Shown here: positions 1-64,000 of the stretch, in pieces | Layout: the number at the start of each line of letters is the position of its first letter | Position numbering within the stretch: position 1 is the stretch's first letter | Source: a virus | Lineage: Duplodnaviria > Heunggongvirae > Uroviricota > Caudoviricetes | Virus record (IMG/VR): IMGVR_UViG_3300031998_000032 | Coordinates: 44,042 to 108,041 of that record | Strand: one strand, 5' to 3' | Length of the DNA stretch: 64,000 bases | The notes under the pieces: model-generated | What the model was told of the DNA's origin: nothing | Databases searched by the model: none | Seen by the model: the letters and a program-made list of their open reading frames with translations, nothing else | Program-made: the position numbers and the translations under genes

Positions 1-65
1 CCCTTGTAAACTGTTAATTATCAAAATCGGAACACCACTTGCGATTTGACGTACTCTCAACTTTT

Positions 66-1208
66 TTAAGGATGAGATTCTTGGGTGGCTAACGCGACTG
101 CGCTGAGAGGAAACCCAATCGGCGTCTTACTATCGCTCCCCAAATCGGAAACGCCCTTCCGATAGATGTTTATACTCGCATTCAAGTCGCGGTCTAAAAC
201 CGAATGGCATTCCGGGCAGACCCAGGTACGCTCTGACAAGCGGAGTTCCTTATAAATATACCCACAACAGGAGCAGGTCTTACTGCTCGGATAGAAGCGG
301 TCAATCTTGTGAACTACGACCCCATACTTGGATGCGACATGTTCTAATTTTAACACAAATGAACTAAAAGACAAGTCAGACATCTTGCGTCCCCAACGTT
401 TGCACATACCAGACAGATTAAGGTCTTCAAGAAATATCTCATTATACTTTCTACATAGTTCATGTGAGAGTTTCCATTGAAAATCATCACGCTTATGTTT
501 TATATTTAAAAAGAGCCGATCTAATTGTTTACGTTTACGTTCTCTATTATTGGAACCACGTGAACATTTAGATAAGTTACGGCTTAATCTGCGGTATTCA
601 TTCAGACTACCCCTGAGAAAAAGAGGACAATCAATTACATCGCCGTTAGAAAGGGTTAAGTAATGCTTTAAACCGAAATCTATACCCACGCTTGCACCCT
701 TGCGTGACTTAACGCAGGTTTGGGATTTAGCATCGGTTGTGACCACTATGAAGTATTCACCCAATCTATTTCGCTTGACGGTCACTCGTTTTATGTTACC
801 TTCAATCTCTCTTGATTTGCTGAACTTGAAAGTCTTGTGTATCTTGTTTATCGTGAATCGGTTGTCGGAGAGCCTGTAACCACCAGAGAGCTTGAAGACT
901 ATAGATGAAAATTCCTTCGCCTTCCTAAACTTCGGAGGTCTTGCGGACAAGTGCTTAAAGAATCTCTGATAACCTTCATCTTGACGTTGCAGTATCTCTT
1001 GTACAGTATTACTATGAAGATAAATTCTCTTATGTCTTTTTGCAAAATGTTTTTGCATATCTACCGCACTTATGTATTTGCCAGTCAACTGATAATACCG
1101 TTTTTGAATAGCAAGAGCCATATTCCAAACCCATGCGGCTTCACTAAGCATCTTATCTAAATACCCAGTCTTATCAGTGTTGTAGAGTTTAAAACTATAG
1201 GCTATCAT
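66..1208 (-). CDS. tnpB: IS200/IS605-family TnpB (OrfB) RNA-guided nuclease homolog
   Basis: 380 aa. RuvC-I 'GIDFGLKHY', RuvC-II region with E ('IFLEDLNLS'), C-terminal Zn finger 'CSCCGY...CPECHSVLDRDLNASINI' carrying the RuvC-III Asp. Typical TnpB N-terminus. The 3' end and any omega-RNA run off the left edge of the window. Confidence 0.85.
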   Translation of the reverse strand: MIAYSFKLYNTDKTGYLDKMLSEAAWVWNMALAIQKRYYQLTGKYISAVDMQKHFAKRHKRIYLHSNTVQEILQRQDEGYQRFFKHLSARPPKFRKAKEFSSIVFKLSGGYRLSDNRFTINKIHKTFKFSKSREIEGNIKRVTVKRNRLGEYFIVVTTDAKSQTCVKSRKGASVGIDFGLKHYLTLSNGDVIDCPLFLRGSLNEYRRLSRNLSKCSRGSNNRERKRKQLDRLFLNIKHKRDDFQWKLSHELCRKYNEIFLEDLNLSGMCKRWGRKMSDLSFSSFVLKLEHVASKYGVVVHKIDRFYPSSKTCSCCGYIYKELRLSERTWVCPECHSVLDRDLNASINIYRKGVSDLGSDSKTPIGFPLSAVALATQESHP

Positions 1209-1369
1209 AACTATAAAATCAAAATACTATCAGTTCGACAATACATTTATTTATACTTCCGCTTCATCTCTTCTTGAAATGTTTCTTTCCACTTACGATG
1301 TATTTTCGATGCAAATATAAGTGCCGGATTTACAGGTTGTTATAGGCTAATTTCGACTTTAACCTCCGT

Positions 1370-1405
1370 TATTTTGGTTATTTGTGGTTATTTGTGGTTG
1401 TTTGA
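1370..1405. repeat. Tandem direct repeats (GGTTATTTGT x3) in the 400-bp gap between the tnpB start and the integrase stop
   Basis: 'ggttatttgtggttatttgtggttgtttg' seen directly. Candidate integrase arm-type sites or IS left-end sequence. Confidence 0.5.
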
Positions 1406-1613
1406 ATTATTGATGTTTTTTAACTATTAATTGTATCCCAAAGTCAGAACGGAAAAAAGAAATCCGGCCGAGGTTCTTTTTTCTCTGTGGAGAGAGAATT
1501 TATTCTCTATCCTTCTCTTTATTTCTTCAACAATATATTATGCTAAATATATTAAACTATAAATAATATAACACACACTTTCTTTTGCTACTTTTCTTTA
1601 AATTTTGAGAATT

Positions 1614-2843
1614 TCAGAATTTATTCAGTCTATCAATCACCCGGCGGATGGTAGTATCAATCTTTGCTTGATCATTGGCGATGTAACGTGAAGTGACATT
1701 CTTTGTCCATGAATGTCCCAAACACATACCGACAGTCCTGTCACTTATGTCCAGGTCATTGACGGCAACCGACGCAAAGGTGTATCTCGCGGAGTTTGTG
1801 GTGAGGAACGGGAACAACGGATGGTACTCCAGCTTCAGCCTTCGCCCTCTCTTGTCGGGAACCTTGCTTATCGGCCCGATCTTCTTCAATGCCTTGTTGT
1901 AATGCTGAGTGAAGGTAGTATAATCAGCCATGCTGTCCATTATGTTGAGGAGATAATTCTTACCGCGGTACCGGTTGATTATCTCCATGGCCTCCGGATA
2001 GACAGGCAGGCTTATCTGTCGAATTTTGGTCGCGTTGGATTTATCGGTCTTGCGTCGCACGAATACGAGTCTGCCGTTGGTCAGTCCTTTACAAAGGAGG
2101 AGATCCCCGATGTTGATGCCGGCCAGGTAGGTGGATAAGCAGAAGATATCACGGTATATTCGCTGCCATGGCTCACACGGGTAATCACGCAATACTGCAA
2201 ACTCCTGCGCCGTCAGGTTGTCAACGGCGGTTTCTTCCTCCCGTATCGTATAGCCGTTCTTGCCGAACGGATAATTAGTCGTGACTTTGTTCGCTATGCA
2301 TTGGTTCATCACCGCCTTGATGTTACGCATCTTCTGTGCTATGCCGTTGATGGAGAGTTTGCGCTTGTCTCGCAGATAAGCCTCAAATCCTCTCAGCCAC
2401 GCCGGATTGAGTCCGTCCGGTGTGATGGTCGCGTCATACTCTCTTATGCGTACAGCGGTTAGTAAATAAAGCCTGGCGGTTGATTTCTTCTTACCTGCGG
2501 CATAATCGTCACAGAAGTCAGCCAAAGTCTTGCCGTCGGTCTTTACCTCCTGTACCTCTCTCCCGAGTATCTCGTGTTCAATCTTCTCCTTGATGGCCTG
2601 CAGGGACAATGCAGCATTCCTGTAACACAACTCATTAATGCTATCATAGCATTTGGCGAGCCAGGCTGTCTTTGCTTTGGCACCTACCTCTGATGCAGGG
2701 AAGGTAAAACCCTGGAACTTATACTTCGTATAGACTCCGGTATGTATGAACACTGTCTTATTTGCACGGCGGAGCGCTATCTTTACCGGCATGTCGCCGT
2801 TCTTCTTTGGTTTCCTTCCGTCTATATATATACTGATTTCCAT
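1614..2843 (-). CDS. int: Tyrosine recombinase / phage integrase (Bacteroides phage/CTn type)
   Basis: 409 aa. Starts 'MEISIYIDGRKPKKNGDMPVKIALR'. C-terminal catalytic region '...LGHSWTKNVTSRYIAN' (H-x-x-R ... Y) and N-terminal SAM-like domain typical of Bacteroidota integrases. Confidence 0.85.
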   Translation of the reverse strand: MEISIYIDGRKPKKNGDMPVKIALRRANKTVFIHTGVYTKYKFQGFTFPASEVGAKAKTAWLAKCYDSINELCYRNAALSLQAIKEKIEHEILGREVQEVKTDGKTLADFCDDYAAGKKKSTARLYLLTAVRIREYDATITPDGLNPAWLRGFEAYLRDKRKLSINGIAQKMRNIKAVMNQCIANKVTTNYPFGKNGYTIREEETAVDNLTAQEFAVLRDYPCEPWQRIYRDIFCLSTYLAGINIGDLLLCKGLTNGRLVFVRRKTDKSNATKIRQISLPVYPEAMEIINRYRGKNYLLNIMDSMADYTTFTQHYNKALKKIGPISKVPDKRGRRLKLEYHPLFPFLTTNSARYTFASVAVNDLDISDRTVGMCLGHSWTKNVTSRYIANDQAKIDTTIRRVIDRLNKF

Positions 2844-3096
2844 ATAGTTACGATTTGTTGTTGAGAATGATGCAACGCATTTTGTTGCACGGATTTTTGC
2901 ACAGCTAATAAGGAAAACAACCTAAAATAGCCTATAAAACCCTATATAAATAAGGTTTTTTTTATACTGAAATCGCACGTTATGGAGGGGTAAAATCAGT
3001 TGTAAATAACTGATAAATAACTGATTGCGTGTTGAGCGATAGACGAGACTCGAACTCGCGACTTTTGGCTTGGGAATAATATTCCATATTTGTAAG

Positions 3097-3513
3097 TTAC
3101 TCATTATTAGTATCGTCCGACTGTGTATCATCGTGGTCGCACGTTTTTTGCACGGATTCGGCATTGTTAGCCTGCCGATATAGATCCTGCATTCCTCTGG
3201 TGCAATCCATAAACTGTTTCCATACTTCTATTATCTTGTCGCTGTTGGGCGGCATATTGAGGGTCTTGAAGACTTGTTCCGGTTGAATGCCGTCAGTAGT
3301 TAGCATATTACCTACGCCTCGCATAAGCCACTCTGCGGAGAGATCAGAGTATCTATTTAGAATCTTTTCTATATTGTCGCTTCTCAATGTGGTCCCGTTA
3401 TTGATGGCTTTTCCTATAAGGCCATTGGATAAACCACAGTCTGTTTCCACCCTGTTAAACGCAATTCTTTTTAATTCCAGGTATTCAGCTAACCTGTCAG
3501 TCATATTTCCCAT
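3097..3513 (-). CDS. XRE/CI-like HTH transcriptional repressor (start probably at internal Met, ~3513 or 3504)
   Basis: HTH ending in '...NRYSDLSAEWLMRG', the classic CI/Cro XRE-domain terminus. Diverges from the + strand early genes, as in a lysogeny switch. The ORF-track N-terminal extension to 3654 is probably not coding. Confidence 0.6.
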   Translation of the reverse strand: MGNMTDRLAEYLELKRIAFNRVETDCGLSNGLIGKAINNGTTLRSDNIEKILNRYSDLSAEWLMRGVGNMLTTDGIQPEQVFKTLNMPPNSDKIIEVWKQFMDCTRGMQDLYRQANNAESVQKTCDHDDTQSDDTNNE

Positions 3514-3733
3514 ATTCTTAATAATTGTTAAACTCGGAAACTTTTCCGTATTAGTCTTTGCAGAATAAGGAAAACTCCCTACCTTAGCCCTCAGTAAACG
3601 AACAAACCGATGTGTATAGAAAGGGCTGGCGAAGAGTAAATCCCCTCGTAGCAATATCCAGACCGCAAAGGTGGGTATTTATTCTGAGTCAGCCAAATAC
3701 ACGCGAAAGTTTTCTAAAACATTAACAGAGTAA

Positions 3734-3961
3734 ATGAACGTAGTAACAGAAGATCTCAGAAAAATGAAGCCGGGGCAGATAAAGCCATTCCTCTGTGAGG
3801 ATGCATTCCATTTAGATACTGCCTCCACCCTCGTCTCCCGTATCAAGCGTTTGGGTATGCCCGAAGGTGTGGTAGATTTCGAGGTTCAGAAATTCTTCGA
3901 TGACAATATCATCCTGATACACGCGATGGGTGAGACCTGTACGAAGGTCTTGAATAAATAA
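3734..3961 (+). CDS. hypothetical small protein (first gene divergent from the repressor; cro-position)
   Basis: 75-aa ORF placed opposite the repressor. No recognisable motif. Confidence 0.35.
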   Translation: MNVVTEDLRKMKPGQIKPFLCEDAFHLDTASTLVSRIKRLGMPEGVVDFEVQKFFDDNIILIHAMGETCTKVLNK

Positions 3962-3980
3962 CGATCAAAATTGGTGTGGT

Positions 3981-4286
3981 ATGACTGATTATGAAATGCG
4001 CCAGATGGCGGACCTGATTGTCTCAGGATTTGCAGAACGCTTAAAGACCGATGATGAGCTTGCGGAGCAATTGTTCCCTTCCAAGCCTATGAGTATCGAT
4101 GAAGCATCATCATGGTCAGGTATACCCGTAGGTACATTATATCAGAAGGCTGATGAAATACCTCACTCCAAGGTGGGTAAGAGGCTTGTGTTCACCGAAC
4201 GCGGTCTCATGAGTTGGATTAAGGCCAACCAACCATCAAAGAGTGTGGAATTCACCAGCCCTCTTCGTCTCGTAGTCAATGGATAA
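3981..4286 (+). CDS. HTH-domain DNA-binding protein (mobile-element type)
   Basis: 101 aa. Pattern '...SIDEASSWSGIPVGTLYQKADEIPHSKVGKRLVFTE' resembles Bacteroides mobile-element excisionase-family HTH proteins. Confidence 0.4.
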   Translation: MTDYEMRQMADLIVSGFAERLKTDDELAEQLFPSKPMSIDEASSWSGIPVGTLYQKADEIPHSKVGKRLVFTERGLMSWIKANQPSKSVEFTSPLRLVVNG

Positions 4287-4476
4287 GACGAAGATAATGC
4301 CGGTGGAGCGCATATGGCTCACTACACGTGACTGTATGGATTATCTTGGGGTCAAGCGTGACTTCATAGATGATTTGCGTGAGAGCGGCAGACTGAGTTA
4401 CCACAAGATCGGCCACACCGTTTTTGTGAAGAAAACAGACCTCGACAGGCTCATTGAGCAAGGAAAGGTGATTTAA
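4279..4476 (+). CDS. Excisionase-family (MerR-like) HTH protein
   Basis: 65 aa. 'RIWLTTRDCMDYLGVKRDFIDDLRESGRLSYHKIGHTVFVKKTDLDRLIE' is a typical excisionase-family HTH. Confidence 0.5.
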   Translation: MDKTKIMPVERIWLTTRDCMDYLGVKRDFIDDLRESGRLSYHKIGHTVFVKKTDLDRLIEQGKVI

Positions 4477-4812
4477 ATAGCTCTTTAACATATCAGAAGG
4501 CTCAGTACAGAGCTTAGAGAGGAGACACGAGTGGGTTACGTGCTAACCCGACTGACAATGGACTGCGAGACAGTCCGCCGATGCAGGAAGGACCTGCATA
4601 CCTCTTGACAGATGCAGCCCATGCGTCCAGGCTGAAAACCGATTGTAGGTGAATAGGTAAAATGGGTTGGCGGAGACAACCGCCTATACTGAAGGGGAGA
4701 AATCCCTGAAAGAAAAACATAAGGCTAAGAAAATCTCAGGGGTTGGCATGGCTATTAAACTGCAGGTCACGCTGCACGCCCCAAAAACATAAGCCGGTCA
4801 CAAGCCGGCGGC

Positions 4813-4884
4813 GAGAATATAGCTCAGATGGTAGAGCGATGGGGACTAACCCATGCGTCGCGGGTTCGAGCCCCGCTATTCTCA
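4813..4884 (+). tRNA. tRNA-like gene with a clean cloverleaf except a 6-nt anticodon loop 'GACUAA' containing CUA (or a 4-bp stem with an 8-nt loop)
   Basis: Acceptor gagaata/tattctc, D-arm 'tagctcagatggtagagc', T-arm 'gcggg-ttcgagc-cccgc', 5-nt variable loop. Total 72 nt, one short of canonical. Confidence 0.5.
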
Positions 4885-5029
4885 CACAACTTCTTTTTTT
4901 CGCAAGGTTTGGAATGTAGCAGACCCATAAAAGTCCGTGAGGATCAGGGTTTAGTAAATCGCTTTTTTGGCAATAATTGATTAGTAATTAAGTTTGTTGA
5001 AGTCAGCATTGGATGCTCACGGAGACACC

Positions 5030-5129
5030 CCGAATATGGCGGAATGGTAGACGCGGCAGGTTGGAAGATAGCCCACCAACATAATGCGCCCGTGGGCTGG
5101 GCTTGCAAGTTCGAGTCTTGCTATTCGGG
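5030..5129 (+). tRNA. Type-II (Leu-like) tRNA-like gene with a non-foldable or expanded anticodon region, possible pseudogene
   Basis: Acceptor ccgaata/tattcgg, Leu-type D-arm 'ggcggaatggtagacgc', long variable hairpin 'gcccgtgggc', T-arm 'gcaag-ttcgagt-cttgc'. No 5-7-5 anticodon arm can be drawn; the best is ttgg/ccaa around an 11-nt loop. Total ~100 nt. Confidence 0.35.
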
Positions 5130-5295
5130 CACTACTTGTAAGGTAGGAATATCAATTCTATACTGAAAACTTGTGGTATGCAATCGCCTGTGAAGGTAAT
5201 TCAACCCGGGCGGATAGGGCCGATAACTCTCTCCGCTCACGAATCCCGACCGGATTCGTTATATTCATAAATGTATTATTAGATGGTTATTTGAA

Positions 5296-5328
5296 AAGGG
5301 CCGCTCGTGAGAGTCGCCCTTTTTTTAT
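5296..5328 (+). terminator. Rho-independent terminator after the tRNA cluster
   Basis: 'agggccgctcgtgagagtcgccct' hairpin followed by TTTTTTT. Confidence 0.5.
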
Positions 5329-5342
5329 TTATCAAATAAAAC

Positions 5343-5528
5343 ATGAATTGGTCTGATAAAGCAAAAGAGATAGCTGAGAACATCTACGACAATATGCATC
5401 GCCCTGCTCCGTCTCAAAGCAAAGAACATTTGATAGAGATGCTCGAGAAAGCGGCCATACAAGGTATGGAGCATGAACTCAATCTGTGGATGAACCGGCC
5501 AAAGAAAGAAACAACCGAAAATATATAG
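5343..5528 (+). CDS. hypothetical protein (61 aa)
   Basis: ORF only. Confidence 0.3.
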   Translation: MNWSDKAKEIAENIYDNMHRPAPSQSKEHLIEMLEKAAIQGMEHELNLWMNRPKKETTENI

Positions 5529-5530
5529 AT

Positions 5531-5935
5531 ATGAAACATGATCAAGTGATTTTAGGCCAGCCGCCTTCAAAATCCAACTGCTACAAGGTAATCACCATAG
5601 GTGGGCATGGTAGTTTGGGAAAGACTTCTGCACTATATGCCTATGAGAAATCTTTTGCTCTGCAGTGTGGCGCTTATCGCGACCGGATGATAGAAGGTTT
5701 CTTCAAGATGGATATCGATGTCTATTTTCAGTCGAATCAGCCAGACCTTGACAATGCTATGAAAGTGGTATTAGATTGCCTCCAAAACTGCAAGGCTATC
5801 AAAAACGACCGGCAGTGTACTGAGATCCATGCACGGAAATTCATCGATAAGAATAATCCAAGGATTGAGTTTACTCTCACTGAGGTTTATGGCGTTGAGA
5901 AAAGAGATTCACAAGCACCTACTTTATTTGATTAA
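5531..5935 (+). CDS. rusA: RusA-like Holliday-junction resolvase
   Basis: 'ILGQPPSKSNCYKV' (RusA PPS-N motif) and 'DLDNAMKVVLDCL' (RusA DLDN catalytic motif). Start reassigned to the ATG at 5531, after the upstream ORF's stop. Confidence 0.55.
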   Translation: MKHDQVILGQPPSKSNCYKVITIGGHGSLGKTSALYAYEKSFALQCGAYRDRMIEGFFKMDIDVYFQSNQPDLDNAMKVVLDCLQNCKAIKNDRQCTEIHARKFIDKNNPRIEFTLTEVYGVEKRDSQAPTLFD

Positions 5936-5938
5936 AAA

Positions 5939-6136
5939 ATGATAGACGTAATTGCGATAATCAAGGATATAGAGCAAGTGCGACGCTCCCAAAACATAGA
6001 CCCTCCTTTTGTTCTCCATACAGAGATACAGAATGAGGTTAATAAGAGGTTAAAGGAAGAACTCAACAAAGCTGTCGCTGACGGTGTGTTGGAGTTTCAC
6101 CGCACACTCAATGACATAAGTTTTAACACGAAATAA
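5939..6136 (+). CDS. hypothetical protein (65 aa)
   Basis: ORF only. Confidence 0.3.
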   Translation: MIDVIAIIKDIEQVRRSQNIDPPFVLHTEIQNEVNKRLKEELNKAVADGVLEFHRTLNDISFNTK

Positions 6137-6137
6137 T

Positions 6138-6830
6138 ATGGCAGACAAGAAAGAAAAAACCGAGAATCTCCGATTTTACGAGAGACTCAAAGTGGTGCCG
6201 GAAGAAGCAAAGAAAACGATACAAGGAGGTTCTTTGTCAGGCATGACTGATATCAATCCCCAATACCGTATAGGTATAATGACAGAGGTGTTCGGGCCTT
6301 GCGGTATAGGTTGGAAGTATGAGATTACGAAACAATGGACTGAGACATACGATCAGGAGGTCAAGGCATTCACCAACATCAACCTTTACATAAAGGACGG
6401 AGACCAATGGAGTGAGCCTATCCCTGGTACCGGCGGTTCATCTGCAGTATCCAAGACATCAAAAGGCTATTTCGTTATCAGCGACGAGCATTACAAGATG
6501 TCACTCACAGATGCTCTGTCGGTTGCTATGAAAGCCTTGGGTGTTGCAGGTGATGTTTATTTCGGAAAGGGGATAAAATTCTTCGACACCAAATACGAAC
6601 AGGTTTCTTCGCAACAACCGCAACCTCAACCGCAACCGCAACAGGGTGGAGGCGTGACACAGCAATCTCTGACACCTATGCCGGAAATCCTCAATCAGAT
6701 CGCTCAGGCGCAGGACCTGAAACAGCTTACTGCGATATACAACTCCAATCCTCAGTATCAGAGGAACGCACAGTTCACCGGAGCCCTCACTGCGAGAAAA
6801 GATCAGATAAACGGAAACAACAAGTCTTGA
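6138..6830 (+). CDS. Rad52/Sak-like single-strand annealing protein (putative)
   Basis: 'INPQYRIGIMTEVFGPCGIGWKYEI' resembles the Rad52-like SSAP core. Q/P-rich flexible C-terminus. Sits beside an exonuclease. Confidence 0.4.
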   Translation: MADKKEKTENLRFYERLKVVPEEAKKTIQGGSLSGMTDINPQYRIGIMTEVFGPCGIGWKYEITKQWTETYDQEVKAFTNINLYIKDGDQWSEPIPGTGGSSAVSKTSKGYFVISDEHYKMSLTDALSVAMKALGVAGDVYFGKGIKFFDTKYEQVSSQQPQPQPQPQQGGGVTQQSLTPMPEILNQIAQAQDLKQLTAIYNSNPQYQRNAQFTGALTARKDQINGNNKS

Positions 6831-6831
6831 T

Positions 6832-7752
6832 ATGGAAAAGCCACGACTCAAACAGTCACCGGTGGTGTTCAAGAGTGACACGCATCAGTATTTTCTGGGG
6901 GATAAGGAGCTGAAGGGCATCACGCAGACCCTCATCAGCCGAGCCTTCCCGGATACCTATAAGAAACCCGACTTCTACACTGACGAGCAATGGCAGGAGA
7001 TACTCTCCAATGCAGCAGCTAAAGGAAGCGTGGTTCATGAGACCATTGAGCTCTATGACGAACTTGGTGTGAGCAGTGATTTGCCCGAGCTGCAGAGTTA
7101 TATGCGTATCATGGCGGAGAATGGTTTCTCCGTACTTGCAACAGAGTATGTTGTCAGCGACGAGAAAAATTACGCCACAGCTATCGACAAGGTAGTCATG
7201 GACTCTTATGGTAATATTTACCTCATAGATTTCAAACGCACCTTCGATTTGCATATCGATAACGTCACACTGCAGCAGAGTCTGTGTAAACGGTGGTTTG
7301 AGAAGTTAAACCCGGATCTTTGTATCTCAGGCATATATGTGATGTGGCTGCGGGATGACAAGAGCAAATTCGTCAGACTGACGCCATGGGCTGATGAGCC
7401 GTTGGATGAGCTCATAGAGGCGGATCTCAATGATAAGCCCTTTGATATCCAAAAGACGTTCGGTGAGCTGCCAGCAAGGGTTTATGAAGTGCAGGAGTAT
7501 CTCTCCCAATTGGACGCCGAAGTCAAGGAAAAGACAGAGAAACTAAAGCAAATAAAAGACGGTCTGTGTCAGATGATGCTCGACCGAGGCATCAAGAAAT
7601 TCTCAACGGATATTCTTCAGATGACCACGGTGACTCCCAAACCTAAGAAGTCGTTTGACAGCAAGACCTTTGCCGCAGAGCATCCCGATCTATACGAAAA
7701 GTATCTGAAAGAAAGCGAGGTGAGTCCGAGCATAAGAATCACATTCAAATGA
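6832..7752 (+). CDS. PD-(D/E)xK-family nuclease, putative recombination exonuclease partner of the SSAP
   Basis: 306 aa. '...GSVVHETIE...NIYLIDFKRT' D/E-K-like motif. Position directly after the annealing-protein gene. Confidence 0.35.
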   Translation: MEKPRLKQSPVVFKSDTHQYFLGDKELKGITQTLISRAFPDTYKKPDFYTDEQWQEILSNAAAKGSVVHETIELYDELGVSSDLPELQSYMRIMAENGFSVLATEYVVSDEKNYATAIDKVVMDSYGNIYLIDFKRTFDLHIDNVTLQQSLCKRWFEKLNPDLCISGIYVMWLRDDKSKFVRLTPWADEPLDELIEADLNDKPFDIQKTFGELPARVYEVQEYLSQLDAEVKEKTEKLKQIKDGLCQMMLDRGIKKFSTDILQMTTVTPKPKKSFDSKTFAAEHPDLYEKYLKESEVSPSIRITFK

Positions 7753-8183
7753 AACTGAATTTAGTAGTTACGGATATGGGATTTATCCCAGCCACAGACG
7801 ATGACAAGGAGCAGATAAAGCATCTCAAGCGTGGCACGATAGTCGAAGGCGTGATAAAGGAATACCGCAACTACAAGTTCTTGCGGAAATACTTCTCGCT
7901 CATCAACTGCGCATGGGAGTATTTGACCGAAAAGCAACAGGATTTCTTCTATAACAGCAAGGAGTCCTTCCGCAAGACCGTAGAGATTGCCGCAGGGCAT
8001 TGCGAGCCGGTCTATAACAGAACAAGGAACGAATGGTTGGATATGCCGAAGTCTATAGCGTTTGACAAGCTAACCGAGAGCGAATTTGATGCTCTCTACG
8101 AGCGTGTAAAGGATGTGCTGTATCAGTTATTCATTCCTGATATCAACAAGGATGAGTTTGAAAAAGAACTCATGTGGTTTTAA
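7749..8183 (+). CDS. hypothetical protein (144 aa)
   Basis: ORF only. Confidence 0.35.
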   Translation: MKLNLVVTDMGFIPATDDDKEQIKHLKRGTIVEGVIKEYRNYKFLRKYFSLINCAWEYLTEKQQDFFYNSKESFRKTVEIAAGHCEPVYNRTRNEWLDMPKSIAFDKLTESEFDALYERVKDVLYQLFIPDINKDEFEKELMWF

Positions 8184-8202
8184 ATCAACAATCATTATAA
8201 TT

Positions 8203-8595
8203 ATGGATGTAATCATCAAAGGTTTTGTAACCAAAGTCCTCCCTCTCGAGGAAGGAGTATCACCGAGGACAGGTAATCCCTGGGCCCGTCAGTCTGTCGT
8301 TCTTCAGCATGAAGCCGGTCAGTATCCCAAGAGTATTGTTTTTGATGTCAGCGGCAAAGAGCGCATCAACAACATGGCATTCACCGAAGGTGAGGAAGTA
8401 ACAGTTCATCTGGGAATCAACACTCGTGAGTATCAGGGTAAGTTCTTCAATCAGGTAGAATGCTGGAAGGTGGAAAGAGGACAGCAGGCTCAGGCGGCAC
8501 CAGCACCTCAGGCAGCACCAGCACCTCAGGCACAAGCAGCTCCGGCTCCACAAGCTGCACCTCAGCAACAGAGTGGCGATAGTTTACCATTCTGA
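8203..8595 (+). CDS. ssb: Single-stranded DNA-binding protein-like (OB fold, AP/Q linker, C-terminal acidic tip ending -SLPF)
   Basis: Ends 'QQQSGDSLPF', like the SSB D-(I/L)-PF tail, after a low-complexity 'AQAAPAPQAAPAPQ' linker. Start taken at the ATG at 8203; the upstream ORF-track part overlaps the previous gene. Confidence 0.5.
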   Translation: MDVIIKGFVTKVLPLEEGVSPRTGNPWARQSVVLQHEAGQYPKSIVFDVSGKERINNMAFTEGEEVTVHLGINTREYQGKFFNQVECWKVERGQQAQAAPAPQAAPAPQAQAAPAPQAAPQQQSGDSLPF

Positions 8596-8649
8596 GGTAT
8601 TTAGTCCGGACGGATGTGATAGTCCATCCGGACACCAATCATTCGACCT

Positions 8650-8922
8650 ATGAACGAAATAGACTTCACACAGAAATTCGCCTTTGATTTCATATATAAG
8701 GCTCCTGAGGGATACGAGGAATTCAACACCGATTGGTTTCTATCACCTTCAGGTGATATGATATGCAGACGTGGCGGTTATCAGATAGCGCATGATATTC
8801 TTCCTGTAACCAACTGGCCCGAACACCTTATGGAGAAACGTTGGTTTGATGGCAACACATTCCTGCCAGCTTATTTTGAGGCTTGTAGGCGGGCCGGTAT
8901 CACGACAATAAGAATTATGTGA
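8650..8922 (+). CDS. hypothetical protein (90 aa)
   Basis: ORF only. Confidence 0.35.
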   Translation: MNEIDFTQKFAFDFIYKAPEGYEEFNTDWFLSPSGDMICRRGGYQIAHDILPVTNWPEHLMEKRWFDGNTFLPAYFEACRRAGITTIRIM

Positions 8923-8924
8923 TA

Positions 8925-10240
8925 TATGATCTGACGAGAATAAATAAACAAGCCCGCTCCTTTAGAGGTGGGTATTTCCTATTTTAATTTCTGCTCCATA
9001 TTATGCTTAAAGCAATTACATACGAATTGAAACCTAATTCAACGCAGAAGCAAGCCATTAAGAAAGCATGCGGCTGTGCCAGGTTTGTGTATAATATGGC
9101 TTTGGCGTATAAGGTTGAGCAATACAAGACCAATAAGTTTTCGGTCAGTGAGTATGAGTTGGACAAACTCCTTACCGGTTGGAAAAAGGAATATCTATTT
9201 TTGTCTGATTGCCATATACACGCCTTGCAGCAGAAAATCAAGGATATGTGTAATGCTTTCGGCAATATCAGAAAGATAGGTGCGGGATTTCCGAAATTCA
9301 AGAAGAAGGGAAAATGCAAGGAAACATTCAGGGTTCCTGAACCTTGTAGAATTGACTATGATAAATGGACTTGTAGCATAGCCAAAGTTGGTAAGGTCAG
9401 AATCTACAAAGGGCACAACAAGCAAATAAGCAACATACACTCATATACCGTAGAGTACAAGCCTGCTCTTGACAGGTATTTCGTTTCCATTCTCTATGAA
9501 ACGAGCGAAAGACCTCAAAAGAAGTATGATGGTACTCATTGCGGTATAGATGTGGGTATAAAGACCTTTGCAACTTTAAGTGGCGGCGAGGTGTTTGAGA
9601 ACCAAAAATACCTCAAATCCAATCTTCGGAAGTTGAGAGTGTTGCAACGCAGTGCCGCAAGAAAGTATAAGAGAGGTGTCAAGACCGAAGAACAATCAAG
9701 GAATTGGCACAAGGTGAAGAGACAGGTTGCGGCCTTACATTTGCATATTGCGAATCAGAGAAAGGATTTCAACCATAAGTTGAGCCGTTGGATAGCCGAC
9801 AATTACTACTTGGTAAGTGTTGAGGATTTGGCGGTAAAGAATATGGTGAGGAATCATCATCTTGCACAAGCCATAAACGATGTCGGCTGGCAGAGTTTCC
9901 TGTCTATGTTGGAATACAAGTGTTATGCATTCCAGAAGGTGAATAGGTTCTTTGCAAGCAGTCAGACGTGTGGAGTCTGTGGCTACAAGAACTCTGATGT
10001 AAAGGATTTGGCGGTACGTTCATGGGTGTGTCCTCAATGCGGCACGAGACATGAGCGGGATTTGAATGCCGCCGAGAATATAGACAGGGAAGGACTATCC
10101 CTTTGGAGGCGTAAAGTAAGCGGTTGCGCTATGCTTGCCCCAGAACCCTGCGTGCTTTAGACGTAGGAGTAGTCAGAAGAGTATCTGGAGGCTCTTCCCT
10201 CTTTTATTATTCTCCAGGAAACAATACTCCAGTATGGCAA
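8925..10240 (+). mobile_element. Second IS200/IS605-family tnpB-only element (IS1341-like), inserted between the recombination and replication genes
   Basis: Intact tnpB with short flanks containing hairpin-capable sequence, e.g. 'caagcccgctcctttagaggtggg' upstream and 'ctggaggctcttccctctttt...ctccag' downstream. Confidence 0.55.
9003..10160 (+). CDS. tnpB: TnpB (IS200/IS605 OrfB), second copy, diverged from the one at 66..1208
   Basis: 385 aa. 'GIDVGIKTFATLSGGE' (RuvC-I), 'LVSVEDLAVKNM' (RuvC-II Glu), 'CGVCGY...CPQCGTRHERDLNAAENI' (Zn finger plus RuvC-III). Confidence 0.85.
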   Translation: MLKAITYELKPNSTQKQAIKKACGCARFVYNMALAYKVEQYKTNKFSVSEYELDKLLTGWKKEYLFLSDCHIHALQQKIKDMCNAFGNIRKIGAGFPKFKKKGKCKETFRVPEPCRIDYDKWTCSIAKVGKVRIYKGHNKQISNIHSYTVEYKPALDRYFVSILYETSERPQKKYDGTHCGIDVGIKTFATLSGGEVFENQKYLKSNLRKLRVLQRSAARKYKRGVKTEEQSRNWHKVKRQVAALHLHIANQRKDFNHKLSRWIADNYYLVSVEDLAVKNMVRNHHLAQAINDVGWQSFLSMLEYKCYAFQKVNRFFASSQTCGVCGYKNSDVKDLAVRSWVCPQCGTRHERDLNAAENIDREGLSLWRRKVSGCAMLAPEPCVL

Positions 10241-11109
10241 TACCCGAACATATTATAATAAGCCGTGAATTGATAAACTCAGATATGTATTTATCTGAGA
10301 AATTCACGAAGTTTCAGGCTCTCTTAGATCTGTATTTCCTTGCGGCCACCGAAGACACATCCATCACTGTGCGAGGTATCAAGGTGAACATTAAAAAAGG
10401 GCAAATAGCTGAATCGGAAGAGAGGCTTGCAGCCCGTTGGAAATGGAGCCGGAACACAGTTAGAAAGTTTTTGGTTGAACAACAAAATGAACAACAGATT
10501 GAACAACAAAAAAGCCGACTTATCTCATTGATAACCATAAAGAAAAACAATGTGATGGTTGATAGTGTTGAACAACAAAATGAACAACAGAATAAACAAC
10601 AAAATGAACAACAGATTGAACAACAAAAAACGAAGGTAGAAAAGCCTAAAAAGGAAAAAGATCCTTTGTTCGAGGAATGTTGGGTTGCATACCGACGGAA
10701 GGGCTCAAAGGCCGAGTCTTTGGAACAATGGAACAAACTATCGGAAAAGAATAAAACAAAAGTCCTGCCTCATATACAAGCATATGTCAGTAGCCGTGAA
10801 TGTCAATATCAGAAGGACTTCCAAAGATTTTTACGTGACAAGACATTCAATGACGTCATCGTCAGTCGCGGTGCAGTCATCTTTGATCCCGAGCAAGGCA
10901 GTCAGGAAGAATACAAACCCATTTCGGATGGTTTGAGTCAGACATGGAACCCTCACAGAAAATGCTTGGAGTTCTATGGATATCTTGCCAATCTCAATGA
11001 CGGATACACCGATGACAACCGGCCCGACGGCGCCATGGTAAACTGTGAACTTCATGATTGGATATGGAGCAAAGAGAAAAAGCAATGGGTGATGCAAGAA
11101 ATAAAATAA
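10234..11109 (+). CDS. Replication-initiator / replisome-organizer-like protein with internal iterons
   Basis: N-terminal winged-helix-like region 'YLSEKFTKFQALLDLYFLAATEDTSITVRGIKVNI...'. The gene body carries tandem 12-bp DNA repeats. The ORF-track start at 10135 overlaps the tnpB 3' end and is probably spurious. Confidence 0.35.
   Translation: MAIPEHIIISRELINSDMYLSEKFTKFQALLDLYFLAATEDTSITVRGIKVNIKKGQIAESEERLAARWKWSRNTVRKFLVEQQNEQQIEQQKSRLISLITIKKNNVMVDSVEQQNEQQNKQQNEQQIEQQKTKVEKPKKEKDPLFEECWVAYRRKGSKAESLEQWNKLSEKNKTKVLPHIQAYVSSRECQYQKDFQRFLRDKTFNDVIVSRGAVIFDPEQGSQEEYKPISDGLSQTWNPHRKCLEFYGYLANLNDGYTDDNRPDGAMVNCELHDWIWSKEKKQWVMQEIK
10481..10640 (+). repeat. Iteron-like tandem 12-bp repeats TGAACAACA(A/G)A(A/T)(A/T), 3 + 5 copies split by ~55 bp
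   Basis: Seen directly: 'ttgaacaacaaaatgaacaacagattgaacaacaaaaaa' ... 'ttgaacaacaaaatgaacaacagaataaacaacaaaatgaacaacagattgaacaacaaaaaa'. They encode EQQNEQQIEQQK. Confidence 0.7.
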
Positions 11110-11112
11110 GAG

Positions 11113-11721
11113 ATGGAAGAAATATGGAAAGATATCGAGGGATGGGCGAGCCTTTATCAAATCAGTAATTTAGGCAGGGTTCGTTCTCTTGATAGATATG
11201 TTCCTCTTTCTTCTGGGGGTCAGAAATATTGCAAAGGACAAATTCTTGTTTTACGTCGAGATAAAGATGGATACTGTATAGTTCATTTGCGTGATGCGTC
11301 AACAGGAAGAAATAAGATGTTGAAAGTTCATAGGCTTGTTGCTAACGCTTTTATACCGTTTGTTCGTGGTAAAAATTTAATCGATCATATAAACGGCATA
11401 AGAGACGATAATCGAGTGGATAATCTTCGATGGTGTACCTGTAAGGAAAATCTAAACTTTCCAATTGCAAGGATTAACAATTCAAATAGTACGCGAGAAT
11501 CTTACAATCGCCATCCTGAATTGCGAAAGATAAGAGCGAAAATATTCAGTGCTGCTGTTAGTATGAAAGTTCTCGTTAAAAAAACAGGTGTTGTTATTGG
11601 TTGTTTCGACTCTCAAAAAGATGCCGCAAAACAATTAGGGTTCGCCCCAAGTACAATTTCTGCTTTTATGACGGGGAAATTAAAAGTTCCAAATGGGTAT
11701 GAATTTATCCGATTGACATGA
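11113..11721 (+). CDS. HNH homing endonuclease (NUMOD4 N-terminal motif + HNH_3 + C-terminal NUMOD1-like DNA-binding module)
   Basis: 'WASLYQISNLGRVRSL' (NUMOD4), 'HRLVANAFIP...IDHINGIRDDNRVDNLRWCT' (HNH), 'VLVKKTGVVIGCFDSQKDAAKQLG' (NUMOD1-like). Confidence 0.75.
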   Translation: MEEIWKDIEGWASLYQISNLGRVRSLDRYVPLSSGGQKYCKGQILVLRRDKDGYCIVHLRDASTGRNKMLKVHRLVANAFIPFVRGKNLIDHINGIRDDNRVDNLRWCTCKENLNFPIARINNSNSTRESYNRHPELRKIRAKIFSAAVSMKVLVKKTGVVIGCFDSQKDAAKQLGFAPSTISAFMTGKLKVPNGYEFIRLT

Positions 11722-13850
11722 ATATTGAAGAAATACGAAAATGGCATAAGATTTTCAAACGAGATGACGAATTGTTTGAGATTCGTTTGCTTGGTGATAA
11801 GACATATAGCGGATATTTCTACGATGTAGAACAAGCGATTGAAGCTCTCAAGCCTTATGATACATGGAATATTTACTTTTCTGTCAATGAGGTTAAACGT
11901 GCCTGCGCCAGTCGTTCTCAATATGGCAGATTTCAGCAAGTAAAGGGAACAGCCACAAGTAAACAAGATATAGAACACCGATGGTATCTCCCCATTGATG
12001 TTGATTGCGAGAGGCCCAGTGGAGTCAGTTCAACTGATGCTGAGAAAGAATTAGCGCATCAAAAAGCCGGTGCGGTTTATAGATTTCTCAAAGAAAATGG
12101 ATTTTGTGAGCCGATTGTATGCGATTCGTCGAGTGGATATCATATCTTCATTCCGATAGATATGGAAAACACCTTGGAGGCGGAGCAGACAATTAAAAAC
12201 TTTCTCGAAATTCTTGGAAGTAATTTCACGGATGAACACGTTAAGATAGATAATGTCTTATTTGATGCAAACCGAATTATTCGCCTTCCGGGTTCTTTTG
12301 GTAGAAAAGGACGTAGCACCGAAGAAAGACCGCATAGACAAGCTCGGATATTGAGTGCGCCGGATGAGATTGTTCGAGTAAATAAGGCTTTTATTGATGC
12401 GTTTAATGAGAAATTTAAGATTGTTACTGAACAACCGGCCAACAAAAATTACAATTATAGTAATGGAAATAGGGAGGAGTTCAATCTTCGTAAATTTATA
12501 AGTGACCACAACATAAGTGTCGCAAAGGAAGTTCCCCTTCCTGGAGGTGGCACCAAATACGTGCTGACCGAATGCCCCTTTGATTCCGGTCATAAAAATC
12601 CGGATTCAGCCATCTTTGAAATGCCAAACGGAGCAATAGCCTTCAAGTGCTTTCATCAGAGTTGCTCTCATCATGATTGGCATGAATTAAGGTTGATGTT
12701 TGAGCCGAACGCATATGATCCTAAGCCTCAAACAAATTTTAATCAACCGCAGCGTCAGTACCAACCTCAACCCCAACCGGTTCACTACCAACCGGTACCC
12801 GAGATAAAGCCTGAAACGCCCGAGTTGGGTAAGAAATGGTTCTCAATGAAGGATATAACGAAGGTCAACGTGAATGACCTTCCTCATGTCAAGACAGGAT
12901 TCACCGAACTCGACCGACGTATCAAGGGTTTGTTCTTCGGTTCCCTCATGGTGCTTAGCGGTTCCAATTCATCGGGTAAATCCTCATGGCTGAACACTCT
13001 TATCCTGAATTTCCTGCAGCAGAATGAAAAGTGTGCATTATGGTCCGGTGAGTTGAGGCCCGACGTGCTGAAGGCATGGATACAGATGGTAGCCGCAGGA
13101 GCCAGGCATCTGAATAAATCCGACCATGGCAGCTATTTCTTCGTGAATGACATGATTGGCGCGAAGATAGACCGGTGGATGGATGGTAAGTTCTTCCTGT
13201 ACAACAACGAGTATTCAAACAAATGGGAGCAGATTTTCTCCGACATGAGAGAACTCTTGAAGTTGGGTGTCCGCATATTCATCTTGGATAACCTATTCTC
13301 GATGGATATTGACATCTTCGGTGGAGACAACAACAAACAGCAGAAAGACCTGGTTAATCAGATCACCGAGTTCTGCAAGAAAGAGATGGCAATCGTCATC
13401 CTTGTTGCTCATCCGAGAAAGACTTCTGCTTTCATACGTAAGATTGACATCTCAGGAAACAGCAATATCACCGATGCAGCCTCTTATGTCGCTATAATGC
13501 ATCGTGTCAATCAGGATTTTCGCCGTAGTGTCAAGGAGGTCTTCCCCAACCTTCTGTTCAGGCCCGACCAGAACTCCCCCGAGTTCAATAATATGCTCGA
13601 GATTGCCAAGGACCGAATGATGGGTGTGCAGGATTACTTCTGCGGTATGTATTACGAGATGGAGAGCCGCAGGTTCAAGAACACCATGGTCGAGCAAGTT
13701 GAATACGGATGGCGTGATGATATCGGAGTTCAGATGTCATTCAAGGAACCGGAACCTATTCAACAACCTGTCGACGAGCCACCGGCGGCACCGGTAGACA
13801 ACACTATTCCGTTCAGTGCGCCTGACTCGAGCGATGAACCCCCTTTCTAA
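11718..13850 (+). CDS. Primase-helicase fusion: AEP (prim-pol) primase domain + Zn-binding region + DnaB-like (SF4) helicase domain
   Basis: 'LPIDVDCERP' and 'SSSGYHIFIPID' (AEP motifs). 'CPFDSGHKNPD...CFHQSCSHHDWH' (Zn). 'KTGFTELDRRIKG...LSGSNSSGKSSWL' (DnaB H1 / Walker A). 'RIFILDNLF' (Walker B). Confidence 0.7.
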   Translation: MNIEEIRKWHKIFKRDDELFEIRLLGDKTYSGYFYDVEQAIEALKPYDTWNIYFSVNEVKRACASRSQYGRFQQVKGTATSKQDIEHRWYLPIDVDCERPSGVSSTDAEKELAHQKAGAVYRFLKENGFCEPIVCDSSSGYHIFIPIDMENTLEAEQTIKNFLEILGSNFTDEHVKIDNVLFDANRIIRLPGSFGRKGRSTEERPHRQARILSAPDEIVRVNKAFIDAFNEKFKIVTEQPANKNYNYSNGNREEFNLRKFISDHNISVAKEVPLPGGGTKYVLTECPFDSGHKNPDSAIFEMPNGAIAFKCFHQSCSHHDWHELRLMFEPNAYDPKPQTNFNQPQRQYQPQPQPVHYQPVPEIKPETPELGKKWFSMKDITKVNVNDLPHVKTGFTELDRRIKGLFFGSLMVLSGSNSSGKSSWLNTLILNFLQQNEKCALWSGELRPDVLKAWIQMVAAGARHLNKSDHGSYFFVNDMIGAKIDRWMDGKFFLYNNEYSNKWEQIFSDMRELLKLGVRIFILDNLFSMDIDIFGGDNNKQQKDLVNQITEFCKKEMAIVILVAHPRKTSAFIRKIDISGNSNITDAASYVAIMHRVNQDFRRSVKEVFPNLLFRPDQNSPEFNNMLEIAKDRMMGVQDYFCGMYYEMESRRFKNTMVEQVEYGWRDDIGVQMSFKEPEPIQQPVDEPPAAPVDNTIPFSAPDSSDEPPF

Positions 13851-13893
13851 CACAATTTAATAACCATATTGTCTAACTAAAAAACAAACAAAA

Positions 13894-14406
13894 ATGGCAG
13901 AAAGAAGTAGAAGTGGTTTTTGGATGGAAACAACAATTGAGGTAACAGAAACCACACCGAAAGGTCTTCCGAAGACCGTGAAAGAGAAGTATGTAGTTGA
14001 GGCTGCGTCATTCATCGATGCAGAGGAACGTATCCGTAAGGAGCTGAATTACAGCAACCGGCCTATCCGCAACGTAGCCGGTATTATTCGTCCTAAGTAC
14101 GGTGAGATTTGCTTCAGTGACGATACCGCTGCAGAGAATTGGTACAAAGCCAAGGTGGTGACCACCGAGGAGGTTGAGGTTCGCACACGTAAGGGTGGCA
14201 CCCGCACCAAGACAAAGAGCGTATCTCATTTCTACCTTATCCAGTCGGACAGCAACGAGAATGCTCGCAAGGCAGTTGACGAGGTGATCTACAAGGGTTC
14301 CAACGAGGACTACGAGATTGCTGACATTCAGAAGACCCGTATCCTTGACGTCCTGGAGTTTGACAAGCACCTCAAGAAGAAGGAAGAGGAGAAGAAGGGA
14401 GAATAA
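13894..14406 (+). CDS. hypothetical protein (170 aa)
   Basis: ORF with KKKEEEKKGE tail. No motif recognised. Confidence 0.4.
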   Translation: MAERSRSGFWMETTIEVTETTPKGLPKTVKEKYVVEAASFIDAEERIRKELNYSNRPIRNVAGIIRPKYGEICFSDDTAAENWYKAKVVTTEEVEVRTRKGGTRTKTKSVSHFYLIQSDSNENARKAVDEVIYKGSNEDYEIADIQKTRILDVLEFDKHLKKKEEEKKGE

Positions 14407-14432
14407 ACGTTTTGTTGTTATTGTTGGTAAGC

Positions 14433-14470
14433 CTCATGCCGGTCATCCGGTGTGGGGCTTCTTTTTTTGA
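14433..14470 (+). terminator. Rho-independent terminator
   Basis: 'aagcctcatgccggtcatccggtgtggggctt' hairpin followed by 'cttttttt'. Confidence 0.5.
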
Positions 14471-14473
14471 AAG

Positions 14474-14953
14474 ATGAAGACATACGTAATCACCTTATCG
14501 CAGGTATTCCCTGTCACCCACAATCGGGCCGGCGAGCCAACGGGATTCAAGGCCAAATTTGAAGCAAGTATCCACCATTTTGGTGACCAATGGCAGAAGT
14601 TGCATACCATACGAGCCAATTACGGCTTATGGCGTCAACGTTTCGATGAGATAGAGGCCGGTAAAGCTTGTCTGTCGATCCGTCAGTGGTCCGGCAAGCC
14701 TTATTGCTCCAAGCAGATTGAATTGGCGGTCCTGACAAAAGAGGATGGTATCGGTATTCAGAAACTTGAATTCACGGCCGACCGGGACGGGATGTATTCC
14801 TTTAATATGTTTGATATTGATGGAAGGTCTTTAGACAAAATACAATTGGCTATAAATGACGGCCTTGTACTTAATGATTGGATGGAATGGTTCCGGAAAT
14901 ACGATCTCTCGCAGCCCTTGGCGGTAATTCATTTCACACCATACAGGTATTAA
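14474..14953 (+). CDS. hypothetical protein (159 aa)
   Basis: ORF only. Confidence 0.4.
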   Translation: MKTYVITLSQVFPVTHNRAGEPTGFKAKFEASIHHFGDQWQKLHTIRANYGLWRQRFDEIEAGKACLSIRQWSGKPYCSKQIELAVLTKEDGIGIQKLEFTADRDGMYSFNMFDIDGRSLDKIQLAINDGLVLNDWMEWFRKYDLSQPLAVIHFTPYRY

Positions 14954-14969
14954 CTCAACTATCAATCAC

Positions 14970-15425
14970 ATGAGCCAGCGCTACCTTGTTTCTGTTGTCA
15001 TCGCAGGTAAATGCGTACACTCCTATTTCTCATCCAATTTGGATGATCTGGTTACCATCAAAGCCTTATACAAAGGTTGTGAGATAAGCATCTTTGATAT
15101 GGAGCGTCTCATTGCACTGACAGCGAGTGAGATTACCGAGGAACTCGTCAAATCCAGGCTGCGATGGAAGAACTCTCTTCATCCGGAGCCCGTACAGCCC
15201 GAACCGGTCGTCGAAGAAGAGAAGCCCAAGGCTCAGAAGCATCCGAAGTGTTGGAAACGCACGGTTCTTTGTGTGGAGACAGGGCAGATATTCGATTCTG
15301 TGCGTGAATGCAGTGAACATATAGGTCTTCCCTATATGACTATTGTGAACTGTATCAAGAATAAAAATGCGACTCGCGGTCTTCATTTCACCGCAATAGA
15401 CAACCAAGACGAAGATGAGATTTGA
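14970..15425 (+). CDS. NUMOD1-like DNA-binding domain protein with no nuclease domain
   Basis: C-terminus 'VLCVETGQIFDSVRECSEHIGLPYMTIVNCIKNKNATRGLHFTAID' follows the V..ETG..F.S..eA....G pattern seen in the HNH enzymes at 11113 and 56121. Confidence 0.4.
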   Translation: MSQRYLVSVVIAGKCVHSYFSSNLDDLVTIKALYKGCEISIFDMERLIALTASEITEELVKSRLRWKNSLHPEPVQPEPVVEEEKPKAQKHPKCWKRTVLCVETGQIFDSVRECSEHIGLPYMTIVNCIKNKNATRGLHFTAIDNQDEDEI

Positions 15426-15732
15426 TAAAGAAGTTGTGGATTTGCTGCTTCCTTTTATCAGTGAGGCCGGAGGAGTTGAAAGGGCTGTTATCTTATCTGC
15501 TTCCCGGCTAAGGCAAGCATCTGTCTGCCGTTTTATTCTTTTTCGTTTTCTCTATGAGGATCTGAAATGGTCAACGCCACGTATAGGTCGTGCGTTTCAT
15601 AGAGAACACGCCACGGTGATACACGGCATTAACAGAGCGAAAGATTTCATTTCACTCCCTTCATACGGAATAGAACGGGCTGTTCACGATGATTTTATCG
15701 AGAAGGTGATGATCCACGAGAACGAAAACTAA
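15415..15732 (+). CDS. DnaA C-terminal domain (domain IV)-like HTH protein, free-standing
   Basis: 'RQASVCRFILFRFLYEDLKWSTPRIGRAFHREHATVIHGINRAKD' vs DnaA 'RQIAMYL...[23 protein letters not shown]'. Confidence 0.55.
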   Translation: MRFDKEVVDLLLPFISEAGGVERAVILSASRLRQASVCRFILFRFLYEDLKWSTPRIGRAFHREHATVIHGINRAKDFISLPSYGIERAVHDDFIEKVMIHENEN

Positions 15733-15736
15733 AAAA

Positions 15737-15807
15737 GGACCTACAGTGTGGCGGTCGCACAATAGCCCTTGGCACTATTAGTCCTGGTTCGACTCCAGGT
15801 AGGTCTG
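15737..15807 (+). tRNA. tRNA-like gene, Gln(UUG)-like anticodon arm but with C at position 33 and a C-A at 31-39
   Basis: Acceptor ggaccta/taggtct (G1-U72), D-stem gtgt/gcac, anticodon arm 'atagc-ccttggc-actat', T-arm 'cctgg-ttcgact-ccagg'. 71 nt. Confidence 0.5.
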
Positions 15808-15825
15808 CAAAAACCATATTAGCTT

Positions 15826-16671
15826 ATGAATACATTAGAAGAAAAAGGCTTCAAGCCAAACGTAAGAATTGAGACTATCTCGCCCAAGATGGCCGAAGAA
15901 TACCTCGAGCATAACAACAAGAATAGACCGTGCTCGGAGCGTCAGGTTAATGAATATGCGACACGAATGAAAGCCGGTGAATGGATGCTTAGTCCGGATG
16001 TCATCGCTTTTGATTACAACGGTAACCTTATCAACGGACAACATCGTCTAAAAGCTATCGTCAAGAGTGGTGTGAGTTGCCCTTTCTATGTAGGTCGGAA
16101 TTGTCAGCCGGCTGTCTTTGTCGTGACCGACGAAGGTAGAAAACGCAGTGCCGGAGATACGTTGGCTATCAATGGTGCTACCTGCGCATCCCGCACGTCA
16201 AGTATTGTCAAAGCAGTGTTAGCCCTACGCGGCCGCCGGTCATTAAACAACGGTACCAATATTTATGCGTCCAATAATGCAGTGCTGAAGGAATTTAATA
16301 GCAATTCTGAGTTGTATGAAGAAGTGGGCCGGATCGGAGACAAACTTTACAGAGCCTTGCACCTAATGAAACTATCGTATTATGCCGCATATGTCTATTA
16401 TCTTTTGGTTGATATGGCATATCCGCAATCGGTGGTTATGAATTTCTTTGAGGCATTGGCAGATATTGAGCCGACAACCAACGAGACGATCCGCACTTTA
16501 CGAAAGATCCTCGTCGACGATATGCAGTCGCCTAACTCCAAGATGACTCCCAAACGAAAGGAAAAGCTCATCATGAAGGCATGGAATGCGTATGTGGCCA
16601 GCAAGCCGATTCAGCGACTTGGATGGAACCCGGATACCGAGGCTGATCTGTGGTTTAAAGACTCACATTAA
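15826..16671 (+). CDS. ParB/sulfiredoxin-like N-terminal nuclease-domain protein
   Basis: 'FDYNGNLINGQHRLKAI' (ParB-type GxxR / DGxHR box). Confidence 0.45.
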   Translation: MNTLEEKGFKPNVRIETISPKMAEEYLEHNNKNRPCSERQVNEYATRMKAGEWMLSPDVIAFDYNGNLINGQHRLKAIVKSGVSCPFYVGRNCQPAVFVVTDEGRKRSAGDTLAINGATCASRTSSIVKAVLALRGRRSLNNGTNIYASNNAVLKEFNSNSELYEEVGRIGDKLYRALHLMKLSYYAAYVYYLLVDMAYPQSVVMNFFEALADIEPTTNETIRTLRKILVDDMQSPNSKMTPKRKEKLIMKAWNAYVASKPIQRLGWNPDTEADLWFKDSH

Positions 16672-16684
16672 GCGAAAAACGATT

Positions 16685-17086
16685 ATGATAGATACAAACG
16701 ACAGGAACGACCCGCGGAACCAACCCGACACTCCGCCAATAGCCTTTAACAAGAAAGTGACGGTATCCTTATCAAAGGAAATGCCGCTTCACACCACCTT
16801 TTATGAAGCGCATTTGGATTGTGATGGACGCGGTTACTACACCGACGAATCTGACGGCACTGATTTTCTTGAGGAGTTCAAGTCTGAGCACCATAGTATA
16901 CCGGAACTGCTTGATCTTCTGAAAAAAGAAGCGGAAGGGCGTCTGAAAGCCTTGAATAGTCTGATTACGTATCAGTACAACAATGAAGCTCCCGATTTTA
17001 TCCTTGCAGACAAGAGGAAGACGGAAAACATTATCAGGGATTGCTCTGGGTGGAAGATTGAAGATATTGACATCGATGACATCTAA
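16685..17086 (+). CDS. hypothetical acidic protein
   Basis: ORF. Start moved to the first Met after the upstream gene's stop. Confidence 0.35.
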   Translation: MIDTNDRNDPRNQPDTPPIAFNKKVTVSLSKEMPLHTTFYEAHLDCDGRGYYTDESDGTDFLEEFKSEHHSIPELLDLLKKEAEGRLKALNSLITYQYNNEAPDFILADKRKTENIIRDCSGWKIEDIDIDDI

Positions 17087-17091
17087 AGATT

Positions 17092-17496
17092 ATGGGACGC
17101 AAAATACCCGAACTTAAATTAACTAATGAAGTCCCTCCCGAGACTGTCATACGTCATATGGCGATTGAGCGAGGAAAGCTACTTGCTGAGATAGATGAAC
17201 TCAAGGACCAGCTTGCCCGTAAGGATGAAGCTATTGCAGCCTTCAAGAGGTGGCAGAGCCGTGTAGCTGACTACAAATGGCACTATTGGCTCAGTGAGGG
17301 CATCAAACTCATGGAGGAGCCACCGGATAAGGCGATGATTAACTGCCTACAGAATTTGTTGGGTTGTAACCGTCTGTTCCGCGAATGGGAAAAGAAAGTG
17401 ACAACTGCCTGGCAACAATACAAAAAGGCTCAGGAACGGGCCGCTAACATATTAAAAAACGAACAAAATGAAACAGAACAAGGCAAGAAAGATTGA
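17092..17496 (+). CDS. hypothetical coiled-coil protein
   Basis: ORF with coiled-coil-like heptads. Confidence 0.35.
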   Translation: MGRKIPELKLTNEVPPETVIRHMAIERGKLLAEIDELKDQLARKDEAIAAFKRWQSRVADYKWHYWLSEGIKLMEEPPDKAMINCLQNLLGCNRLFREWEKKVTTAWQQYKKAQERAANILKNEQNETEQGKKD

Positions 17497-17938
17497 TTGG
17501 TTTGTATTCACCATTTATGCCATTGTAGGTATGCTTACAGGTATCCTTATTTTAAGGATTTGGCGGCACGAGATAATGGATAGCATAAACAATGCGATTT
17601 GGATTACGTGTTGGTTTGTTTGGTTTCGTATATACAAGCAGGCCGAGTCTCGTAGGATGGAGAATGAAGGTCTCAAAATCATAACTGCCGGCCTGTTGTC
17701 CAAACTCGAGGAAAGGTCCGACGATGAAAAGAAACCATCACCTAACATACCGGTCCCTGTATGGCGTATTTGTAAGGCGGGCCATAAATTCGATAGTGAT
17801 GCGATTGTTGTGGGCCTCGGCGAAGATAAAGACCCGAGATTGGTACGTTGTGCCGTCAATGACAGTAAGTATATCCTGGTGTCTGATTTGCTGAAGTATT
17901 TATCAACTCATGAATCCGGAGATGGAAAAGCGGGATGA
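17468..17938 (+). CDS. hypothetical membrane protein (2 predicted TM helices)
   Basis: 'WFVFTIYAIVGMLTGILILRIW' and 'AIWITCWFVWFRIY'. Confidence 0.35.
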   Translation: MKQNKARKIDWFVFTIYAIVGMLTGILILRIWRHEIMDSINNAIWITCWFVWFRIYKQAESRRMENEGLKIITAGLLSKLEERSDDEKKPSPNIPVPVWRICKAGHKFDSDAIVVGLGEDKDPRLVRCAVNDSKYILVSDLLKYLSTHESGDGKAG

Positions 17939-18216
17939 CCTTGTGATCACTTGGCGAGACATACAAACTATAGTCCGCATCGCTGATAACCTTCTCAACT
18001 CCCTGGATTATGACAAAATCAAGAAGATGGGTGAGGAAGGCTATTACTCCGAGATACTCAACCGATTCAACCAACAACGACAATGAAGTGCTATTTCAAC
18101 AATCAGACAATCAACGATAGTGTCTGCACCTTCTGCACTCTCAGAGACCAATGTGTAGCGTATGCGGCCACCAAAACTGAGAAAGCGGTCACTTCGACAA
18201 ATATAAACGTTTACAT

Positions 18217-18471
18217 ATGAAGAAACTATTCAGAAGAATATCGTGGTTTTTCTTTTGGAGAAAGACGCGCTTCTCTTTTAAAGGTCGCATCTATCCAGAT
18301 TTTGACAAAAGTAAGGTTGAGATTAAATACAATTGGACTCCTGAGTATATAGACCAAATAGAGAGAGTGATTGTAAGTTGTCTGCCTCCATTACCATTTA
18401 CTTTTAATTCTGGTGATGAAGTAGAGATTATAATAAAAGTACGTAAAACAGACGATGAAAAAACTCAATGA
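18217..18471 (+). CDS. hypothetical protein (84 aa)
   Basis: ORF only. Confidence 0.3.
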   Translation: MKKLFRRISWFFFWRKTRFSFKGRIYPDFDKSKVEIKYNWTPEYIDQIERVIVSCLPPLPFTFNSGDEVEIIIKVRKTDDEKTQ

Positions 18472-18609
18472 TATAGTTATCTGCTATGGTTTAGTCGCAG
18501 AAGGACCTTTATTGGGACATCCGGTAATAGTTTTTGACCGGCGCGTTATAGTAAACCCTACATTGGACGCTATAGCTTTTACTGATAAACTAAGAAAACT
18601 ACAAAAGGT

Positions 18610-19098
18610 ATGAAAAATAACCCACCTATTCTCGATGCGTGTTGCGGAGGGAAAATGTTATATTTTGACAAAAATGACCCTCGTGTGTTATTTCAAGATT
18701 TGCGAGATTTTGATACTACACTCTGTGATGGTAGGAACTTTTCAGTTCATCCGGATATTATAGGTGACTTTACATCTATGTCCTTTCAGGACAACACCTT
18801 CCGTTTGGTTGTGTTCGATCCGCCTCACCTGAAGTATACCGGCTCCAAGAAAGAGGCTGAGAATTGGCAAATGAAAAAGTACGGATGGTTGCCGGCTCAT
18901 GGGTGGCAGGATATACTAAAAAGGGGATTTGCTGAGTGTTTTCGCGTCCTAAAACATGGTGGTTTCTTGATTTTCAAATGGAATGAAACAGATGTGAAAG
19001 TATCACAGATACTTGAGCTCACACCTTACACACCCATTCTCGGGCATAAGAGCGGAAAACAGAGTAAAACTCATTGGATTTTGTTTATGAAGGATTAA
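18610..19098 (+). CDS. Small SAM-dependent DNA methyltransferase (phage Dam-like, DPPH motif)
   Basis: 'ILDACCGGKMLYF' (motif I-like) and 'LVVFDPPHL' (motif IV, (D/N)PP(Y/F/H)). Confidence 0.45.
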   Translation: MKNNPPILDACCGGKMLYFDKNDPRVLFQDLRDFDTTLCDGRNFSVHPDIIGDFTSMSFQDNTFRLVVFDPPHLKYTGSKKEAENWQMKKYGWLPAHGWQDILKRGFAECFRVLKHGGFLIFKWNETDVKVSQILELTPYTPILGHKSGKQSKTHWILFMKD

Positions 19099-19103
19099 TA
19101 GTT

Positions 19104-19451
19104 ATGGATGAATTTCCTTTCGAGAAAGCCGTCTTCAGCTCAGACATGTTGAATGACGAGGAGCACATTTTTATGGATTGTAATGACGTAACCTACGGTT
19201 TTGGTTTTATCAAAATACCTATAAAGGATAATCTAATAGATACACTACACAACGCTCTAAAAGAACTAAGTAAATACGGCTATCACCCTAATCTTTTGTT
19301 TGTACCTTTCAAACCTTATCACGAAAAGGTTGCGAGAACATCAAAAGAGGATGTTTTATTTGGGCAAACATTTAGAAATTGGGTAAAATACTACAACCTA
19401 CAACTCTTTATTATGACACCCGATTATTTAAAAGACCAGATAACGCTATGA
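19104..19451 (+). CDS. hypothetical protein
   Basis: ORF. Start at the Met after the MTase stop. Confidence 0.35.
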   Translation: MDEFPFEKAVFSSDMLNDEEHIFMDCNDVTYGFGFIKIPIKDNLIDTLHNALKELSKYGYHPNLLFVPFKPYHEKVARTSKEDVLFGQTFRNWVKYYNLQLFIMTPDYLKDQITL

Positions 19452-19606
19452 AATGCTCAAAATGCAAATACTTCGTCAAAACCAAACTGCACGGCACCAC
19501 CTGCGGTTGCCAGGGTGTCAAGCCCTGCGAGGTTAAAAGAAAGAGAAAGGAACGCAACAAGGTTAGAAATAAAAAGAAAGATAGATATGAAGTGCAAAGA
19601 TTGTGA
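19448..19606 (+). CDS. small Cys-rich basic protein (putative Zn-binding)
   Basis: 'MKCSKCKYFVKTKLHGTTCGCQGVKPCE' plus a K/R tail. Confidence 0.3.
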   Translation: MKCSKCKYFVKTKLHGTTCGCQGVKPCEVKRKRKERNKVRNKKKDRYEVQRL

Positions 19607-19850
19607 AGCAATATGCCCTATGCGCGACAAATCAAGCGCAGGAGAGCAAGAGTGTGTATTTCAAACTCAAATAATTGCCCGGCCAGATCCGATAGATTGG
19701 TTTAACTTTAGGTGTGTCGCGGCGAAGGATTTCCTCGTGGCCTCGATACAACGTTACGGCTTTGAGGGAGACCCCAGAGATGATAGCGGTATCAATAAGG
19801 CTATTAAATACGCCGACGAACTGATTAAACAACTTAAAGGCGAGCAGTAA
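19587..19850 (+). CDS. small Cys-rich protein
   Basis: 'MKCKDCEAICPMRD...ECVF'. Confidence 0.3.
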   Translation: MKCKDCEAICPMRDKSSAGEQECVFQTQIIARPDPIDWFNFRCVAAKDFLVASIQRYGFEGDPRDDSGINKAIKYADELIKQLKGEQ

Positions 19851-19851
19851 T

Positions 19852-20334
19852 ATGGCACCTGATATGTTGTTAGGTATGGATGAGGCCAGAGGTGAGGGTA
19901 AGACCGTGTTTAGTGTCATTGATCAAACGACAGGTGAGGTGACTCCTATACATTTCTCAGACAAACCTATTACCTTCAAAGAGATCAAGAGTGTGCGTGA
20001 CCGTTTGTTAAGTGCAAGTGCTTCGTGGACAGCGGAAATTAGAATGACCCACAAAGAAATCCGTGAATATAAAAAGTGGAGACGTGAGTTTGTACCAAAA
20101 AAAGCTCGGCTTCCGCGTAAGAAGAAAAAGGCTCTCAAGAAAAGGCTTATTCAAAAATCCCCATACAAAGTACGTGTTTTGACATCTCTCAAATGGCCGA
20201 ATGTACAACCTATGATAGACTTCTATGAGAAAAAGTTGTTTGAAGTTGCTTCGGTGAAATTACATGAAGATATTAGCCGGCATATGGGTACATCAGGAAA
20301 CACCATAAAAGAAATAATCAAACCTTTACATTAA
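19852..20334 (+). CDS. hypothetical protein (160 aa)
   Basis: ORF only. Confidence 0.4.
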   Translation: MAPDMLLGMDEARGEGKTVFSVIDQTTGEVTPIHFSDKPITFKEIKSVRDRLLSASASWTAEIRMTHKEIREYKKWRREFVPKKARLPRKKKKALKKRLIQKSPYKVRVLTSLKWPNVQPMIDFYEKKLFEVASVKLHEDISRHMGTSGNTIKEIIKPLH

Positions 20335-20337
20335 CCT

Positions 20338-20368
20338 ACAGGCGTTCCACTCGGGGCGCCTTTTTTAA
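20338..20368 (+). terminator. Rho-independent terminator
   Basis: 'aggcgttccactcggggcgcct' hairpin followed by 'tttttt'. Confidence 0.5.
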
Positions 20369-20377
20369 TCACACAAA

Positions 20378-20674
20378 ATGAAGAAGATATTTGTTTCAAT
20401 TCCCTACACCGACCATCAGGCGGAGTTTCCTGAGAGATGCAGAAAAGCCCACGAGAGATACGACTCTAAGGACGTGAAGGTTTTCACACCCAAAGATGTC
20501 ATACAGGATTCCGCTACACCGTACAACACCTGTATGGGTAAGACTATCGAGAAGATCCTGGACTGCGATGAAGTGATATTCGCTGACGGCTGGGCCGAAT
20601 CCAAAGGCTGCAGGGACGAGCATTATATCTGTGTCAATCACGACATACCACTTTTTGTCGACGTTATGATATGA
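20378..20674 (+). CDS. hypothetical protein (98 aa), possibly nucleoside 2-deoxyribosyltransferase-like (very tentative)
   Basis: 'KKIFVSIPYTDH...VIFADGW' Rossmann-like pattern only. Confidence 0.25.
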   Translation: MKKIFVSIPYTDHQAEFPERCRKAHERYDSKDVKVFTPKDVIQDSATPYNTCMGKTIEKILDCDEVIFADGWAESKGCRDEHYICVNHDIPLFVDVMI

Positions 20675-21048
20675 CAATGGAGGAAGCAATACAAAAAATC
20701 GAGAGTGTCAATTCGCTGTATGACTACGAGATTGAGCAGGCCGAGCAGAAGCTGCATACATCTATTAATGAAATCCTCGATCAGTGGCTCGAAGAACACA
20801 AGCGTTTTGATGTCGGCGATTTTGTCGTCTGCGACGATACTATTGTTCGTATTGAGGATATCCGTGTAGAACAATGGGTCCTGAAAAAGCCACTTCTTGT
20901 GAGTTATGTCGGACTGAAATACGAGTTGTGCGAAGATACTCTCAGGAGTTGCGGATTGCGTATGGTATTCTATGAAGACAAATCATTGAGGCTATTCAAT
21001 CCTCTTTTAAGGAAAAGAAAACAGATCCTGGTCAAAATCAAGAACTGA
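20671..21048 (+). CDS. hypothetical protein (125 aa)
   Basis: ORF only. Confidence 0.35.
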   Translation: MTMEEAIQKIESVNSLYDYEIEQAEQKLHTSINEILDQWLEEHKRFDVGDFVVCDDTIVRIEDIRVEQWVLKKPLLVSYVGLKYELCEDTLRSCGLRMVFYEDKSLRLFNPLLRKRKQILVKIKN

Positions 21049-21051
21049 GTC

Positions 21052-21801
21052 ATGGAAATCAAAGGGCGCGTACATCTTCTGTACGAGCAATCAGGTTGCT
21101 TCAAGAATGAATTCAAGAAGCTGGGATTTGAAGCCTTCGATATTGACATCCAGAACAATTTCGGTGAGACGGATTATCAGATAGATCTGTTTGCGGAGAT
21201 AGAGAATGCCTACGATTCGCTTGTAAGTGGCGATGCTCAGAAGAGTCTTCTTGATAACATCACCACCGATGACCTTACCATTGCCTTTCAGCCCTGCATC
21301 TACTTCTCCGCCAACAACTCCTACATCTTTGATGGCACATGGCAGACATACAAACAGAGAGGTATGACGCAACTTGAAATCAACCAAGCCATCCTCGAGC
21401 GTAGCAAGGAGCGTCAGAGGTTCTATGAGATAGCATTGAAGATGTTCACCTACTTTGACGTGACGGGTAAAAGGCTTATCGTCGAGAACCCCTACTCAAA
21501 GATTCACTACTTGCATAACAACTTCCCTTACAAGCCGGCACTGATAGACAAGAACCGCCAACTCCGAGGTGATTACTTTGCCAAACCTACTCAGTATTGG
21601 TTTGTCAACTGCGAGCCTACACATGGCTTTACCCGTCAGGACCCCACTGAAAAGCGTAACGTCTATCAGCTGTCCGGCCACACGGGTAACCTCTGTGACG
21701 AAGACAGGTCCATGATTGCACCGGCATACGCTCACAACCTAATCGTCGATAATATCCTCGGCAAACCTCAGATATTACAACAACTATCACTGTTTGACTG
21801 A
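21052..21801 (+). CDS. C5-cytosine DNA methyltransferase-like protein (short, 249 aa)
   Basis: 'IAFQPCIYFS' (PC motif IV-like), 'LIVENPYS' (ENV motif VI-like), 'LYEQSGCF' (weak motif I). No obvious target-recognition domain. Confidence 0.35.
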   Translation: MEIKGRVHLLYEQSGCFKNEFKKLGFEAFDIDIQNNFGETDYQIDLFAEIENAYDSLVSGDAQKSLLDNITTDDLTIAFQPCIYFSANNSYIFDGTWQTYKQRGMTQLEINQAILERSKERQRFYEIALKMFTYFDVTGKRLIVENPYSKIHYLHNNFPYKPALIDKNRQLRGDYFAKPTQYWFVNCEPTHGFTRQDPTEKRNVYQLSGHTGNLCDEDRSMIAPAYAHNLIVDNILGKPQILQQLSLFD

Positions 21802-22727
21802 TGCGTATAGGACTTATTGATGTAGACAGTAAGAACTTTCCCAATCTATGCCTTATGAAGCTGTCTGCTTTCCATAAATATATGGGTGATGATGTGGAAT
21901 GGTATATGCCGTTTTCTGAGAGATATGACCGCGTATATGTATCCAAAGTATTCAGTTTTACTCCTGACTACAATCTGTGCATTAATGCAAAAGAGGTAAT
22001 ACGCGGTGGCACCGGATACGCCATCAAGTTGGTCAATGGGAAAGAGGTGTATCACTCGGAATTAGATAAACCTCTCCCATACGGAGTAGAGCATATTTAT
22101 CCGGATTATGGGTTATACCCCAATACTGATGCTGCGTATGGTTTTCTTTCCCGTGGTTGTCCACGAGGTTGTGATTTCTGTATCGTTGCCGGTAAGGAAG
22201 GTCGCAAATCCGTCAAGGTAGCCGATTTGGATGAGTTCTGGAGAGGGCAGAAAAAAATAGTCCTCTGTGATCCTAATATATTGGCCTGCAAAGATTGGAA
22301 AAACCTTCTGCAACAACTCATCGACTCTAAGGCAGAGATAGATATCAACCAGGGTCTCGACATTCGTATGATGACCGAGGAGAAGGCTTTGATGTTAGAC
22401 CAAATCAAAATCTCGCAGATTCATTTTGCATGGGACCGCTACCAAGATAGGGATATCATATTGCCGAAACTCAAGATGTTTGCAGAGGCGTGTCACCACA
22501 AGCATCACTCTCATTCGGCGATAGTCTATACTATCGTCAATTTCGATACGACAATAGAACAGGATCTTGAACGTATATACACACTTCGTGATATCGGATA
22601 TTGGCCGTATGTGATGATATACGATAAAGAGCATTGCGCCCATATCTATAAGGATTTGCAGCGGTGGGTGAACAATAGATTCATATTTGCCAAATGCAAG
22701 AAGTTTGAAGACTACGGAACACTATGA
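21801..22727 (+). CDS. Radical SAM protein with B12-binding-like N-terminal region
   Basis: 'GFLSRGCPRGCDFCIVAG' = CxxxCxxC. N-terminus 'MRIGLIDVDSKNFPNLCLMKLSAFHKYMGDDVEWYMP' resembles the B12-binding domain of class B radical SAM enzymes. Confidence 0.5.
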   Translation: MRIGLIDVDSKNFPNLCLMKLSAFHKYMGDDVEWYMPFSERYDRVYVSKVFSFTPDYNLCINAKEVIRGGTGYAIKLVNGKEVYHSELDKPLPYGVEHIYPDYGLYPNTDAAYGFLSRGCPRGCDFCIVAGKEGRKSVKVADLDEFWRGQKKIVLCDPNILACKDWKNLLQQLIDSKAEIDINQGLDIRMMTEEKALMLDQIKISQIHFAWDRYQDRDIILPKLKMFAEACHHKHHSHSAIVYTIVNFDTTIEQDLERIYTLRDIGYWPYVMIYDKEHCAHIYKDLQRWVNNRFIFAKCKKFEDYGTL

Positions 22728-22931
22728 GCAACAAGTATCAGAAATCAGATCTCATATGGCCGGATGATGATGATTTTGCCGACATGTATGTGAAAGTGAA
22801 GACACCTAAGAAAATCAAGAATCAACTCATCTTGACGTGTAACCCGACAGGACCGAATATTTTCTACAAAAAATTTATAGACAATGAAATAAATAAGTGA
22901 CGAACTCTACGAGAGACTCGACTATCTCGGA

Positions 22932-23165
22932 TTGATACCCAACGATGTCAGGTCCACGAATGTAGGTAAAAGTGATTATTCAAAGCATATTATCCAACCG
23001 TGGTGTATATGGCAAGATTGGCACCTCAATCCTTGGGATGCTGATATCGTTAAGCGCATCCTTAGGACCAAAGAGGGTGATAGCCGACAGATGGACTATG
23101 AGAAGATTATCCATATCTGCCAGGAACGCATCAGACAGTTGAAATATGAGAACAATAAAGCTTAA
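22932..23165 (+). CDS. hypothetical protein (77 aa)
   Basis: ORF only. Confidence 0.3.
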   Translation: MIPNDVRSTNVGKSDYSKHIIQPWCIWQDWHLNPWDADIVKRILRTKEGDSRQMDYEKIIHICQERIRQLKYENNKA

Positions 23166-23811
23166 CTCCACATGGGATTACCATGGCATCGAATGGACAT
23201 CGAGGGTCGTGGATTTCGGTATCAGTCTGATGGTGGGAGCCGCACTCAACGAACTCATCACCTCTGAAATCCATTTAGAGGACACTCCTTTGTTCAAAGG
23301 CATAGTCAAGCATAACGCAAGACGCGCCGTCAGAGAAGCCAGCGCCCGACAGATCATCCTCAGGCAATCAGCCGGTGACGGCAAGCTCTACGAGTCGTAT
23401 TCGGGTGCCGTGATAGATGCGGCCAGGAATGACATCAATTTGTTTCGTATCGCAATAAAGCAGGTGTTGGATAACCACAACATACCGCATTCGGATATAT
23501 TGGCTGAGGTTGAATGTGCAAGATGTCTGTGTGAGATGTCTGTAATAGCTCTGCAGGACACCATAAGGATTGCCGAGCACAGGTATCTCAAGGACTTTAG
23601 CAAATACTTTCAGGAGTTTGATATAAAGCGAATACGTGACATCTGGACGCTTGTATCCAACGAAGTCTACAAAGGGTATGTGATAGACCTCAACACACCG
23701 ACCGTTAAGGCATTGTTTGACTCGATGCTTGTAAAGTTCTCAGAGGGTAAATACATCAATGAGTGTCTCGAGCAAGCCTATGACGAGAATCCTGAAAAGA
23801 GACCTAATTAA
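23146..23811 (+). CDS. hypothetical protein (221 aa)
   Basis: ORF only. Confidence 0.35.
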   Translation: MRTIKLNSTWDYHGIEWTSRVVDFGISLMVGAALNELITSEIHLEDTPLFKGIVKHNARRAVREASARQIILRQSAGDGKLYESYSGAVIDAARNDINLFRIAIKQVLDNHNIPHSDILAEVECARCLCEMSVIALQDTIRIAEHRYLKDFSKYFQEFDIKRIRDIWTLVSNEVYKGYVIDLNTPTVKALFDSMLVKFSEGKYINECLEQAYDENPEKRPN

Positions 23812-23828
23812 CTTAATCAATAATCATT

Positions 23829-24605
23829 ATGAGTGAAATTGTTTATTTCAGAGAGTATGCCAAACAGCATGGCGTATTCCGTTTTGTCAAGAGTTTCCGT
23901 AGGGGAGGTTTTCTGAAGCGGGAGAAGATAGAGTATACAACGGATATAACGGAAGCTACTCGCTATGGTGATCCGGACAATATCAAAGCGATGTTCAGAA
24001 GAATCCGCAAGGATTTTCCATTTGCTTATTGGGACTCCAAGCCATTGGAGGATTTTAAGGAGGCGTTCAAGACACATCGTTTCTTCCTTATCACCAAGGT
24101 TGCGGACGACAATAGCAATGTGTATTACAGCGGCGAGAAGAAAGGAATGTTTGATTGGACATCCGACATAGATGAGGCTCTCATTGGTCTGGATTTCAAG
24201 ACTCAGGCCGAGACAGCGCTGCGCATCCGAATGAAGGGAGGAAAGGTAAATACCAACGTAATCTACCTGGATCTCATAAACGACCTACTCAATCCGAATT
24301 TCATGATTACCTGCGAGAGTAAGAGCGGTAAGAAGGAAATCAAATATTTCGCCCGTAAGGAAGGCAATCGCCTGCGCCTGGTAGAGACATCAGCCTCTGC
24401 AACAAAGTTCTCCTATCGCGAGGTAATGAGCCAATACGAGGAACTGCAGGGGTCTAACAAGAATTTCCTTTATAGCGTGCTTCCTGTATTTAAGGATAAC
24501 GTGTCATACAAGAACCTGAAGGAGTATATTAGAGAACATAATGTATCCAACCGGCTGCAGATGGAAATCAAACTCAAGAATCTGAATAATGGGAAAGGCG
24601 AGTGA
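23829..24605 (+). CDS. hypothetical protein (258 aa)
   Basis: ORF only. Confidence 0.4.
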   Translation: MSEIVYFREYAKQHGVFRFVKSFRRGGFLKREKIEYTTDITEATRYGDPDNIKAMFRRIRKDFPFAYWDSKPLEDFKEAFKTHRFFLITKVADDNSNVYYSGEKKGMFDWTSDIDEALIGLDFKTQAETALRIRMKGGKVNTNVIYLDLINDLLNPNFMITCESKSGKKEIKYFARKEGNRLRLVETSASATKFSYREVMSQYEELQGSNKNFLYSVLPVFKDNVSYKNLKEYIREHNVSNRLQMEIKLKNLNNGKGE

Positions 24606-24861
24606 AGAAAGGGTTAATGCCATCGTCGACAAACTGGTGGATGTTCTGAATGCGGAGCAACTATCTATTGAAGAGCGCTTGTCAGTTGTGTCGATGCATT
24701 TCTCAACAGAAGTATCCTGTGCTTTCTTGAGTGGAGCCATAGACAAGAACCTTGATCCGGATTATGTGCTCGACGGCTGCTTTGATATGCTCCGCCGGGA
24801 GATTAAAGACTCCATTAAGAATAACAATGTTATTCCAATGGATGTTAGAGGGGATTGTTGA
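24589..24861 (+). CDS. hypothetical protein (90 aa)
   Basis: ORF only. Confidence 0.3.
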   Translation: MGKASEERVNAIVDKLVDVLNAEQLSIEERLSVVSMHFSTEVSCAFLSGAIDKNLDPDYVLDGCFDMLRREIKDSIKNNNVIPMDVRGDC

Positions 24862-24879
24862 GAATTTTAACCGGAAATA

Positions 24880-25455
24880 ATGAAATATCAGAACAAAGAT
24901 TTGTTATCGCCTCCTACTTTAGATCTTATTAAAGATTATTTAGGTCGTCGACACTCAATTGTAGCTAAAGCTGAAGAAATATATGCTTATTGGTCTGCAA
25001 AGGATTGGAAAACAAAGAAGGGTAAAGAAGTTCAATCGCTCGAAGTGGCTATAGATGTCTATAACAGTATAGCAGTTGATAAGATTCGTAGAATTGAGAA
25101 ACAGAACTCTACACTCAAGACTCCAAAATCCTCTAAGAAGAAAACTAAGGCGAATAAATCTTTACTTGAACGTTCATCGCTAAGACTTCTCAGAAACTGT
25201 AATGATGAGCAAAAAAAGAGGAATTCCAATGATGTGTATTTAAGATACTACGATCAATTAGAAGATCATAGATGGTTGGCTTTTAGGAAGTTTGTTTTCG
25301 CGGTTAGAGGAAGAAAATGTGAGATATGCGGTTGTGATAAAACTCTACAAATACACCACCCTCAGTACATTCGGGGTAAGAAGGCATGGGAATATTCTTG
25401 CAATGAAGTAATTGTGGTCTGTAGAGAATGTCACAGTAAAATTCATAGTAAGTAA
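24880..25455 (+). CDS. HNH endonuclease (classic HNH, C-terminal)
   Basis: 'CEICGCDKTLQIHHPQYIRGKK...VVCRECHSKIH'. Confidence 0.6.
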   Translation: MKYQNKDLLSPPTLDLIKDYLGRRHSIVAKAEEIYAYWSAKDWKTKKGKEVQSLEVAIDVYNSIAVDKIRRIEKQNSTLKTPKSSKKKTKANKSLLERSSLRLLRNCNDEQKKRNSNDVYLRYYDQLEDHRWLAFRKFVFAVRGRKCEICGCDKTLQIHHPQYIRGKKAWEYSCNEVIVVCRECHSKIHSK

Positions 25456-25457
25456 TT

Positions 25458-26054
25458 ATGAAAGAAACGACCCTCACTATCGAGCAGATTGAGTCTTTGT
25501 TGGTCCAAAATCCCGAATCTGCATTCTACATTCGCAGGAATATCGTCGTTCCCAATGTAGATTGGGGATTTCTCAACCACGAGGCCGATCTGCTCGTTCT
25601 TTCCAAATCCGGCTATCTCACGGAGATTGAGATTAAGCGGACGTGGAGTGATTTCAAGGCTGATTTCGAGAAGAAGCATGACCACTACGACAAGAAACTT
25701 TCTCACTTCTACTACGCTGTACCGGAGACTATTGGAGAGAGAGTCTTTGATTGGCTTTACGAGGGAAGTTACGAAAACCGGCGATACGGTTCCTTGAGAT
25801 ACGGCCAATCTCATGTGATTAAGCCCACAGCGAATAATCCTCATGAGTGCGGATTAATACTATATGCCGATCCTGACGCCTATCACAATCGTGGGCAATT
25901 CGGCATCAACGTCCAGGCGAAGCGCATGGGGAACTACAAGGTGTCAAAAGATGAGGAGTTAAAATTGCTGAGACTGCTCGGGATGCGGGTATGGAGATTG
26001 AAGGATAAGATAGCAAGGCTGCAGGAAAAAACTTTGTTCTATGAAGGTAAATAA
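25458..26054 (+). CDS. PD-(D/E)xK nuclease-superfamily protein (MmcB-like)
   Basis: 'NHEADLLVLSKSGYLTEIEIKRTWSD' (D ... E-x-K). Confidence 0.4.
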   Translation: MKETTLTIEQIESLLVQNPESAFYIRRNIVVPNVDWGFLNHEADLLVLSKSGYLTEIEIKRTWSDFKADFEKKHDHYDKKLSHFYYAVPETIGERVFDWLYEGSYENRRYGSLRYGQSHVIKPTANNPHECGLILYADPDAYHNRGQFGINVQAKRMGNYKVSKDEELKLLRLLGMRVWRLKDKIARLQEKTLFYEGK

Positions 26055-26976
26055 GGAAAAATACAGGTTGGCTGTGCAGAAGATGCAGAACAGTCAAATC
26101 CGGCGTAAGAATGTCGCCGACTATTTTCTGAATGAGTCAAAGTTGCATCGTGAATGGCTGCATGAGCTGGCGGAAGCCTACAAGAAAAAGAAAGACTTCC
26201 CGATGATTCCAATCGTTACGCTTGCACAGCATTATGACGATTTCCGTGATCGTGAAGTAGCTGCGTTTGCCGGTCTGATGCTGAAAACAGTCTGTCCTTA
26301 CGAGCATATCCAAGCTATCAATCAGATGTTTCAGCATGAGCCTTGGGAGTGGTTTAGAAACAGACATTTCGTAGGTTTGTCTCTCGGAGATCAACAGAAC
26401 CAAAAGACATCGGGTGTGACTAATTGGCGTTGGGCGCAGTTTTTTCAGAATCTATACGATGCGTGCTTTACTCCGTATTCATCTGAGTTTACACCAGGTA
26501 AATACAGATGGGTGCGCTCCTTGAGCCAGACATTTGCGCTGATGAAACGAGATAATGACTGCAATTCATATCAGGTGCTGAGTGATATGGTCGGGTCATC
26601 CATCCCTTTCGATCAGACGTATTACTTTCGCATACTATTGATGCTTTTCGGAACGGATGACGGCTTTGGCTTCGGACACGAGTGGTGTATCCCGGATGAA
26701 GACCTCAAATGTCCGATTGTTCCTGAGATCCGTTTGTTCGCAAAGACATGGTTTCCGAATTACAACCAATTCGGAACTTTAGATGAAGCGATATCGTTGT
26801 TTGGATTTGAGCGTGACTGTGATTTTCTTTATGCGTACTTAGGGTATCAAGAACTGCTCAGAAAGAATTTTGAGGGTTGTCGGTATTATGAGAAGCGTTA
26901 TCTGCGATGGTATGAGAGAGGTTCCAAGATAAGACGGTATGAATGGAGTCAGATAAGGCCGGAGATTAACCTGTAG
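26041..26976 (+). CDS. hypothetical protein (311 aa)
   Basis: ORF only. Confidence 0.4.
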   Translation: MKVNKEKYRLAVQKMQNSQIRRKNVADYFLNESKLHREWLHELAEAYKKKKDFPMIPIVTLAQHYDDFRDREVAAFAGLMLKTVCPYEHIQAINQMFQHEPWEWFRNRHFVGLSLGDQQNQKTSGVTNWRWAQFFQNLYDACFTPYSSEFTPGKYRWVRSLSQTFALMKRDNDCNSYQVLSDMVGSSIPFDQTYYFRILLMLFGTDDGFGFGHEWCIPDEDLKCPIVPEIRLFAKTWFPNYNQFGTLDEAISLFGFERDCDFLYAYLGYQELLRKNFEGCRYYEKRYLRWYERGSKIRRYEWSQIRPEINL

Positions 26977-26984
26977 GTTTATTT

Positions 26985-27030
26985 TGTGAGGGGAGTGGCT
27001 ATGATGCTGCTCCCCTCTTTTTTTTGTTTA
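26985..27030 (+). terminator. Rho-independent terminator closing the + strand block
   Basis: 'gaggggagtggctatgatgctgctcccctc' hairpin followed by 'tttttttt'. Confidence 0.55.
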
Positions 27031-27177
27031 CATATCTTTGTCTCCATAGTAACAATAAACATTGCTTTCTTCAATTAAGCCACTATATTGACATGTATCG
27101 CAGTTCTTACGGTGAAGTGGGCAGCTAAGTGCTACGAATCTGATTTTTCTTTTTTTCATATGCTTGTTTTTTTAGGT

Positions 27178-28014
27178 TTATTTTCCGTTGAAGAAATCCA
27201 ATACACTCTCATTGAGATTATTCGCATTGACGCAAATGTATCGCTCGGTCATTGTGGCCGACGAATGACCGACTATGCGTTGAATAACCGGTACGGGTAT
27301 GTTTCGCAAAGCCATGTCGGTACAGAAGCTACGTCGTGAGCTGTGGGCTGAGATAAACTCATACTTCGGGCCCTTCTTCAGCTTGCCGCCGACAAACAGC
27401 GATATTTCCTCGGTCATGCCCAACTTACGGCACACCCTGGATATAACCTTGTTGATAGCACTTTGTGAATGCTCTTTCTTAGGCTGCTCCTGCAGGTATT
27501 TTGGCAGCAGGTGGTGAACCGGCTGCTTGACCTCCGTTTTTGTCTTCTGCGAGACGTAAACAAGGGCTCCGTCACGTATATTATCCATAGATAATCGTTT
27601 GCAGTCTGATGAACGGGCACCGGTGAGACAGCCACGCATAAAGATAATCTTGACATCACGTTCACAGTCGTTGACCGGCTCATACTTATCCCACATCAGG
27701 ACTTCCTCCTCAGTCAGTGCTATATGCTGACTCGGTTCCTTCTTAACCTTGAGTTCCTTAGCCGGGTTCTTACAAGGTATGATACCTTCATCTGCATAAC
27801 GGTTGAGGAAAGCCTTGAGGACGGCGAGGTAGGTCCTGACTGAATTGTTTGCCATCTTTTCGCAGAGATAATCCCTGATACGGGAGAGGTTAAGTGTGGT
27901 GATGTCATCCCATTCGATAGCCTCCACACCTATAGCATCGCGCATAAAGCGCAGCAGATGAATGTAGTCGGGTTTGACCCGCGTCCATTCCTGTTCAAAA
28001 CGAAGTATGTTCAT
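27178..28014 (-). CDS. Second tyrosine recombinase (small, XerC/D-like)
   Basis: 278 aa. 'RGCLTGARSSD' (box I R), 'HSSRRSFCTDM' (H-x-x-R), 'GHSSATMTERYI' (catalytic Tyr). Confidence 0.75.
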   Translation of the reverse strand: MNILRFEQEWTRVKPDYIHLLRFMRDAIGVEAIEWDDITTLNLSRIRDYLCEKMANNSVRTYLAVLKAFLNRYADEGIIPCKNPAKELKVKKEPSQHIALTEEEVLMWDKYEPVNDCERDVKIIFMRGCLTGARSSDCKRLSMDNIRDGALVYVSQKTKTEVKQPVHHLLPKYLQEQPKKEHSQSAINKVISRVCRKLGMTEEISLFVGGKLKKGPKYEFISAHSSRRSFCTDMALRNIPVPVIQRIVGHSSATMTERYICVNANNLNESVLDFFNGK

Positions 28015-28073
28015 AGCGTTTGATTTGATGATTTGTTTGTGGGTCCGGACAACTCCCGTTATCCGAGCCCTTA

Positions 28074-29432
28074 TTACTGGCGGGCCTCAGCGCAGATACG
28101 TCGCACTTCGTCCTCAGTCGATACCAAGACCTTGGCAGAACGTTTCCATCCTTCGCCTTTGACCTCACCGAGACAGCCGAGTGCCACCATGTCATCGAAG
28201 TCACGCATAGCCGACTTACGGGACAGGAAATAAGGCCATATGCCGAAGCTGGCCGGAGTGACCACCTCATAGTTAAGCGCAAACACACACATCAGATCCT
28301 CGGTACCCTTTGACACGTCAATATGTTTCTTTTCAGAAGCTGTTGACGGCAGATAAAGAACGGAAGAATAAGTGCTCTGATACATAACGTCAAGCTGACG
28401 TACATTACGTGTCACATACTCGGTATCGGCGAAGCCACACTGTAACCTGATGTCATCAACACCGTCAGAGTAAATCATGTCACCCTTGCCGATGAGGTTC
28501 TCCGCTCCGGTATGGTCGAGAATGACACGTGAATCCACTCCGGATGCGACGCGAAAAGCGATACGTACCGGAAAGTTTGCTTTGATGTTGCCTGTCACGA
28601 TAGTAGCGGCCGGCCGTTGGGTTGCGATGATCATATGTATGCCGACCGCACGTGCTTTCTGTGCGATGCGGCAGATGAGCAGCTCTACGGGCTTGCCGCC
28701 TGTCATGATAAGGTCTGCGTATTCATCAACGACAACGACCAGGTACCGCATGAACTCCTCACCTTTGCACAGGCCGTCATTATACTCACCGATATTGCGC
28801 ACACCCTTGAGTGAGAGTAGTAGATAACGATACTCCATGAGTTCCACAACACGTTGAAGCGTCTCTATGGCGCTATCGGTTGATGTGGCGATATAGTCCG
28901 CCAGATAACGGCCGTATAAGCTTTCATAGACAGACAACTCAACCTGCTTTGGGTCGATGAGTGCTATCTGCATCTGCTCGGGTGACCGTCTGTTCATCAT
29001 TGAGAGCAGAAGCATATTCAAGCATACTGACTTACCTTGACCGGTGGCACCGGCAATAAGCAGATGCGGCATATCAGCCAGGTCACGCATAAACATCTGT
29101 CCGTCGACGGTCTCGCCTATAGCACACGGCAACTTCATATCGGTTGTCGTATATCTCGTGTCGGACAAGATTGTTTCAGCATGGACTATCTGCCGTTGCT
29201 CATTGGGTACTTCGATACCAACCGAGCCGTCCTGCATAGGTGCTATGATACGTACCGCCGGTACGCCGAGTGCAGTTGCTATCTCGTCTTTCAGGCCACG
29301 TATACGTGAGATACGTGTACCTATGGCCGGATGAACGGTGTAGAGTGTGACAGTACTACCGCGAGTCTCCTTGATATCTTCCACCTTCACCTTGAAGGTC
29401 TTGAAGACTTCCATAATAGTTTCTTTGTTCAT
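28074..29432 (-). CDS. FtsK/SpoIIIE-family DNA translocase ATPase
   Basis: 'LLIAGATGQGKSV' (Walker A), 'IALIDPKQVEL', 'LVVVVDEYADL' (Walker B), 'GIHMIIATQRP'. Confidence 0.75.
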   Translation of the reverse strand: MNKETIMEVFKTFKVKVEDIKETRGSTVTLYTVHPAIGTRISRIRGLKDEIATALGVPAVRIIAPMQDGSVGIEVPNEQRQIVHAETILSDTRYTTTDMKLPCAIGETVDGQMFMRDLADMPHLLIAGATGQGKSVCLNMLLLSMMNRRSPEQMQIALIDPKQVELSVYESLYGRYLADYIATSTDSAIETLQRVVELMEYRYLLLSLKGVRNIGEYNDGLCKGEEFMRYLVVVVDEYADLIMTGGKPVELLICRIAQKARAVGIHMIIATQRPAATIVTGNIKANFPVRIAFRVASGVDSRVILDHTGAENLIGKGDMIYSDGVDDIRLQCGFADTEYVTRNVRQLDVMYQSTYSSVLYLPSTASEKKHIDVSKGTEDLMCVFALNYEVVTPASFGIWPYFLSRKSAMRDFDDMVALGCLGEVKGEGWKRSAKVLVSTEDEVRRICAEARQ

Positions 29433-29671
29433 AATTGTTTGTTTTGATTGTTCGTAGTAGACGGGAGTACTCGCATACTCACCGTCCTTGTCACACTTAA
29501 AACTCGAAACATTCCTCCTTTTGCGGGAGTGAATGGTGACGGGCCACTCATCCCTGAGAAGCCCGCCTGTTTCACACTTTAAAACTCAACGTTATGAATT
29601 TTGAGTTTACCGACTTGAATCGGCGACACAAAGATAACTCTTTTTTTGAATTATGTTCGTTTATTCATGGA

Positions 29672-29914
29672 TTATTTTACCCATGCAGCGCAGGCTACTC
29701 CGTAACGTGCCAGGTTGCGTTCCATCTTCTCGGCTTTCATCAAAGCTTTGGCCCGTTCCTCGGGAGAATGTGTTTTAAGTCGCGCAAGAGCCTTTTTACC
29801 GGCTTGTTTGGATACTTTACCTTTGGGTACCATAAGCAGGTAGAACCAATCTTCAGTCACTCCGTCCACCTCTATCTGTAGAGATGGGATTTTGTTCGCT
29901 TCTTCTTTTGTCAT
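29672..29914 (-). CDS. small hypothetical protein (80 aa), first gene of the array; upstream box degenerate
   Basis: ORF 'MTKEEANKIPSLQIEVDG...'. Confidence 0.45.
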   Translation of the reverse strand: MTKEEANKIPSLQIEVDGVTEDWFYLLMVPKGKVSKQAGKKALARLKTHSPEERAKALMKAEKMERNLARYGVACAAWVK

Positions 29915-29932
29915 CTTCCTTTGTTTATTCGG

Positions 29933-30190
29933 TTAAACAATACTGAATCCACCCAAGCCGTTCTTGCTCATACATTCGATATAGAACGCCATATACGCAC
30001 CTTTCAGTGTGTAAGTACCATGCGATTCTCGGTCGCTTACAAAATCATCAGAGTTGATTCTATCCCATGCTAAAGAGTTATTACTCTTGCATGAGTAGAT
30101 CTGTCCGCGATACTTAATCTCCACCTGATAAGTTGAGTACCCGGAGATACTCCTTATCCATACTTTTTCTTTCAGTTGTTTGAGTGTCAT
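29933..30190 (-). CDS. small hypothetical protein (85 aa)
   Basis: ORF plus upstream box 'ttttagttagacat'. Confidence 0.45.
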   Translation of the reverse strand: MTLKQLKEKVWIRSISGYSTYQVEIKYRGQIYSCKSNNSLAWDRINSDDFVSDRESHGTYTLKGAYMAFYIECMSKNGLGGFSIV

Positions 30191-30253
30191 AATCTTTGTT
30201 TTTAGTTAGACATATAGCTCTCCGCGTAGTTATCATACTACGCAGGGATGAGT

Positions 30254-30568
30254 TCATACCACAAAGGCTGGGGGATTGAGTCTTGTCAGAATCTTGTCGT
30301 CGAGATTGGCCAACTTATATTCGCCGGATTCAATCTTCTTTTCTGTCGTCTTTCTATCTTCTCCCAGAAACTTGTTGCGATAGGCGCAGGTTGTTTTTGT
30401 GCAATAGTACCACCAATAGCGGTCGAGAGTAATCTTTCCATCGTCATTGATTGCGATGAGAGATTGGAATGACTGAAAATACTTTTTCTTTCCCACTGTA
30501 ATAATAAAGTGGGTACGAGATAATCCGGCACATCCATGCGCGGGCATTCTCTCAATACTTTTTTTCAT
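30254..30568 (-). CDS. small hypothetical protein (104 aa)
   Basis: ORF plus upstream box 'ttttagtgaaacaatg'. Confidence 0.45.
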   Translation of the reverse strand: MKKSIERMPAHGCAGLSRTHFIITVGKKKYFQSFQSLIAINDDGKITLDRYWWYYCTKTTCAYRNKFLGEDRKTTEKKIESGEYKLANLDDKILTRLNPPAFVV

Positions 30569-30630
30569 AATCTTTGAGTTTTAGTGAAACAATGTATTCC
30601 CACGCTCCACGGAGAGCGAAGGAACAATGG

Positions 30631-30885
30631 TCAATCGCAGTAGAGAACAGTCTTTTCCCAGAAGAATTCATAACCGCGAATGGTTGTACATTCATTGAAT
30701 TTGATAATCTCCTTGACGCCATCCTCGAATTCTTGCTGATCGTCATCAAATTCGTCATAAACAAAATCGATTGCTTTCTTGACCATTTCCTCGGTAGGTT
30801 TTTTGCCCACCTCAATAGCCATACAAGTCAGTTTGTAATCATCCTCGGTGTCAACCGCCTGAAGCAAATAAATTTCTTTCTCCAT
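30631..30885 (-). CDS. small acidic hypothetical protein (84 aa)
   Basis: ORF plus box. Confidence 0.45.
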   Translation of the reverse strand: MEKEIYLLQAVDTEDDYKLTCMAIEVGKKPTEEMVKKAIDFVYDEFDDDQQEFEDGVKEIIKFNECTTIRGYEFFWEKTVLYCD

Positions 30886-30949
30886 AATATTTGAGTTTTA
30901 GTGAAACAATAGCGCCCATTTTTGCATTCCTGCAAAAGCGGGCCAACGA

Positions 30950-31348
30950 TTAGAGGTATTTGAGAATATCGTCTCTTAGCTTACTCTGCACGTCGTTAGG
31001 TAGAGAGTCATAGTGGATATCGCCCTCGAATTCCGAGCAACTGACATGGAGATAAATCCTGTCATCGTTATCACAGTACCATACGCTTTCAATTTCGCGT
31101 TCAGCACCGGATATCTTCACGAACAACTGTATATCTGCTGCGAACAAATTAATACCTTTACCACCCTCCTTATGGATTAAATCCATGAGAGCCTCTTCCA
31201 GCTCCGGCTTATAATGTCCGGAGTTCTCGCTGTTAAGGTGATTTATCGTCCTACGTACAGGACAGTTATCGCACATATCCAAGTTTGCGCATACACACTC
31301 TCCGCAGACAACATCCGCTGCGTTTTTGATTAATTCAAATGAATCCAT
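30950..31348 (-). CDS. small Cys-rich hypothetical protein (132 aa; CGECVC...CDNCP)
   Basis: ORF plus box 'ttttaaggtgaaacat'. Confidence 0.45.
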   Translation of the reverse strand: MDSFELIKNAADVVCGECVCANLDMCDNCPVRRTINHLNSENSGHYKPELEEALMDLIHKEGGKGINLFAADIQLFVKISGAEREIESVWYCDNDDRIYLHVSCSEFEGDIHYDSLPNDVQSKLRDDILKYL

Positions 31349-31404
31349 ATTCTTGTAGTTTTAAGGTGAAACATATTTGTAAATAGGGCAGAATTCGCTC
31401 TGTC

Positions 31405-31629
31405 CTATTCATCCGGCTCCTCTATATATATACAATCAGTAATAACACGAGGGGTTTCGTCCGAGCTGTCTAAACTTACCAAGCGTGACGCATATAAATC
31501 GATAAACTCATTCTTGTACTTATCCGTACTATTGTTTACCAATTCAAGAGCTTCATTTGCGCTTCTTGCTGCACAAATGGCGCATCCGCCAACAGCAACA
31601 GCATTTGGTGTTACACAATACACAAACAT
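31405..31629 (-). CDS. small hypothetical protein (74 aa)
   Basis: Start reassigned to the Met after the box; the ORF-track extension 'ALFHLKNQIM' is the box translated. Confidence 0.4.
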   Translation of the reverse strand: MFVYCVTPNAVAVGGCAICAARSANEALELVNNSTDKYKNEFIDLYASRLVSLDSSDETPRVITDCIYIEEPDE

Positions 31630-31687
31630 AATTTGATTTTTTAGGTGAAACAATGCTCCACGCGGGGAAGTCACTCCCCGGATGGAA

Positions 31688-32014
31688 TTAAAAGTAGAAG
31701 GTAGCAATGTGGTGGCACACCCACGTATGCAAGGCGTATCCGGTCAATTCTTCTTTGAAGTAGCCGTCACGCGCAAAGCTGTTTTCCAGGAAGAATCGTA
31801 TTGCATCGCAAATATCCTTGCTTACAACCGACTGCGAATCAAAACATCCGCTCCATTTGTTTATCCACACGGAGAAATCCCATTTACCGTCATTGTTGGC
31901 ACCGATAACCTTCCAACAATCAGCTCGACTCGATTTGGTGTAGCCTACACAGATAATCTGCCTGTCTTTGAGCATCTGTACAAAACGCTCTTTTGCTTCT
32001 TTTTCGTAATCCAT
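31688..32014 (-). CDS. small hypothetical protein (108 aa)
   Basis: Start at M11 of the track ORF ('MFHLKLTIM' = translated box). Confidence 0.45.
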   Translation of the reverse strand: MDYEKEAKERFVQMLKDRQIICVGYTKSSRADCWKVIGANNDGKWDFSVWINKWSGCFDSQSVVSKDICDAIRFFLENSFARDGYFKEELTGYALHTWVCHHIATFYF

Positions 32015-32075
32015 AATAGTGAGTTTTAGGTGAAACATTAGCATCGGCAGAGGGTTTCAATCCTCTACCGATGGG

Positions 32076-32453
32076 CTACTGAGTACGTTCTTCGATATAA
32101 GTGCTTATACTCGCCCAATCCGCCCACTCGAAGATGTCTTGCGCAAGATCCTCCGCAGTGAATTTCTTGACAAAATCCTCATCTTCTCCATGCCAAAGCA
32201 TTGATTCGCGTACTTCGTCGATGCGGGCCTTACAAAGACTGAGAATAGAGTTGTAACTTTCTCCGTAATCACCCTCGATGATTTCAGTGTCAGTCAGTTC
32301 ATAGTCAGCCTCTGAGAGTTTCTCTAATTGATACTCACTCATGTAGCAAACCTCATCTCCTTTACGTTCAAAAGCATCGCAGTCTTTGAATATGAGGCCG
32401 TTCCATGTTTCTTCGGTGTTATCCAAGAAACGTTTGTTGAATTCTGATTCCAT
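32076..32453 (-). CDS. small acidic hypothetical protein (125 aa)
   Basis: Start at M9 ('MFHLKLNDM' artifact). Confidence 0.45.
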   Translation of the reverse strand: MESEFNKRFLDNTEETWNGLIFKDCDAFERKGDEVCYMSEYQLEKLSEADYELTDTEIIEGDYGESYNSILSLCKARIDEVRESMLWHGEDEDFVKKFTAEDLAQDIFEWADWASISTYIEERTQ

Positions 32454-32692
32454 ATCATTAAGTTTTAAGTGAAACATTTGCTGCTACAAAAACTTTCATA
32501 TCTTTGTAGCAAAATCGAGAGGGAGGAATAAATCCTCCCCGGCGATCATCGGAATGAGACTCCCAATGAAATGGCGAAGTGCCAGATTCTGATAGTGATA
32601 GTTACTCTCATAGAACCTCTCGATTTAACCCTTCAACCAAAGACGTGAAGGTTTCGCCAAATGGATGTGAGTGTGAGTCACATCCATTCTTT

Positions 32693-33172
32693 TTATTCTA
32701 CCGTTACTTCGGTAATCTTACCCACTGAGTGATTGGCGGTGTAATAACCTTCCTCGTAAGCTTCAAAAAGTTCGTCGGTGTCAGTCTCGACAATCCAACC
32801 GGCTTTCTGGTCAGTCTTGATTTCATCGTCTCGCCATTCTTTGAGGGCTTTGACAGCATCGTCTCTGTGGTCAAAAACTCGGATTTCATTGTGGAGAATT
32901 TCGTTATCCCACGCCATGTCGCGTGTGAAAACCCACACCGAGCGGTTGTAGTATGTCAAGATGTGATGATGTGCATCGTTTATCAATCCGCACAATTCTT
33001 CCTCGAAATTATTGCAGGCATACTCTTCTTTTAGCTGTCCTTCGTTTGTGATGATATTGACAGTGTAATATCCGTCCTCCTCTTCAATGATTTGGATTTT
33101 CCACTTCTGATCTTTAAGCCAGTCGTTTGCAACAAGCAGTAAACTTTCCCATTCTTTTTTTTCGTTTGCCAT
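32693..33172 (-). CDS. hypothetical protein (159 aa)
   Basis: Start at M13 ('HLKTTIM' artifact). Confidence 0.45.
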   Translation of the reverse strand: MANEKKEWESLLLVANDWLKDQKWKIQIIEEEDGYYTVNIITNEGQLKEEYACNNFEEELCGLINDAHHHILTYYNRSVWVFTRDMAWDNEILHNEIRVFDHRDDAVKALKEWRDDEIKTDQKAGWIVETDTDELFEAYEEGYYTANHSVGKITEVTVE

Positions 33173-33238
33173 AATTGTAGTTTTTAAGTGTGAAACATTG
33201 GCGACCATTTTCGTAGTTACACGAAAATGATCTGAGGG

Positions 33239-33622
33239 TTAGTAATAGCAGACGTAGTTGCCGCAAGGAGTGGCCTCGGTGATATCCTCGAAATCCAGGA
33301 TGAACACTTCTGCGTTCTTGCCGTGATAATTGTTGATAATGTCCAATATTCCCTCGGCTGAATAGTCGCCTTCGTACATAGCATACTCGCAGAAGCCTTC
33401 ATCCACATAATTCCCGCAGTCACCGGAGTAATTTTTGTAGTGTTCGATGAACTCCGATAGCGGCTCGATGAATCCCGAGAACTCGCAGTTTTTCCAATCT
33501 TCGTCGCCTTCATAGACATATCCGAAGATATGGATGTTCTTCACTCCGTTGTTATCCTCGAAGATGTCGTAGAAATTAAACTCTTCAGGCTTTGTCAGTT
33601 TGTTCAGTTTCTCCATGTTCAT
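33239..33622 (-). CDS. small acidic hypothetical protein (127 aa). No box of its own; start overlaps the stop of the upstream gene (two-gene operon exception)
   Basis: ORF. ATG at 33622 overlaps the stop of 33619..33921. Confidence 0.4.
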   Translation of the reverse strand: MNMEKLNKLTKPEEFNFYDIFEDNNGVKNIHIFGYVYEGDEDWKNCEFSGFIEPLSEFIEHYKNYSGDCGNYVDEGFCEYAMYEGDYSAEGILDIINNYHGKNAEVFILDFEDITEATPCGNYVCYY

Positions 33623-33921
33623 ACCTCCTCTAATTTGTTGAGTTCAACTTCTTTGACAAGATAACGCGTGTATCCGTAATCGCTTTGGTTATGACGCATC
33701 AGGTCGTCAAAGATATCTGCACATAAATCCCGCACGCCGCGGATTTCATCACCCTCGTACGCTTGTTCTCTCTCATATTGGAGATGTTCTTTACGTCTTT
33801 CCCAAATAAGCTTTTTTGCACCTTTCTCCAACTTTTCTTCTGAGGAGAAAACACCCATGAGAACCAGGGAATCTGACGATAGCCATTCGTCGCCCTCGTA
33901 AAGTAAAAATACTGTTGCCAT
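33619..33921 (-). CDS. small hypothetical protein (100 aa)
   Basis: ORF plus degenerate box 'ttttaagtgtgaatag'. Confidence 0.45.
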   Translation of the reverse strand: MATVFLLYEGDEWLSSDSLVLMGVFSSEEKLEKGAKKLIWERRKEHLQYEREQAYEGDEIRGVRDLCADIFDDLMRHNQSDYGYTRYLVKEVELNKLEEV

Positions 33922-33985
33922 AATAGTTTTGTTTTAAGTGTGAATAGTGGTTCCGCAGTCGCTCGCGTGAACGGCTACGGATAGT

Positions 33986-34294
33986 TCAGATTGCCTCGTG
34001 GATAACTTCCCACAAATTTTCTGCAGTTGGACACCAATCAAATACCTCGATTGGCTCTTGATTTGTACGGAGTGTAAACCCTTCGTTTGGATAATTGTTT
34101 TCCTGAGAAAATAATATGAGATACCATTTTCTTCCCAACTTCTGCACGAAGTAGCCATCCCAATCACCGGCAGATGACGATTGATTCTCGTACTCTACCC
34201 GACACACGCTCTTGAATGATTCGAGTTTCTTCTGAGGTTCGTACCAATTACCCGGCACATTCCATTCTCGGCCACATAATAAAGCTTTGTTCAT
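33986..34294 (-). CDS. small hypothetical protein (102 aa)
   Basis: ORF plus degenerate box. Confidence 0.4.
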   Translation of the reverse strand: MNKALLCGREWNVPGNWYEPQKKLESFKSVCRVEYENQSSSAGDWDGYFVQKLGRKWYLILFSQENNYPNEGFTLRTNQEPIEVFDWCPTAENLWEVIHEAI

Positions 34295-34312
34295 AGCTAT
34301 TGGATTTAAGAG

Positions 34313-34525
34313 TTAGCACAAATTATTCTCGGCACGCCATTTGTCAAACTCCGCCAAGGTCAGGACTTTCTTCCCGCCAACTTCATTGAGATTGTCAAAT
34401 GAATAGAGTTCGCGAAGAAAACGTCTGAACCCTCCAAAGAACTCACGGTTGGAGATTCCCAACTCGTTTGTCTTGACAAGACATTTCTTTTGAACCTTGT
34501 CGTTTGTAGTTACTAAGTAAGTCAT
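34313..34525 (-). CDS. small hypothetical protein (70 aa)
   Basis: Start at the Met after the box ('THLKQIIM' artifact). Confidence 0.4.
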   Translation of the reverse strand: MTYLVTTNDKVQKKCLVKTNELGISNREFFGGFRRFLRELYSFDNLNEVGGKKVLTLAEFDKWRAENNLC

Positions 34526-34584
34526 AATGATTTGTTTTAAGTGAGTGGCATCCCCGAGAGCAATCACTCCCTCGGAGATAATAG

Positions 34585-35364
34585 TCATACAGCAACGGCT
34601 GGGCGAGTTTTTAGCTGATAGCCGAAGTAATCCTTGTGATCCCATCGGTTATGACGGAACTCAACTTCGTATGCGATGACATACGGACCGCCATACGGAC
34701 TTCTCACCCAATGGTAATCGACAATGATTCCTTCGTCCTCTCTGCGCTCAGCCTTTACTGCTGTGCCGATTTTGAGATAATCGAGAGGAACGAGGTCGTC
34801 AAGCTGGAACTCGGTCTTGAATCCGCAGAGGTCTTCGTTTTCCCAACCTTTCGAGAAGGCTTTCGGCATACGCTCAGCTGCGTCGAAAGGGATGTTTTCA
34901 TTTAGAGAATAGACATTCTCTTTCTTCATCCAATCCTTGCAGTTTTCGTACACGTATTCTTGCAGATAACGCGGTGCCTTACTTGCCTCGCGGAAGATTG
35001 CGTAATATCTCGCGGCTTCCTTGCGATGCTGTGAGAGATAAAGCAATGCTTTCTCGAACTTACGCTCAGTCGTTCCGTCTGCGCCTATCTTTGTTTGGCC
35101 GGTGTATGTTCCCCATAGCTGAATATGGTTCATCGCACGAGTCTCTGCGTTCCAACGTCTGAGAAGTTCTTTCTTGAAGTCTTGCTCGTCACCTTTCTTG
35201 TCGGTGTAACTCTGCGGAAATTGATATTCCGTATTTCCGACCTTCACTGTGACAAGATTGTCGCTCAGAGCCATAGGACTCCATGCATCTCCTGACGGGT
35301 TTTTGCACACCTCGCTCGTTCCTGAATTCAGATAGTCAAGGATGTTTTCTTCTTTTTTAGCCAT
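34585..35364 (-). CDS. hypothetical protein (259 aa), largest gene of the array
   Basis: ORF plus box 'tttaagtgtgagacaat'. Confidence 0.45.
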   Translation of the reverse strand: MAKKEENILDYLNSGTSEVCKNPSGDAWSPMALSDNLVTVKVGNTEYQFPQSYTDKKGDEQDFKKELLRRWNAETRAMNHIQLWGTYTGQTKIGADGTTERKFEKALLYLSQHRKEAARYYAIFREASKAPRYLQEYVYENCKDWMKKENVYSLNENIPFDAAERMPKAFSKGWENEDLCGFKTEFQLDDLVPLDYLKIGTAVKAERREDEGIIVDYHWVRSPYGGPYVIAYEVEFRHNRWDHKDYFGYQLKTRPAVAV

Positions 35365-35408
35365 AATAATTAAGTTTAAGTGTGAGACAATTAGTAAGTA
35401 AAAGAGGA

Positions 35409-35966
35409 TTACTCCTCCTTTACTGACACGAGTTCGACTTCATGCACCCATGCTTCAGCTTCAGAATTTCCGTCGACCTCCGAAAGATAAACCTGCGGAT
35501 CGTTGTCGTAGCAATAACCTATCCTGTCTACGACAAAAATTCTATTGAGCACCCACTTTCTGTCTTCCGGCTCATAATCCTCGATAGCGGGGTCTTTCCA
35601 TTTGACTTTGGCGCCAACCTTAATCAGTTTGCCGTGCATATCTTTCGGAACTTCGGGAAGATAATCCATAATAAACTCGATGTGCGAGTAATGGATTTCG
35701 TCGAGTCTGAATTCCAAATCAAATCCATCGTCTTTGGCTGTACCGGCCAGGCAGATGATTCCATTCTCGTCAGTCCAAATTTTGTCGACGTTTACATCAC
35801 CCACCCATCCGGTTGAATTCTTTCCGACAGTGATGATGGGATATTCCAAATATTCGTTGTCCTCCCAGCTGAATGAACCTCCGAGAGATTCCAAACATTT
35901 GTGTAACTCCTTAATTTCCTTGGCTGCAATCTTTGCGTACTCGTCGTAAAATGATTTGTGTTTCAT
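35409..35966 (-). CDS. hypothetical protein (185 aa)
   Basis: Start at M9 ('MSHLKHLIM' artifact). Confidence 0.45.
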   Translation of the reverse strand: MKHKSFYDEYAKIAAKEIKELHKCLESLGGSFSWEDNEYLEYPIITVGKNSTGWVGDVNVDKIWTDENGIICLAGTAKDDGFDLEFRLDEIHYSHIEFIMDYLPEVPKDMHGKLIKVGAKVKWKDPAIEDYEPEDRKWVLNRIFVVDRIGYCYDNDPQVYLSEVDGNSEAEAWVHEVELVSVKEE

Positions 35967-36026
35967 AATTAAATGTTTTAAGTGAGACAATAGTTCTCCG
36001 CCAGGCCTTTACACCTGACGAAGAAA

Positions 36027-36248
36027 TCAGAACTCCACGATATCCACGTTGTAGGATTTTGAGATGCGTATAGCTGCCGATTCAGATACATCTCCATAAC
36101 TCTTGTCGGTTTCGTAGAAGAAATTGAATCCGGCGCAGAAATTCAAAAGGGTGGCCATTGTATCGGGCTTCTTCTTGTTTTCTTTCATCTTGTCGCGGAA
36201 TTCCTGCGTCTTGAGGGCAGGAACTTGCCATACTTTGATTACTTCCAT
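36027..36248 (-). CDS. small hypothetical protein (73 aa)
   Basis: ORF plus box 'ttttagtgaatgat'. Confidence 0.4.
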   Translation of the reverse strand: MEVIKVWQVPALKTQEFRDKMKENKKKPDTMATLLNFCAGFNFFYETDKSYGDVSESAAIRISKSYNVDIVEF

Positions 36249-36309
36249 AATTTAATGTTTTAGTGAATGATTGGCTCTCCCGAAGGGCGTGGGCTCTCCG
36301 AGAGTGGAG

Positions 36310-36765
36310 TTAATACCATTCGGTGTAGTAATAATCAGCATCAGCACAATATTCGTCGATTATCTCGTCGCACTCTTCTTTCGAGAGGTCTTCGATTTTA
36401 CGTCCTTCGCCCTCTTCTTCAAGGTATTTGATGATATCATCTTTGTAGATGCGCCACTTTCTGAATTCTTTCATTGTGATACCTTCAGATTTGGCGGCAC
36501 ATTTATCGGAGCAAGCGTATCCGGCATCATTAAGATACCATCCTTCTTCCATGATAGCGCCACATATTGTGCAAACGCGCATGGAATCGACATCGAGCCA
36601 ATTGATGAGAATTGCATACCTTGTTTCTCCGTCACCTTTCTCCAATGCTTTTAATACACTTGGAAAAATGTATTCAAAGGCTTTGTCGCCTACCATTTCC
36701 CTTACTTTACTTTCGATTTCTTCATAGGCGTGTGCAGAAATCATTTCGTCTAATTTCTTTGCCAT
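36310..36765 (-). CDS. hypothetical Zn-ribbon protein (151 aa; CTICG...CSDKC)
   Basis: Start at the Met after the box ('CFTIKLKTM' artifact). Confidence 0.45.
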   Translation of the reverse strand: MAKKLDEMISAHAYEEIESKVREMVGDKAFEYIFPSVLKALEKGDGETRYAILINWLDVDSMRVCTICGAIMEEGWYLNDAGYACSDKCAAKSEGITMKEFRKWRIYKDDIIKYLEEEGEGRKIEDLSKEECDEIIDEYCADADYYYTEWY

Positions 36766-36808
36766 AGTTTTGAGTTTAATAGTGAAACATTTGCAGTTAC
36801 GGACGATA

Positions 36809-37024
36809 TCACTCGTCCATAACTTCCTCGTTGGTTTCGTAGCACCAGCCACTGATGTACCAATACCAGATATTCTCGTTTGGCTCTATTGTGCCGTCAA
36901 TGAGTTCCTCGAAGAGAAAATCCCAACAGCCGTAGTTTTTAAATTGCTTTTTCCATTCAGTAAGGCTACCGCCTAAGACGAGATGTATTTTCTTGCCATC
37001 GACAATGATTGTTACTTTTTTCAT
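36809..37024 (-). CDS. small hypothetical protein (71 aa)
   Basis: Start at M9 ('MFHSKLTIM' artifact). Confidence 0.4.
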   Translation of the reverse strand: MKKVTIIVDGKKIHLVLGGSLTEWKKQFKNYGCWDFLFEELIDGTIEPNENIWYWYISGWCYETNEEVMDE

Positions 37025-37087
37025 AATTGTGAGTTTTGAGTGAAACATTGGCTCCAGGACCGAGATTGCTCGCGGTCCGAGAATAAG

Positions 37088-37453
37088 TTAGATTACACTC
37101 TGATATTGAATCAATTGGAAATAGTCCTTCGGCAGTTCTACTCCTTTTCCTCTCAATGCGTGTCCGATGTCGTCGAGGATGTAAAGACTGTAACGTCCGG
37201 CGCAGTAGTTCACGAACAATTTTTCGTGCTTGCCGTAGTTCTTGAAACCAAGCTCTTGAAGCATCTCGGAATAGTAGATGTACTTGTTGCCTACACAGCC
37301 AGGAGTCTGCTCAACGACGTAGGAGACGAGAGAGAATACCGCCTTCCCATTCTTTGACGCAGAATCAATGATGATAAGCAAAGTGTGCTCACGTAAAGCT
37401 TGGAAGAATTCATCCACATACACACGGAAATAATTATCACTCAAATGTCTCAT
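37088..37453 (-). CDS. small hypothetical protein (121 aa)
   Basis: ORF plus degenerate box. Confidence 0.4.
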   Translation of the reverse strand: MRHLSDNYFRVYVDEFFQALREHTLLIIIDSASKNGKAVFSLVSYVVEQTPGCVGNKYIYYSEMLQELGFKNYGKHEKLFVNYCAGRYSLYILDDIGHALRGKGVELPKDYFQLIQYQSVI

Positions 37454-37464
37454 AGCCGTAGGAT

Positions 37465-37641
37465 TTAGATGATTGCATTTTCTCTGAACTCACGCACCAG
37501 GCCGTAACGTTTAGCCAGCTTGGTGAATTTCTCGCCCGCATCAGCCAACTCCCCATAGGAGAGGTTTTTCTGCGATGCTTCATACTGCCAGTCAATTGCT
37601 TTCTGACGTGCAGCATCTTTTCTTCTTTCGTAGTTTGTCAT
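37465..37641 (-). CDS. small hypothetical protein (~58 aa, below the ORF-track cutoff; MTNYERRKDAARQKAIDWQYEAS...)
   Basis: My own translation. Preceded by 'cataatcgtaatgttttgagtttagtgtga'. Coordinates +-2. Confidence 0.3.
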   Translation of the reverse strand: MTNYERRKDAARQKAIDWQYEASQKNLSYGELADAGEKFTKLAKRYGLVREFRENAII

Positions 37642-37706
37642 AATCGTAATGTTTTGAGTTTAGTGTGATTTTGTGCAGTCGGGAGTAATCAAACTCCCAA
37701 GAGCAT

Positions 37707-37886
37707 TTAATTCCCGTCGTCGATGCTTGTGACGACTGAACCAACCCACGTTTCTTTGCGGATGTAATAATACGGCTCTTTCTCAATCAGTCTTATGGCC
37801 TCTTTTTCAGCCTCTTTCTCGTTATTAGCATCTACTTCAATACTTACATCCACAGTTACGTCTACTGATACGTTGTACTTTGTCAT
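37707..37886 (-). CDS. small hypothetical protein (59 aa)
   Basis: Start at M10 ('MFHTQKFRIM' artifact). Confidence 0.4.
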   Translation of the reverse strand: MTKYNVSVDVTVDVSIEVDANNEKEAEKEAIRLIEKEPYYYIRKETWVGSVVTSIDDGN

Positions 37887-37952
37887 AATTCTGAATTTTT
37901 GGGTGTGAAACATTTGGCGCCACTCGCAGACGCGAATCCGCGAGCGACAAAT

Positions 37953-38204
37953 TCAGAGTTTCCAGAAGATTTCCTCGACATCTCCGACCTTATCAAGCCA
38001 CCAACCTTCGGGGAGATCGTTATCTGCTCCGTATTCTTCCATAAGGTCGTTGATTTGGTCTGCTATTCTCTCTCCGGTCTGAGTATGAGTCAAAGGGCAG
38101 CGCCAACGATCCATATCGTTCAATGCAACTTGCTCCTCTGCTTCAGTCCACGTCTTGTTGTCGCGGACGTACTGCAATGCTTTTTCAAAATGTGATTCTG
38201 CCAT
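37953..38204 (-). CDS. small acidic hypothetical protein (83 aa)
   Basis: ORF plus box. Confidence 0.45.
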   Translation of the reverse strand: MAESHFEKALQYVRDNKTWTEAEEQVALNDMDRWRCPLTHTQTGERIADQINDLMEEYGADNDLPEGWWLDKVGDVEEIFWKL

Positions 38205-38265
38205 AATAATTTGAGTTTAAGTGAAACATATTTGCGGAAAAGAGGGATATGAATCCCTCAAATCC

Positions 38266-38775
38266 TTAAAGGCTGTCGACGTATTCAAGCACTCTCTTCT
38301 CAAAGCTGTCAAATTCCTTGAAAAACCTATCGCATTTGTTAAAGAAATCCCACTCGGCATTTTTTCGAGTCCTTGTTCCGATTATGACGTCAAGTGGATT
38401 TTTCATAATCTTACCATAGCGGTTTATCTCTATGTCGTGTCCGTCACAACCACCACCCTCTATGCCTATCCTATCCGGTAAGCAGACTCGTCCGTCGTGG
38501 ACTTCACGAATAAAACCAATTTTATGATATATTCCCTCTGTCCAAAACTCTTCACGTTGAAATCCGGCAACCCAAGGGACTATTCTTCCGAGGGGTAATT
38601 GATTTTTAATCAACTCTTGTGCAAGATTAATGAGAATAGCAATCCTCGGAGCATAACCTTGGATGCGGTCGGTGTACATCTGTATTTTTGCTTGAACGGC
38701 ATCCATTTCTTTTTGCAACTCTTGGTTACGTTTTTCCGCAGCCTTTCTGATTCTGTCAATTCTTGATTCTTCCAT
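38266..38775 (-). CDS. hypothetical protein (169 aa)
   Basis: Start at M9 ('MSHLKITIM' artifact). Confidence 0.45.
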   Translation of the reverse strand: MEESRIDRIRKAAEKRNQELQKEMDAVQAKIQMYTDRIQGYAPRIAILINLAQELIKNQLPLGRIVPWVAGFQREEFWTEGIYHKIGFIREVHDGRVCLPDRIGIEGGGCDGHDIEINRYGKIMKNPLDVIIGTRTRKNAEWDFFNKCDRFFKEFDSFEKRVLEYVDSL

Positions 38776-38842
38776 AATAGTAATTTTTAAGTGAGACATA
38801 ATTTGCGCATCATCTGCGATTGCTCAAAGATGATGCAGAGAA

Positions 38843-39133
38843 TTAAAGTCTGTAAGTAGTTCTTGCACGATAGCGAAATCCTCCATAGTTTTCGTAAATA
38901 TGAAAACCCTGCTCTCTCATAACTCGGTTTATTTCCTCGTGATAACATTCACCGGCCATAAAATCAAATACTTGAGAATTTGCTTTTGGCAGTACATCAT
39001 CCAACCACCATCCGCATACGATTTCTAATCCTTGTCCATTCTTACATTTTTGGGCGCAATTCTCAACGATTTCAAGAACCAGTTCCTCAATACTCTTATT
39101 CTTGAGGTTCTTGTACTTTTCTGCGATAATCAT
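38843..39133 (-). CDS. small hypothetical protein (96 aa)
   Basis: ORF plus box 'ttttaaatgtgaaacaat'. Confidence 0.45.
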   Translation of the reverse strand: MIIAEKYKNLKNKSIEELVLEIVENCAQKCKNGQGLEIVCGWWLDDVLPKANSQVFDFMAGECYHEEINRVMREQGFHIYENYGGFRYRARTTYRL

Positions 39134-39205
39134 AATTTTGTTGGTTTTAAATGTGAAACAATAAGTTTTCGTGCATCACCGCGGATTGCTCCGCAGTGAC
39201 ACCAT

Positions 39206-39445
39206 TCAAGCAATCTTGCCTTCAATCTTGAAATAATCATTAAGAAGTCGCTCTATCTGCCAATATTTTGAGCAAAGGGCAATGGCGGTCTGAAATTGTT
39301 TCTTGATCCAATCGTCCTTGAAAGCCTCGCGGAGTTTACCGATAGGGCCGGAGTATTCAATTCCTCCGTTCCATTCGGTTACTATCTTCTCGTCATTGAT
39401 GTAGATTTCGTCCAGGTCGGGCGCGATTTTGATTGTTGTTGCCAT
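39206..39445 (-). CDS. small hypothetical protein (79 aa)
   Basis: ORF plus box 'tttacaggtgaaacat'. Confidence 0.45.
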   Translation of the reverse strand: MATTIKIAPDLDEIYINDEKIVTEWNGGIEYSGPIGKLREAFKDDWIKKQFQTAIALCSKYWQIERLLNDYFKIEGKIA

Positions 39446-39505
39446 AATGTTGAAATTTACAGGTGAAACATTTTGTTATCAAAGGCGGATTGCTCCGCCA
39501 ATGAT

Positions 39506-39901
39506 TTACTCGTCGACCTCGAAGTAGAATGAAACTTGGAGAATTTCATTTTGTTCGTTAAATTCTACTCGCAGTCCAGGATTATCAGGGTTCATCCACT
39601 CGGAGAAGATTTTCCTATAGTATGCGTAAACATCTTTACGCATATCATTGAAATTTTCTGTCGGTGGAACTGCTACGACTTGAATGTTTATGCAAGAATC
39701 GCCATAGAGCCATTCTACCGCCACTATCGCATCTATGTAAGAATTATCGTTTTTACAACGAATTGTACCAACCAAATTTCTTCTTCGTCTTGTTGTGCGA
39801 TGATACTTTGTTGCGTAAAAATCCATAAACACCTCGTCCTCGAACGGATCTTCCAAAAGATTTTTGTTGTCGATAGGAGCCGGAATTAATTTTGTAGCCA
39901 T
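39506..39901 (-). CDS. hypothetical protein (131 aa)
   Basis: Start at the Met after the box ('MSNLNQRIM' artifact). Confidence 0.45.
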   Translation of the reverse strand: MATKLIPAPIDNKNLLEDPFEDEVFMDFYATKYHRTTRRRRNLVGTIRCKNDNSYIDAIVAVEWLYGDSCINIQVVAVPPTENFNDMRKDVYAYYRKIFSEWMNPDNPGLRVEFNEQNEILQVSFYFEVDE

Positions 39902-39959
39902 AATTCTTTGATTTAAGTTAGACATTTGCGGATAATGGGAACTCTCGCTCCCAAAATCC

Positions 39960-40196
39960 TTACGCATAGATATACGAGAGTAGGTAATATCCTACCTTTT
40001 GGTTAATACTTTCTTCGCTCCGTAGGAGGAATTGTAGCATAAAAACTCTCTCACTCTTGCGTAATCTGAGAAAATCTTTGGCAATCTGCTTTTTATTTCC
40101 GCAGTCATACCAATACGCCCAAACATCAGCAAGGCCGAATTGGTCTTTTTCTTCGCAATCGTTTGCTTTTGCTAAACCTTTAATCGTATAAGCCAT
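39960..40196 (-). CDS. small hypothetical protein (78 aa)
   Basis: Start at M9 ('MFHLNSTIM' artifact). Confidence 0.4.
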   Translation of the reverse strand: MAYTIKGLAKANDCEEKDQFGLADVWAYWYDCGNKKQIAKDFLRLRKSERVFMLQFLLRSEESINQKVGYYLLSYIYA

Positions 40197-40256
40197 AATC
40201 GTAGAATTTAAGTGAAACATTTTTGCGGTCAGGGGAGATTTTACTCTCCCAAAACC

Positions 40257-40745
40257 TTAGTACGCCCATTTCGTTCCCGAGAGAGACATCTGCGCATCCA
40301 TATATCTGCGGCAAATCTGTTGGATAATCTTGCTAAGCAGATAGATATCATTTATCAATTGCTCTCTATCCACGATGCTACCCCAAAATTCGTCTTCGTC
40401 GGCAACATCTTTGATGGTGTAGTCCTCGATGTTGTAGAACAGAAACTCCAAAGTGTGAACAAACTGCAAGAGATTGGTGTCGCGTCCGCGAGGAACCGCG
40501 TTCCGAAAATCGATTTCAATCAGAGGGGCGTCAAAATCATGGCGCTCACGATTGTAGGCGACGTCATAGGAAAGATTGTTCCAAATGTAGAGATTGCGGA
40601 AGAAATCTTCTATCGCATCCTCAGCCATGTCTGCAAGAATCGGGCACATAGAACACGCGGTTCCGACTTCTGCGTTCTTGTAGAACTTCTTTGCGTAAAA
40701 AACAGCATCAGCAATCTGCTGATAGGAAATAACCATTACTGACAT
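40257..40745 (-). CDS. hypothetical protein (162 aa)
   Basis: ORF plus box plus hairpin. Confidence 0.45.
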   Translation of the reverse strand: MSVMVISYQQIADAVFYAKKFYKNAEVGTACSMCPILADMAEDAIEDFFRNLYIWNNLSYDVAYNRERHDFDAPLIEIDFRNAVPRGRDTNLLQFVHTLEFLFYNIEDYTIKDVADEDEFWGSIVDREQLINDIYLLSKIIQQICRRYMDAQMSLSGTKWAY

Positions 40746-40807
40746 AATTTTGATTTTTAAGTGTGAAACATTGGCATCCAGGAGGAGATTGCTCTCCTCG
40801 CGGATAA

Positions 40808-41137
40808 TCAGACGGCCGGCATCGCAGGCTCAAATTCAAACTCGCTGCTGCTTATTCCTTCGTCATACAATCTCAGTTCGGGAGCGCAGCACGAATAGAC
40901 GTCCTTACCCTCATAGAAGAAACAAGTTTTCTTTGACATTCCCACGATGATCTTCTTGCGGGCCCATTCCAGATCTCTGCGGTTATAGAAATTACGTCCG
41001 TATTTCCTGCAGATGAAAAGTGTGAGTGCGTAGTATGCGGAGAACTTTCCATCATACGTGCAGATTTCCTCTATATCGCCATTTTCGCGTATCACGTTGA
41101 TGACGTTCAGATTCTTGTTTGTCTTTCTCATAACCAT
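40808..41137 (-). CDS. small hypothetical protein (109 aa)
   Basis: ORF plus degenerate box plus hairpin. Confidence 0.45.
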   Translation of the reverse strand: MVMRKTNKNLNVINVIRENGDIEEICTYDGKFSAYYALTLFICRKYGRNFYNRRDLEWARKKIIVGMSKKTCFFYEGKDVYSCCAPELRLYDEGISSSEFEFEPAMPAV

Positions 41138-41178
41138 TTTGTTTTAAGTGTGTGGACTTCAGGGAGGATTGCTCCTCC

Positions 41179-41412
41179 TCAAAGTCGCGGGTCATTGACG
41201 ATTCTGATTATTTCTTGCTCGAGAGCAAGATAATACTCCAAGCCAGGATTAATTTCCAATCCCTCGCGTCTTGATTTGCGCAGTCTGCGTATCGCTCTCT
41301 CGGTTGCGTTGAATCGTCCGCATACCGGCCATTTCTTAGAATCGTCATTCTTGCGGAAATAAGCATTGATTTGGCGGATGCTCATTTCATTTACGTTCTT
41401 CGGTTCTTCCAT
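41179..41412 (-). CDS. small basic hypothetical protein (77 aa)
   Basis: ORF plus box plus hairpin. Confidence 0.45.
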   Translation of the reverse strand: MEEPKNVNEMSIRQINAYFRKNDDSKKWPVCGRFNATERAIRRLRKSRREGLEINPGLEYYLALEQEIIRIVNDPRL

Positions 41413-41534
41413 AATCTTTGTGTTTTAGTGTGAGTTCTCCGAGAGTGATTGCTCACCCTCAGAGAGAAAGGGAAAATGCCCGCGTTTCGCAACGCAGACA
41501 TCCGAATAACACTTTAAAACGTTATAAAAAACAA

Positions 41535-41984
41535 TTATACGTTTTCAAACTCCGAGGGAGTATATTCATCCATGCCGTCTTCCTCCGCAGAATATATTTT
41601 CTGACATGCGGACATGAAATCCTTTTCGGAGATATCTTCGTTGTAGATGGCGCGGTGGATCATATCCGCGTGGAAGATGTTATGACGCCAGGAAAGATAC
41701 GAATAAATCTTGTCGGATTCCAGAATCTCCTTCGACGATTCGTCTTCCCAATATGTGTCAAAGATGCAGATTAGGAAGTCCTCGCCTTGCGGAGTCTTTC
41801 CTGTAACGTAGGTGTATAGCTGACCCTTCGCCACGTCAAAGCGGTTCACGTTGTTGTTGATTGTCCAACCCGATGTTACGCGGTCGGATATCTCTTTGTC
41901 GTACTGCTCTTTGACGTTGTCGAACTCATGGAAGAATCTATCGTGGACTCTTCCACCGATGTTGATGTGTAGTGTGTAGAACAT
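41535..41984 (-). CDS. hypothetical protein (149 aa)
   Basis: ORF plus box plus hairpin. Confidence 0.45.
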   Translation of the reverse strand: MFYTLHINIGGRVHDRFFHEFDNVKEQYDKEISDRVTSGWTINNNVNRFDVAKGQLYTYVTGKTPQGEDFLICIFDTYWEDESSKEILESDKIYSYLSWRHNIFHADMIHRAIYNEDISEKDFMSACQKIYSAEEDGMDEYTPSEFENV

Positions 41985-42044
41985 AATCTTAAAGTTTTGA
42001 GTTAGTGTGCGAGCGGAAGGATTGCTCTCTCCCGCCAGCTTTTC

Positions 42045-42593
42045 TCAGGCGCTCTGACGTCCGTAGTTCTTCCATCCGTAGACCTTAGACACGAACGGAC
42101 GAATGGATTTCGTCAGCCGGAACAACTGATCCTCGCTCTTGATTTCTCCGCGGTAGATTCTGTCGCAGAGTTCGTCGGCCTTCTCCTCGCTCTCCACCCA
42201 TCGGTAGACGATGCAGTTCGTGCCGTCGTGGTGTGATGCGTTAAGGCGCACGTTGTATCTGTCCGCGTACCATTCCACATCGTCGCCACCGCAGAAATTG
42301 TCAAAGATATCAGCGACGTTCGTGCCGATTTTCTTGTAGGATATAGGACGTCCCCACCATAGGCCGAGAGTCGCGAATCCCAGGATGTAACCTCCGGTCT
42401 CGACGTTGAGATTCATCTTCTCACATTCGAGCGATTCCCAGATGTCCTCGTCTACGATTGTATCCCAGATGTCATAATCCTCGATATTCAAATCATTACA
42501 CTCGCAGATTCCTTCAAGGACTTCCTTGCGGATTTCTTCGTCGCAGCGATCCCAGGAATTGAAGATTCCGAAATAATACTTGTCTTTTTTCAT
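42045..42593 (-). CDS. hypothetical protein (182 aa)
   Basis: Start chosen at the Met ~8 nt after the box ('CFTLKQMVM' artifact). Confidence 0.45.
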   Translation of the reverse strand: MKKDKYYFGIFNSWDRCDEEIRKEVLEGICECNDLNIEDYDIWDTIVDEDIWESLECEKMNLNVETGGYILGFATLGLWWGRPISYKKIGTNVADIFDNFCGGDDVEWYADRYNVRLNASHHDGTNCIVYRWVESEEKADELCDRIYRGEIKSEDQLFRLTKSIRPFVSKVYGWKNYGRQSA

Positions 42594-42661
42594 AACCATT
42601 TGTTTTAAAGTGAAACATTTTCGTACTGCGCGGAAGATTGCTCTTTTGCGCAGATAATCAC

Positions 42662-42862
42662 TCAAAACGGCAGAGTTTCTTCGTCATCGTCATACATAGA
42701 GCCGAAGATTTTCGGATAGTGATACTGCAAATCGTATTGGTCGATAGCATCGTCGAGCATTTCTTCCAATCTGTCATTGCTGAAGAAATTCTGAATGTGA
42801 AGGAGAAATTCCTCGTCACCCAACTTTTCTCTCACTGCGTTCCATTTTTCCCAAGTTTCCAT
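42662..42862 (-). CDS. small acidic hypothetical protein (66 aa; METWEKWNAV...)
   Basis: Start at the Met after the box. The upstream 112 codons of the track ORF run antisense through the neighbouring cassette. Confidence 0.4.
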   Translation of the reverse strand: METWEKWNAVREKLGDEEFLLHIQNFFSNDRLEEMLDDAIDQYDLQYHYPKIFGSMYDDDEETLPF

Positions 42863-42920
42863 AATCGTAAGTTTTAAGTGAAACATTTTGCAAATCTTGG
42901 GAGATTGCTCTCCCAGGATT

Positions 42921-43217
42921 TCAGCGATTCTGAGCATATGCATTTTCGAGCGAACCAAAGGCTCTGACAAGATATTCGCAGTGTCCGTCCACAACTTCCT
43001 TGAAATATTCCGGAGTGTCAAATCTTGACGAATCCATTGTAAACACATCATCTTGCGTATAATTGCAGAAATTTGATTTGGCGCGGATGTATTTGCTGAT
43101 GTGGAAACACATCTTTCCGCCTTTTCTTGCACACCAACCGCGATACACGAAGAATGTATGAAGTTCGCGATCTTTCTCGTAAGAATCGTAGAGTTCAATT
43201 GTTCTGACTTTTTCCAT
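42921..43217 (-). CDS. small hypothetical protein (98 aa)
   Basis: Start at M9 ('MFHLKQNVM' artifact). Confidence 0.45.
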   Translation of the reverse strand: MEKVRTIELYDSYEKDRELHTFFVYRGWCARKGGKMCFHISKYIRAKSNFCNYTQDDVFTMDSSRFDTPEYFKEVVDGHCEYLVRAFGSLENAYAQNR

Positions 43218-43276
43218 AACGTTTTGTTTTAGGTGAAACATAGAATTTCTGCGGATATTCCTACCCGCAGAAACAA

Positions 43277-43660
43277 TCAGTCAAGCAATCCTTCAAAGAT
43301 ACATTTGAGTTCCCAAATTTCCATTTCGTCAAATTCCAAATAAGAATCTTTTAGTTCATGCTCTTTGTGGAACCAAATTGTTCCATCGCCAGGGACTTGA
43401 AACGCGGAGTCAATCCAGTCCATTTCAAGGCAACTCAATCCGACTGCGTGGGGATTTTCCAAGCAAATCTCGCACTTCTTTTGATTCTCTTCACTCGTAT
43501 CCATAAGCAAAGCAGAAATCTTGTGGCGATATTCTTCGCGGATAGCATCTTCCGCATCAAAAAGCCAATCACAATCCTTGCAGTGGAATCTACCAACTCC
43601 GTTGTTACAAGGTTCTAAATTCTCACTACCGCAATACGGACATTCATTTACTTTAATCAT
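43277..43660 (-). CDS. double Zn-ribbon small protein (127 aa; CPYCGS...CKDCD and CEIC)
   Basis: ORF plus box. Confidence 0.45.
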   Translation of the reverse strand: MIKVNECPYCGSENLEPCNNGVGRFHCKDCDWLFDAEDAIREEYRHKISALLMDTSEENQKKCEICLENPHAVGLSCLEMDWIDSAFQVPGDGTIWFHKEHELKDSYLEFDEMEIWELKCIFEGLLD

Positions 43661-43817
43661 AATCTTGAATTTTTAAGGTGAAACATAGCATCCCCAGGAT
43701 TTCTGCAAATCCTTGGGATTTTTCGCGCTGAGAGAATTTTCTCACACCCTCGTGGAAAAATCTACCACTCAGAGGGAGAAAATCGTTTGTGGGGCAAAAA
43801 TCGCGGTAAATTCGCGA

Positions 43818-44117
43818 TTATTCCACCAAACACGGATTGTGAGAATAGCAACTCAGAAGAATTTCGTAGAATCCTTTCCGATAACCAGCTTCGCGACATT
43901 CAAACAAAGCAGATTTGATATAGCACATATAATCCAGCTTGCGGTCTTGCTCGCTGATAAGTTTGTTTGTGCGCCAAGAATCCAAATGAACTTTCTTTGC
44001 GGTTTCAAACCAATCTTTCGCTACTTGCAAATATTGCGTAACTTGCGACGTAACCGGCAGATGCGAATAAATGCCGTTTTTCTCTTCGCAATAGAGATAT
44101 TCAATGCAGTAATACAT
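43818..44117 (-). CDS. small hypothetical protein (99 aa)
   Basis: ORF plus box 'ttttaagtgttagacaat'. Confidence 0.45.
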   Translation of the reverse strand: MYYCIEYLYCEEKNGIYSHLPVTSQVTQYLQVAKDWFETAKKVHLDSWRTNKLISEQDRKLDYMCYIKSALFECREAGYRKGFYEILLSCYSHNPCLVE

Positions 44118-44183
44118 AACGTTTGTTTTAAGTGTTAGACAATTTTCGTACTCTCCGCGGAATCGCTCCCGCAGAGAATAAAT

Positions 44184-44558
44184 TCATTTTACTACCAGAT
44201 ATTCGGGGAGACATTCGGCAATAAGCAGAAGTGTCGGCACAGCCATAGTCATTCCGTCAAATATGTAGAATTTTTCCGGCTCGCTCTCCTCCAGGACGAG
44301 TGATGGCGGAGCAAGGAACTTTCCGCGGAAACACAGGTGTCCGTTTTCCACGAATACTTTCAGGATTTCTATCTCGCGGTACTGCTCGAATCCTTCGTCA
44401 AATGCGATGCCGTAGATAGTATCGCAATCTTCCCGATCCTCGCAATTGATTTCTCCGCCACACAGATTGACAAGGCTGACCAATTCTTTTTCCATTTTCT
44501 TCGCCAGATCATAGCAATCAGCGTTGAGGTTTCTGAGTCTTGTGATGATTTTCTCCAT
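44184..44558 (-). CDS. small hypothetical protein (124 aa)
   Basis: ORF plus box. Confidence 0.45.
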   Translation of the reverse strand: MEKIITRLRNLNADCYDLAKKMEKELVSLVNLCGGEINCEDREDCDTIYGIAFDEGFEQYREIEILKVFVENGHLCFRGKFLAPPSLVLEESEPEKFYIFDGMTMAVPTLLLIAECLPEYLVVK

Positions 44559-44623
44559 AATAAATTTGCTTTAAGTGTGAAACATTCGTACTCCGCAAGA
44601 GATCGCTCGCTTGCGGAATAAAT

Positions 44624-44887
44624 TCAGCATTTGACGTAGAAATGAATGTATTTTCCGCGCTCATTATCGCAGTTGTAATACACCCAAGCATTGCAGATAG
44701 TATCAAACGTTTCTCCGTAGGATGCGCGTGATTTGTTTATATCGCAAGCAAATTGCCAAATATTATCAAAATGCAAATTTGATGATTGCAGATAAATTGT
44801 TTCGCCCTCGTAAAATAATTTGCGAGCCGTTCTCTTTTGAATCTGACGAACACAACATTTCAAATGGGTTGAATAAAATGTTTCCAT
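44624..44887 (-). CDS. small hypothetical protein (87 aa)
   Basis: Start at the Met after the box ('TLKTKKTIM' artifact). Confidence 0.4.
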   Translation of the reverse strand: METFYSTHLKCCVRQIQKRTARKLFYEGETIYLQSSNLHFDNIWQFACDINKSRASYGETFDTICNAWVYYNCDNERGKYIHFYVKC

Positions 44888-44949
44888 AATCGTTTTTTTT
44901 GTTTTAAGTGTTGGCTCCGCGAAGAGTTTTCGTACTCCTCGCAGATAAT

Positions 44950-45393
44950 TCAAGCGATTTCCAGCTCTTCCTCGTAGATCATCTCATTCAGTGTCGTTCC
45001 GAAATTATAGGATAATCCGTAAGTGCCGAACGCGGTGAAGAACCAATCAAGCGCCCAGGTTTGGAATTTATCCAAATCTTTTTCACTGATGGTTTCATCA
45101 TCTATGCTCGCGATGACTGCATCAAAATCGCCCCAGGGTTTTACTTCGCTTTCCACGAATCCAGGATGATTCCAATCATCGCGGATATCGCAGAAATTGC
45201 CGTCCATATGAGTATTTTTCTTATGGACATATCTGCGCATAGAATCCAAAGTTTCTATCGCTGAGAAAGTAGCGCGTTCATCCGCCAGATCGTAGAAATC
45301 CTCGCGGTGCTCGTAGCCGAAATCTTCGATAACTCCTTTGTAGATGCCGAGAATACTCTCGTACACATCGTCAAAATTCAAGAAATCTTTCAT
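44950..45393 (-). CDS. hypothetical acidic protein (147 aa)
   Basis: Start at the Met after the box ('HFKTKQIM' artifact). Confidence 0.45.
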   Translation of the reverse strand: MKDFLNFDDVYESILGIYKGVIEDFGYEHREDFYDLADERATFSAIETLDSMRRYVHKKNTHMDGNFCDIRDDWNHPGFVESEVKPWGDFDAVIASIDDETISEKDLDKFQTWALDWFFTAFGTYGLSYNFGTTLNEMIYEEELEIA

Positions 45394-45449
45394 AATTTGT
45401 TTTGTTTTAAAGTGTGTGCGCATCGGGGAATTATCGTACTCCCCGACAC

Positions 45450-45584
45450 AATTCAATAGGCGAACAACGGCTTGCGCTGATATTCTGCCGGCTGATTGGG
45501 ATTTCTCCAGAAATTCGCTCCCGTAACTTTCGCAGCAATCATATAAACCTTACCGCGTACAATCTTTGTGATTCTTGTTTTCAT
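45450..45584 (-). CDS. very small basic hypothetical protein (~44 aa; MKTRITKIVRGKVYMIAAKVTG...)
   Basis: My own translation. Preceded by box 'tattttaaagtgtgagacaat'. Coordinates +-2. Confidence 0.3.
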
Positions 45585-45652
45585 AATTCTGATATTTTAA
45601 AGTGTGAGACAATATCGTACTGCGGATAGGCTCGCGCCAGATCCGCAATCGC

Positions 45653-45799
45653 TCAGAGATTTCCCAAATACTCCAGGAATCCGCAGAGAAGGATAAACAT
45701 CGTCAGACCGAGAAAAACTACAATCAGACCACCGATGGTGTAATCTTCATCCATTAATCGTATTTTCTTACAAAGGAAATCCAATACAATCTTTTTCAT
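45653..45799 (-). CDS. very small hydrophobic peptide (~48 aa, one TM helix; MKKIVLDFLCKK...IGGLIVVFLGLTMFILLCGFL)
   Basis: My own translation. Preceded by 'cataacatttggttttgagtgtgaat'. Coordinates +-2. Confidence 0.3.
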   Translation of the reverse strand: MKKIVLDFLCKKIRLMDEDYTIGGLIVVFLGLTMFILLCGFLEYLGNL

Positions 45800-46017
45800 A
45801 ACATTTGGTTTTGAGTGTGAATTATCGTACTAAAAAAAAGCGCAGCGGAGAGTATCTCCCAACTCTCCGCCACTACCGGACAAAACCGCCGGTCAGCAGT
45901 TGCTTTTTTAATTTCGGAAGAAGCAACCTGACTCCCATCCGTTGCGGGATTTTTCGTACTGCGGATAATTATCGTACTATCCGCAGTCATTTCTCGTACT
46001 TTGAGGAATTATCGTAC

Positions 46018-46296
46018 TTAATCCTCAATTCTCACGAGGTAGATTTTTTCTCCGTTAACTTCCAGCTCGTAGATTTCATCCGCCAGGTTGCGCAGTTCTT
46101 TCAGTGACAAATCACCGATGCAATCATCCCAAATGTAGAGATAGTCACCAAAAGGCATATCCTTTGGCGGAACTGTTCCAAAGAATCTCTCAAAATCAAA
46201 ATCGGCATCATAAATGATGCGGTCAATTCCGGTCCAATTGAGTCTTTGATAAGCGGATTCGTCAATAATCCATTTCAGTAAATCTTTTGCTTTCAT
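46018..46296 (-). CDS. small acidic hypothetical protein (92 aa)
   Basis: ORF plus box 'ttttaagtgtgtggtttcac'. Confidence 0.45.
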   Translation of the reverse strand: MKAKDLLKWIIDESAYQRLNWTGIDRIIYDADFDFERFFGTVPPKDMPFGDYLYIWDDCIGDLSLKELRNLADEIYELEVNGEKIYLVRIED

Positions 46297-46336
46297 AATC
46301 TTGTTTGTTTTAAGTGTGTGGTTTCACACCGCGGAA

Positions 46337-46615
46337 TCATCCGCGATGAGAATAATAGAAATTCACGCAGTCCGCATAATCCAGGTTATGCTCTGCCAGA
46401 TTCTCCTTTGAGAGTTTGTAGGTTTTCATATACCATTTCAGACGATTGAACCACCGCTCCAACTGATACGAAAACCTTTCGCGCCAATCATCCGAATCCT
46501 TGCGGTGATTTAACGTACTCTCCAGATCCTCGCGACCTACAATCGTGTAAATCGCAATTCTTTCAGCCGGGGATTTCCTGAGGAAATACTCCGGTGTGGA
46601 AATGTTTTCTTTCAT
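46337..46615 (-). CDS. small hypothetical protein (92 aa)
   Basis: Start at the Met after the degenerate box. Confidence 0.4.
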   Translation of the reverse strand: MKENISTPEYFLRKSPAERIAIYTIVGREDLESTLNHRKDSDDWRERFSYQLERWFNRLKWYMKTYKLSKENLAEHNLDYADCVNFYYSHRG

Positions 46616-47045
46616 AATCTTTCGTTTTGAATTTGTTCCGCGTAGAGAATCGGACTCCAGGAAATTATTTTCCGTATCCATACCGCGAAAGGAGAGAGCC
46701 GTATTGCTCCCTCCCGCATCAGAAAAATGTCTCAAAACAAAATTATGGTTTCACTTTTTCCATATTAACTGACCAAACTATCCGTTTACTTCACTCTTTA
46801 TGCCGTAGGAGATTTCTCTCTTTGTAGGATATACACGATTTTCAACCGATAATCTGATTTGTCGCTTGCATCCAGGAATTCACGATTCCCCAGGATTGAG
46901 CGGTCAGCCATTTCGCGATTTTCAAATCAGCAAGTTCCAGGAAAGCGGATATTTTTCAATCCGCCATAATTCCAGATCCGCGCTGATTCTATCATCGTTC
47001 CGCGATGATCGCGCTACATTAAATATGTCAAAGAAACAATTTGTT

Positions 47046-47103
47046 ACCCTCGTAGGGATCGAACCTACAAGCCAGGTTTCCAGCTTTTCCAAAAAGGGTA
47101 TAA
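47046..47103 (-). other. tRNA 3'-half-like fragment (variable region + T-arm + 3' acceptor) with no D or anticodon arms. Candidate att-core or integration scar
   Basis: - strand 'gtagg-ttcgatc-cctac-gagggta'. Only 26 nt lie between the possible 5' acceptor 'taccctt' and the T-arm. Confidence 0.4.
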
Positions 47104-47107
47104 AAAA

Positions 47108-47140
47108 AGGGAGCAACTCTTTTTGAATTGCTCCCCAAAT
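47108..47140 (-). terminator. Rho-independent terminator for the last array gene
   Basis: - strand hairpin gggagcaa...ttgctccc followed by a T-run. Confidence 0.5.
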
Positions 47141-47150
47141 GATTGAGAAT

Positions 47151-47840
47151 TTAACAAACTAAATTTTTCAACTCCTCCGCTTTTGTTGCGTCAATTACTC
47201 CGCGTTTCAATAATTCGTCAATTGCTTTAAATGATTGTTTGCGGTCATTTGCTTTTTTGTTTGCTGCAACTCTTATTGAGTTAAGAAAAACACCAGCTCC
47301 CGCGATACCCGCTATAAAAGTGGATGCGCTTAAATCATCCAAACGGAAAAATAAATTGTTTTCCATTGTCAAAGTACAATTGTCGTTTTGGTCTTTTGAA
47401 TAAATTTTAATTGATGGCAAACCTTCAGGCTCACGCACTACAATAATATCCAAAATTTTATCAAATGTAGTGCCGTATAAGTCGCAAATTTTATTTAATA
47501 AAACTTTAACACCCTTTCGGTTTAAAAAATCATCAATAGACGTAATCTCGGGCGGTACACATTGTTTTTTTGTTTCCGCTCTTAATCGGTCAAATTCAAT
47601 AGCGGAAATTTTACCGCTTACAAAATCGGTGCAAAGTGTTTTTAACTTTTCGGAATACGTCAAAATATCCAAATCAAACAAACTTCGCAAACATCCGAAT
47701 AAATCTGATTTAGTAAACTTTTGCTCTTCGTTTGCACTTTCTTTTTTACCACCTTTTTTGCTACTTTTTGTTGTTGTTGCGTCAATTGTTGCAACTTCGT
47801 TCAAATTCTCGATACCTTTTGAATTTTCATTTTTTTTCAT
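47151..47840 (-). CDS. hypothetical protein (229 aa, K-rich N-terminus), last and most promoter-proximal gene of the array
   Basis: ORF plus box 'aatttaaagtgttattaaat'. Confidence 0.45.
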   Translation of the reverse strand: MKKNENSKGIENLNEVATIDATTTKSSKKGGKKESANEEQKFTKSDLFGCLRSLFDLDILTYSEKLKTLCTDFVSGKISAIEFDRLRAETKKQCVPPEITSIDDFLNRKGVKVLLNKICDLYGTTFDKILDIIVVREPEGLPSIKIYSKDQNDNCTLTMENNLFFRLDDLSASTFIAGIAGAGVFLNSIRVAANKKANDRKQSFKAIDELLKRGVIDATKAEELKNLVC

Positions 47841-48865
47841 AACGTTTGAATTTAAAGTGTTATTAAATGGCGCAAACCAGGAACGCGCGAAAAAACGACA
47901 ATAGCCGTTCCGCGCGCGAAACGTGGTCCGCGCGTGAATTGTTTCATAATTTCAAAGAACTTGTTATATATCAAAATTAAAAAATACATAAGTAACAACA
48001 AGCAATAAGGAAATTATTTTTGTAAGAAGTTTTTACTTTGCTTTTTTAATGGTCTGAAAATGTGCCTTGTAGGTGCTTGTAGGGCATATTTTTAACCATA
48101 TCACAAAAACGGGCTTGTAGGTACTTGTAGGGCATATGATATATTTTTACATACATACAAAAGTATAGTTATATCTTGTAAAGAATTTTGAAAATAGACG
48201 TATACCGCTACAAGCCACCAGGAGCCGTTTTTTGATCCAATTTGTAAGTAATTTTCAAAAGTGTGCAAAAAATATCCGGCTTTTAGGTAGGAAAAATTCT
48301 TACAAAGTGAAAAATACTTACATTTTGGTTATGGTGTTTTGGGATGACTTTCCGCCAAAATGTCAGTATTTTATATGCCGTTTTGACCGAGTTTATTATA
48401 TGGTATAATATACACAAAAAACGCGCTATTGTGCATTTGTGCGCTATTGTGGAAGGGTATACCCCTGCCCCAAACGGCAAACCAGATCACCGGTAATGAC
48501 TCCTCGCCGAGATTTTCAATTTTCATTTTTTAATTTTTTCATTTTACGATTTGCACAGTCCTCATGCTGATAAATTCTTACACAGTATATTATATCCATG
48601 ATGTATGATCATAGGTACAATGCGAAGCAATGCTGTCGAAAAACATCAAAAAAGTGGGTAAAATAGGGCATATTTTGGGGTCAAAAATGTAAGAAAATAT
48701 TGAAAAATGGCTGATTTTGGCTCAAAAATGAACCATAAAAAATTTCAATGAACCAAATATAGATTACCAATGATTTTTGTAACTGCTTGATTTCTATAAT
48801 AGATATTTGTCAAAAAATGAACCAAATGAACCAAATGTACCAATTTTCGAGTATCGGGATTTAGT
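47841..48865. promoter_or_regulatory. 1-kb non-coding, AT-rich, repeat-rich region between the leftward array and the rightward replication/late block. Candidate origin or divergent promoter hub
   Basis: Direct repeats 'cttgtaggt(g/a)cttgtagggcatat' x2 (~48066, ~48114). 'ATGAACCAAAT' x4 (~48727-48840). GC hairpin 'gcgcgaaaaaacgacaatagccgttccgcgcgcgaaacgtggtccgcgcg' at ~47880-47935. No ORF of 60 aa or more apart from one implausible 65-aa one. Confidence 0.45.
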
Positions 48866-50344
48866 TTGTTTTTAGTATTGTTTTTATATATGGGTAAAGG
48901 TACACAAAACGACAGTTTCACGCTTATAGACTCTCTCAGCGAGTTGATTTACAAGTCATTGAACAAAAATCCCTTGAAGGAGTCGTATAGGATATATTCG
49001 TCAGGAGACCGTGTGTATATGTATCAGGAAGTAATCATGGATGCCTGCAGCAAGTGTTTCCGGTCCTATATGGGTGATGTATTTTACTTTGACGGATGTA
49101 AGTGGTGTCCTTTGGCGGATATAGTCTTGGAGACTGCTTTGAGTAAGGCTTTGGTACAGGGAGGAGCCAGGAAGTCTGATTTGGTGAATGCGAGGAGTAA
49201 GATACTGTATTCTGCCCGTGGAGGTGCGAGTATGTCTCCGTTGGAGCTCAGTGCGTCTGTTATAGGATTTCGTAACGGCGTATGGGATTTCACTGATATA
49301 GATAATCCGGTGTATCACTCGTTTGATGAGCGTATGCCGGTGGTTAGTATACTGCCGTATGACTATGACCCCACGGCGGGTTGTCCGCATTGGATGGCGT
49401 TCCTGAGTTCGATACTGCCGAAGGCCGAGATAATGAAGTTGCAGAAGTACCTTGGATTGGGCTGTGTGGACCGCAAGAAGATGACGCATAAGATTGAGGA
49501 GACGCTGTGGCTGATAGGTAACGGTGCCAACGGCAAGTCTACCATCTTCGATGTGGTCCGTGGTGTCTATGGTGCGGATAATATCAGCTATGCTGGATTG
49601 GATACGTTGCTCAGCGGCTCGTCTGATGTCCGTGCCCGTTTCATCGGTTCGATAGTAGGTAAGATCTTCAATTACTGCTCGGAGATACAGGCTGATGACA
49701 TAAGCAAGTATGCCGATACCTTTAAGGCTCTGTGCAGCGGTGAGCCCCAGACCATACGCCGTATAGGACGAGATCCCGAGACGACCTTCGACATACCGTT
49801 TCTTGTATTCAATATGAACCGCAAGCCGGTCAACCGTCAGATGGACCAGGCTCTCGTGCGCCGTCTCTTGTTCATTCCGTTCCGCACGACGGTATCGGCG
49901 GAGGATATGAACCGCGAGCTGTCATCGGAACTATTGAGGGAACTCCCGGGTATACGCAACTGGATGATAGAAGGTCTGCGCATGCTCATACGTGACAACT
50001 GGCAGTTCAGTAGCACTGTTGCCGGTGATGATGAGATGACAGAGTATATGCTGGAGAACGGCCAGTCGGTGCAGGTGTTCCTCAGGAAGAAAGGCTTTTC
50101 GAGCAACCGGCGTACCGGCCATTGGGAAGACAAGATACAATGGGTCTATGCGTCGGCCCTCTATGAGGATTACGTGGCGTTCTGTGAGAAATGGCTGCAG
50201 GAGCCGTTGTCACAGCGTGCCTTCGGTAAGGAGATGAATAGGCTCGGATGGTATGACGGCAGTAACCACAAGCGTACGGGTAACGGCTACGCCTATGGCA
50301 TCTTCTGCGAGAAGGCAATAGAATACGCACAAGCAATAAAATGA
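48866..50344 (+). CDS. P4-family / D5-like primase C-terminal domain with SF3 helicase
   Basis: 'DPTAGCPHWMAFL', 'LWLIGNGANGKST' (Walker A), 'TFDIPFLVFNMN' (Walker B-like). Confidence 0.65.
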   Translation: MFLVLFLYMGKGTQNDSFTLIDSLSELIYKSLNKNPLKESYRIYSSGDRVYMYQEVIMDACSKCFRSYMGDVFYFDGCKWCPLADIVLETALSKALVQGGARKSDLVNARSKILYSARGGASMSPLELSASVIGFRNGVWDFTDIDNPVYHSFDERMPVVSILPYDYDPTAGCPHWMAFLSSILPKAEIMKLQKYLGLGCVDRKKMTHKIEETLWLIGNGANGKSTIFDVVRGVYGADNISYAGLDTLLSGSSDVRARFIGSIVGKIFNYCSEIQADDISKYADTFKALCSGEPQTIRRIGRDPETTFDIPFLVFNMNRKPVNRQMDQALVRRLLFIPFRTTVSAEDMNRELSSELLRELPGIRNWMIEGLRMLIRDNWQFSSTVAGDDEMTEYMLENGQSVQVFLRKKGFSSNRRTGHWEDKIQWVYASALYEDYVAFCEKWLQEPLSQRAFGKEMNRLGWYDGSNHKRTGNGYAYGIFCEKAIEYAQAIK

Positions 50345-50607
50345 CTATGGATAAATCGAGGGATAAATACAAAATTGGGCAGATGGTCGAAATCCTGGTG
50401 TATAACGACCATTTTGGCGAGATAGTACCTATCGTTGCTTTCAGCGAACATAATCCCTTTGTCGTCAAGGTACGTTACGAGGATAAGACCATTCATGGCT
50501 ATAACACATCTGAAATCAGAGCGATACCCTATGTAGGTTATCAAAGACATTTCAGCGAGGATGATTGGAAACATTTGATGAAGAGGTTATTAACAGCAAG
50601 AATATGA
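50341..50607 (+). CDS. hypothetical protein (88 aa)
   Basis: ORF only. Confidence 0.35.
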   Translation: MTMDKSRDKYKIGQMVEILVYNDHFGEIVPIVAFSEHNPFVVKVRYEDKTIHGYNTSEIRAIPYVGYQRHFSEDDWKHLMKRLLTARI

Positions 50608-50948
50608 ACAAGAACGAAATCAAGTATCTCAGTGAGCAGATATCGGAGAAGGAACGCATCATCACGTGTTTTGAAGAAGCGATGATGAGCATTCTTCAAC
50701 TGGTGAAAGGTAATTTCGATCAGTGTCTGTTACAGCACAGTACAGATAATGCCGATGAATTTATCAGTTTTATCTACTGTGAGGTCCGTGACAAGATGAA
50801 AGAACTGTACGGCCCGCGTGTACATATGGAGTGCGAGATGCCGGCGGCGGAGGAGATTGCAGCACTCAAAAACAGGATTGACGATATGAAGAAGGAATGC
50901 GAGCGTCTCAAACACCGCAACCTGTGGCAGAGAATATTCAACAGATAA
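50604..50948 (+). CDS. hypothetical protein
   Basis: ORF. Start at the Met after the upstream stop. Confidence 0.35.
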   Translation: MNKNEIKYLSEQISEKERIITCFEEAMMSILQLVKGNFDQCLLQHSTDNADEFISFIYCEVRDKMKELYGPRVHMECEMPAAEEIAALKNRIDDMKKECERLKHRNLWQRIFNR

Positions 50949-50952
50949 GGGT

Positions 50953-51219
50953 ATGAAGATAGGTAGAGACGCTATATACGGTGATACAGGTGAGATCAGT
51001 TCTTTCCTGGCGCAATGCAAGCAGGAAGAGCCGGAATGGTATGAGGCTTTGCGTAATTATGACACCTCACAGTTGAGGCGTATTATTTCCCTTTGCAAAC
51101 AAGACGACCCGCGTGTCATTGCACGCACCCTCCGTGCTGAAGGATATATCCGTCCGGCCGAACTTACAGAAGAAGCGATGAAGAATTATCCGAAATACAA
51201 AGACTATTTTATTCACTAA
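50953..51219 (+). CDS. hypothetical protein (88 aa)
   Basis: ORF only. Confidence 0.35.
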   Translation: MKIGRDAIYGDTGEISSFLAQCKQEEPEWYEALRNYDTSQLRRIISLCKQDDPRVIARTLRAEGYIRPAELTEEAMKNYPKYKDYFIH

Positions 51220-51231
51220 ATCATTTATATT

Positions 51232-52053
51232 ATGAAGAGATTAGTATTCTTTCTGGCAGTAGCTTTTACAAGCATTGCATTAACCTCATGTCATGGCGTC
51301 CGTCCGGATGCAGATGAGGAGAGTGTCCTCGTACATAAACCATGGTTCTTCGGTCATGGCGGTGTAGAGGAGGAACCCGTGACTACCGGCCTGCGTTGGT
51401 GTTGGTGGAGTACGTCAAGCGAGACGTTCAAGATTGTGCCTCAGAAGCAGCAGGTGGATATGGAGGATCTCGTATCCAACGATAACACACCGCTTGACTT
51501 CCATACCGTCATCATCACACAGGTCATCAAAGGTAAGTCTCCTGTCTTATTGGTGAATTACGGTACCGATTGGTTCAATACGAACATCTATAATTACTAC
51601 TGCAATAGAGTACGTGATTATATATCTCAGCATAGTCCTTTCGACCTGATGTCCAACCGCGAGGTTTTGAATGAGATAGATAACAAAGTCCTGGCGGAGA
51701 TGAAGGATTATATTGCTGAGCTGTCGAAGGATAAGGATTTTCCCGTGGAAATCAAGCAGGTGGTCATCGGCCGCGCCATACCGAACGCCGAGCAGCTTGA
51801 GGAGATGAACAAGACCGCCAAGGCTGTACAGGCCAAACAGACGCAGGAGCGTGAGGTGGAGGTGCAGGTAGCACGTGAGAAAGCCGAACGTCAGCGTGCC
51901 ATTGCGGATAAAGCCTATCAGAATGAGATGGGGTTATCCGCTCAGCAATTCATTCAGTTGAAGGCATGGGATATCATAGCGCAGAAGCAAGGAACCAATA
52001 TCGATGTGCTGTTCGATGCAGATGGAGCAAACAAAATGTGGAACATTAAATAA
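51232..52053 (+). CDS. SPFH (band-7/prohibitin-like) domain lipoprotein
   Basis: Signal peptide plus lipobox 'SIALTSC'. C-terminal 'VVIGRAIPNAEQLEEMNKTAKAVQAKQTQEREVEVQVAREKAERQRAIADKAYQNEMG' is SPFH-like. Confidence 0.5.
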   Translation: MKRLVFFLAVAFTSIALTSCHGVRPDADEESVLVHKPWFFGHGGVEEEPVTTGLRWCWWSTSSETFKIVPQKQQVDMEDLVSNDNTPLDFHTVIITQVIKGKSPVLLVNYGTDWFNTNIYNYYCNRVRDYISQHSPFDLMSNREVLNEIDNKVLAEMKDYIAELSKDKDFPVEIKQVVIGRAIPNAEQLEEMNKTAKAVQAKQTQEREVEVQVAREKAERQRAIADKAYQNEMGLSAQQFIQLKAWDIIAQKQGTNIDVLFDADGANKMWNIK

Positions 52054-52062
52054 TTTACAACT

Positions 52063-52653
52063 ATGACAAGAATAAGAGTAGGACGCGATGCGTCAATGAT
52101 CTATGAATCCACCCTTACCGGTGTGAAGTTTCTTAAAACCGAGAAGAAGGCCGAGACGAAAGAAGAGCCTAAGGCCGAGTCTATGACCGACGAGATGAAG
52201 CAGAAACTCCTGGATGAGGCTATGGCTCTCCCGAAGGAAGAGCAGGTGGAAGCCCTGCGTAAAGCCGGCCTGACGGAAGCAGCCGATGACCTCGAGCATA
52301 GGTATGCCGAGGAACACATTCAGGAACTCAAGGAACAATCTCGTGCCAACCGTCTGAAGGAGATCAGGGAGAAGCCAGAGGACGAGCAGTTGTCATTACT
52401 GCTTGAGGAAGGTTTCGAGGATGAGACCAAGGCGCTGTCCGAGAAGATGGCTGCTGAAAAGGCAGAGAATATAGCTAAGGCCGCTGCAGAAGCCTCAGTG
52501 GAAGCCGCTCTTGCATCGGTGGGAGCCAAGAATGAATCCGAGCAGGGTGCTCCTGAGGAAAATCAGAACAAGACCGCAAAGACCGCCAAGACCCCGAAAG
52601 CCAAAGCTCCGGCTAAGGCCAAGTCATTCAACTTCGACAAGAAAAAGAAGTGA
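52063..52653 (+). CDS. hypothetical highly charged protein (acidic body, basic AK-repeat tail)
   Basis: 'KTAKTAKTPKAKAPAKAK' tail. Confidence 0.35.
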   Translation: MTRIRVGRDASMIYESTLTGVKFLKTEKKAETKEEPKAESMTDEMKQKLLDEAMALPKEEQVEALRKAGLTEAADDLEHRYAEEHIQELKEQSRANRLKEIREKPEDEQLSLLLEEGFEDETKALSEKMAAEKAENIAKAAAEASVEAALASVGAKNESEQGAPEENQNKTAKTAKTPKAKAPAKAKSFNFDKKKK

Positions 52654-52970
52654 ATATGAAGAAAGAAAAAGGAAAAGAAACGATCCTGCGTGAGTTCGTG
52701 GCTTCACTCAGTGATGAGGACGCACGTGAGCAATTGGTCCGCGCCTACCTGCAGATGGAACGCTGTCAGGAGGTTATGGAAGGTAAGGAAGTCGAGCCGG
52801 TAGAGATGATGGAGAACGGACTTGGCTCCGACCTCGAACTCTTCTATATGTGCAAGAAGCTCTATAACGAGAGTAACGTATCCACTACGCTGCACGTCAA
52901 CGCGGGTCACGGTCTCTTCGGATGGCTGCGTCGCCGTAATTCGGAAATAATCATTAAACTCGTTCTATAA
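52650..52970 (+). CDS. hypothetical protein (106 aa)
   Basis: ORF only. Confidence 0.3.
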   Translation: MNMKKEKGKETILREFVASLSDEDAREQLVRAYLQMERCQEVMEGKEVEPVEMMENGLGSDLELFYMCKKLYNESNVSTTLHVNAGHGLFGWLRRRNSEIIIKLVL

Positions 52971-53569
52971 TGGAGAAGGAATTAGCAAAGATACCGTTTG
53001 GTAAACCAGCACGTGTCGGTAATTTCAAAGTATGGCGTTCCAAGATGGAACTCACATTCACTCCGGATATAACCAACAAAGAGATGGACGGCAAGGGCCG
53101 TACCGTGGTCCGCAAGCAGAAAGAACTGATTGAATGTATTAACATCAGCAACCTCGAAGGTACGTGGATGACACGTATCGCGGAGACCTATGAGATGTTC
53201 ATCATGCTCATGCAGTCCTATGGTTGGTATATGAGTGACAACGAGGAGGCTAAGAAACGTGGTGAGGATTATCTGACCACTGTCTTCTCCAATATGCTGT
53301 GGGTATCAAATATCACCAACGGCTATTACCATGAGGGTGTCTTCATGGTAGGTGGTGCCTATGCCGACCCGACACTGCTGAGTGACAAGAAGAAATTCAA
53401 GTCATTCAAGGATACGGCCGATCATGTCATCAAGGATTATCTCTCCTGGCGCAAGACTTTCGACAATGTTACTCAGAAGGAACTGAGCAAGGAAGAGATG
53501 AAAACCGACGAGCAGGTGCAGGAGATCATGGACCAAATCGAGCAGAACAATGGCGGCACCGAAAGTTGA
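52970..53569 (+). CDS. hypothetical protein (199 aa)
   Basis: ORF only. Confidence 0.4.
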   Translation: MEKELAKIPFGKPARVGNFKVWRSKMELTFTPDITNKEMDGKGRTVVRKQKELIECINISNLEGTWMTRIAETYEMFIMLMQSYGWYMSDNEEAKKRGEDYLTTVFSNMLWVSNITNGYYHEGVFMVGGAYADPTLLSDKKKFKSFKDTADHVIKDYLSWRKTFDNVTQKELSKEEMKTDEQVQEIMDQIEQNNGGTES

Positions 53570-53930
53570 GTTTGAGAACTTCACGTTCGAGGAAAGTCAG
53601 TATAAGCGTGGCGAGAAGGTGTGGCTCGCCACCACTTTGTTGCGTGCTGTCAAGGAACAGAAGCTTGAGGCTTTTGATTTTCCTCTCGCTGCATACAATA
53701 TGCTGAATATGGGCTTCCGCGTTGAGAATGCCGATGACTTTATATGGCAGATGAAAAGAACGCTCAATGCAGACTACAACTATCCAATCGTCCTCGATGA
53801 CTACGGCCAGGTGGCTGACGGTTTTCACCGCATATGTCATGCCATATATGACGGAAAGACCACAATAAAGGCTTACAGGTTGAAGAAGATGCCTCCTGTC
53901 GATTATACTGAACCAGATGAGAATAGGTAG
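53550..53930 (+). CDS. ParB-like nuclease domain protein (DGxHR motif)
   Basis: 'VADGFHRICHAIYDG'. Confidence 0.4.
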   Translation: MAAPKVEFENFTFEESQYKRGEKVWLATTLLRAVKEQKLEAFDFPLAAYNMLNMGFRVENADDFIWQMKRTLNADYNYPIVLDDYGQVADGFHRICHAIYDGKTTIKAYRLKKMPPVDYTEPDENR

Positions 53931-55491
53931 ACAACATACAGAACAGCCGTCAAGACAGCCTGAGCCTGTCGGCACTGGCGTGGCTCTCTGTGTCATCGGA
54001 CGTCAGGAGAATCGCTATGCACGTGAATATGTACAGCATTATCTGTCGTTAGGTTTTGACCATATCATCATATGTGACAACAACCGGGATGGAGAGGAGC
54101 GTTTTGAGGATGTCTTATATGAGTATATTCAGGCGGGCCAGGTGGAGATAATAGACTTTCGCAATAAAACCGGCGTGCAGTGCGCTGCCTATTCTGCTGT
54201 GTACCGCAAGTATAGCCGGGTATTCAGATGGATGGCTTTTTTCGACTTTGATGAATATCTGACTATCGTGAAGGACGCAGACATCCATGAACTGATGGCC
54301 CGTTATGACGGTATGGACTGTGTGTTGTTCAATTGGATGAATTTTGGTGACAACGGACTTGTATACGACGACGGACGCGGTTTACAGGAACGCTTTACCA
54401 AGCCGCTCCCAGGTGAGATGCACGTGCAATATTCTGATCATAAGGATAACGAGCATTGCAAATGTATGCTACGCGGAGGTTTGAAAGATGTTTGCTTTTA
54501 TGCAACTCCTCACATTCCAAATTCACCACAGCTTCTCTGTTGCACATCTTTGGGTGAGATGTGCAGGCAGATCCCTTTTCAGTCTGATAGTTATACCATT
54601 GCATACCTCAGACATTATATAACAAAGACCACCGAAGAGTATTTCTCCGGCAAATGGCAGAAAGGCACCGGTAACAAAGACAGTATCGACGGCTTCCGCA
54701 GTTGTTACGCCGGCCGGTTCTTCAAATACAATGAATGGACACGTGAGAAGGATGACTTGATGCGCCATCTGACGGGTATGCCGGCTTTCCATGCGTCATT
54801 GCACAGAAACGTCTTAATTGTGCATTATAACACACAGGCCCTTACTGATGCCGCCATACGTTCACTTAACAAACATACGCCAGGTTGTAATATCACTGTC
54901 TTTGATAACAGCGACAAAGAACCTTTTGTCAATACCTTCGACAACGTGACTGTTCTTGATAACACCACAGGCGTACTTGCGGATCTTGACGGTATTATAA
55001 GCTGGCATAAAGACAAAGTACCCACACCTGAGAACAAATACGGCAGCGCAAAGCATTGTATCAGTGTGGACGTATGCTGCAGCCTTATACCCGAAGGATT
55101 CCTTCTCATGGATAGTGATGTTCTTGTGAAGAAAGATATCACGCCACTCTTTGATGACTCCTGCGTGTGGACCGGCCAGCTTCAGGTCCATACGAGCCGT
55201 TTTGGTGTTACCCTCCCTCGTGTCTTGCCGTTCATCTGTTATATCAATGTTCCGATGATGCGCAAGCATGGGATTAGTTATTATAATGACGATAAGATGT
55301 TCGCCCTGACAAGCAGAAAGCCAGATGTCGGGTATGATACCGGCTGTTGGTTCTACGAAGCCTGTCATACGGCGGAATTACCCGAGAATCACGTAGATAT
55401 CAGAGATTATATTATCCATTTCGGTCATGGGAGCTGGATGAACAGCGATGAATCGGAATGGCTTGAAACAAACAAACAATACTGGCAATGA
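53917..55491 (+). CDS. Two-domain glycosyltransferase (two GT-A / GT2-like halves)
   Basis: 'ALCVIGRQENRYAREYVQHYLSLGFDHIIICDNN...FFDFDEY' (GT-A with DxD-like motif) and 'VLIVHYNTQALTDAAIRSLNKHTPGCNITVFDNSD'. Confidence 0.45.
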   Translation: MRIGRQHTEQPSRQPEPVGTGVALCVIGRQENRYAREYVQHYLSLGFDHIIICDNNRDGEERFEDVLYEYIQAGQVEIIDFRNKTGVQCAAYSAVYRKYSRVFRWMAFFDFDEYLTIVKDADIHELMARYDGMDCVLFNWMNFGDNGLVYDDGRGLQERFTKPLPGEMHVQYSDHKDNEHCKCMLRGGLKDVCFYATPHIPNSPQLLCCTSLGEMCRQIPFQSDSYTIAYLRHYITKTTEEYFSGKWQKGTGNKDSIDGFRSCYAGRFFKYNEWTREKDDLMRHLTGMPAFHASLHRNVLIVHYNTQALTDAAIRSLNKHTPGCNITVFDNSDKEPFVNTFDNVTVLDNTTGVLADLDGIISWHKDKVPTPENKYGSAKHCISVDVCCSLIPEGFLLMDSDVLVKKDITPLFDDSCVWTGQLQVHTSRFGVTLPRVLPFICYINVPMMRKHGISYYNDDKMFALTSRKPDVGYDTGCWFYEACHTAELPENHVDIRDYIIHFGHGSWMNSDESEWLETNKQYWQ

Positions 55492-56069
55492 TTACTTTAT
55501 CCAAACAAAAAGAAAACGAAGCGAAGAAATTAGGCGTCACCATACAATACCTTGTTATGGCTGACCTCATGGCCGTCGGCTACTCGGAGGAAGATGCGTT
55601 CGTCATCGCCTATCCGGAGAATATGGGCCGGGCTGAGCATCTCAACTCCAGCGTGCGCAAGACCGTTGTCGAGAGTGCGAAATTCAACAAACTTCTTGAG
55701 GACCGCCGGTCACGTATCAAGGATGGTGTGGCTGCACCGGCCAAACTCGATGAGGTAAAGCTTGTAGATACCGAGGAGGTGATGAAGGAAATACTCAGGT
55801 CTGCACAGCAACAGCCTTTGGGTTCCAAGGAACGCGCCGAGCTTTTCGCCAAATACAACGAAATAAAGACCAAGAACGAGCAAGGCATAGAAGATGATTC
55901 GGATAATATCAGTTTCGTCTTTCCGCTCAAATGTAATAAATGTCCGCTTCTGTTCTCCTATAACGAGCATATGAAGGAGATCAAAGGCAAGGAGATTAAA
56001 CCGGTGGAGATGGGCCGTGTCATAGATATGGCGCATACCATCATCCAAGCGGCCGAAGACGCGCAATAA
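55488..56069 (+). CDS. hypothetical protein (193 aa), possible small terminase subunit by size and position only
   Basis: ORF only. No motif recognised. Confidence 0.25.
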   Translation: MITLSKQKENEAKKLGVTIQYLVMADLMAVGYSEEDAFVIAYPENMGRAEHLNSSVRKTVVESAKFNKLLEDRRSRIKDGVAAPAKLDEVKLVDTEEVMKEILRSAQQQPLGSKERAELFAKYNEIKTKNEQGIEDDSDNISFVFPLKCNKCPLLFSYNEHMKEIKGKEIKPVEMGRVIDMAHTIIQAAEDAQ

Positions 56070-56073
56070 AAAA

Positions 56074-56101
56074 ATGAGCGGGGAGAAATCCTCGCTCATT
56101 C
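56074..56101. terminator. Hairpin terminator between convergent genes
   Basis: 'aatgagcggggagaaatcctcgctcatt'. Confidence 0.45.
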
Positions 56102-56120
56102 TGTTTCTATCGGATAGATA

Positions 56121-57032
56121 TTATTGATTGATTATTTGAAAATAGAAGCCATTAATCAAAGCTTGCCGTGAAGCTGCATAAGTCGCACTATAAAGATAAT
56201 TCCGGTTTAAACCATTATCACGTTCAGCGGCCTTTATTGAGTCGTAAACAAATACTACATTTCCATCGTGATCTTTCTTTATAACTTTTCTCTTTTGGCC
56301 TTTAATGCGATGATTGGCTTCTCTGTATCGAAATACCTCTCCTGCAAAAACAAAAACAAATCCATGATAACTTCTATTTCGGCCTCTACAAACATTTAAA
56401 GCTGCTCTTCTTGATATTCCATCCTTTTCCATATCAAAAGAACAATCATAATGCTTGATAAAGTTACCCTCTAAATCATACATATCAACAGGAGTCGCAT
56501 TTCCGCTTTTTATCAACGTTTTTCTTGAACGCATCTTTACGGTACCATAGATGTTATTGTATAGATAAGAAGCCCATTCTAAGTTTGATGCTTTGTTGTT
56601 GCTCTTGTTCTCATCTTTATGATTTACAGTTGGTAGTTGCTGGGGATTAGGTATAAACGCTGTGGCTACCAATCTGTGAACATATTCCATACATTTTTTG
56701 TTGTGTATGTATATCTTAACAACAAAATAACCATTCCCATTGTTGTACTCTTTTAATATGCGCTCGGGGTAAAATTGATTATTGGAATTTGTTCTGCTTT
56801 TTACTTTTACTCTCCCTAAATTACTTACTTGACACAATCCGGCAAAGGATTTTGTCTTTCTCCATATTTCACCCTCAAAATCTTCTAATGAGAGCCAACG
56901 AGCTGAGTTTACAGCATAGTCTTCAATTCTATCCATTACTTCTGATGTTAAACGACTCTGATGATTGAAAAAATGAGGAAAGCCCATCAGATTAGCCTTG
57001 TCAGCAGGGGTACTAAGTCTGCCTATCCTCAT
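56121..57032 (-). CDS. HNH homing endonuclease (NUMOD4 + HNH_3 + two NUMOD1-like repeats), paralog of 11113..11721
   Basis: 'CQVSNLGRVKVKS', 'HRLVATAFIPNP...VNHKDENKSNNKASNLEW', 'VVFVYDSIKAAERDNGLNRNYL'. Confidence 0.7.
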   Translation of the reverse strand: MRIGRLSTPADKANLMGFPHFFNHQSRLTSEVMDRIEDYAVNSARWLSLEDFEGEIWRKTKSFAGLCQVSNLGRVKVKSRTNSNNQFYPERILKEYNNGNGYFVVKIYIHNKKCMEYVHRLVATAFIPNPQQLPTVNHKDENKSNNKASNLEWASYLYNNIYGTVKMRSRKTLIKSGNATPVDMYDLEGNFIKHYDCSFDMEKDGISRRAALNVCRGRNRSYHGFVFVFAGEVFRYREANHRIKGQKRKVIKKDHDGNVVFVYDSIKAAERDNGLNRNYLYSATYAASRQALINGFYFQIINQ

Positions 57033-57107
57033 CTCTCACGAAGTTCGGGATAGATACTGTTTATATACCAGTAAAGTATTGGTAAAGTATGTTTTATGAC
57101 GCAAAAA

Positions 57108-57971
57108 TTATGGTTCTATGGGATATATAGGAATAACATAGCATTGGCAATGTGGGTGTTGGGGCGGGAAGCCTTCTATGTCGCTTATCTCATGGAATCC
57201 AACTTGCTCCTGACATTTAGCGCAGTTATACGTCGAACCTCTTAATACGTAATATCCGACGACTCCATTGGCTTCGTAATCCATACGCAGTGATTTCATC
57301 CACGCCATCTGCAGTGTCGTCTTCGCCATATTGGTTACGTTGGTCGCACCACTGTTGGACAGGCCCACGGCGCCGGCCTGCACGCCGAGGGTCTGGATAT
57401 ATTGTGCACTGAAATCCCGGCTGTGCTTGAAAGCCTCCAATATCTCAGGCATGGAGTATATCTGATGCTTATACATCTTGATTTTGGTGATGGCATCGGC
57501 CATGGAGACCTCTTTGTATCGCAGCGCGGCAATAGCGGCCTCATAGTCCTTCATCGTCTTGAAGAGATAACCATAGAGTGTCTCCTCCTGGTTGCGGTTG
57601 TTACGTCCGAGCGTCTGAATCCACGCCACGAGAAACGCCATATGATCTTTATCGGCTGTAACACGTGTCGAATACTCGTAGATGAGGTTCAGTATCAGCT
57701 CTTCGGCTTGGTCCATAACTTCCGCAATCTCATTCATCATATCTTCGTTATATTCATAACTGATGGTGAATATCAGGGGATCCACGTCATAACGGTAACA
57801 GATGGTGACAATCTGTTCTGCGATATCATCAAGAATTTCATCGATACGTGAAGCCAAAGCACGTGCGTTCTCGTTACGTTGGAGTATGAAGTCCTTGGCC
57901 GACCGGATATCATCTTCCTTCGGTATGCGGTAACGATTACCGTCGATTCTTATCTTGATGGTACTTGCCAT
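57108..57971 (-). CDS. Head morphogenesis protein (SPP1 gp7 / Mu F family)
   Basis: C-terminal 'CAKCQEQVGFHEISDIEGFPPQHPHCQCYVIP' (HPxCxC signature). Sits after the portal gene. Confidence 0.6.
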   Translation of the reverse strand: MASTIKIRIDGNRYRIPKEDDIRSAKDFILQRNENARALASRIDEILDDIAEQIVTICYRYDVDPLIFTISYEYNEDMMNEIAEVMDQAEELILNLIYEYSTRVTADKDHMAFLVAWIQTLGRNNRNQEETLYGYLFKTMKDYEAAIAALRYKEVSMADAITKIKMYKHQIYSMPEILEAFKHSRDFSAQYIQTLGVQAGAVGLSNSGATNVTNMAKTTLQMAWMKSLRMDYEANGVVGYYVLRGSTYNCAKCQEQVGFHEISDIEGFPPQHPHCQCYVIPIYPIEP

Positions 57972-57974
57972 ATT

Positions 57975-59738
57975 TTAGCGTGTTGCGTTCCACTTGCGCC
58001 AATTGTTACGGCCTTCGTAATTGCCGTTCTCATCCCAATCACGTCCGCTGCGGTTGGGACGGCCCTTACCACGTCCGGTGGCTACAGAGAATTTCTTCTT
58101 GCCGGATACTTTCTTCTGACCTTCGTCATTGTTCTGCTGTATCCGGTTCTGCGCTTTTGCCACTTCAATCTGTTGGTCGGCCTGTATCTCGCTGAGCTGT
58201 TCTTGCATCTCAACGTTGGCGTCATTTTGGATTTCAATACGCTGCTCTTCGAGAAGCAACTGATTCATCATAGCATCATGCTCTTCGTTGCAGATACGCT
58301 CCCATTCGTTCGGAGTAGCATACGGGCTCTTCTCTGCGGCTGTCTGACGCGAGAGGAACTTACCGACAACGGATGTGTTGAGGTTCTGCGTGAGTTCGGT
58401 CGCGTTGACGTGGATGTAAGGCTCCAGGAAATGACGTATGTTGGTAGAGATGAAGTCAAGACGCATCTCAACTTCAATACCATACCCCCATGTGAATATC
58501 TGAACCATATCATCCACACAGCCGTCATACTCCTGTGCGTCATTCATCGCCTTCTCGTATGCGTCTGAGTACATGATCTTCAGGGCTACGCCCGGAGTAT
58601 CACCTGACTTCAGCTCAGGAGTCTTGACGGCAAACGACTGCTTGTAGATAGCATCCTCAACCTTATCCAACTCAGCCTTGTATGCGTTACTTGCATCCTG
58701 GCGCTGCAGGAATCCGATCTCACCATCCTCCGGAAGCATCATGATCTTGGATGCGTAAGACATATCGGCGGTAGTAACCTCCTCGGAGCCCTCACCTTTC
58801 ACATACATGATAGGCAGGCCGAAGTCATGGTTGGAATGTGCGAGATTGGAGAACGCAATCTCGTAGTTCTCGATACTCTCTTCTGAGAAGGTCCAACATG
58901 GTCCATTGTCATCACGCATATAAGCGACTGGTATGCGGTTGAAGCCGTGACTTTCCTTATACTCGAGTTTGTAGCCGTCGGTGGAGAAGAGCTTGAGTAT
59001 TATCTGCTTTGCCTTGTCGATGATATTGGTTGCATCGCCGTCAGCGACGAAGCGGTAGTAATAAGTGTCATCCCATACGTCGATGTAACGTTTGGTAACG
59101 CTGCCGTCTTCCGAGTAGTTGCAGTATGTACGTGCGAACGTGCTGAGCTTACCGGTCCGCAGGTCGTAATGCGGATAGAGACGGTCACCGTCCAGGAATG
59201 ACAGTATCTTCCATCCTAACTTGCCGTTATCCATATATCCGACCATGGCGCCGTCACCGGTCGCCTTGACCGATTTAGCCAGCTTATACCATGCCACCTC
59301 CATGTTCTTGTTGGCCCATCCGTTACGGAAGGCGATGAACACGTCACGACTTTTATCCGTCACCTTTGTATCTGACAGCTCAAACTGTATGTCGTTGCCG
59401 CACAGATGCGTGAGGTGTTTGACGAGGATGATCTGTTGGAAGGCGAAGGCATAACGCGGAATCTCCTGGATATACCAACGTCCGTCCTCCTCGTTCTGTT
59501 GCCATACATCAGGAAAGAGCTCCTTGTCATAGATGAGGTGTCCGGCCGGATCAAGTTCGCGCAGGAAATCCTCCTGTGTGACAATCTTACGACGCAGCCG
59601 GTCCTGAGTCACCGGTATTTCGGTGGGTTCATTGAACACATACCCGTGGTCGTAATGACCGTCGGGAAGTATTCTCGTAAAGGGCTTCTTGGTGAGAAGA
59701 TCCCTCAACTCCTGTTTTTTGTCAAGTGTTACAGCCAT
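57975..59738 (-). CDS. Portal protein (putative, SPP1-like)
   Basis: 587 aa, directly downstream of the large terminase, with a Q/E-rich C-terminal region. Synteny-based call. Confidence 0.5.
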   Translation of the reverse strand: MAVTLDKKQELRDLLTKKPFTRILPDGHYDHGYVFNEPTEIPVTQDRLRRKIVTQEDFLRELDPAGHLIYDKELFPDVWQQNEEDGRWYIQEIPRYAFAFQQIILVKHLTHLCGNDIQFELSDTKVTDKSRDVFIAFRNGWANKNMEVAWYKLAKSVKATGDGAMVGYMDNGKLGWKILSFLDGDRLYPHYDLRTGKLSTFARTYCNYSEDGSVTKRYIDVWDDTYYYRFVADGDATNIIDKAKQIILKLFSTDGYKLEYKESHGFNRIPVAYMRDDNGPCWTFSEESIENYEIAFSNLAHSNHDFGLPIMYVKGEGSEEVTTADMSYASKIMMLPEDGEIGFLQRQDASNAYKAELDKVEDAIYKQSFAVKTPELKSGDTPGVALKIMYSDAYEKAMNDAQEYDGCVDDMVQIFTWGYGIEVEMRLDFISTNIRHFLEPYIHVNATELTQNLNTSVVGKFLSRQTAAEKSPYATPNEWERICNEEHDAMMNQLLLEEQRIEIQNDANVEMQEQLSEIQADQQIEVAKAQNRIQQNNDEGQKKVSGKKKFSVATGRGKGRPNRSGRDWDENGNYEGRNNWRKWNATR

Positions 59739-59739
59739 A

Positions 59740-62496
59740 TTATTGAATAATATTACGTTTTATCGGTGTTAATTTTCTAACTGAACGTATGTTGTTGCTT
59801 TTCTGCAACCAGGACGGAACTGCAACCTGCGAGTGTTTGATATCGAATATCTCACGCTCGAACAAGGCCTCGAAGAAGTCGGGTGAGTGACCGACGACGG
59901 CTTTGTTCTTCATCTGCTCCTTATGTATCAGACACCAACCCTTATCCGCCTTTGACATATCCTGCTTGACGCATTTGCGCTCGGTCTGCAGAATGGCGTA
60001 CAGTGTCTTTGTCTCTTTGCCAATCTTGTATTTGCGTTGCAGCAATGTCGGCTCGATGCTCCATCCAGCCTGCTGTGTGCGCTCGGCAAACTTATAGGCA
60101 CATTGGGATTTCTTGTTGTCATAGAGGTTCTTGTCCCGTGTTGCCACAGCTTCAACGTTATTGAACGGCACGGCACGCGGGAACGCACCTTTGAGGACCT
60201 GGCCCATACCGTTGAGGTCATAGGTAAAGTTCTCCTGCAGCACACCCCATTCCTCCAGCTTCGCCTGTATAAGTGATGCTGTAGTCAGAGGGTCACGGCG
60301 GCACACATATACATCAGCGACGTGCCATCCTATCCACAGCCAGGTGACACAGTTGTCACCGCCGTCACCGGCGACGTCACAAGATGCACGCTTGATACGG
60401 TCACCGAGCATCTGTGCGTTCTGAAAAACTTTATCAAGGTGATGGGCCTGTATCATGTCATCGCCCATCTTTATGATATCCCAGTTGCCGTCGAACTCAC
60501 GGGCCCGGACTTCCGGCGGTTGGTTGAGTAGGTTGGCTATATAGGCCGGGTCGTTCTTGAGAAGTGCTTTATTGTCTTTGAGTGACGCCTTGATGAAGGT
60601 CACGCTCTTGACGAAGAATGAAGTCTTGGTGTATCCGTATTGCTCCCATTCGGGGTCCCATGCGTCATCGATCATCTCCTTACACTGCTCATAGACCTCC
60701 TCAGGTGTATCACCCCATATGATGTTATCCACCGAGTCATCCGGCATATAGCAGTAACGTATCTTGCCGTCACGTTCGGGGATAGCGAAACCCTTACGTT
60801 CAGGGTGCATCAGACCATCGGAGTATATAGTGTCTTCCTTACCTATCCACCAATCGATGAACTTACGCAACCACGACATAGGATCAGGGTTGCAGGTGCC
60901 AAGCATACGTGAATGTACTCCGATGGTGTTTCGGTTGGCCGTCATGAGGAATTTAAACATCTCGAACGGCATCTGCGGCAACTCATCGACTCCAATATAT
61001 GCGAACTGTTGACCACGAAACTTGATATCGAAATCCGACATCGGCATATCATATATGGTCAGGCCGAGTTTGGCGCCGGTGTTGAAGTTCCATGTCATAT
61101 CATCCTTCGACTTGTTGTATCGGCCCAATCCTGTAAACCAACGCTTGCTCTCGTTGATGATATTCTCGAAGTCATCCTTGTTCTTACGGAAGATGATGCC
61201 GTTGAAGTGTTTGTTCTGAATGTCATAGATTGGCTCCATGAGCATCGTTATGGTGTTATGGTTGACGGTGTAGGCGTCAGTCATATAGAGATGGTCACGT
61301 CCGGTGACGGTGATACAGCGGCAATTCTGCTTCTTTGAACTCTTGGTGATATATTGGATTTTCTTGGTGAGGATATTCCTGCAGTTCGGGCTCTTTGGCT
61401 TCTCTGCGTTGATGAGTGCCGCCTTCTGGTAGCAAGGATGTGTCATAAGCTCCTTGTTATCCGGTGCCACCATCGTAACTTTCCACCATCCTATCTTGGT
61501 GGGCTCGTCTTCTATCTGTGTGACACGTGCCCATATACCGAGTGAGCGCACCACTTCGGCTATATCCTCGATGAGGCGTTTGTTAGGCATGGCTACGAAC
61601 GGATGCAGGTCTTTCGACCGACCGTTTCTCATCATCAGCCCGTGTATGTATTCCCATCGTGACTGTATGGATGCATATTTGTATTCAGCCGGGATGCACG
61701 CCAGCTCCTCTTGGCGGCAGCACGTGAATTTACGTCTCTTATCGTCATCGAGACCTTTGAGGAAGTAATAGCCGGTATCCATGTTCTTGCGGATCTTATA
61801 TCCCATGAACTTGAATTTTTTGGCCATAAAACGGTTGTTGCCGACATTCAGTCCTGCTGTTGAGAAGTTCCATGTACCCTGTGCGCAGGTCCATCCAAGC
61901 AGGAACGGATGTAACGGCAGGTCGATAGGCGTAATCTTCTCGTTCAGCTCCACCTCACCGCACAGAGGAATTTCTACAAGCGGCGAGCCGGCCTTACGCA
62001 GTGACAGCGGATAAGGAATGTCAATCTTGTAAAGATTCATGATGTCTCGAGCGGTCATCTCATGGAAGTCTTCCGTCGGAGATGTGCGGGCCCAGAATCT
62101 ATGGTTATCCATACAACTCAATGTGGTGCCGTCATCAAAATGAAAGACATAAACGGTGTTTTCACCCTGCTCGAATATTTCACTTACTTTCTGCACGCCG
62201 TTGTAAGGAGTGCATATCAGATCGCCGACCTCCAAATCACCCATTCGGCGGAATCCCGACGGGGTGGCCACCGGTGTGCAATAAGGGTTGGCTTTACCGC
62301 CGCCTCGGTTCCCACCGAACACGGTGATGTCAGCAACGCCGCTCAATCCGTTCTCCTGAGCGCCCTGCTGTGCAACGAAAAATTTGGATTTCTTCCCGAA
62401 GTCTTCGGTCTCGCGGAGCTGTTGCAGATAATCGTGCGAATAGATGTTTTTTCCATCTATTGTCTTCAGCCCCGTGTAATCAGACGTGCTATTCAT
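59740..62496 (-). CDS. terL: Terminase large subunit, interrupted by an intein
   Basis: 'GGNRGGGKA' P-loop region, Walker B 'AYIGVDELPQ'. 918 aa versus ~570 expected. Intein signatures inside (see next feature). Confidence 0.8.
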   Translation of the reverse strand: MNSTSDYTGLKTIDGKNIYSHDYLQQLRETEDFGKKSKFFVAQQGAQENGLSGVADITVFGGNRGGGKANPYCTPVATPSGFRRMGDLEVGDLICTPYNGVQKVSEIFEQGENTVYVFHFDDGTTLSCMDNHRFWARTSPTEDFHEMTARDIMNLYKIDIPYPLSLRKAGSPLVEIPLCGEVELNEKITPIDLPLHPFLLGWTCAQGTWNFSTAGLNVGNNRFMAKKFKFMGYKIRKNMDTGYYFLKGLDDDKRRKFTCCRQEELACIPAEYKYASIQSRWEYIHGLMMRNGRSKDLHPFVAMPNKRLIEDIAEVVRSLGIWARVTQIEDEPTKIGWWKVTMVAPDNKELMTHPCYQKAALINAEKPKSPNCRNILTKKIQYITKSSKKQNCRCITVTGRDHLYMTDAYTVNHNTITMLMEPIYDIQNKHFNGIIFRKNKDDFENIINESKRWFTGLGRYNKSKDDMTWNFNTGAKLGLTIYDMPMSDFDIKFRGQQFAYIGVDELPQMPFEMFKFLMTANRNTIGVHSRMLGTCNPDPMSWLRKFIDWWIGKEDTIYSDGLMHPERKGFAIPERDGKIRYCYMPDDSVDNIIWGDTPEEVYEQCKEMIDDAWDPEWEQYGYTKTSFFVKSVTFIKASLKDNKALLKNDPAYIANLLNQPPEVRAREFDGNWDIIKMGDDMIQAHHLDKVFQNAQMLGDRIKRASCDVAGDGGDNCVTWLWIGWHVADVYVCRRDPLTTASLIQAKLEEWGVLQENFTYDLNGMGQVLKGAFPRAVPFNNVEAVATRDKNLYDNKKSQCAYKFAERTQQAGWSIEPTLLQRKYKIGKETKTLYAILQTERKCVKQDMSKADKGWCLIHKEQMKNKAVVGHSPDFFEALFEREIFDIKHSQVAVPSWLQKSNNIRSVRKLTPIKRNIIQ
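61255..62280 (-). other. Intein within terL (~342 aa, Cys73..Asn414) with LAGLIDADG-like homing endonuclease domain; +1 residue Thr415
   Basis: Block A 'CTPVATPSGFRRMGDLEVGDLI', block B 'TLSCMDNHRFW' (T-x-x-H), LAGLIDADG-like 'PFLLGWTCAQGT' and 'EYIHGLMMRNGRS', C-terminal 'YTVNHN|T'. Checked against the DNA: codon gca(-)=Cys at 62278-62280 and gtt(-)=Asn at 61255-61257. Confidence 0.65.
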
Positions 62497-62649
62497 ATTT
62501 ATTTACATTTTTCACAAAGATATTTTCCTTTTAAGCGTTCATAGGGTGTTTTTTTGTGGTAAAATGCAACATTACCAAAATAAAAGTTCCTTACAACAGC
62601 CATATCAGCATTAATTTGGCGAAAAATCTTTACAAATTAAGTAATTGGT

Positions 62650-63501
62650 ATGGAAAAAACAGCACTAATTCAACAGTTTAGAACCCGCATCGGAGAAGAC
62701 GATGCTAAGGTTATCAGTGACAAAACTTTCGACGGTATCGCCGAAACAGTTCTCCCTCTTTTCGCAGATGATTCCAAGATCACCGACGAGACATGGCTGC
62801 TCCCGGTCAATATGCTCAAGCAGTATGCCGGCCAGAAGCGTCATGACGAAGCTGAGTTCTCTCAGAAATACAAGACCGACTACGCAGCTCAACATGAGAC
62901 AGATGTTCTGAAGCGTATCGAGGATGAGAAGAAGAAGGCTTTGGAGGAGTTCAAGAAGTTGCATCCCGAAATAAAGGATGACAACGGCGGTGGCAACGGC
63001 GGTAACGGCGACAGTAAGGATATCGACAAGATCATTGATGAGAAGCTGAAGGGTCTACTCGGAGAGAATAGCGAATTCGGTAAGCTCAGCAAAGAATTCT
63101 CTGATTTCCTCAAGTCACAGCAAGCCCGGGAAAAAACCGAGGTCAGAAACACAGTCAAGGCCGGACTTATCGACTACCTCACCAATTTGGAGAAGGAGGC
63201 CCGCAAGGGTTCCGACATTCCTGTTGAAATCAAGAACCTTATTGAAGATTCCGCTACTTACATCGACTACGGTGACGATCCTAAACTTGAAGATCTCAAG
63301 GCTACGGTGAGGGCAAAGTACGAGAGCGAGTATAAGCGTCGCTACCCCAACGGCGGTCAGCCCTTCGGCGGATCAAGTTCGGGTGGTGGTAACACAGGAG
63401 AAGGTATAACCAAAACTATCCAGGACAGAGTTGAGAGGTTGAAGAAGGAGGTTGAAGACAACAAAAATTATGCCGCCGAGATGGAGAAAGGTTTCTGCTA
63501 A
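62650..63501 (+). CDS. hypothetical acidic K/E-rich protein, possibly scaffold or structural by position
   Basis: 283 aa with G/N-rich stretches 'DDNGGGNGGNGDSKD'. First gene of the rightward structural block. Confidence 0.3.
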   Translation: MEKTALIQQFRTRIGEDDAKVISDKTFDGIAETVLPLFADDSKITDETWLLPVNMLKQYAGQKRHDEAEFSQKYKTDYAAQHETDVLKRIEDEKKKALEEFKKLHPEIKDDNGGGNGGNGDSKDIDKIIDEKLKGLLGENSEFGKLSKEFSDFLKSQQAREKTEVRNTVKAGLIDYLTNLEKEARKGSDIPVEIKNLIEDSATYIDYGDDPKLEDLKATVRAKYESEYKRRYPNGGQPFGGSSSGGGNTGEGITKTIQDRVERLKKEVEDNKNYAAEMEKGFC

Positions 63502-63548
63502 CAGAAGCCTTCTTTAACGAGATTGTCTTACAAAAAAATTCGTACAAA

Positions 63549-63999
63549 ATGAACACAAAAGGAACTATTAACAACTACGTTAAGTTCAGTGACAAGTTCG
63601 GTGGTGTCCGCAAGTGCTACGAGGGCAAACCCATCATAGCCGTCGGCGGTTTCTCCTGCGACAAGGCACTGATGCCGCTTGACGGTGCTGCTATGGCTGC
63701 CGGTACCTTGGTATACGCAGACGAGCAGGCACGTACCATCATTCCTATCTACACCTTTAAGGTGCTCGCTGTTGATGTCAACGCAAAGACAGTAAAGGTC
63801 GAGAAGTTCGAGACCGGAAGCATCGCAAAAGTTGGAATGAAGCTTTTGGTTGTCGGTGACGACCTGACTCAGGCCGTGTCCAACATCGCAACCGTAACTG
63901 CTGTTGACGCCAGCGCTCCTGACTACGACATCCTGACCATGGATAACGTAGCTGAGGAAAGCACCGCCTTCATCGCCGAGGGTGATGTCCTGGCTGAGG
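63549..63999 (+). CDS. partial CDS (5' part; runs off the window), structural-module protein
   Basis: My translation: 'MNTKGTINNYVKFSDKFGGVRKCYEGKPIIAVGG...' open to the end of the window. Confidence 0.35.
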   Translation, partial: MNTKGTINNYVKFSDKFGGVRKCYEGKPIIAVGGFSCDKALMPLDGAAMAAGTLVYADEQARTIIPIYTFKVLAVDVNAKTVKVEKFETGSIAKVGMKLLVVGDDLTQAVSNIATVTAVDASAPDYDILTMDNVAEESTAFIAEGDVLAE

Positions 64000-64000
64000 C

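Follow-up and report, generated by a model that had tools for sequence, protein, structure and literature searches.

Three tRNA-like genes in an early phage operon

The window considered here, meaning the whole 64,000-nucleotide stretch of DNA that was analysed, belongs to a temperate phage whose genome is a 108,048-bp contig present in several samples, and it spans the contig ends. Phage genes in it include an integrase, a repressor-like gene, RusA, exonucleases, a helicase loader, a DnaB-like helicase, portal and terminase, and a relative of the helicase is found in a metagenome-assembled Bacteroidaceae genome; a rumen member of the Bacteroidales is the probable host. The window yielded neither a tRNA-repair enzyme nor an aminoacyl-tRNA synthetase, nor any known defence gene. 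Three tRNA-like genes, all on the plus strand, each fill a conserved slot of the early (recombination/replication) operon. Scored with RF00005 they reach 54.3, 38.4 and 38.5 bits (tRNA-1, -2 and -3, respectively), all above the gathering score of 29; when Rfam is run with default filters over the whole window, tRNA-1 is the sole tRNA reported. None of the three combines a 7-nt anticodon loop, U33 and a purine at 37 with a 5-bp stem. All are 100% identical across contigs from separate ENA, Logan and JGI samples, and since independent assemblies carry identical tRNA genes, assembly or sequencing error is excluded. The preliminary description of this DNA had reported three abnormal anticodon loops while allowing for its own folding error; ARAGORN and RF00005 bear out its structural reading throughout and dispose of the latter option. 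ARAGORN, one of the checks that it had proposed, returns a 6-nt loop for tRNA-1 and CCTTGGC with C33 for tRNA-3, and leaves tRNA-2 uncalled.

The first gene, tRNA-1 (4813..4885), is of class I, with canonical acceptor, D arm, variable loop and T arm, discriminator A and no encoded CCA. ARAGORN labels it tRNA-??? with a 2-base ‘anticodon’ (ct), from which follow a 5-bp stem, ATGGG/CCCAT, and a 6-nt loop, GACTAA (4844..4849), closed by GGG/CCC pairs and recurring in relatives. The CUA previously remarked on in this loop is indeed there. Reading the loop as 8 nt would mean opening the G31-C39 pair, invariant across the tRNA-1 family. Minimum-free-energy folding gives a perfect cloverleaf (z = -3.1), and U8, A14, G18-G19, A21 and T54-Psi55-C56 are all retained, as they are in tRNA-2. 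A hairpin detected by stem-loop scan, GCCGG-TCACAAG-CCGGC (4793..4809, plus strand), ends 3 nt 5′ of tRNA-1; the homologous position in the relative L001 has GCCTGT-GCAA-ACAGGC, different in stem sequence and alike in structure. As a guess, it is a leader or processing element.

The second, tRNA-2 (5030..5129; 100 nt), retains a canonical acceptor (CCGAATA/TATTCGG) and T arm (GCAAG-TTCGAGT-CTTGC), has discriminator G, and has a Leu-type D arm, GGCGGAATGGTAGACGC, common to canonical phage tRNA-Leu genes. A 32-nt interrupted hairpin replaces the anticodon arm. Within it GTTGG/CCAAC (5060-5064/5076-5080, together 5060..5080, plus strand) is the sole anticodon-like helix; it stacks on GCA/TGC (5056-5058/5085-5087) and encloses an 11-nt loop, AAGATAGCCCA, with UAG at its centre, and a variable hairpin, GCCC-GTGGGCT-GGGC, lies at 5088-5102. 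The status of tRNA-2 as a tRNA derivative is argued from its context, because its interior is without homologue among the ~450 fetched loci or in IMG/VR and its cloverleaf differs from the minimum-free-energy fold (z = -1.0). That context includes a promoter-like site 33 nt upstream, found by pattern search (4966..4996, plus strand; TTTG-N19-TAAGTTTG), which is of the Bacteroides promoter type. The pattern occurs 3 times in the window where chance would give 1.9, so its count says little by itself, and it is the position of 4966..4996 that makes it notable. The ~320-nt unit starting there ends with an intrinsic-terminator-like hairpin, GGGCCGCTC-GTGA-GAGTCGCCC followed by T7 (5298..5326, plus strand), to which a sub-threshold Rfam match, BTnc231, aligned; one internal mismatch kept the hairpin from being picked up by a consensus scan.

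The third, tRNA-3 (15737..15808), called by ARAGORN, is a tRNA-Gln(UUG) derivative with C8, G14, C21, C31.A39, C33 and C38. Its loop, CCTTGGC (15767..15773, plus strand), reads C32 C33 U34 U35 G36 G37 C38. When it is aligned with its canonical tRNA-Gln counterparts in the phage relatives L439 and L081, the loops at the same site are TTTTGGT and CTTTGGT, respectively, so that tRNA-3 has C in place of each of the two non-anticodon uridines, 33 and 38, and the relatives have U8, A14 and A21 where tRNA-3 has C8, G14 and C21, core changes absent from the preliminary description. Relative to L081 there are four ordinary stem substitutions, which compensate one another in two pairs (5-68 and 28-42), the remaining changes being at 8, 9, 14, 21, 31/39, 33 and 38, with the UUG anticodon and G37 unchanged. 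The anticodon stem is absent from the predicted fold.

A conserved six-nucleotide loop on different tRNA bodies

The family of tRNA-1 comprises seven distinct genes on three bodies, and the loop length is invariably 6. The arm GGG-GACUAA-CCC is found on each of these bodies, whose stems differ by compensatory changes, the GACTAA loop and its closing pairs being identical in L001/L438, L180, L222 and L296, and the loop variants being GATTAA (L245/L295) and TGCAAA (L009). In the family alignment (A2), 100% of helix cells are paired and 8 pairs are changed on both sides, a figure matched in 0 of 500 shuffles, slid controls giving 2 pairs at most; the covariation is based on three independent bodies only. 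Genes with the TGCCGTA body (body c), which have G55 and free-running D loops lacking GG, are 91-99% identical to one another and their 600-nt flanks 48-65% identical, a disparity that could come from recent horizontal transfer and not from purifying selection.

Exchange of tRNA interiors between close relatives

Upstream of RusA in this phage clade, about 20 of some 45 tRNA-like genes have non-canonical anticodon arms, with loops of 6, 8 or 13-66 nt, or with C33 or A33. The acceptor stem is constant per slot, as is the T arm in slots 1 and 3, and what is rapidly exchanged or remodelled is the interior, chiefly the D and anticodon arms, such that some phages have canonical genes (Gln-UUG, Ser-GCU, initiator-type CAU, Lys-UUU) and others altered ones with shortened, lengthened or hairpin-like anticodon arms. 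Comparison of the window with its closest relative, L439 (mean identity 86%), makes this explicit. The L439 flanks are 95-97% identical to the window and acceptor stems are kept in all three slots, with the tRNA interiors replaced. Slots 1 and 3 have flanks and acceptor strands that scarcely differ between the two phages; the replacement covers positions ~9-46 in slot 1 and all sequence between the acceptor strands in slot 2, and in slot 3, where L439 has a canonical tRNA-Gln, there are ~19 differences within positions 5-46 and only 1-2 in the adjoining 40-50 nt on each side. Of 890 sliding windows, those on the interiors of tRNA-1 and tRNA-2 rank among the lowest in identity.

It is rather unlikely, though to be taken seriously, that this is a dispensable and often-recombining tRNA island in which the odd genes, or at least tRNA-2 and tRNA-3, are non-functional chimeras or decaying copies. 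Island content is very variable among relatives, some of which are without any tRNA, and because a contiguous patch such as 9-46 automatically preserves all stems, chimeric tRNAs could arise and persist without selection. Such decay would accord with the singleton status and poor thermodynamic signal of tRNA-2, and with the loss from tRNA-3 of the near-universal U8, A14, A21 and U33, its C.A mismatch and its unpredicted anticodon stem. Against it, interiors that are 30-70% identical within such closely similar flanks are impossible by neutral point mutation, acceptor and T arms are perfect in nearly all variants, and every ordinary stem substitution in tRNA-3 is compensated, even if its core and loop are degraded. 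For tRNA-1, with one arm on three bodies, neither the neutral-rate conservation nor the uncompensated stem mutations of a pseudogene are seen: its stem changes are compensated and its conservation is far above that of its flanks. The earlier supposition that three odd tRNAs in one phage signify function is borne out in part: it is supported for tRNA-1, and for all three it gains indirect support from two near-identical phages that differ by replaced tRNA interiors only.

Decoding, recoding and regulatory targets

Unconventional decoding would have tRNA-1 read UAG, through CUA at loop positions 3-5, or shift frame, with GAUUAA as the ochre counterpart; it could be an early step to stop-codon recoding, and 6-nt loops in general might decode without position 32 or 38. 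GACUAA and GAUUAA on the same body do amount to CUA versus UUA, one transition between stop-reading anticodons, TAG is the rarest stop here (5/101), and 6-nt loops are found in at least 30 further phage tRNA genes, many in readable forms (U33-NNN-R37-N38 or C32-U33-NNN-R37). Acquisition of a suppressor tRNA by a standard-code phage has been described by Borges et al. (bioRxiv 10.1101/2021.08.26.457843). This reading of tRNA-1 is nevertheless very improbable. GACUAA lacks U33; CUA follows G-A in a 6-nt loop instead of being at 34-36 of a 7-nt loop, where an amber-suppressor tRNA has it; the L009 variant, UGCAAA, on the same body, can form a U-A pair and a GCAA tetraloop; and that body, with its G55 and free-running D loop, does not resemble a substrate of the ribosome. 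Nor do the genes point to any one synthetase, since acceptor and discriminator differ among the three bodies. The genome, too, offers little to suppress: no in-frame TAG with coding potential on both sides occurs in the window, 93% of which is covered by the standard code, and ~84 kb are standard-code throughout, the neighbouring 20 kb being packed with such genes, including a 2003-aa ORF just outside the window. Read-through past the TAG stops would add extensions of 1, 1, 10, 33 and 51 codons, with nothing recognisable in them. Of the functions entertained in the preliminary description, nonsense suppression is in consequence left unsupported, and a frameshift suppressor of the quadruplet type, which needs an 8-nt loop and a 4-base anticodon, does not fit loops of 6, 11 and 7 nt. 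The third, a tRNA-derived regulatory RNA, finds no antisense match above chance in the window.

A different use of the tRNA frame would be as punctuation or scaffold, recruiting RNase P, RNase Z or the CCA-adding enzyme and thereby cutting or stabilising early transcripts or presenting small-RNA cargo; the anticodon arm would then be unconstrained, or be cargo with another target. The tRNA parts conserved here are those read by end-processing enzymes. The same tRNA body bears loops of 7, 8, 18, 40, 41 or 66 nt in relatives, there is a separate class of Leu-like mimics with a hypervariable middle of 30-60 nt, and tRNA-2 has its own promoter-to-terminator unit. Yet if the anticodon arm were free to vary, the exact recurrence of GGG-GACUAA-CCC from body to body would go unexplained, tRNA-3 keeps a Gln anticodon and G37, and the absence of above-chance antisense matches in the window speaks against cargo; overall we consider this use quite unlikely. 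tRNA-like scaffolds carrying other RNA are exemplified by the tRNA-miRNA units of murine gammaherpesvirus 68 and by engineered tRNA scaffolds, with which the present genes would share a tRNA frame retained for its processing and stability around a non-decoding insert. Those are from a eukaryotic virus or artificial, however, and here neither a cargo function nor a target was found.

Relation to other phage and suppressor tRNAs

Several phage tRNAs are associated with escape from host defence. Anticodon-loop substitutions in mycobacteriophage C1 tRNAs are predicted to block anticodon nucleases, VapC and similar (PMC10264068), and phage T5 tRNA-Lys overcomes PARIS defence (PMC11464382) and phage tRNAs overcome retron defence or its effectors (PMC11555353). 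Like these, tRNA-3 keeps its anticodon and differs in its loop, the reference being the tRNA-Gln of phage relatives and not that of the host; to tRNA-1 and tRNA-2 no anticodon can be assigned. The defence-escaping tRNAs have point substitutions in a normal 7-nt loop and are otherwise canonical, whereas here there are loops of 6 and 11 nt, swapped D and anticodon halves, and changes at core positions 8, 14 and 21.

Suppressor tRNAs are known from stop-codon-recoded gut phages (Borges et al., bioRxiv 10.1101/2021.08.26.457843; Peters et al., PMC9523058), and the former authors expect non-canonical ones to go undetected. The present phage resembles those in being a gut/rumen Bacteroidota phage with CUA in the tRNA-1 loop and TAG as a rare stop; it differs in that its genome is not recoded and that the loop has 6 nt and lacks U33. 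Abnormal loop length is shared with the frameshift-suppressor tRNAs SufB2 and SufJ, which have 8-nt anticodon loops (PMC4238358; bioRxiv 10.1101/2020.12.31.424971), one nucleotide more than normal, in contrast to one fewer in tRNA-1 and four more in tRNA-2.

A proposed explanation

Since acceptors are fixed and interiors exchanged, the abnormal loops are best regarded as products of recombination and of selection acting on the anticodon half, not of folding or sequencing error or simple decay. Our preferred, if tentative, reading, to which we give somewhat less than even weight, is that the three loci are genuine tRNA-derived genes under selection, with an anticodon half that is diversifying in conflict with host tRNA-targeting enzymes. 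That interiors are swapped or reshaped and the remainder kept suggests selection, perhaps against tRNA-cutting host defences. On this reading the opponents would be host enzymes that act on tRNA anticodon domains by recognising or cutting them. tRNA-3 would remain a decoding tRNA-Gln, its anticodon and G37 kept and its loop surroundings, 31-39 pair and 8-14-21 core altered; tRNA-1 is one of a conserved family in which the 6-nt loop is fixed, and tRNA-2 retains the tRNA frame alone, around an expanded hairpin. These last two may act as processed, stable tRNA mimics, whether decoys, sponges or inhibitors. Thus tRNA-3 is probably still a decoder, and tRNA-1 and tRNA-2 are probably non-decoding mimics; among the functions listed at the outset, a nuclease-resistant variant would best suit tRNA-3, and a decoy or mimic tRNA-1 and tRNA-2. 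The sequences show how the genes are built, how far they are conserved, how the slots are arranged and that the phage is not recoded; expression, processing and any interaction with a nuclease are what we infer for the three genes.

More doubtful, though possible, is the broader proposal that such genes represent an undescribed class of tRNA mimics in rumen and gut Bacteroidales phages, with a conserved acceptor/T-arm frame and an exchangeable or hypervariable anticodon domain, of which the conserved 6-nt loop GACUAA would be one module, serving as decoys or inhibitors of tRNA-targeting immunity. Under a variant of this proposal the 6-nt-loop tRNAs would be functional decoders that escape anticodon nucleases. 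If the mimics do counter such immunity, the rapid, cassette-like turnover of anticodon halves would be the footprint of an arms race with it.

Three tRNA-like genes with unusual anticodon arms

Three real tRNA-like genes, tRNA-1 (4813-4885), tRNA-2 (5030-5129) and tRNA-3 (15737-15808), lie on the plus strand of the window. Run over the whole window, ARAGORN gave two of them, as tRNA-??? at 4813-4885 and tRNA-Gln(ttg) at 15737-15808, with tRNA-2 uncalled; against the Rfam RF00005 covariance model (gathering score 29 bits) tRNA-1 scored 54.3 bits, tRNA-3 38.5 and 5030-5129, i.e. tRNA-2, 38.4. The preliminary description had given all three an abnormal anticodon loop, and the structures drawn by ARAGORN agree: tRNA-1 keeps a 6-nt loop, GACTAA, on an anticodon stem of 5 bp (ATGGG/CCCAT), the anticodon being called as two bases only (ct), and tRNA-3 keeps C33, in the loop CCTTGGC, and the C31.A39 mismatch. 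Also borne out is the lack of a canonical anticodon arm in tRNA-2. Its acceptor (CCGAATA/TATTCGG), T arm (GCAAG-TTCGAGT-CTTGC) and D arm GGCGGAATGGTAGACGC are good, the last being the same as in many canonical phage tRNA-Leu genes, and the anticodon arm is replaced by a 32-nt interrupted hairpin (GCA/TGC, GTTGG/CCAAC) with an 11-nt loop, AAGAUAGCCCA. To this can be added C8, G14 and C21 in tRNA-3, where relatives have U8, A14 and A21. All three genes miss the 7-nt/U33 feature that defines canonical tRNAs. The minimum-free-energy structure of tRNA-1 is a perfect cloverleaf (z = -3.1); for tRNA-2 and tRNA-3 the cloverleaf is not that structure (z about -1). The odd loops are not assembly errors, since their DNA is 100% identical across contigs of separate ENA, Logan and JGI samples.

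A 57-nt stretch at 47044-47100 on the minus strand may be a fourth tRNA-derived element in truncated form. It directly follows a hairpin that resembles a terminator and has a T run (about 47105-47135). An acceptor-like stem of 6 bp (TACCCT/AGGGTA) and a small hairpin, CTGG-AAA-CCTGG, are combined with a T arm that is perfect (GTAGG-TTCGATC-CCTAC), and a D arm is lacking; the element scores 19 bits with a model of the tRNA-1 family and has no Rfam tRNA match.

Phage, host and gene neighborhood

The element is a temperate tailed phage with a genome of ~108 kb, recovered as contigs of 108,048 bp and 108,034 bp and probably circular, because the window wraps round the contig ends. It encodes an integrase (1614-2843) and a repressor-like gene (3097-3654), both on the minus strand, an early plus-strand operon (HTH protein, RusA, exonucleases, DnaD-like loader, DnaB-like helicase and HNH endonucleases), a portal and an intein-containing large terminase. 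Three findings point to a host in the Bacteroidales, namely the SAM_5-type integrase, a helicase relative located within a metagenome-assembled Bacteroidaceae genome of red-deer origin, and a Bacteroides-type promoter consensus before tRNA-2. Within the early operon tRNA-1 and tRNA-2 are between the HTH gene and RusA, and tRNA-3, 10 kb downstream, is flanked by a DnaA_C-like gene and one that encodes 281 aa. Derivation from an attP (integration-site) remnant was set aside, the three being full cloverleaves inside the early operon, 2-13 kb from the integrase. Among ~60 window proteins, Pfam, PHROGs and PADLOC yielded no RNA ligase, polynucleotide kinase, aminoacyl-tRNA synthetase or CCA-adding enzyme, and no anticodon nuclease or known defence system. 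The INPHARED phage collection contains no close cultured relative; the sole match, at 82% over 62 nt, is to a tRNA-Asn from Ruminococcus phages, whose CUGUUAA loop is normal.

The genome has other features as well. A gene with a Pfam Tad3 domain (PF25185) adjoins the integrase, just left of window position 1 (L445, a contig of the same genome, 11607-12599; also at 4160-5152 of L439, part of the closest relative), so that an anti-defence-type accessory region borders the lysogeny module; close by there is also a Pyr_excise gene, and one for a lysozyme (Glyco_hydro_108). Of two TnpB (IS605 OrfB / Cas12f-like) genes, at 66-1208 (minus) and 9003-10160 (plus), the second entered the early operon recently, as it is missing from syntenic L439. 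The 918-aa large terminase (59740-62496, minus) has a Hom_end segment, probably the intein, at residues about 268-331, preceding its Terminase_6N domain, and free-standing HNH/NUMOD4 endonuclease genes occur at 11113-11721, 24880-25455 and 56121-57032. A second tyrosine integrase with an FtsK/SpoIIIE-type ATPase is at 27178-29432 (minus). At 21052-22727 (plus) a DNA-methyltransferase-like gene (phrog_757) precedes one for a radical-SAM protein (phrog_9298, E 1.7e-107; no Pfam match at E <= 0.01); the related contig L441 too has a radical-SAM gene near its integrase.

Decoding and recoding

Since tRNA-1 contains CUA, the question of recoding matters. The triplet pointed out in the preliminary description is indeed there; an amber suppressor is not what the phage calls for, with no in-frame TAG and the standard code throughout. 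Reading TAG as sense gave no specific gain in ORF length when alternative codes were compared, no TAG in either strand of the window has coding potential on both sides, and standard-code ORFs make up 93% of the window. TAG is the stop of 5 of 101 crude gene calls, where read-through would add 1, 1, 10, 33 and 51 codons and nothing recognisable, and the 20 kb outside the window is densely filled with standard-code genes, one of them an ORF of 2003 aa. On these grounds, and on ORF cover, which was compared in relatives also, stop-codon recoding and amber suppression were rejected: the phage has no need of a stop-codon suppressor. (Roughly 45 small ORFs of 70-260 aa, in mixed frames over about 18 kb at 29500-48000, minus, were likewise rejected as fragments of recoded genes; the ten scanned had no credible Pfam match.) Recoding suppressors are marked by in-frame TAG codons in the phage's genes and by a 7-nt CUA loop, and quadruplet-reading tRNAs by an 8-nt loop; none of these is seen here, and of the frameshift suppression entertained in the preliminary description the quadruplet type does not fit the loops. 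tRNA-1 may nevertheless be a weak or incipient suppressor, acquisition of a suppressor tRNA by a standard-code phage having been described (Borges et al., bioRxiv 10.1101/2021.08.26.457843), though that the genes are unconventional decoders, weak suppression included, is very unlikely. Antisense action of the three anticodon regions was sought within the window, where the longest complement, 9-10 nt, equals shuffle expectation and TTAGTC is not enriched.

A conserved six-nucleotide loop

The abnormal anticodon arm of tRNA-1 is under conservation. Three different acceptor/T-arm bodies carry the arm (R)YGGG-GACUAA-CCCRU, along with one and the same D stem and variable loop: GAGAATA... in the window, GGGGATA... 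in the related loci L001/L158/L438, and TGCCGTA...TACGGCA, here body (c), in L180, L222 and L296, with loop variants GAUUAA in L245/L295 and UGCAAA in L009. Every helix cell of the family holds a standard pair, and 8 pairs are changed on both sides, as against 0/500 shuffles and <=2 pairs in slid controls, in 7 distinct genes that represent only three independent bodies. Loop length is 6 in 7/7, and a search with a family-derived covariance model gave no member with a 7-nt loop. Genes on body (c) share 91-99% identity even though the 600-nt flanks of the phages compared align at only 48-65%, and they differ in the D loop and the 6-nt loop. Such a signature belongs to a selected RNA, or to very recent transfer, and not to a pseudogene. 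Ordinary ribosomal decoding by body (c) is disfavoured because of G55 in its T loop, D loops that often lack GG, and the UGCAAA variant, which can close by a U-A pair with a GCAA tetraloop; window tRNA-1 has canonical D and T loops. No co-occurring gene is specific to the GACUAA module.

Loops of 6 nt also occur outside this clade. A narrow IMG/VR pattern, in which the distance from D stem to variable loop is fixed at one nucleotide below normal, returned 106 stretches, among them at least 34 distinct phage tRNA genes (L207-L308) in which a 6-nt loop sits on a well-paired stem of 5 bp; several of these genes occur as multiple variant copies. Examples are TTACAA and CTACGG (5 variants each), TCTTAA, TCCAAA and TGCTAA, and annotation pipelines would label such genes undetermined or pseudo. 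Many of the loops read as canonical minus position 32 (U-NNN-R-N) or 38 (C-U-NNN-R), neither of which GACUAA matches well. An incomplete literature search, whose outcome counts as absence of evidence only, found no description of conserved 6-nt anticodon loops in phage tRNAs, a review on frameshifting included, or of cassette-like turnover of their anticodon half.

Conserved slots and replaced interiors

The closest relative, a 101-kb Logan contig (L439/L440) in synteny with the window and 86% identical to it on average, has a tRNA-like gene in each of the same three early-operon slots. In slot 1 the 110 nt upstream and 5′ acceptor strand, and the variable loop through T arm and 3′ acceptor strand, match almost completely, and positions about 9-46 are unrelated, L439 having another D arm and a Thr-CGU-like loop, AUCGUAA, on a stem with two mismatches. 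Slot 2 shares acceptor strands and flanks only, the L439 gene being 77 nt long with a 7-bp hairpin closed by a UUUA tetraloop as its anticodon arm. In slot 3 the flanks differ at 1-2 positions in 40-50 nt, and about 19 differences crowd into positions 5-46 of the genes; L439 has the loop UUUUGGU there, in a canonical tRNA-Gln. The slots as such are conserved, and the acceptor stems persist, together with the T arm in slots 1 and 3; it is the interiors that turn over. In 40-nt sliding windows (n=890) the tRNA-2 interior (30-50%) and tRNA-1 interior (50%) are among the lowest in identity, the remaining low windows being indels, the immunity region and one intergenic stretch. Neutral point mutation cannot yield this pattern and was rejected; either recombination has replaced the interiors, or they have evolved under strong directional selection, or both.

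Compared with its counterpart in L081, whose neighbouring protein is 86% identical, tRNA-3 differs at 13 positions: 4 make up two compensated stem pairs (5-68, 28-42), 1 is a T-loop change of L081's own, and the rest are at 8, 9, 14, 21, 31/39, 33 and 38. Anticodon UUG and G37 are unchanged, and both non-anticodon uridines of the loop are now C. The gene is a derived tRNA-Gln, its stems still maintained while near-universal recognition nucleotides are altered. A tRNA remodelled so as to escape recognition, yet able to pair with CAA/CAG codons, and a gene on its way out both fit this sequence. For the set as a whole, relics and neutral chimeras are a somewhat unlikely explanation.

Expanded anticodon arms in relatives

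Homologues of the tRNA-2 interior, sought by blastn, blastn-short and nhmmer in all fetched loci and by IMG/VR pattern scan, were identical copies only; in L428 (RusA 96% identical) a slot-2 homologue cut by the contig end is followed by a canonical tRNA-Ser(GCU). With TTTG-N19-TAAGTTTG, which we take to be the Bacteroides-type promoter consensus, 33 nt upstream, and a strong hairpin with T7 about 170 nt downstream (5298-5326), tRNA-2 looks like its own small transcription unit. The trailer to that terminator (5218-5297, plus), with short hairpins inside, is strongly divergent from L439 (40-48% identity in 40-nt windows) and missing from L428. A short archaeal-type intron was rejected for tRNA-2, as no drawable excision leaves a complementary 5-bp anticodon-stem helix and the host is bacterial.

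Comparable cases are common among relatives. An identical body, CATTCTG...CAGAATG, with canonical D and T arms, has in six related phages loops of 7 nt (C33; L004 842-914), 8 (L182 3608-3681), 18 (L199 2881-2962), 40 (L006 1738-1843), 41 (L005 2220-2326) and 66 (L184 3521-3652), as if a conserved frame had received insertions in its anticodon loop. A Ser-like version of 140 nt is present in L296, and human-gut relatives have a Leu-like gene with a 58-nt middle. Non-canonical anticodon arms are found in about 20 of some 45 tRNA-like genes (class I-type matches and ARAGORN calls) in the RusA-linked islands of this clade. That the window genes serve as processing punctuation or as an RNA scaffold is quite unlikely.

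A further Leu-like class in IMG/VR has identical acceptor (AGTCAGG/CCTGACT), D arm and T arm and a hypervariable 30-60-nt middle, which shows no relationship in sequence or length from one phage to another and in no case forms a canonical anticodon arm (L339, L352, L373, L402, L372, L368, L322, L401, L406, L344, L386, L365, L377, L379, L392); no neighbour gene is conserved across 14 loci. The close relative L441, whose RusA is in the window's 90% identity cluster, has three other odd tRNA-like genes in its island (5798-6260). One is a class I body whose loop, AUUGAGA, gives the anticodon UGA; another is initiator-like, with CAU and U37, and the third is a GCG tRNA carrying A33.

A possible conflict over the anticodon half

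Cleavage of tRNA is a major antiviral strategy (PrrC, VapC, PARIS, retron effectors, Cas13, Cas12a3), and phage tRNAs are known to meet it by resupply of tRNAs with point changes in the loop. The anticodon half would be the part exposed to conflict, with host enzymes that bind or cut anticodon domains as candidate opponents. tRNA-3 would be a resistant decoder, and tRNA-1 and tRNA-2 processed, stable, non-decoding mimics that could titrate or inhibit such enzymes, a reading we hold tentatively, as plausible though short of probable. Loop substitutions predicted to block anticodon nucleases are known in phage tRNAs (PMC10264068), and two reports describe phage tRNAs that overcome PARIS (PMC11464382) and retron (PMC11555353) defences. 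These nearest known cases are point variants of canonical tRNAs, whereas the window genes go beyond point variation. Anticodon cleavage is also reported for Cas13 effectors, a possible further pressure with no tie to this host.

If the genes are selected mimics, phage counter-measures would also include change of loop length and swaps of whole anticodon domains, and annotation pipelines, through 'undetermined' and 'pseudo' labels, would be hiding a sizeable gene class. The window phage and L439, with near-identical backgrounds and all three tRNA interiors different, amount to a natural experiment.

Follow-up and report, generated by a model that had tools for sequence, protein, structure and literature searches.

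A repeated intergenic module in an array of small phage genes as a possible RNA-level expression cassette

How does a phage express dozens of small genes when nearly every one is preceded by the same short stretch of DNA? The question is raised by 44 co-oriented genes (43-259 aa each) on the minus strand of the 64,000-nt stretch analysed here (the window), which make up ~18 kb of a ~108-kb phage of the SD-less Bacteroidota. An initial annotation had described the array as hyperplastic, made up of orphan small genes and a repeated composite module between them, and this was borne out. Box-proximal ATG starts yielded a chain of 42 genes (47840 to 29933), completed by g46615 and g29914, and the same chain was recovered by gene calls made independently on the public source contig. 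The proteins returned weak Pfam matches only and two PHROGs of unknown function, in agreement with the earlier statement that they lack a recognisable enzyme motif; judged by sequence, they are orphans without recognisable function. Gaps between genes measure 43-72 nt at 34 genes (mostly 56-68 nt), and a ~60-nt module accompanies 38 of the 44. Instead of the single overlapping pair reported as an exception, four starts are tightly coupled to the preceding gene: 33622 (overlap), 37453 (11-nt gap), 34294 and 29914 (18 nt each).

From 5′ to 3′ the module comprises a hairpin, TGTYTMAC (block A), TTAAAAC (block B), ~8 nt and ATTATG (Table 1), and homology spans the entire module, stop codon and first codons included (repeat families D1, D14). 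Exact TGTYTMAC matches number 31 in the window versus 8.35 expected (reached in 0/100 shuffles), the 17-mer box is matched 15 times versus 1.0 expected at ≤3 mismatches, and an unseeded repeat search found the same element again (families D1-D6). Thirty of the 31 block A copies sit 14-19 nt 5′ of an ATG in sense orientation, 28 of these within the array; outside it, a box on the plus strand (13870-13893; TGTCTAAC TAAAAAAC, 8 nt, ATG) lies ahead of a DUF4494 gene and has no hairpin. The claim that a box precedes every gene was too broad: block A keeps at least 6 of 8 positions at 29/42 genes, while ~10 retain CAC and TTAAAAC only and 3-4 have no box. AGTACGAWAA, annotated for the 42.6-46 kb part, does occur there: the minus strand carries 8 exact copies (42618-46018) and the plus strand none.

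Table 1. Features of the array and its surroundings (positions in the window; ranges after block A give its location).
Feature	Coordinates	Strand	Details
Gene array	29672-47840	-	44 small genes with standardised intergenic modules
g46615	46615-46337	-	added to 42-gene chain
g29914	29914-29672	-	added to 42-gene chain
Head 1	47841-47979	-	host-type -7 motif TAATTTTG (47972-47979), ~130-nt leader with hairpin, half box ACACTTTAAATTCAAACGTT, g47840
Canonical terminator	47100-47136	-	12-bp stem + T7, after g47840
Head 2	46616-46745	-	host-type -7 motif TAATTTTG (46738-46745), leader, half box TTCAAAACGAAAGATT, g46615
Module of g46296	46297-46336	-	hairpin (TGAT loop), degenerate block A CCACACAC, TTAAAAC
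Long spacer of g45799	45800-46017	-	four phased AGTACGAWAA (46018-45950), canonical terminator 45873-45842, fifth AGTACGA, degenerate block A TAATTCAC
Module of g45584	45585-45652	-	hairpin, AGTACGATAT, block A TGTCTCAC (45604-45611)
Module of g45393	45394-45452	-	hairpin with AGTACGATAA in loop, degenerate block A (CACACAC), TTTAAAAC
Module of g44887	44888-44949	-	hairpin with AGTACGAAAA in loop, degenerate block A, TTAAAAC
Module of g44558	44559-44623	-	hairpin (GCGA loop), AGTACGAA, block A TGTTTCAC (44577-44584)
Module of g44117	44118-44183	-	hairpin (GCGA), AGTACGAAAA, block A TGTCTAAC (44134-44141)
157-nt spacer of g43660	43661-43817	-	three predicted hairpins, block A TGTTTCAC (43678-43685)
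Module of g43217	43218-43276	-	hairpin (GGAA), block A 43233-43240
Module of g42862	42863-42920	-	hairpin (GAGCAAT), block A 42878-42885
Module of g42593	42594-42661	-	hairpin (GAGCAAT), AGTACGAAAA, block A 42610-42617
Module of g41984	41985-42044	-	hairpin (GAGCAAT), degenerate box CGCACACTAACTCAAAAC
122-nt spacer of g41412	41413-41534	-	two hairpins (second GAGCAAT), degenerate block A ACTCACAC, TAAAAC
Module of g41131	41132-41178	-	hairpin (GAGCAAT), degenerate block A CCACACAC
Module of g40745	40746-40807	-	hairpin (GAGCAAT), block A 40763-40770
Module of g40196	40197-40256	-	hairpin, block A 40212-40219
Module of g39901	39902-39959	-	hairpin (GAGA), block A TGTCTAAC 39917-39924
Module of g39445	39446-39505	-	hairpin (GAGCAAT), block A 39463-39470
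Module of g39133	39134-39205	-	hairpin (GAGCAAT), block A 39153-39160
Module of g38775	38776-38842	-	hairpin (GAGCAAT), block A TGTCTCAC 38791-38798
Module of g38204	38205-38265	-	hairpin, block A 38221-38228
Module of g37886	37887-37952	-	hairpin, block A 37905-37912
Module of g37641	37642-37706	-	hairpin, degenerate block A AAAATCAC
g37453		-	11 nt after g37641, without module
Module of g37024	37025-37087	-	hairpin (GAGCAAT), block A 37040-37047
Module of g36765	36766-36808	-	hairpin, block A 36782-36789
Module of g36248	36249-36309	-	hairpin, degenerate block A TCATTCAC
Module of g35966	35967-36026	-	hairpin, block A TGTCTCAC 35982-35989
Module of g35364	35365-35408	-	hairpin (GTAA), block A TGTCTCAC 35382-35389
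Module of g34525	34526-34584	-	hairpin, degenerate block A CCACTCAC
g34294		-	18 nt after g34525; degenerate box over stop codon
Module of g33921	33922-33985	-	hairpin, degenerate block A CTATTCAC
g33622		-	overlaps g33921 (ATGA), without module
Module of g33172	33173-33238	-	hairpin, block A 33190-33197
239-nt spacer of g32453	32454-32692	-	several hairpins including terminator-like 32540-32520, then module hairpin, block A 32469-32476
Module of g32014	32015-32075	-	hairpin, block A 32030-32037
Module of g31629	31630-31687	-	hairpin, block A 31645-31652
Module of g31348	31349-31404	-	hairpin, block A 31366-31373
Module of g30885	30886-30949	-	hairpin (GGAA), block A 30901-30908
Module of g30568	30569-30630	-	hairpin, block A 30584-30591
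Module of g30190	30191-30253	-	hairpin, block A TGTCTAAC 30205-30212
Upstream of g29914	29915-29939	-	block A TGTTTAAC (29932-29939) over end of g30190, 17 nt before ATG, no hairpin
Candidate promoter of FtsK/recombinase operon	29629-29636	-	host-type -7 motif TATCTTTG; kept in relative L121
Inverted cassette	29487-29647	+	opposite strand; box-like 29487-29503, two hairpins, box 29568-29584
Inverted cassette ATG	29594	+	opens non-conserved ORF
Inverted cassette terminator	~29600-29647	+	hairpin plus T7
FtsK/SpoIIIE-like translocase	28074-29432	-	directly downstream of array; syntenic in relatives
Xer-like tyrosine recombinase	27178-28014	-	278 aa, last of operon
Degenerate box	51209-51231	+	TTATTCAC TAAATC, ahead of SPFH/Band7 gene (starts 51232)

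The two halves of the box behave differently. Block B and ATT place A at -10 to -13 and at -3, which are initiation determinants measured in Flavobacterium johnsoniae (PMC6847099), and the stretch from -24 to +12 is structure-free (mean folding energy -0.66 kcal/mol). By its sequence, the last ~13 nt of the module correspond to an ordinary SD-less Bacteroidota initiation context, and of the conserved box that had been called private to these genes only block A is class-specific. Structural genes, the major head gene included, are without block A, indicating that it is not a generic strong start.

The cassette proved common to other phages, as the initial annotation had raised: 36 related IMG/VR loci, many on 99-115 kb contigs, carry 216 boxes, all of which precede an ATG (216/216; spacing mode 15-18 nt). 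Outside cassettes in these related arrays, whose loci are partly redundant, block A was observed 2 times in sense versus 13.1 expected from a second-order Markov model (P=2e-4), and 28 times in antisense versus 25.3. Since the depletion affects the sense strand only, it points to recognition in RNA. The whole coding set of the window departs from this pattern, with block A once in sense (~2 expected) and 0 times in antisense (3-5 expected). The g41412 family, a widespread small gene, lacks the box outside this phage family. Block A is specific to the small-gene class, held rigidly 14-19 nt from the AUG and avoided elsewhere on the transcribed strand.

The hairpin (10-14 bp) begins a few nt past the upstream stop codon. 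Folding z was below -2 in 36/42 upstream segments, with a mean minimum free energy of -16.6 kcal/mol versus -7.5 kcal/mol in coding controls, and pairing holds in 92.7% of cells across 15 in-register hairpins versus 56.5% in shuffles, with compensatory changes at 10/10 stem pairs. The sense fold was stabler than the antisense fold in 38/42 modules (p=3e-6) and in 103/157 across the phage family (p=4e-7), and non-Watson-Crick stem positions were G-T (25) rather than A-C (6). Selection on these hairpins therefore acts on the fold of the sense transcript, in which G-U pairs occur and the loop is often a GNRA tetraloop (~16/42 in the window; 26/46 tetraloops in the family). The tetraloop is the general loop feature; the GAGCAAT loop, previously taken as conserved from ~31.6 kb rightwards, is confined to 10 cassettes (37.0-42.9 kb), and the hairpins themselves are not limited to that part but are present to the left of 31.6 kb as well.

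The hairpins had been read as terminator-like, dividing the array into ~45 independent monocistronic units. We reject canonical termination for them, as no T-run follows the module hairpins of the array whereas three true hairpin-plus-T-run terminators lie within it (47136-47108, 45873-45842 and 32540-32520). Canonical intrinsic terminators are widely used in Bacteroides (783 predicted in B. thetaiotaomicron; PMC3152330). Boxed genes directly follow the terminators at 45842 and 32520, so a single-transcript model needs read-through or antitermination there; gene 14474 begins 5 nt past a terminator, and read-through is thus also needed outside the array. Nor did promoter motifs bear out independent units: the host -7 motif TAnnTTTG, which the box had been noted not to resemble, is absent from every cassette and occurs at the array head only (47979, 46745), the remaining minus-strand matches within the gene chain being intragenic.

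The reading we favour, at a probability of roughly 0.45, is one of long early transcripts with stabilising or insulating hairpins and, at each gene, a standard initiation region bearing a class-specific RNA operator. The ~60-nt module would then be a standardised RNA-level expression cassette. Host RNA polymerase would start at the few host-type promoters of the array head and read through the U-less hairpins, which may guard 3′ ends left by processing or decay and shield the initiation regions from the coding sequence that precedes them. Translation of every small gene would begin de novo at its own optimised start region, and block A may be bound by a trans-acting factor (a phage-encoded protein or bS1/ribosome of the host) through which translation or decay would be switched for all genes of the class at once. 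Against this, we found no candidate reader, whether RegB/RelE-like, RegA-like or another RNA-binding protein. Of the two options that the initial annotation drew from the fixed ATG distance, a leader or translation element is now the stronger line. Because the modules are homologous from stop codon to first codons, they are probably also recombination substrates through which cassettes could be gained, lost and reordered.

A strong rival, though somewhat less likely, is that each module is a promoter-plus-attenuator (PeSL-like) cassette. The inverted cassette upstream of FtsK would be easier to explain if the box itself were a promoter: its hairpin and box are conserved in the relative L121 (degenerate in L051 and L110), while it has no conserved ORF and no recognisable plus-strand host promoter and is followed closely by a plus-strand-specific terminator. 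Against a promoter stand the missing TAnnTTTG and the failure to find a sigma factor or RNA polymerase gene in the window plus 10 kb on each side (84 of 108 kb). In LoVEphage, moreover, a clear host-type promoter with operator precedes a box-like start region by ~75 nt. Readings of the module as integron attC, rrn boxA, TnpB guide or 16S-pairing element found no support when tested.

Common to dozens of related phage genomes, the module favoured here as an RNA-level cassette may expose an undescribed gene-expression signal. Counting against the favoured reading, the LoVEphage operon has the box at its first three genes only. As in the window, the analogous operon of LoVEphage is closed by a homologue of the Xer-like recombinase. 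The proposed likeness to T4 PeSL cassettes holds for architecture, while their defining promoter feature fails in these modules. In T4, the initiation regions of early genes contain the RegB target, GGAG with an A-rich tract after it, and the operators of RegA overlap the AUG (PMC3014915); as a class-specific RNA operator, block A would be analogous to these targets, and its factor would act on the small-gene class as RegB and RegA do on T4 early mRNAs.

The window belongs to a contig of 108,048 bp that recurs in assemblies of several samples. Its phage genes encode an SPP1-type portal, a large terminase, a major head protein, a 2003-aa tape measure and an endolysin, together with two tyrosine integrases, a primase-helicase, a D5-like primase, RusA, methyltransferases and HNH endonucleases. 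Several characters of the sequence point to a temperate, siphovirus-like phage that infects Bacteroidota: the portal shares 41% identity with the one of LoVEphage, a temperate Bacteroides phage, no Shine-Dalgarno sequences occur, and DUF4494 and the host-type -7 promoter motif TAnnTTTG are both present. Two tRNAs lie in the window, a normal tRNA-Gln at 15737 and, at 4813-4885, one that ARAGORN reports as tRNA-??? with an odd anticodon loop and that matches the Rfam tRNA family at 54 bits. In the divergent intergenic region by the D5-like primase, TGGTTCATTT repeats 4-5 times at ~48720-48840 and ATGCCCTACAAG(T/C)ACCTACAAG occurs twice at ~48060-48140. These repeats are iteron- or operator-like, and the region may be an origin or control region.

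The array consists of 42 minus-strand genes, from 47840 down to 29933, whose starts were set by an ATG in (A/G)TTATG context, and of two additional genes, g46615 and g29914 (array genes are named by start coordinate). Gene calls for the public source contig match this gene chain. Intergenic gaps are notably even, the majority being 56-68 nt, and most hold one module, or cassette, made up of a hairpin, a conserved box and the start codon; four genes (starts 33622, 37453, 34294 and 29914) have no module and are tightly coupled to their upstream neighbour. Searches of Pfam and PHROGs assigned no function to any of the 42 array proteins. Three genes at the array head were considered as regulators and rejected, since they lack domains as well as conservation in a relative, locus L003. 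The array appears to be a hyperplastic region in which gut, and possibly rumen, phages gather and shuffle orphan early genes, plausibly with host-takeover or anti-defence functions. An ORF-free stretch near the array head, GC-rich and with several inverted repeats, may be regulatory or encode a non-coding RNA.

Positions, strands and particulars of individual features in the window
Feature	Position	Strand	Particulars
Canonical hairpin + T7 terminator	14420-14473		5 nt between its end and the start codon of gene 14474
Inverted cassette (hairpin + box + ATG)	29487-29647	+	between the last array gene and FtsK
Long array spacers (n = 5)			854 nt (holds g46615), 218, 157, 122 and 239 nt; additional hairpins inside
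ORF-free stretch	46740-47105	-	360 nt, between the g47840 terminator and the -7 motif at 46745
Divergent intergenic region by D5-like primase	47850-48865		1 kb; short direct repeats

The 17-nt box described in the initial annotation held up, with 15 matches at ≤3 mismatches against 1.0 expected. Anchored alignments show it to be bipartite: block A (TGTYTMAC) is followed after 0-3 nt by block B ((C)TTAAAAC), which lies ~8 nt ahead of ATTATG, and an unseeded repeat search yields the same box families. Block A is near-invariant in 29 of 42 modules, usually with AA just before it, and ~10 more modules retain only ...CAC plus block B. Exact TGTYTMAC is found 31 times in 128 kb (both strands) versus 8.35 expected, and 30 of these 31 copies have an ATG in sense orientation 14-19 nt downstream. 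The ATG that had been noticed inside the box is present in ~20 of 29 boxes, at -23 to -28, but is not constant in frame; a uORF or leader peptide starting there was rejected as a by-product, its frame and stop shifting with the 0-3 nt gap.

Only half of this box is specific to the gene class. The initiation region of Bacteroidota, which lack Shine-Dalgarno recognition, has an A-run at ~-11 to -14, an A at -3 and little structure between -20 and +20 (PMC6847099). By position-specific counts, the adenines of block B plus ATT occupy -10 to -13 and -3, and the array starts are essentially unstructured from -24 to +12 (mean folding energy -0.66 kcal/mol). The A-rich tract, the A at -3 and the low structure thus coincide, indicating that the 3' half of what had been called a private box is the ordinary Bacteroidota ribosome start context in an optimised form (PMC6847099). 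Block A is the class-specific part. It is not present at structural genes, the major head gene included, and outside the array it precedes few genes only: DUF4494 at 13894 and, in degenerate form, 51232 and the endolysin gene.

A full-box scan of genomes gave more than 120 matches, mostly single-copy in Bacteroidota and before diverse genes. In the scanned host loci TGTTTCAC is not enriched before other genes and occurs at random frequency (28 in 1.74 Mb of Bacteroidota sequence), and we rejected the reading of the box as a host-wide motif, most matches being the common TTAAAAC...TTATG start context combined with database size. Among the host matches only those before hpf, which encodes a ribosome hibernation factor, look non-random, with the full box upstream of this gene in three distant Bacteroidota (loci L182, L205 and L255). 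The hpf boxes read TTTAT-TGTTTCAC-N-TTAAAAC-N8-ATG and have additional upstream bases in common.

The hairpins that precede the box are RNA structures rather than canonical terminators. Folding of the 46 nt upstream of the box gives a mean of -16.6 kcal/mol versus -7.5 for coding 46-mers, and the median folding z of the modules is -3.6 (z < -2 in 36 of 42). While stem sequences vary, pairing is retained (92.7% of cells, against 56.5% in shuffled and 41-55% in slid controls), with double changes at all 10 of 10 stem pairs. G-T outnumbers A-C in the stems by 25 to 6 when all non-Watson-Crick positions are scored alike, and the sense fold is stabler than the antisense fold in 38 of 42 modules (p = 3e-6). 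Tetraloops predominate, with GNRA in ~16 of 42. The GAGCAAT loop of the initial annotation is real and corresponds to G-A/GCAA/U-C, but is confined to 10 modules between 37.0 and 42.9 kb. No Rfam family was assigned to the modules at gathering or E<1 thresholds.

The same annotation had taken these hairpins to be terminator-like, and here it fails, as a T-run follows none of them. Hosts of the Bacteroides type make wide use of canonical intrinsic terminators (PMC3152330), and true hairpin plus T-run terminators do occur on the minus strand at 47136-47108 and 45873-45842, with a weaker one at 32540-32520; four more module hairpins entered the terminator scan solely because the T-rich box comes next. 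Sense-RNA hairpins that have no T-run suggest sense transcription of the intergenic DNA, with no efficient termination there. Elsewhere in the window, the canonical terminator placed immediately ahead of gene 14474 has to be read through for this gene to be expressed at all, a hint that antitermination is regulated in this phage.

This anatomy is solid and family-wide. The initial annotation had proposed looking for the box in other phages, and IMG/VR gives 17 stretches with the TGTTTCAC form and 55 with the TGTCTAAC form, many of them from contigs of 99-115 kb; megablast of the array against GenBank phages gave no match. Across 36 related loci (343 kb) we counted 216 boxes, 159 of them distinct and all co-oriented within each locus. 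An ATG lies 9-25 nt after block A in 216 of 216 family boxes (mode 15-18 nt), a hairpin of ≤-10 kcal/mol lies upstream of 99% of them, the sense fold is favoured here too (p = 4e-7), and 26 of 46 tetraloops are GNRA. Homology between modules extends over their whole length.

The small genes common to relatives are ~35-73% identical, and their order is partly different. g35966 (35409-35966, minus strand) fuses two modules, each of them a gene of its own, at a different site, in the related locus L121 (3967-4164 and 6344-6661), and such order differences and gene fusion or fission occur between relatives at ~50% amino-acid identity. Near-identical genomes from several samples have the same cassette order, with no rearrangement, indels or mini-circles. 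The most conserved array gene, g41412 (41179-41412, minus strand; 77 aa, basic), has homologues of 53-71% identity on 26 viral contigs of 5-87 kb, in most of which the box is missing upstream, indicating that the module belongs to the array and not to the genes.

We then considered at which level block A is read. Upstream of array genes, intergenic TAnnTTTG motifs are present at the array head only (47979 and 46745), and a further one, at 29636, follows the last array gene and precedes FtsK. TAnnTTTG is found in no module, save that seven cassettes form it in antisense only. In at least six cassettes (33924, 36765, 39133, 39887, 40745 and 44561, plus strand) a perfect antisense motif arises as the reverse complement of CAAAnnTTATG, spanning the start codon; it may simply follow from the A-rich start context, or it may give rise to antisense RNAs. 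The cassettes likewise do not carry TAHHTTTG 4-5 nt upstream of a transcription start, the arrangement of the Bacteroidota primary-sigma promoter (-33 TTTG / -7 TAnnTTTG). Neither an RNA polymerase nor a sigma factor nor a known activator was found in 84 of the 108 kb; a 2003-aa ORF beyond the right end, considered as a crAss-type virion polymerase, was rejected because it is the tape measure protein. The tRNAs give no guidance on promoter function: no box precedes either of the two in the window, and the family loci have no tRNAs. In LoVEphage, the box lies ~75 nt downstream of a host-type promoter.

Block A is also avoided outside cassettes, in one orientation. In the 36 loci it occurs there 2 times in sense versus 13.1 expected (P = 2e-4) and 28 times in antisense versus 25.3 expected, the expectation being a second-order Markov estimate and the loci partly redundant. 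The avoidance is significant only with all 36 loci, and not in the window alone or in 7 loci; over the window's whole coding set, the block A pattern differs from the 36-locus pattern and is statistically weak. Depletion confined to the sense strand argues that block A is read in mRNA, as spurious promoters in antisense would be expected to be selected against at least equally.

Together, the fixed distance to the AUG, the sense hairpins, the host-type promoters at the head only, the lack of a polymerase or sigma factor in 84 of the 108 kb, the LoVEphage layout and the sense-only depletion lead us to prefer an RNA-level model, to which we assign a probability of roughly 45%. In this model, long early transcripts would run through hairpins that do not terminate them, and block A would serve as an RNA operator for the small-gene class.

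The strongest competitor, which we consider possible while leaning against it, is that the modules are PeSL-like promoters. Block A and the A upstream of it would then form the core (-7/-10-like) of a class-specific promoter, read by the host RNA polymerase, perhaps aided by an alternative host sigma or by a small factor of the phage; transcription would start in the A-run of block B to give leaders of 10-13 nt, each gene would be its own (overlapping) transcription unit, and the hairpin would attenuate or stabilise the preceding transcript. Class-specific repeated motifs before phage early genes are usually promoters, and the array has such a motif, absent from the structural genes of the phage. 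Canonical terminators directly ahead of boxed genes also speak for a promoter, as does LoVEphage, in which box-like elements are limited to the starts of the first three genes in a packed operon. PeSLs, which have the same architecture, were tested for promoter and terminator activity (PMC2839356), and promoters in Bacteroidota are for the most part '-7 only' (PMC6847099). Block A and the host -7 element TAHHTTTG have A-11 and T-8 to T-6 in common, and a start 4-5 nt past block A would hit a conserved A. However, it matches only 4 of the 6 near-invariant -7 positions, lacking T-12 and G-5, and has a G at -9, where G is virtually absent from host -7 elements (PMC6847099). The ATG distance is rigid in all 216 boxes, whereas PeSLs needed separate promoter and Shine-Dalgarno alignments, and RNA-selected hairpins without U-tracts, the failure to find a sigma factor, RNA polymerase or known activator in 84 of the 108 kb and the strand bias of the in-gene depletion all count against a promoter.

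The end of the array bears on the same choice. In all relatives examined, the array is closed by an FtsK-like translocase and a short Xer-like recombinase (27178-29432, minus strand), and a recombinase homologue, 39% identical, ends the analogous LoVEphage operon (locus L120, 17601-18419); the pair may be a dimer-resolution or plasmid-like maintenance module. The inverted cassette that separates FtsK from the array is conserved in L121 (~9560-9800) and, degenerately, in two further relatives (L051 and L110). It has neither a conserved ORF nor a plus-strand host promoter, is followed by a plus-strand-specific hairpin + T7 terminator, and is faced by a conserved host-type TATCTTTG motif on the other strand (29636). 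A conserved cassette upstream of FtsK that has its own terminator and no conserved ORF is a point for the promoter, and it is the chief unexplained observation under the RNA-level model. One possible role is that of a switch for the FtsK/recombinase operon, acting through convergent transcription or antisense.

A further reading, which we regard as rather unlikely, makes block A itself (UGUYUMAC, 15-18 nt before AUG) an unrecognised mRNA start signal in bacteria without Shine-Dalgarno, read by the host ribosome or bS1 or by a phage factor. Pairing with the 16S 3' region (GGAACA) was rejected: a tail variant exists, but the dominant TGTCTAAC is unable to pair and the geometry is wrong.

We judge it improbable that the modules act as DNA sites, with the box and/or AGTACGAWAA binding a phage regulator or the modules serving as integron-like sites for the Xer-like recombinase and FtsK. 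AGTACGAWAA has 8 exact copies, on the minus strand only (42618-46018), placed just 3' of the hairpin or within its loop, and is sense-biased in family loci (64 vs 16). The four copies that follow the first genes at a phasing of 18-22 nt, with the same four-copy cluster in L003, would suit a regulator. Synteny of the recombinase and the FtsK-like motor with the array in all relatives examined, the fit of the GTCTAAC and GTTTAAC variants of block A to the integron inverse core RYYYAAC, and the differences in gene order would suit recombination. Yet what is conserved is located outside the hairpin, with no complementary GTTRRRY partner, the stem sequence is not conserved, and the motifs, unlike palindromic operators, are linked to the ATG and show strict or strong strand specificity. 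The 278-aa recombinase has weak XerC, XerA and XerD matches only and no match to the integron-integrase model, and it lies at the 3' end of the array, co-directional, rather than 5' and divergent; no cassette rearrangement was seen among near-identical genomes from many samples. Integron attC sites with IntI were rejected on both architecture and recombinase type.

Bacterial rrn operons carry boxB-boxA elements in which a hairpin precedes a conserved single-stranded box, and boxB loops resemble the GNRA type. The modules resemble these in order and in their GNRA-type loops, and read-through of internal terminators is required, so that nut- or rrn-like antitermination could be imagined, with a boxB-like hairpin and a boxA-like block A loading Nus or a phage N-like protein. 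We consider this very improbable, since no precedent is known for ~40 reloading sites with a start codon at each, and loop sequences vary across the family. In operons with a Bacteroidota-type 16S end, the rrn boxA is GTTCTTTGA(A/C)A (13 of 39 leaders), and block A occurs in 0 of 39 rrn leaders and 1 of 66 spacers; identity of block A with rrn boxA was rejected accordingly.

RNA-guided transcription by TnpB/dCas12f involves an adjacent guide RNA that matches the target and a linked ECF sigma factor (PMC13472631). The window carries two TnpB genes (IS605 OrfB/Cas12f-like; 66-1208, minus strand, and 9003-10160, plus strand), and a guide targeting the box was rejected because neither block A nor AGTACGA lies near either gene or in the flank, no guide-like match to the array motifs was obtained, and no sigma factor was found in the window. 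A sister contig of this TnpB-bearing phage is 2 kb shorter (105,956 vs 108,048 bp).

Gene starts in Bacteroidota are poorly understood, with no Shine-Dalgarno recognition and an unusual promoter consensus, and temporal control in their phages is almost unstudied except in crAss-like phages. The array offers ~40 natural replicates (more than 200 with relatives) of one signal before unrelated genes, close to an ideal natural experiment on what the signal does. Were block A an RNA operator or translational enhancer, it would give a handle on initiation independent of Shine-Dalgarno and a portable part for expression in engineered Bacteroides and Prevotella; were it a promoter, it would define a second class read by the host polymerase, implying a phage factor. 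If the start-signal reading were true, a family of ~100-kb Bacteroidota phages would equip every horizontally acquired small gene with the same plug-in control of translation and decay, and if the reader were a host component, the hpf boxes in three distant Bacteroidota would indicate a host regulon.

We did not find such cassettes described in the literature on Bacteroidota phages. In a study of the crAss-like phage phi14:2, early transcripts were reported to share no upstream motif, and middle genes to have host-like promoters. Integron arrays are similar in having co-oriented orphan ORFs, hairpin-forming sites between them and a Xer-family recombinase nearby, but the R''/L''-L'/R' architecture is absent here and the recombinase is not IntI-like and sits at the wrong end in the wrong orientation. 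T7 early RNase III sites, REP elements and chloroplast 3' inverted repeats are intercistronic hairpins that process or stabilise transcripts. Like these non-terminator hairpins between cistrons, the module hairpins might define or protect mRNA 3' ends; RNase III sites have typical internal loops, whereas the 10-14 bp stems with tetraloops seen here have none.

The resemblance to PeSLs drawn in the initial annotation survives as architecture, the closest found outside T4-like phages. In T4-like myoviruses (PMC2839356, PMC4122927), as here, modules of a stem-loop and a start signal flank hyperplastic early orphan genes, each cassette has a stable stem-loop (here at z < -2 in 36 of 42), the modules are homologous over their full length, and gene content and order vary between relatives. 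The likeness ends at the promoter and at the position and nature of the stem-loop. PeSLs carry a host sigma-70 consensus promoter, which is their defining feature, an UP-like tract and a Shine-Dalgarno sequence, whereas none of the cassettes here has TAnnTTTG. Their stem-loop lies between or over the promoter hexamers, and promoter-driven expression and termination or attenuation by the stem-loop have been demonstrated experimentally (PMC2839356); in the array it lies wholly upstream of the box, is selected as sense RNA and has no U-tract. PeSL cassettes undergo indels, replacements and mini-circle formation by recombination, and neither mini-circles nor cassette indels were seen among near-identical genomes here. 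The phages also differ, PeSLs belonging to T4-like myoviruses and the array to a siphovirus-like temperate Bacteroidota phage with a tape measure, integrases and a LoVEphage-like portal.

With respect to start context, Baez et al. 2019 (PMC6847099) described a statistical tendency of the host, whereas the array has a fixed 17-nt box whose block A lies outside that Shine-Dalgarno-less context and shows no enrichment upstream of other host genes across 1.7 Mb of Bacteroidota sequence. Pfam, PHROGs and NCBIfam gave no homologue of RegB, RelE or RegA in the window and its flanks (84 of the 108 kb). For module function, we infer that the best analogue would be the class-wide post-transcriptional control exerted by T4 RegB and RegA. 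Strong RegB sites (GG*AGRAYARAA) lie in early intergenic regions, and RegA operators overlap the AUG (PMC3014915). The T4 motif is the Shine-Dalgarno itself, whereas here the host does without one and the motif stands 15-18 nt before the AUG. In both, a class of early mRNAs carries a short common motif at its initiation regions within an A-rich, unstructured tract, and in T4 a single factor silences the whole class.

Follow-up and report, generated by a model that had tools for sequence, protein, structure and literature searches.

Class 3 is a rarer route of protein splicing. The definition and mechanism of the class have been described (PMC2807308), as has its Cys-His-Thr triad (PMC7664689), and Cys118 of the Msm DnaB-1 intein is a proven nucleophile at position F:4 (PMC5222942). 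About 6% of class 3 inteins deviate from the WCT signature at the Trp and about 5% at the Thr, and MCT deviants still splice by the class 3 mechanism (PMC7891396). Mutants of the Thr at G:5 often still splice (PMC7891396, PMC5222942), and in the class 3 inteins that have been characterised, replacing the Trp at B:12 weakens or prevents splicing (PMC2807308, PMC5222942). In the large terminase subunit (TerL) of actinobacteriophages, the inteins named class 3 are TerL1-c, -d and -e, and the P-loop inteins TerL1-a and -b are not among them (PMC5050341; 10.1101/2025.01.02.630785). In mycobacteriophages, the only intein site of TerL6 was in the C-motif (Kelley et al. 2016, PMC5050341; Gosselin et al. 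2025 preprint, 10.1101/2025.01.02.630785).

We identified a full-length intein in the P-loop of a TerL encoded in a 64,000-nucleotide stretch of phage DNA, the whole of which is referred to here as the window. As in the 'classic' TerL1-a insertion, it interrupts the ATPase domain of a phage TerL within Walker A, where it separates the invariant Lys from the Thr nucleophile (PMC5050341; 10.1101/2025.01.02.630785). It also resembles the actinobacteriophage TerL inteins in combining a splicing domain of the class 3 type (TerL1-c, -d and -e there) with a LAGLIDADG domain, and in that the terminase active site would be built only through splicing. A TerL P-loop intein is a known kind of element. 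However, unlike in the case of TerL1, the host protein is a Terminase_6-type TerL from Bacteroidales phages, and the intein carries a degenerate nuclease, while both nucleases tested in actinobacteriophage TerL inteins were active (PMC5050341; 10.1101/2025.01.02.630785).

The TerL precursor consists of an N-extein, the intein and a C-extein, encoded by a single ORF of the length given in a preliminary description of this DNA (Table 1). It matches the terminase large subunit family PHROG 979 (E 2e-58) and Terminase_6N of Pfam (PF03237, E 3.5e-10), the latter over residues 415-672, all of them in the C-extein. The ATPase domain, with Walker A (GxxxxGK followed by S/T), Walker B and the family HMM match, identifies the protein as a TerL of the Terminase_6 type. 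The Walker B sequence VDELPQ noted earlier is present, and Walker A is regained only once Ala69-Asn414 is taken out. The portal gene (57975-59738) lies directly downstream. The intein is not marked as foreign by its GC content, which is 0.50, with 0.51 and 0.49 in the exteins. No second intein of this type turned up when every window ORF of 60 aa or longer was searched with the profile. Long stretches lacking ORFs of 200 aa or more were checked for stop-codon recoding, without a convincing sign; TAG is simply rare as a stop in the window (4 of 65).

Table 1. Features of the intein-bearing terL gene, in window coordinates.
Feature	Position	Strand	Details	Basis
TerL precursor ORF	59740..62496	-	918 aa plus TAA stop	ORF list
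N-extein, M1-K68	62293..62496	-	Walker A segment GGNRGGGK at its end	alignment with intein-less TerLs
Intein, A69-N414	61255..62292	-	346 aa, corrected boundaries	homolog alignment, conservation, profile alignment
Block A, ANPYCTPVATPSG	62254..62292	-	intein residue 1 is Ala69; Cys73 occupies position 5, which is not conserved	
Block B, GTTLSCMDNHRFWAR	62086..62130	-	His132 is B:10 (62101-62103); Phe134 is B:12 (62095-62097)	
LAGLIDADG-fold domain, about aa 185-350	61447..61944	-	probably catalytically dead	
LAGLIDADG-like motif 1, FLLGWTCAQG	61876..61905	-	catalytic acid position is Gln206	
LAGLIDADG-like motif 2, YIHGLMMRNG	61621..61650	-	catalytic acid position is Asn291	
Block F, NCRCITVTGRDHLYM	61282..61326	-	Cys394 is F:4 (61315-61317), proposed branch-point nucleophile	
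Block G and +1 residue, AYTVNHN-T	61252..61275	-	N412 is G:5; H413 is G:6; N414 is G:7	
C-extein, T415-Q918	59743..61254	-	remaining ATPase domain (Walker B, YIGVDELPQ) and nuclease domain	

The intein sits between Lys68 and Thr415, inside the Walker A motif GxxxxGK-T. In alignment, the intein-less TerLs of LoVEphage, Dulem virus 40 and a Rhizobium phage read GGxRGGGK followed directly by T/S, without ANPY, and further intein-less relatives show GNRGGGK-SYAMLL and similar sequences. Because Lys directly precedes Thr or Ser in these homologs, ANPY is part of the insert. The intein therefore begins at Ala69, four residues before the start at Cys73 given in the preliminary description, which had also taken Cys73 as the Cys1 nucleophile. 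When the 918-aa precursor itself was aligned with intein-less TerLs in MAFFT, their N-termini were drawn into the intein, and the spliced sequence was aligned instead. It aligns in one piece with intein-less TerLs of the LoVEphage group at 46-48% identity, with the junction exactly on their GK-T/S and Thr415 on the T/S. The comparison with intein-less terminases that the preliminary description had proposed supports an intein: these proteins are not collinear with the insert, and they become collinear once this in-frame insertion at a conserved site is removed. In profile alignments, residue 1 of the gp41-1, DnaE and Msm DnaB-1 inteins corresponds to Ala69, 'KANPYSTPV' is paired with 'GALDLKTQV' of the gp41-1 C1A structure, and position 73 is position 5 of the reference inteins.

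Conservation was assessed in 119 close homologs (62-100% identity), in which the insert is 342-354 aa long. Lys68, Ala69 and Asn70 are invariant. Position 73 is Ser in 56, Thr in 14, Asn in 12 and Cys in two, and the other residues found there include R, H, E, K, Y, F, A, I and D. The codons read earlier for Cys73 (TGC, 62278-62280) and Asn414 (AAC, 61255-61257) are as described, and Thr415 is ACC (61252-61254). With the start moved, the insert grows from 342 aa (61255-62280) to its length in Table 1, and the spliced terminase shortens from 576 to a computed 572 aa, with K68 joined to T415 to read GGNRGGGK-TITML. The predicted spliced junction peptide is ...NRGGGK-TITMLMEPIYDIQNK. The two sides of the junction at the intein-less TerL site, with flanks, are GGCGGCGGTAAA and ACCATAACGATG, and the fused intein-less target site is GGTGGGAACCGAGGCGGCGGTAAA joined to ACCATAACGATGCTCATGGAGCCA.

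The insert belongs to the HINT fold both by sequence and by structure prediction, as a check suggested in the preliminary description had anticipated. It matches the gp41-1 structure with an E value of 2e-5 as a single sequence and 4e-10 as a family profile, and it also matches the Msm DnaB-1, MchDnaB1 and DnaE inteins by sequence. An AF2 model of the intein has a pLDDT of 93.6 and a pTM of 0.91. Blocks A, B, F and G are all present and are followed by the terminal His-Asn and a Thr, which had been noted before, as had block B. In block A, A69, N70, T74, T78 and P79 are invariant among the homologs. Block B aligns to the EHLW motif of related WCT inteins, and His132 and Phe134 are found in 119 of 119 sequences, with W135 (B:13) in 98. 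Block F shows extensive conservation (R393, C394, I395, G399, H402, L403 and Y404 are invariant) and aligns to 'VRCVEV...HLYLA' of the class 3 Msm DnaB-1 intein (6bs8) and to the xC(I/L) of all related TerL P-loop inteins; Cys394 falls on the Asp/Cys107 position of gp41-1. In block G, N412, H413 and N414 are invariant, as is T415, which is both the +1 residue and the Walker A Thr. Two further cysteines beside the active site, Cys128 (B:6) and Cys392 (F:2), occur in 117 and 115 of the homologs, respectively.

Position 1 carries no nucleophile in any of the 119 homologs, which excludes the element from the standard class 1 inteins with Cys1. Class 3 is the most likely assignment because Ala1, His132 (B:10), Cys394 (F:4), the His-Asn pair and Thr+1 are invariant, and the intein probably splices by the class 3 route. 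Full-length BLASTP also indicates common descent with recognised WCT inteins, giving E values of 1e-19 to 1e-29 with WCT-bearing inteins at the same K-S/T site of distant TerLs. Nearly all of these begin with a residue that is not a nucleophile (A, M, V, L, G, E or Q; one begins with Cys), and they carry EHLW, xC(I/L) and THN followed by S/T. Two observations count against a class 3 reading. The intein departs from the WCT signature at two of its three positions, with an invariant Phe134 at B:12, where related TerL inteins have H-L-W, and an invariant Asn412 at G:5, where they have THN. In addition, the best single-sequence match of the N-terminal half is gp41-1, a class 1 intein.

The clade-invariant Phe at B:12 and Asn at G:5 set this intein apart from the class 3 inteins of MP-Be DnaB, Msm DnaB-1 (6BS8) and MchDnaB1 (6RIX/6RIY), and by sequence its similarity to the canonical class 3 structures is weak (E 1e-4 to 1e-2). 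A class 3 precedent for deviation from WCT is the 'MCT' split intein AceL NrdHF (Hoffmann et al. 2020, PMC7891396). However, AceL is split, has no endonuclease domain and keeps the Thr at G:5, whereas the TerL intein is contiguous and deviates at both Trp and Thr, while keeping both conserved His residues. The full-length LAGLIDADG inteins PI-SceI (1JVA), TliVMA (7QSU), PI-PfuI (1DQ3) and PI-PkoII (2CW8) share 12-16% identity with it and, unlike it, belong to class 1, start with Cys1 or Ser1 and have active nucleases in which both catalytic acids are present. The gp41-1 intein (6RIZ/6QAZ) also differs from it, as a class 1 intein with Cys1 and an Asp at F:4 that is split in nature and lacks an endonuclease domain.

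The P-loop of the precursor would not be functional, so TerL is predicted to mature by protein splicing. In the mechanism that we propose, His132 would activate Cys394, which would attack the Lys68-Ala69 peptide bond and give a block F thioester as the branched intermediate. The hydroxyl of Thr415 would then receive the N-extein, cyclisation of Asn414 would free the intein, and an O-N shift would make the Lys-Thr peptide bond. The residues at B:10, F:4 and G:5 may form a papain-like Cys-His-Asn triad in place of the Cys-His-Thr triad of MchDnaB1. A further role, which we regard as improbable, would be that of a conditional switch on DNA packaging, acting through redox state or through DNA binding by an exapted LAGLIDADG domain. 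Behind this suggestion are the Cys394-His132-Asn412 arrangement, the conserved Cys128 and Cys392, and a probably nuclease-dead LAGLIDADG domain under purifying selection; the redox half has a model in the class 3 intein Msm DnaB-1, whose redox dependence has been shown. If true, it would be relevant to phages of the strictly anaerobic Prevotella and Bacteroides.

Between the splicing regions lies a domain with the LAGLIDADG alpha-beta fold and its two motif helices, folded with high confidence in the AF2 model. The two degenerate LAGLIDADG-like motifs described earlier are present, aligning to LGxLLGDGC (motif 1) and QGLxDTDG (motif 2) of related inteins. The description of this domain as endonuclease-like holds for the fold; activity is not expected, as both catalytic acids have been lost. 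At the acid position of motif 1 the homologs mostly have Thr (71), Ser (21), Lys (8), Asp (8) or Asn (6), and at that of motif 2 mostly Asn (53), Lys (21) or Ser (15), with a single Glu. The acidic metal-binding residue that ends each LAGLIDADG helix in a homing endonuclease is therefore absent here.

The best 120 word-index matches were all intein-bearing, and intein-less relatives and those with inteins at other sites came only from an exhaustive phmmer search of representatives (2249 TerL relatives, intein-less and intein-bearing). Megablast of the TerL gene against 50,697 phage records gave no match, and relatives among these records were found by tblastn with the spliced TerL protein. The intein is present in every clade member at 50% identity or more, and Prevotella and Bacteroidales genomes, among them Prevotella sp. 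oral taxon 376 F0043 and P2-180, contain this intein-bearing TerL. The intein is fixed in a clade of approximately 100-kb Prevotella/Bacteroidales phages. Mean identity to the window is 77% in the exteins, 76% in the N-splicing region, 73% in the C-splicing region and 48% in the endonuclease domain. Synonymous sites are saturated between the window and its relatives (pS 0.73-1.04), and dN/dS was therefore taken from one closer pair (L004 and L005), itself near saturation, giving 0.05 for the exteins, 0.06 and 0.13 for the N- and C-splicing regions and 0.16 for the endonuclease domain. The LAGLIDADG domain is thus still under purifying selection.

Taken as a whole, we consider it likely that the insert is a real full-length intein of class 3 type, spanning Ala69-Asn414 in the TerL P-loop, with a dead nuclease. 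A standard class 1 intein from Cys73 to Asn414, with an N-S acyl shift at Cys73 and a 576-aa product, would be in keeping with the block A-like TPVATPSG...GDLEVGDLI that follows this Cys and with the class 1 affinity of the N-terminal half. It is nevertheless very unlikely, as most residues found at position 73 are not Cys, some could not act as a nucleophile, and this position aligns with reference position 5. Moreover, the product GGGK-ANPY-T would be a terminase with a broken Walker A and four residues absent from all intein-less homologs, and the class 1 Thr at B:7 and Asp at F:4 are replaced by Met and Cys. We give equally little credence to a degenerate non-splicing remnant kept in the mature terminase, or to a pseudogene. 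The decayed homing nuclease and the two deviating WCT positions would fit such a remnant, but the insert divides the P-loop GK-T of an essential ATPase, and the splice-site residues are all invariant although intein identity drops to about 50%. The splicing regions also evolve as slowly as the exteins, and the ORF is intact in complete phage contigs of approximately 100 kb and in Prevotella genomes. A class 2 (KlbA-like) route from the same boundaries, in which the +1 residue attacks the N-terminal junction directly and Cys394 is only structural or activating, is formally compatible with Ala1 and a +1 nucleophile; Tori and Perler considered either route possible for inteins with a class 3 signature until the Cys at F:4 is mutated (PMC5222942). 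We think this route improbable. Known class 2 inteins use Cys+1 (PMC2807308), whereas the +1 residue here is an invariant Thr, poor at attacking an amide. In addition, the Cys at F:4 is universal in the homologous full-WCT TerL P-loop inteins, and all tested inteins with this Cys and without an N-terminal nucleophile needed it (PMC2807308, PMC5222942, PMC7891396).

For the LAGLIDADG domain, the alternative is that it still acts as a homing endonuclease or nickase by means of non-canonical residues, in an intein that would still be mobile. Its predicted fold, the purifying selection on it and the Asp retained at motif 1 in eight homologs leave this some chance, though a small one. In none of the 119 homologs are both catalytic positions acidic, and the domain contains no Asp or Glu that is invariant among them, whereas related inteins inserted at this TerL site keep both Asp residues, in canonical GDG and TDG. 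Additionally, every clade member at 50% identity or more has the intein, so that the clade offered no example of an empty target allele. The domain is probably not an active homing endonuclease, and the intein is probably no longer mobile but passed on vertically, as a passenger that is fixed in the clade and still able to splice.

The TerL intein leaves current concepts unchanged. It extends the class 3-type P-loop terminase inteins from actinobacteriophages to the Terminase_6-type TerLs of Bacteroidales phages, and it documents a fixed intein whose homing nuclease lacks catalytic acids while its fold is still under selection. As a natural 'F-C-N' double deviant of WCT with more than 100 sequence variants, it could be used to probe which class 3 residues are required, and a compact, Cys1-independent Thr+1 intein could prove useful in practice as a splicing tool. 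In annotations, the TerL of this widespread group of phages from gut and oral Bacteroidales (Prevotella) should be entered as a precursor, with a predicted mature form in which Lys68 is joined to Thr415; the boundaries first proposed would yield a predicted terminase with a broken P-loop.

We identified an intein in terL, the gene encoding the large terminase subunit, which with the portal gene next after it forms a tailed-phage packaging module. The Pfam match of the 918-aa precursor to Terminase_6N begins exactly at residue 415, with weak Hom_end and Hint_2 matches within the insert, and the PHROGs terminase large subunit match (phrog_979, E 2e-58) likewise runs from residue 415. The insert alone matches only PHROG families for a terminase, a DnaC-like helicase loader, and a helicase, models that evidently include inteins themselves. 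In a PDB search its N-terminal 65 residues match the gp41-1 intein (E 2e-5) and DnaB inteins. A family profile of 68 members lifts the gp41-1 match to E 4e-10 and also recovers PI-PfuI, which is a LAGLIDADG intein, together with the Msm DnaB-1, MchDnaB1 and DnaE inteins. Residues K68-T415 were modelled with AlphaFold2 from an alignment of the 68-member family; the model is confident along its whole length (pLDDT 93.6, pTM 0.91) and contains a LAGLIDADG fold. The insert is almost certainly a real intein. The preliminary description was correct in the kind of element (an intein with Hint and LAGLIDADG-like domains) and in its C-terminal junction, but not in its N-terminal junction, nucleophile or product size.

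In a tblastn search of 50,697 phage records, the spliced protein aligns in a single piece (94–95% of the query, 46–48% identity) with the TerLs of Bacteroides phage LoVEphage, related Bacteroides and Phocaeicola phages, and Dulem virus 40. The TerLs of the LoVEphage group and Dulem virus 40 are ~530–545 aa long and all are without the insert. These terminases are not collinear with the insert, and the alignment is continuous only after its removal. An exhaustive phmmer search yielded 2249 relatives of the C-extein; those whose match starts at residue ~35–90 are intein-less, and those with a start at ~190–530 carry inserts of varied size.

Cys73, Asn414 and Thr415 are encoded where they were originally reported. 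However, the proposal that Cys73 is the first residue and nucleophile, leaving a ~576-aa terminase, does not hold. When the spliced sequence is aligned with intein-less TerLs, GGNRGGGK-ANPY-TITMLMEP in the window corresponds to GGCRGGSK----TFTLLMET in LoVEphage, GGNRGGGK----SAMLLLSI in Dulem virus 40 and GGSAGGGK----TWALLMEP in a Rhizobium phage. Since intein-less TerLs lack ANPY, these residues belong to the insert, and the insertion point lies between the Lys and Thr/Ser of the Walker A motif GxxxxGK[T/S]. Further intein-less representatives concur (GNRGGGK/SYAMLL, GVRGGGK/SAGLLM and GERGGGK/SASLLL; slashes mark the junction). With a splice start at Cys73, four residues would interrupt Walker A. 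In profile-to-structure alignments, an independent line of evidence, K-A-N-P-Y-S-T-P-V falls on G-A-L-D-L-K-T-Q-V in the crystallized gp41-1 C1A construct and on G-A-L-S-Y-D-T-E-I in a DnaE intein, which makes Ala69 intein position 1 and Cys73 position 5. Among 119 close homologs (62–100% identity, all ~890–940 aa) K68, A69 and N70 are invariant, and position 73 is variable (S56, T14, N12, R8, H6, E4, K3, Y3, F3, A3, I3, D2, C2). This conservation is decisive against a start at Cys73. We place the boundaries with high confidence at A69 and N414, which gives a 572-aa TerL after splicing (...GGNRGGGK/TITMLMEP...). An exact 8-bp tandem repeat at the C-terminal junction, ACCATAAC/ACCATAAC, encodes Asn-His-Asn/Thr-Ile-Thr and is probably a coincidence of codon choice.

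Coordinates of the intein, its host gene and other features in the window
Feature	Coordinates	Strand	Basis
TerL precursor ORF, 918 aa	59740..62496	-	ORF list
Corrected intein, A69-N414, 346 aa	61255-62292	-	
Cys73 codon TGC	62278-62280	-	nucleotide reading
Asn414 codon AAC	61255-61257	-	nucleotide reading
Thr415 codon ACC	61252-61254	-	nucleotide reading
8-bp tandem repeat	61247-61262	-	
Portal gene	57975-59738		
HNH endonuclease ORF, free-standing, 303 aa	56121-57032	-	PHROG 59, E 5e-37
FtsK/SpoIIIE-like ATPase ORF, 452 aa	28074-29432	-	PHROG 1358, E 2e-81
tRNA call, identity undetermined, 2-base 'anticodon'	4813-4885	+	ARAGORN

Class 3 inteins have no N-terminal nucleophile but a dispersed Trp (B:12), Cys (F:4), Thr (G:5) signature (WCT), usually with Ser or Thr at +1; splicing begins with an attack of Cys F:4 on the N-terminal junction, the N-extein is then transferred to the +1 residue, and Asn cyclization is followed by an acyl shift that completes the peptide bond (PMC2807308). 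Residues of the splicing domain that do not vary among the 119 homologs are A69 (position 1), T74, T78 and P79 near the intein start, H132 (B:10) and F134 (B:12) in block B, R393, C394 (F:4), I395, G399, H402, L403 and Y404 in the block F region, and N412 (G:5), H413 (G:6) and N414 (G:7) in block G, followed by T415 (+1). Block F lines up with VRCVEV...HLYLA in 6BS8, the Msm DnaB-1 intein, for which experiments have proven Cys118 (F:4) to be the branch-point nucleophile (PMC5222942). The window's intein shares Ala1, Cys F:4 and Thr+1 with class 3, but deviates from the signature with Phe at B:12 and Asn at G:5; a Trp is found one position after B:12 in 98 of the 119 homologs. In a large survey, class 3 inteins deviate at Trp in ~6% and at Thr in ~5%, and the AceL NrdHF 'MCT' intein, a precedent for such a deviation, retains the class 3 mechanism (PMC7891396). 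For MchDnaB1 a protease-like triad has been described, made up of Cys F:4, His B:10 and Thr G:5 (PMC7664689), and by analogy Asn at G:5 would give the window's intein a papain-like Cys-His-Asn arrangement. We consider it likely that splicing follows the class 3 mechanism. Two further cysteines adjoin the active site, Cys128 (B:6; 117/119) and Cys392 (F:2; 115/119), and many related WCT TerL inteins have them as well ('C-x-C-I', 'EC..EHLW'). Either could form a disulfide with Cys394, comparable to the reported redox control of Msm DnaB-1.

In the set of 50%-identity representatives, many TerLs have an insert immediately behind GK, with A, M, V, L, G, E or Q (C once) as its first residue, '[ED]HLW' in block B and 'xC[IL]' in block F. 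The inserts end '[IVT]THN' followed by S/T, which completes the WCT signature. The window's intein matches them over its full length (BLASTP, E 1e-29 to 1e-19) at the same site, and it is therefore a diverged member of the class 3 TerL P-loop intein family. One relative (P0122; 49% extein and 40.5% intein identity in global alignment) shares its A-N...F...C...N-H-N variant; the next (P0121, 50%) is intein-less. In distant TerL relatives (P0124-P0128, P0166, P0207, P0229, P0269) another site, located two residues upstream of the window's, holds inteins ending ...THN/SKSFSLL or ...VHN/CGKS. The Walker A motif of this TerL family has thus taken in inteins, both mini and full-length, at no fewer than two positions.

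Homologous WCT inteins have the canonical LAGLIDADG motifs 'PY[VI]LG[VL]LLGDGC' and 'QGL[LMF]DTDG'; those of the window are 'PFLLGWTCAQG' and 'YIHGLMMRNG', with Gln206 and Asn291 at the metal-binding Asp positions. Across the 119 homologs the acid position is T71/S21/K8/D8/N6 and others in motif 1 and N53/K21/S15/G8 and others, with one Glu, in motif 2. None of the 119 has acids at both positions, and no acidic residue of the domain is invariant among the homologs compared. With Asp lost at both motifs and no invariant acid, canonical nuclease activity has very probably been lost, and we regard the nuclease as probably inactive. Identity to the window averages 48% in the LAGLIDADG domain, 77% in the exteins, and 76% and 73% in the N- and C-splicing regions. 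For a single homolog pair (L004/L005), near saturation and thus indicative only, dN/dS is ~0.16 in the LAGLIDADG domain, 0.05 in the exteins, and 0.06 and 0.13 in the N- and C-splicing regions. Judged by these values, the domain is not in free decay, and it may be retained for folding of the splicing domain or for residual DNA binding.

The HNH ORF is part of the head/packaging module, a short way downstream of the genes for the portal and for head morphogenesis, and coincides with a low-GC patch (0.35 vs ~0.50 in the flanks). It resembles a homing-type endonuclease gene that was acquired separately; alternatively, it may be a terminase-associated HNH. The phage-encoded FtsK/SpoIIIE-like ATPase is distant from this module. 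Read by eye, the tRNA-like call has an anticodon stem ATGGG/CCCAT around a 6-nt loop, GACTAA, which includes CTA, an amber-reading triplet. TAG stops are rare in the window (4/65 long ORFs), and we found no evidence that TAG is recoded.

The element belongs to an already known kind of intein. In mycobacteriophages, inteins are found most often in the terminase large subunit; the Lys/Thr P-loop position has been termed the 'classic' insertion, inteins of class 3 are known from TerL1-c, -d and -e, and the TerL inteins tested splice, with active nucleases in some (PMC5050341). A 2025 survey reports 293 TerL inteins in actinobacteriophages, among them some of class 3 that have LAGLIDADG domains (10.1101/2025.01.02.630785). 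Particular to the window's intein are its host protein, a Terminase_6-type TerL of Bacteroidales phages, its double deviation (F-C-N) from the class 3 signature, and a nuclease that is apparently dead yet conserved. In the literature searched, which was incomplete, we found no published description of an intein in the terminase of any LoVEphage-related or Prevotella phage.

The insert is present in all of the best 120 database matches (62–100% identity); their contigs reach ~100–135 kb, and some are longer bacterial contigs. Among species-representative genomes, intein-bearing TerLs occur in uncultured Bacteroidales and Bacteroidaceae MAGs, a gut Prevotella MAG, Prevotella sp. oral taxon 376 F0043 (on a 2.07-Mb scaffold) and Prevotella sp. 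P2-180, and all these carriers have the identical signature (ANxY..., NHRF[WL], CRCI, NHN/T). A 48% TerL relative in Bacteroides reticulotermitis is intein-less. The database proteins are all without a functional name. GC content is 0.50 in the intein and 0.49–0.51 in the exteins. The clade-wide presence, the spread across Bacteroidales and Prevotella, and a GC content equal to that of the exteins indicate that the intein is old, vertically inherited and fixed. The homologs in the two cultured Prevotella isolates sit inside large contigs, which points to prophage relatives, either integrated or co-assembled, and makes these Prevotella candidate hosts.
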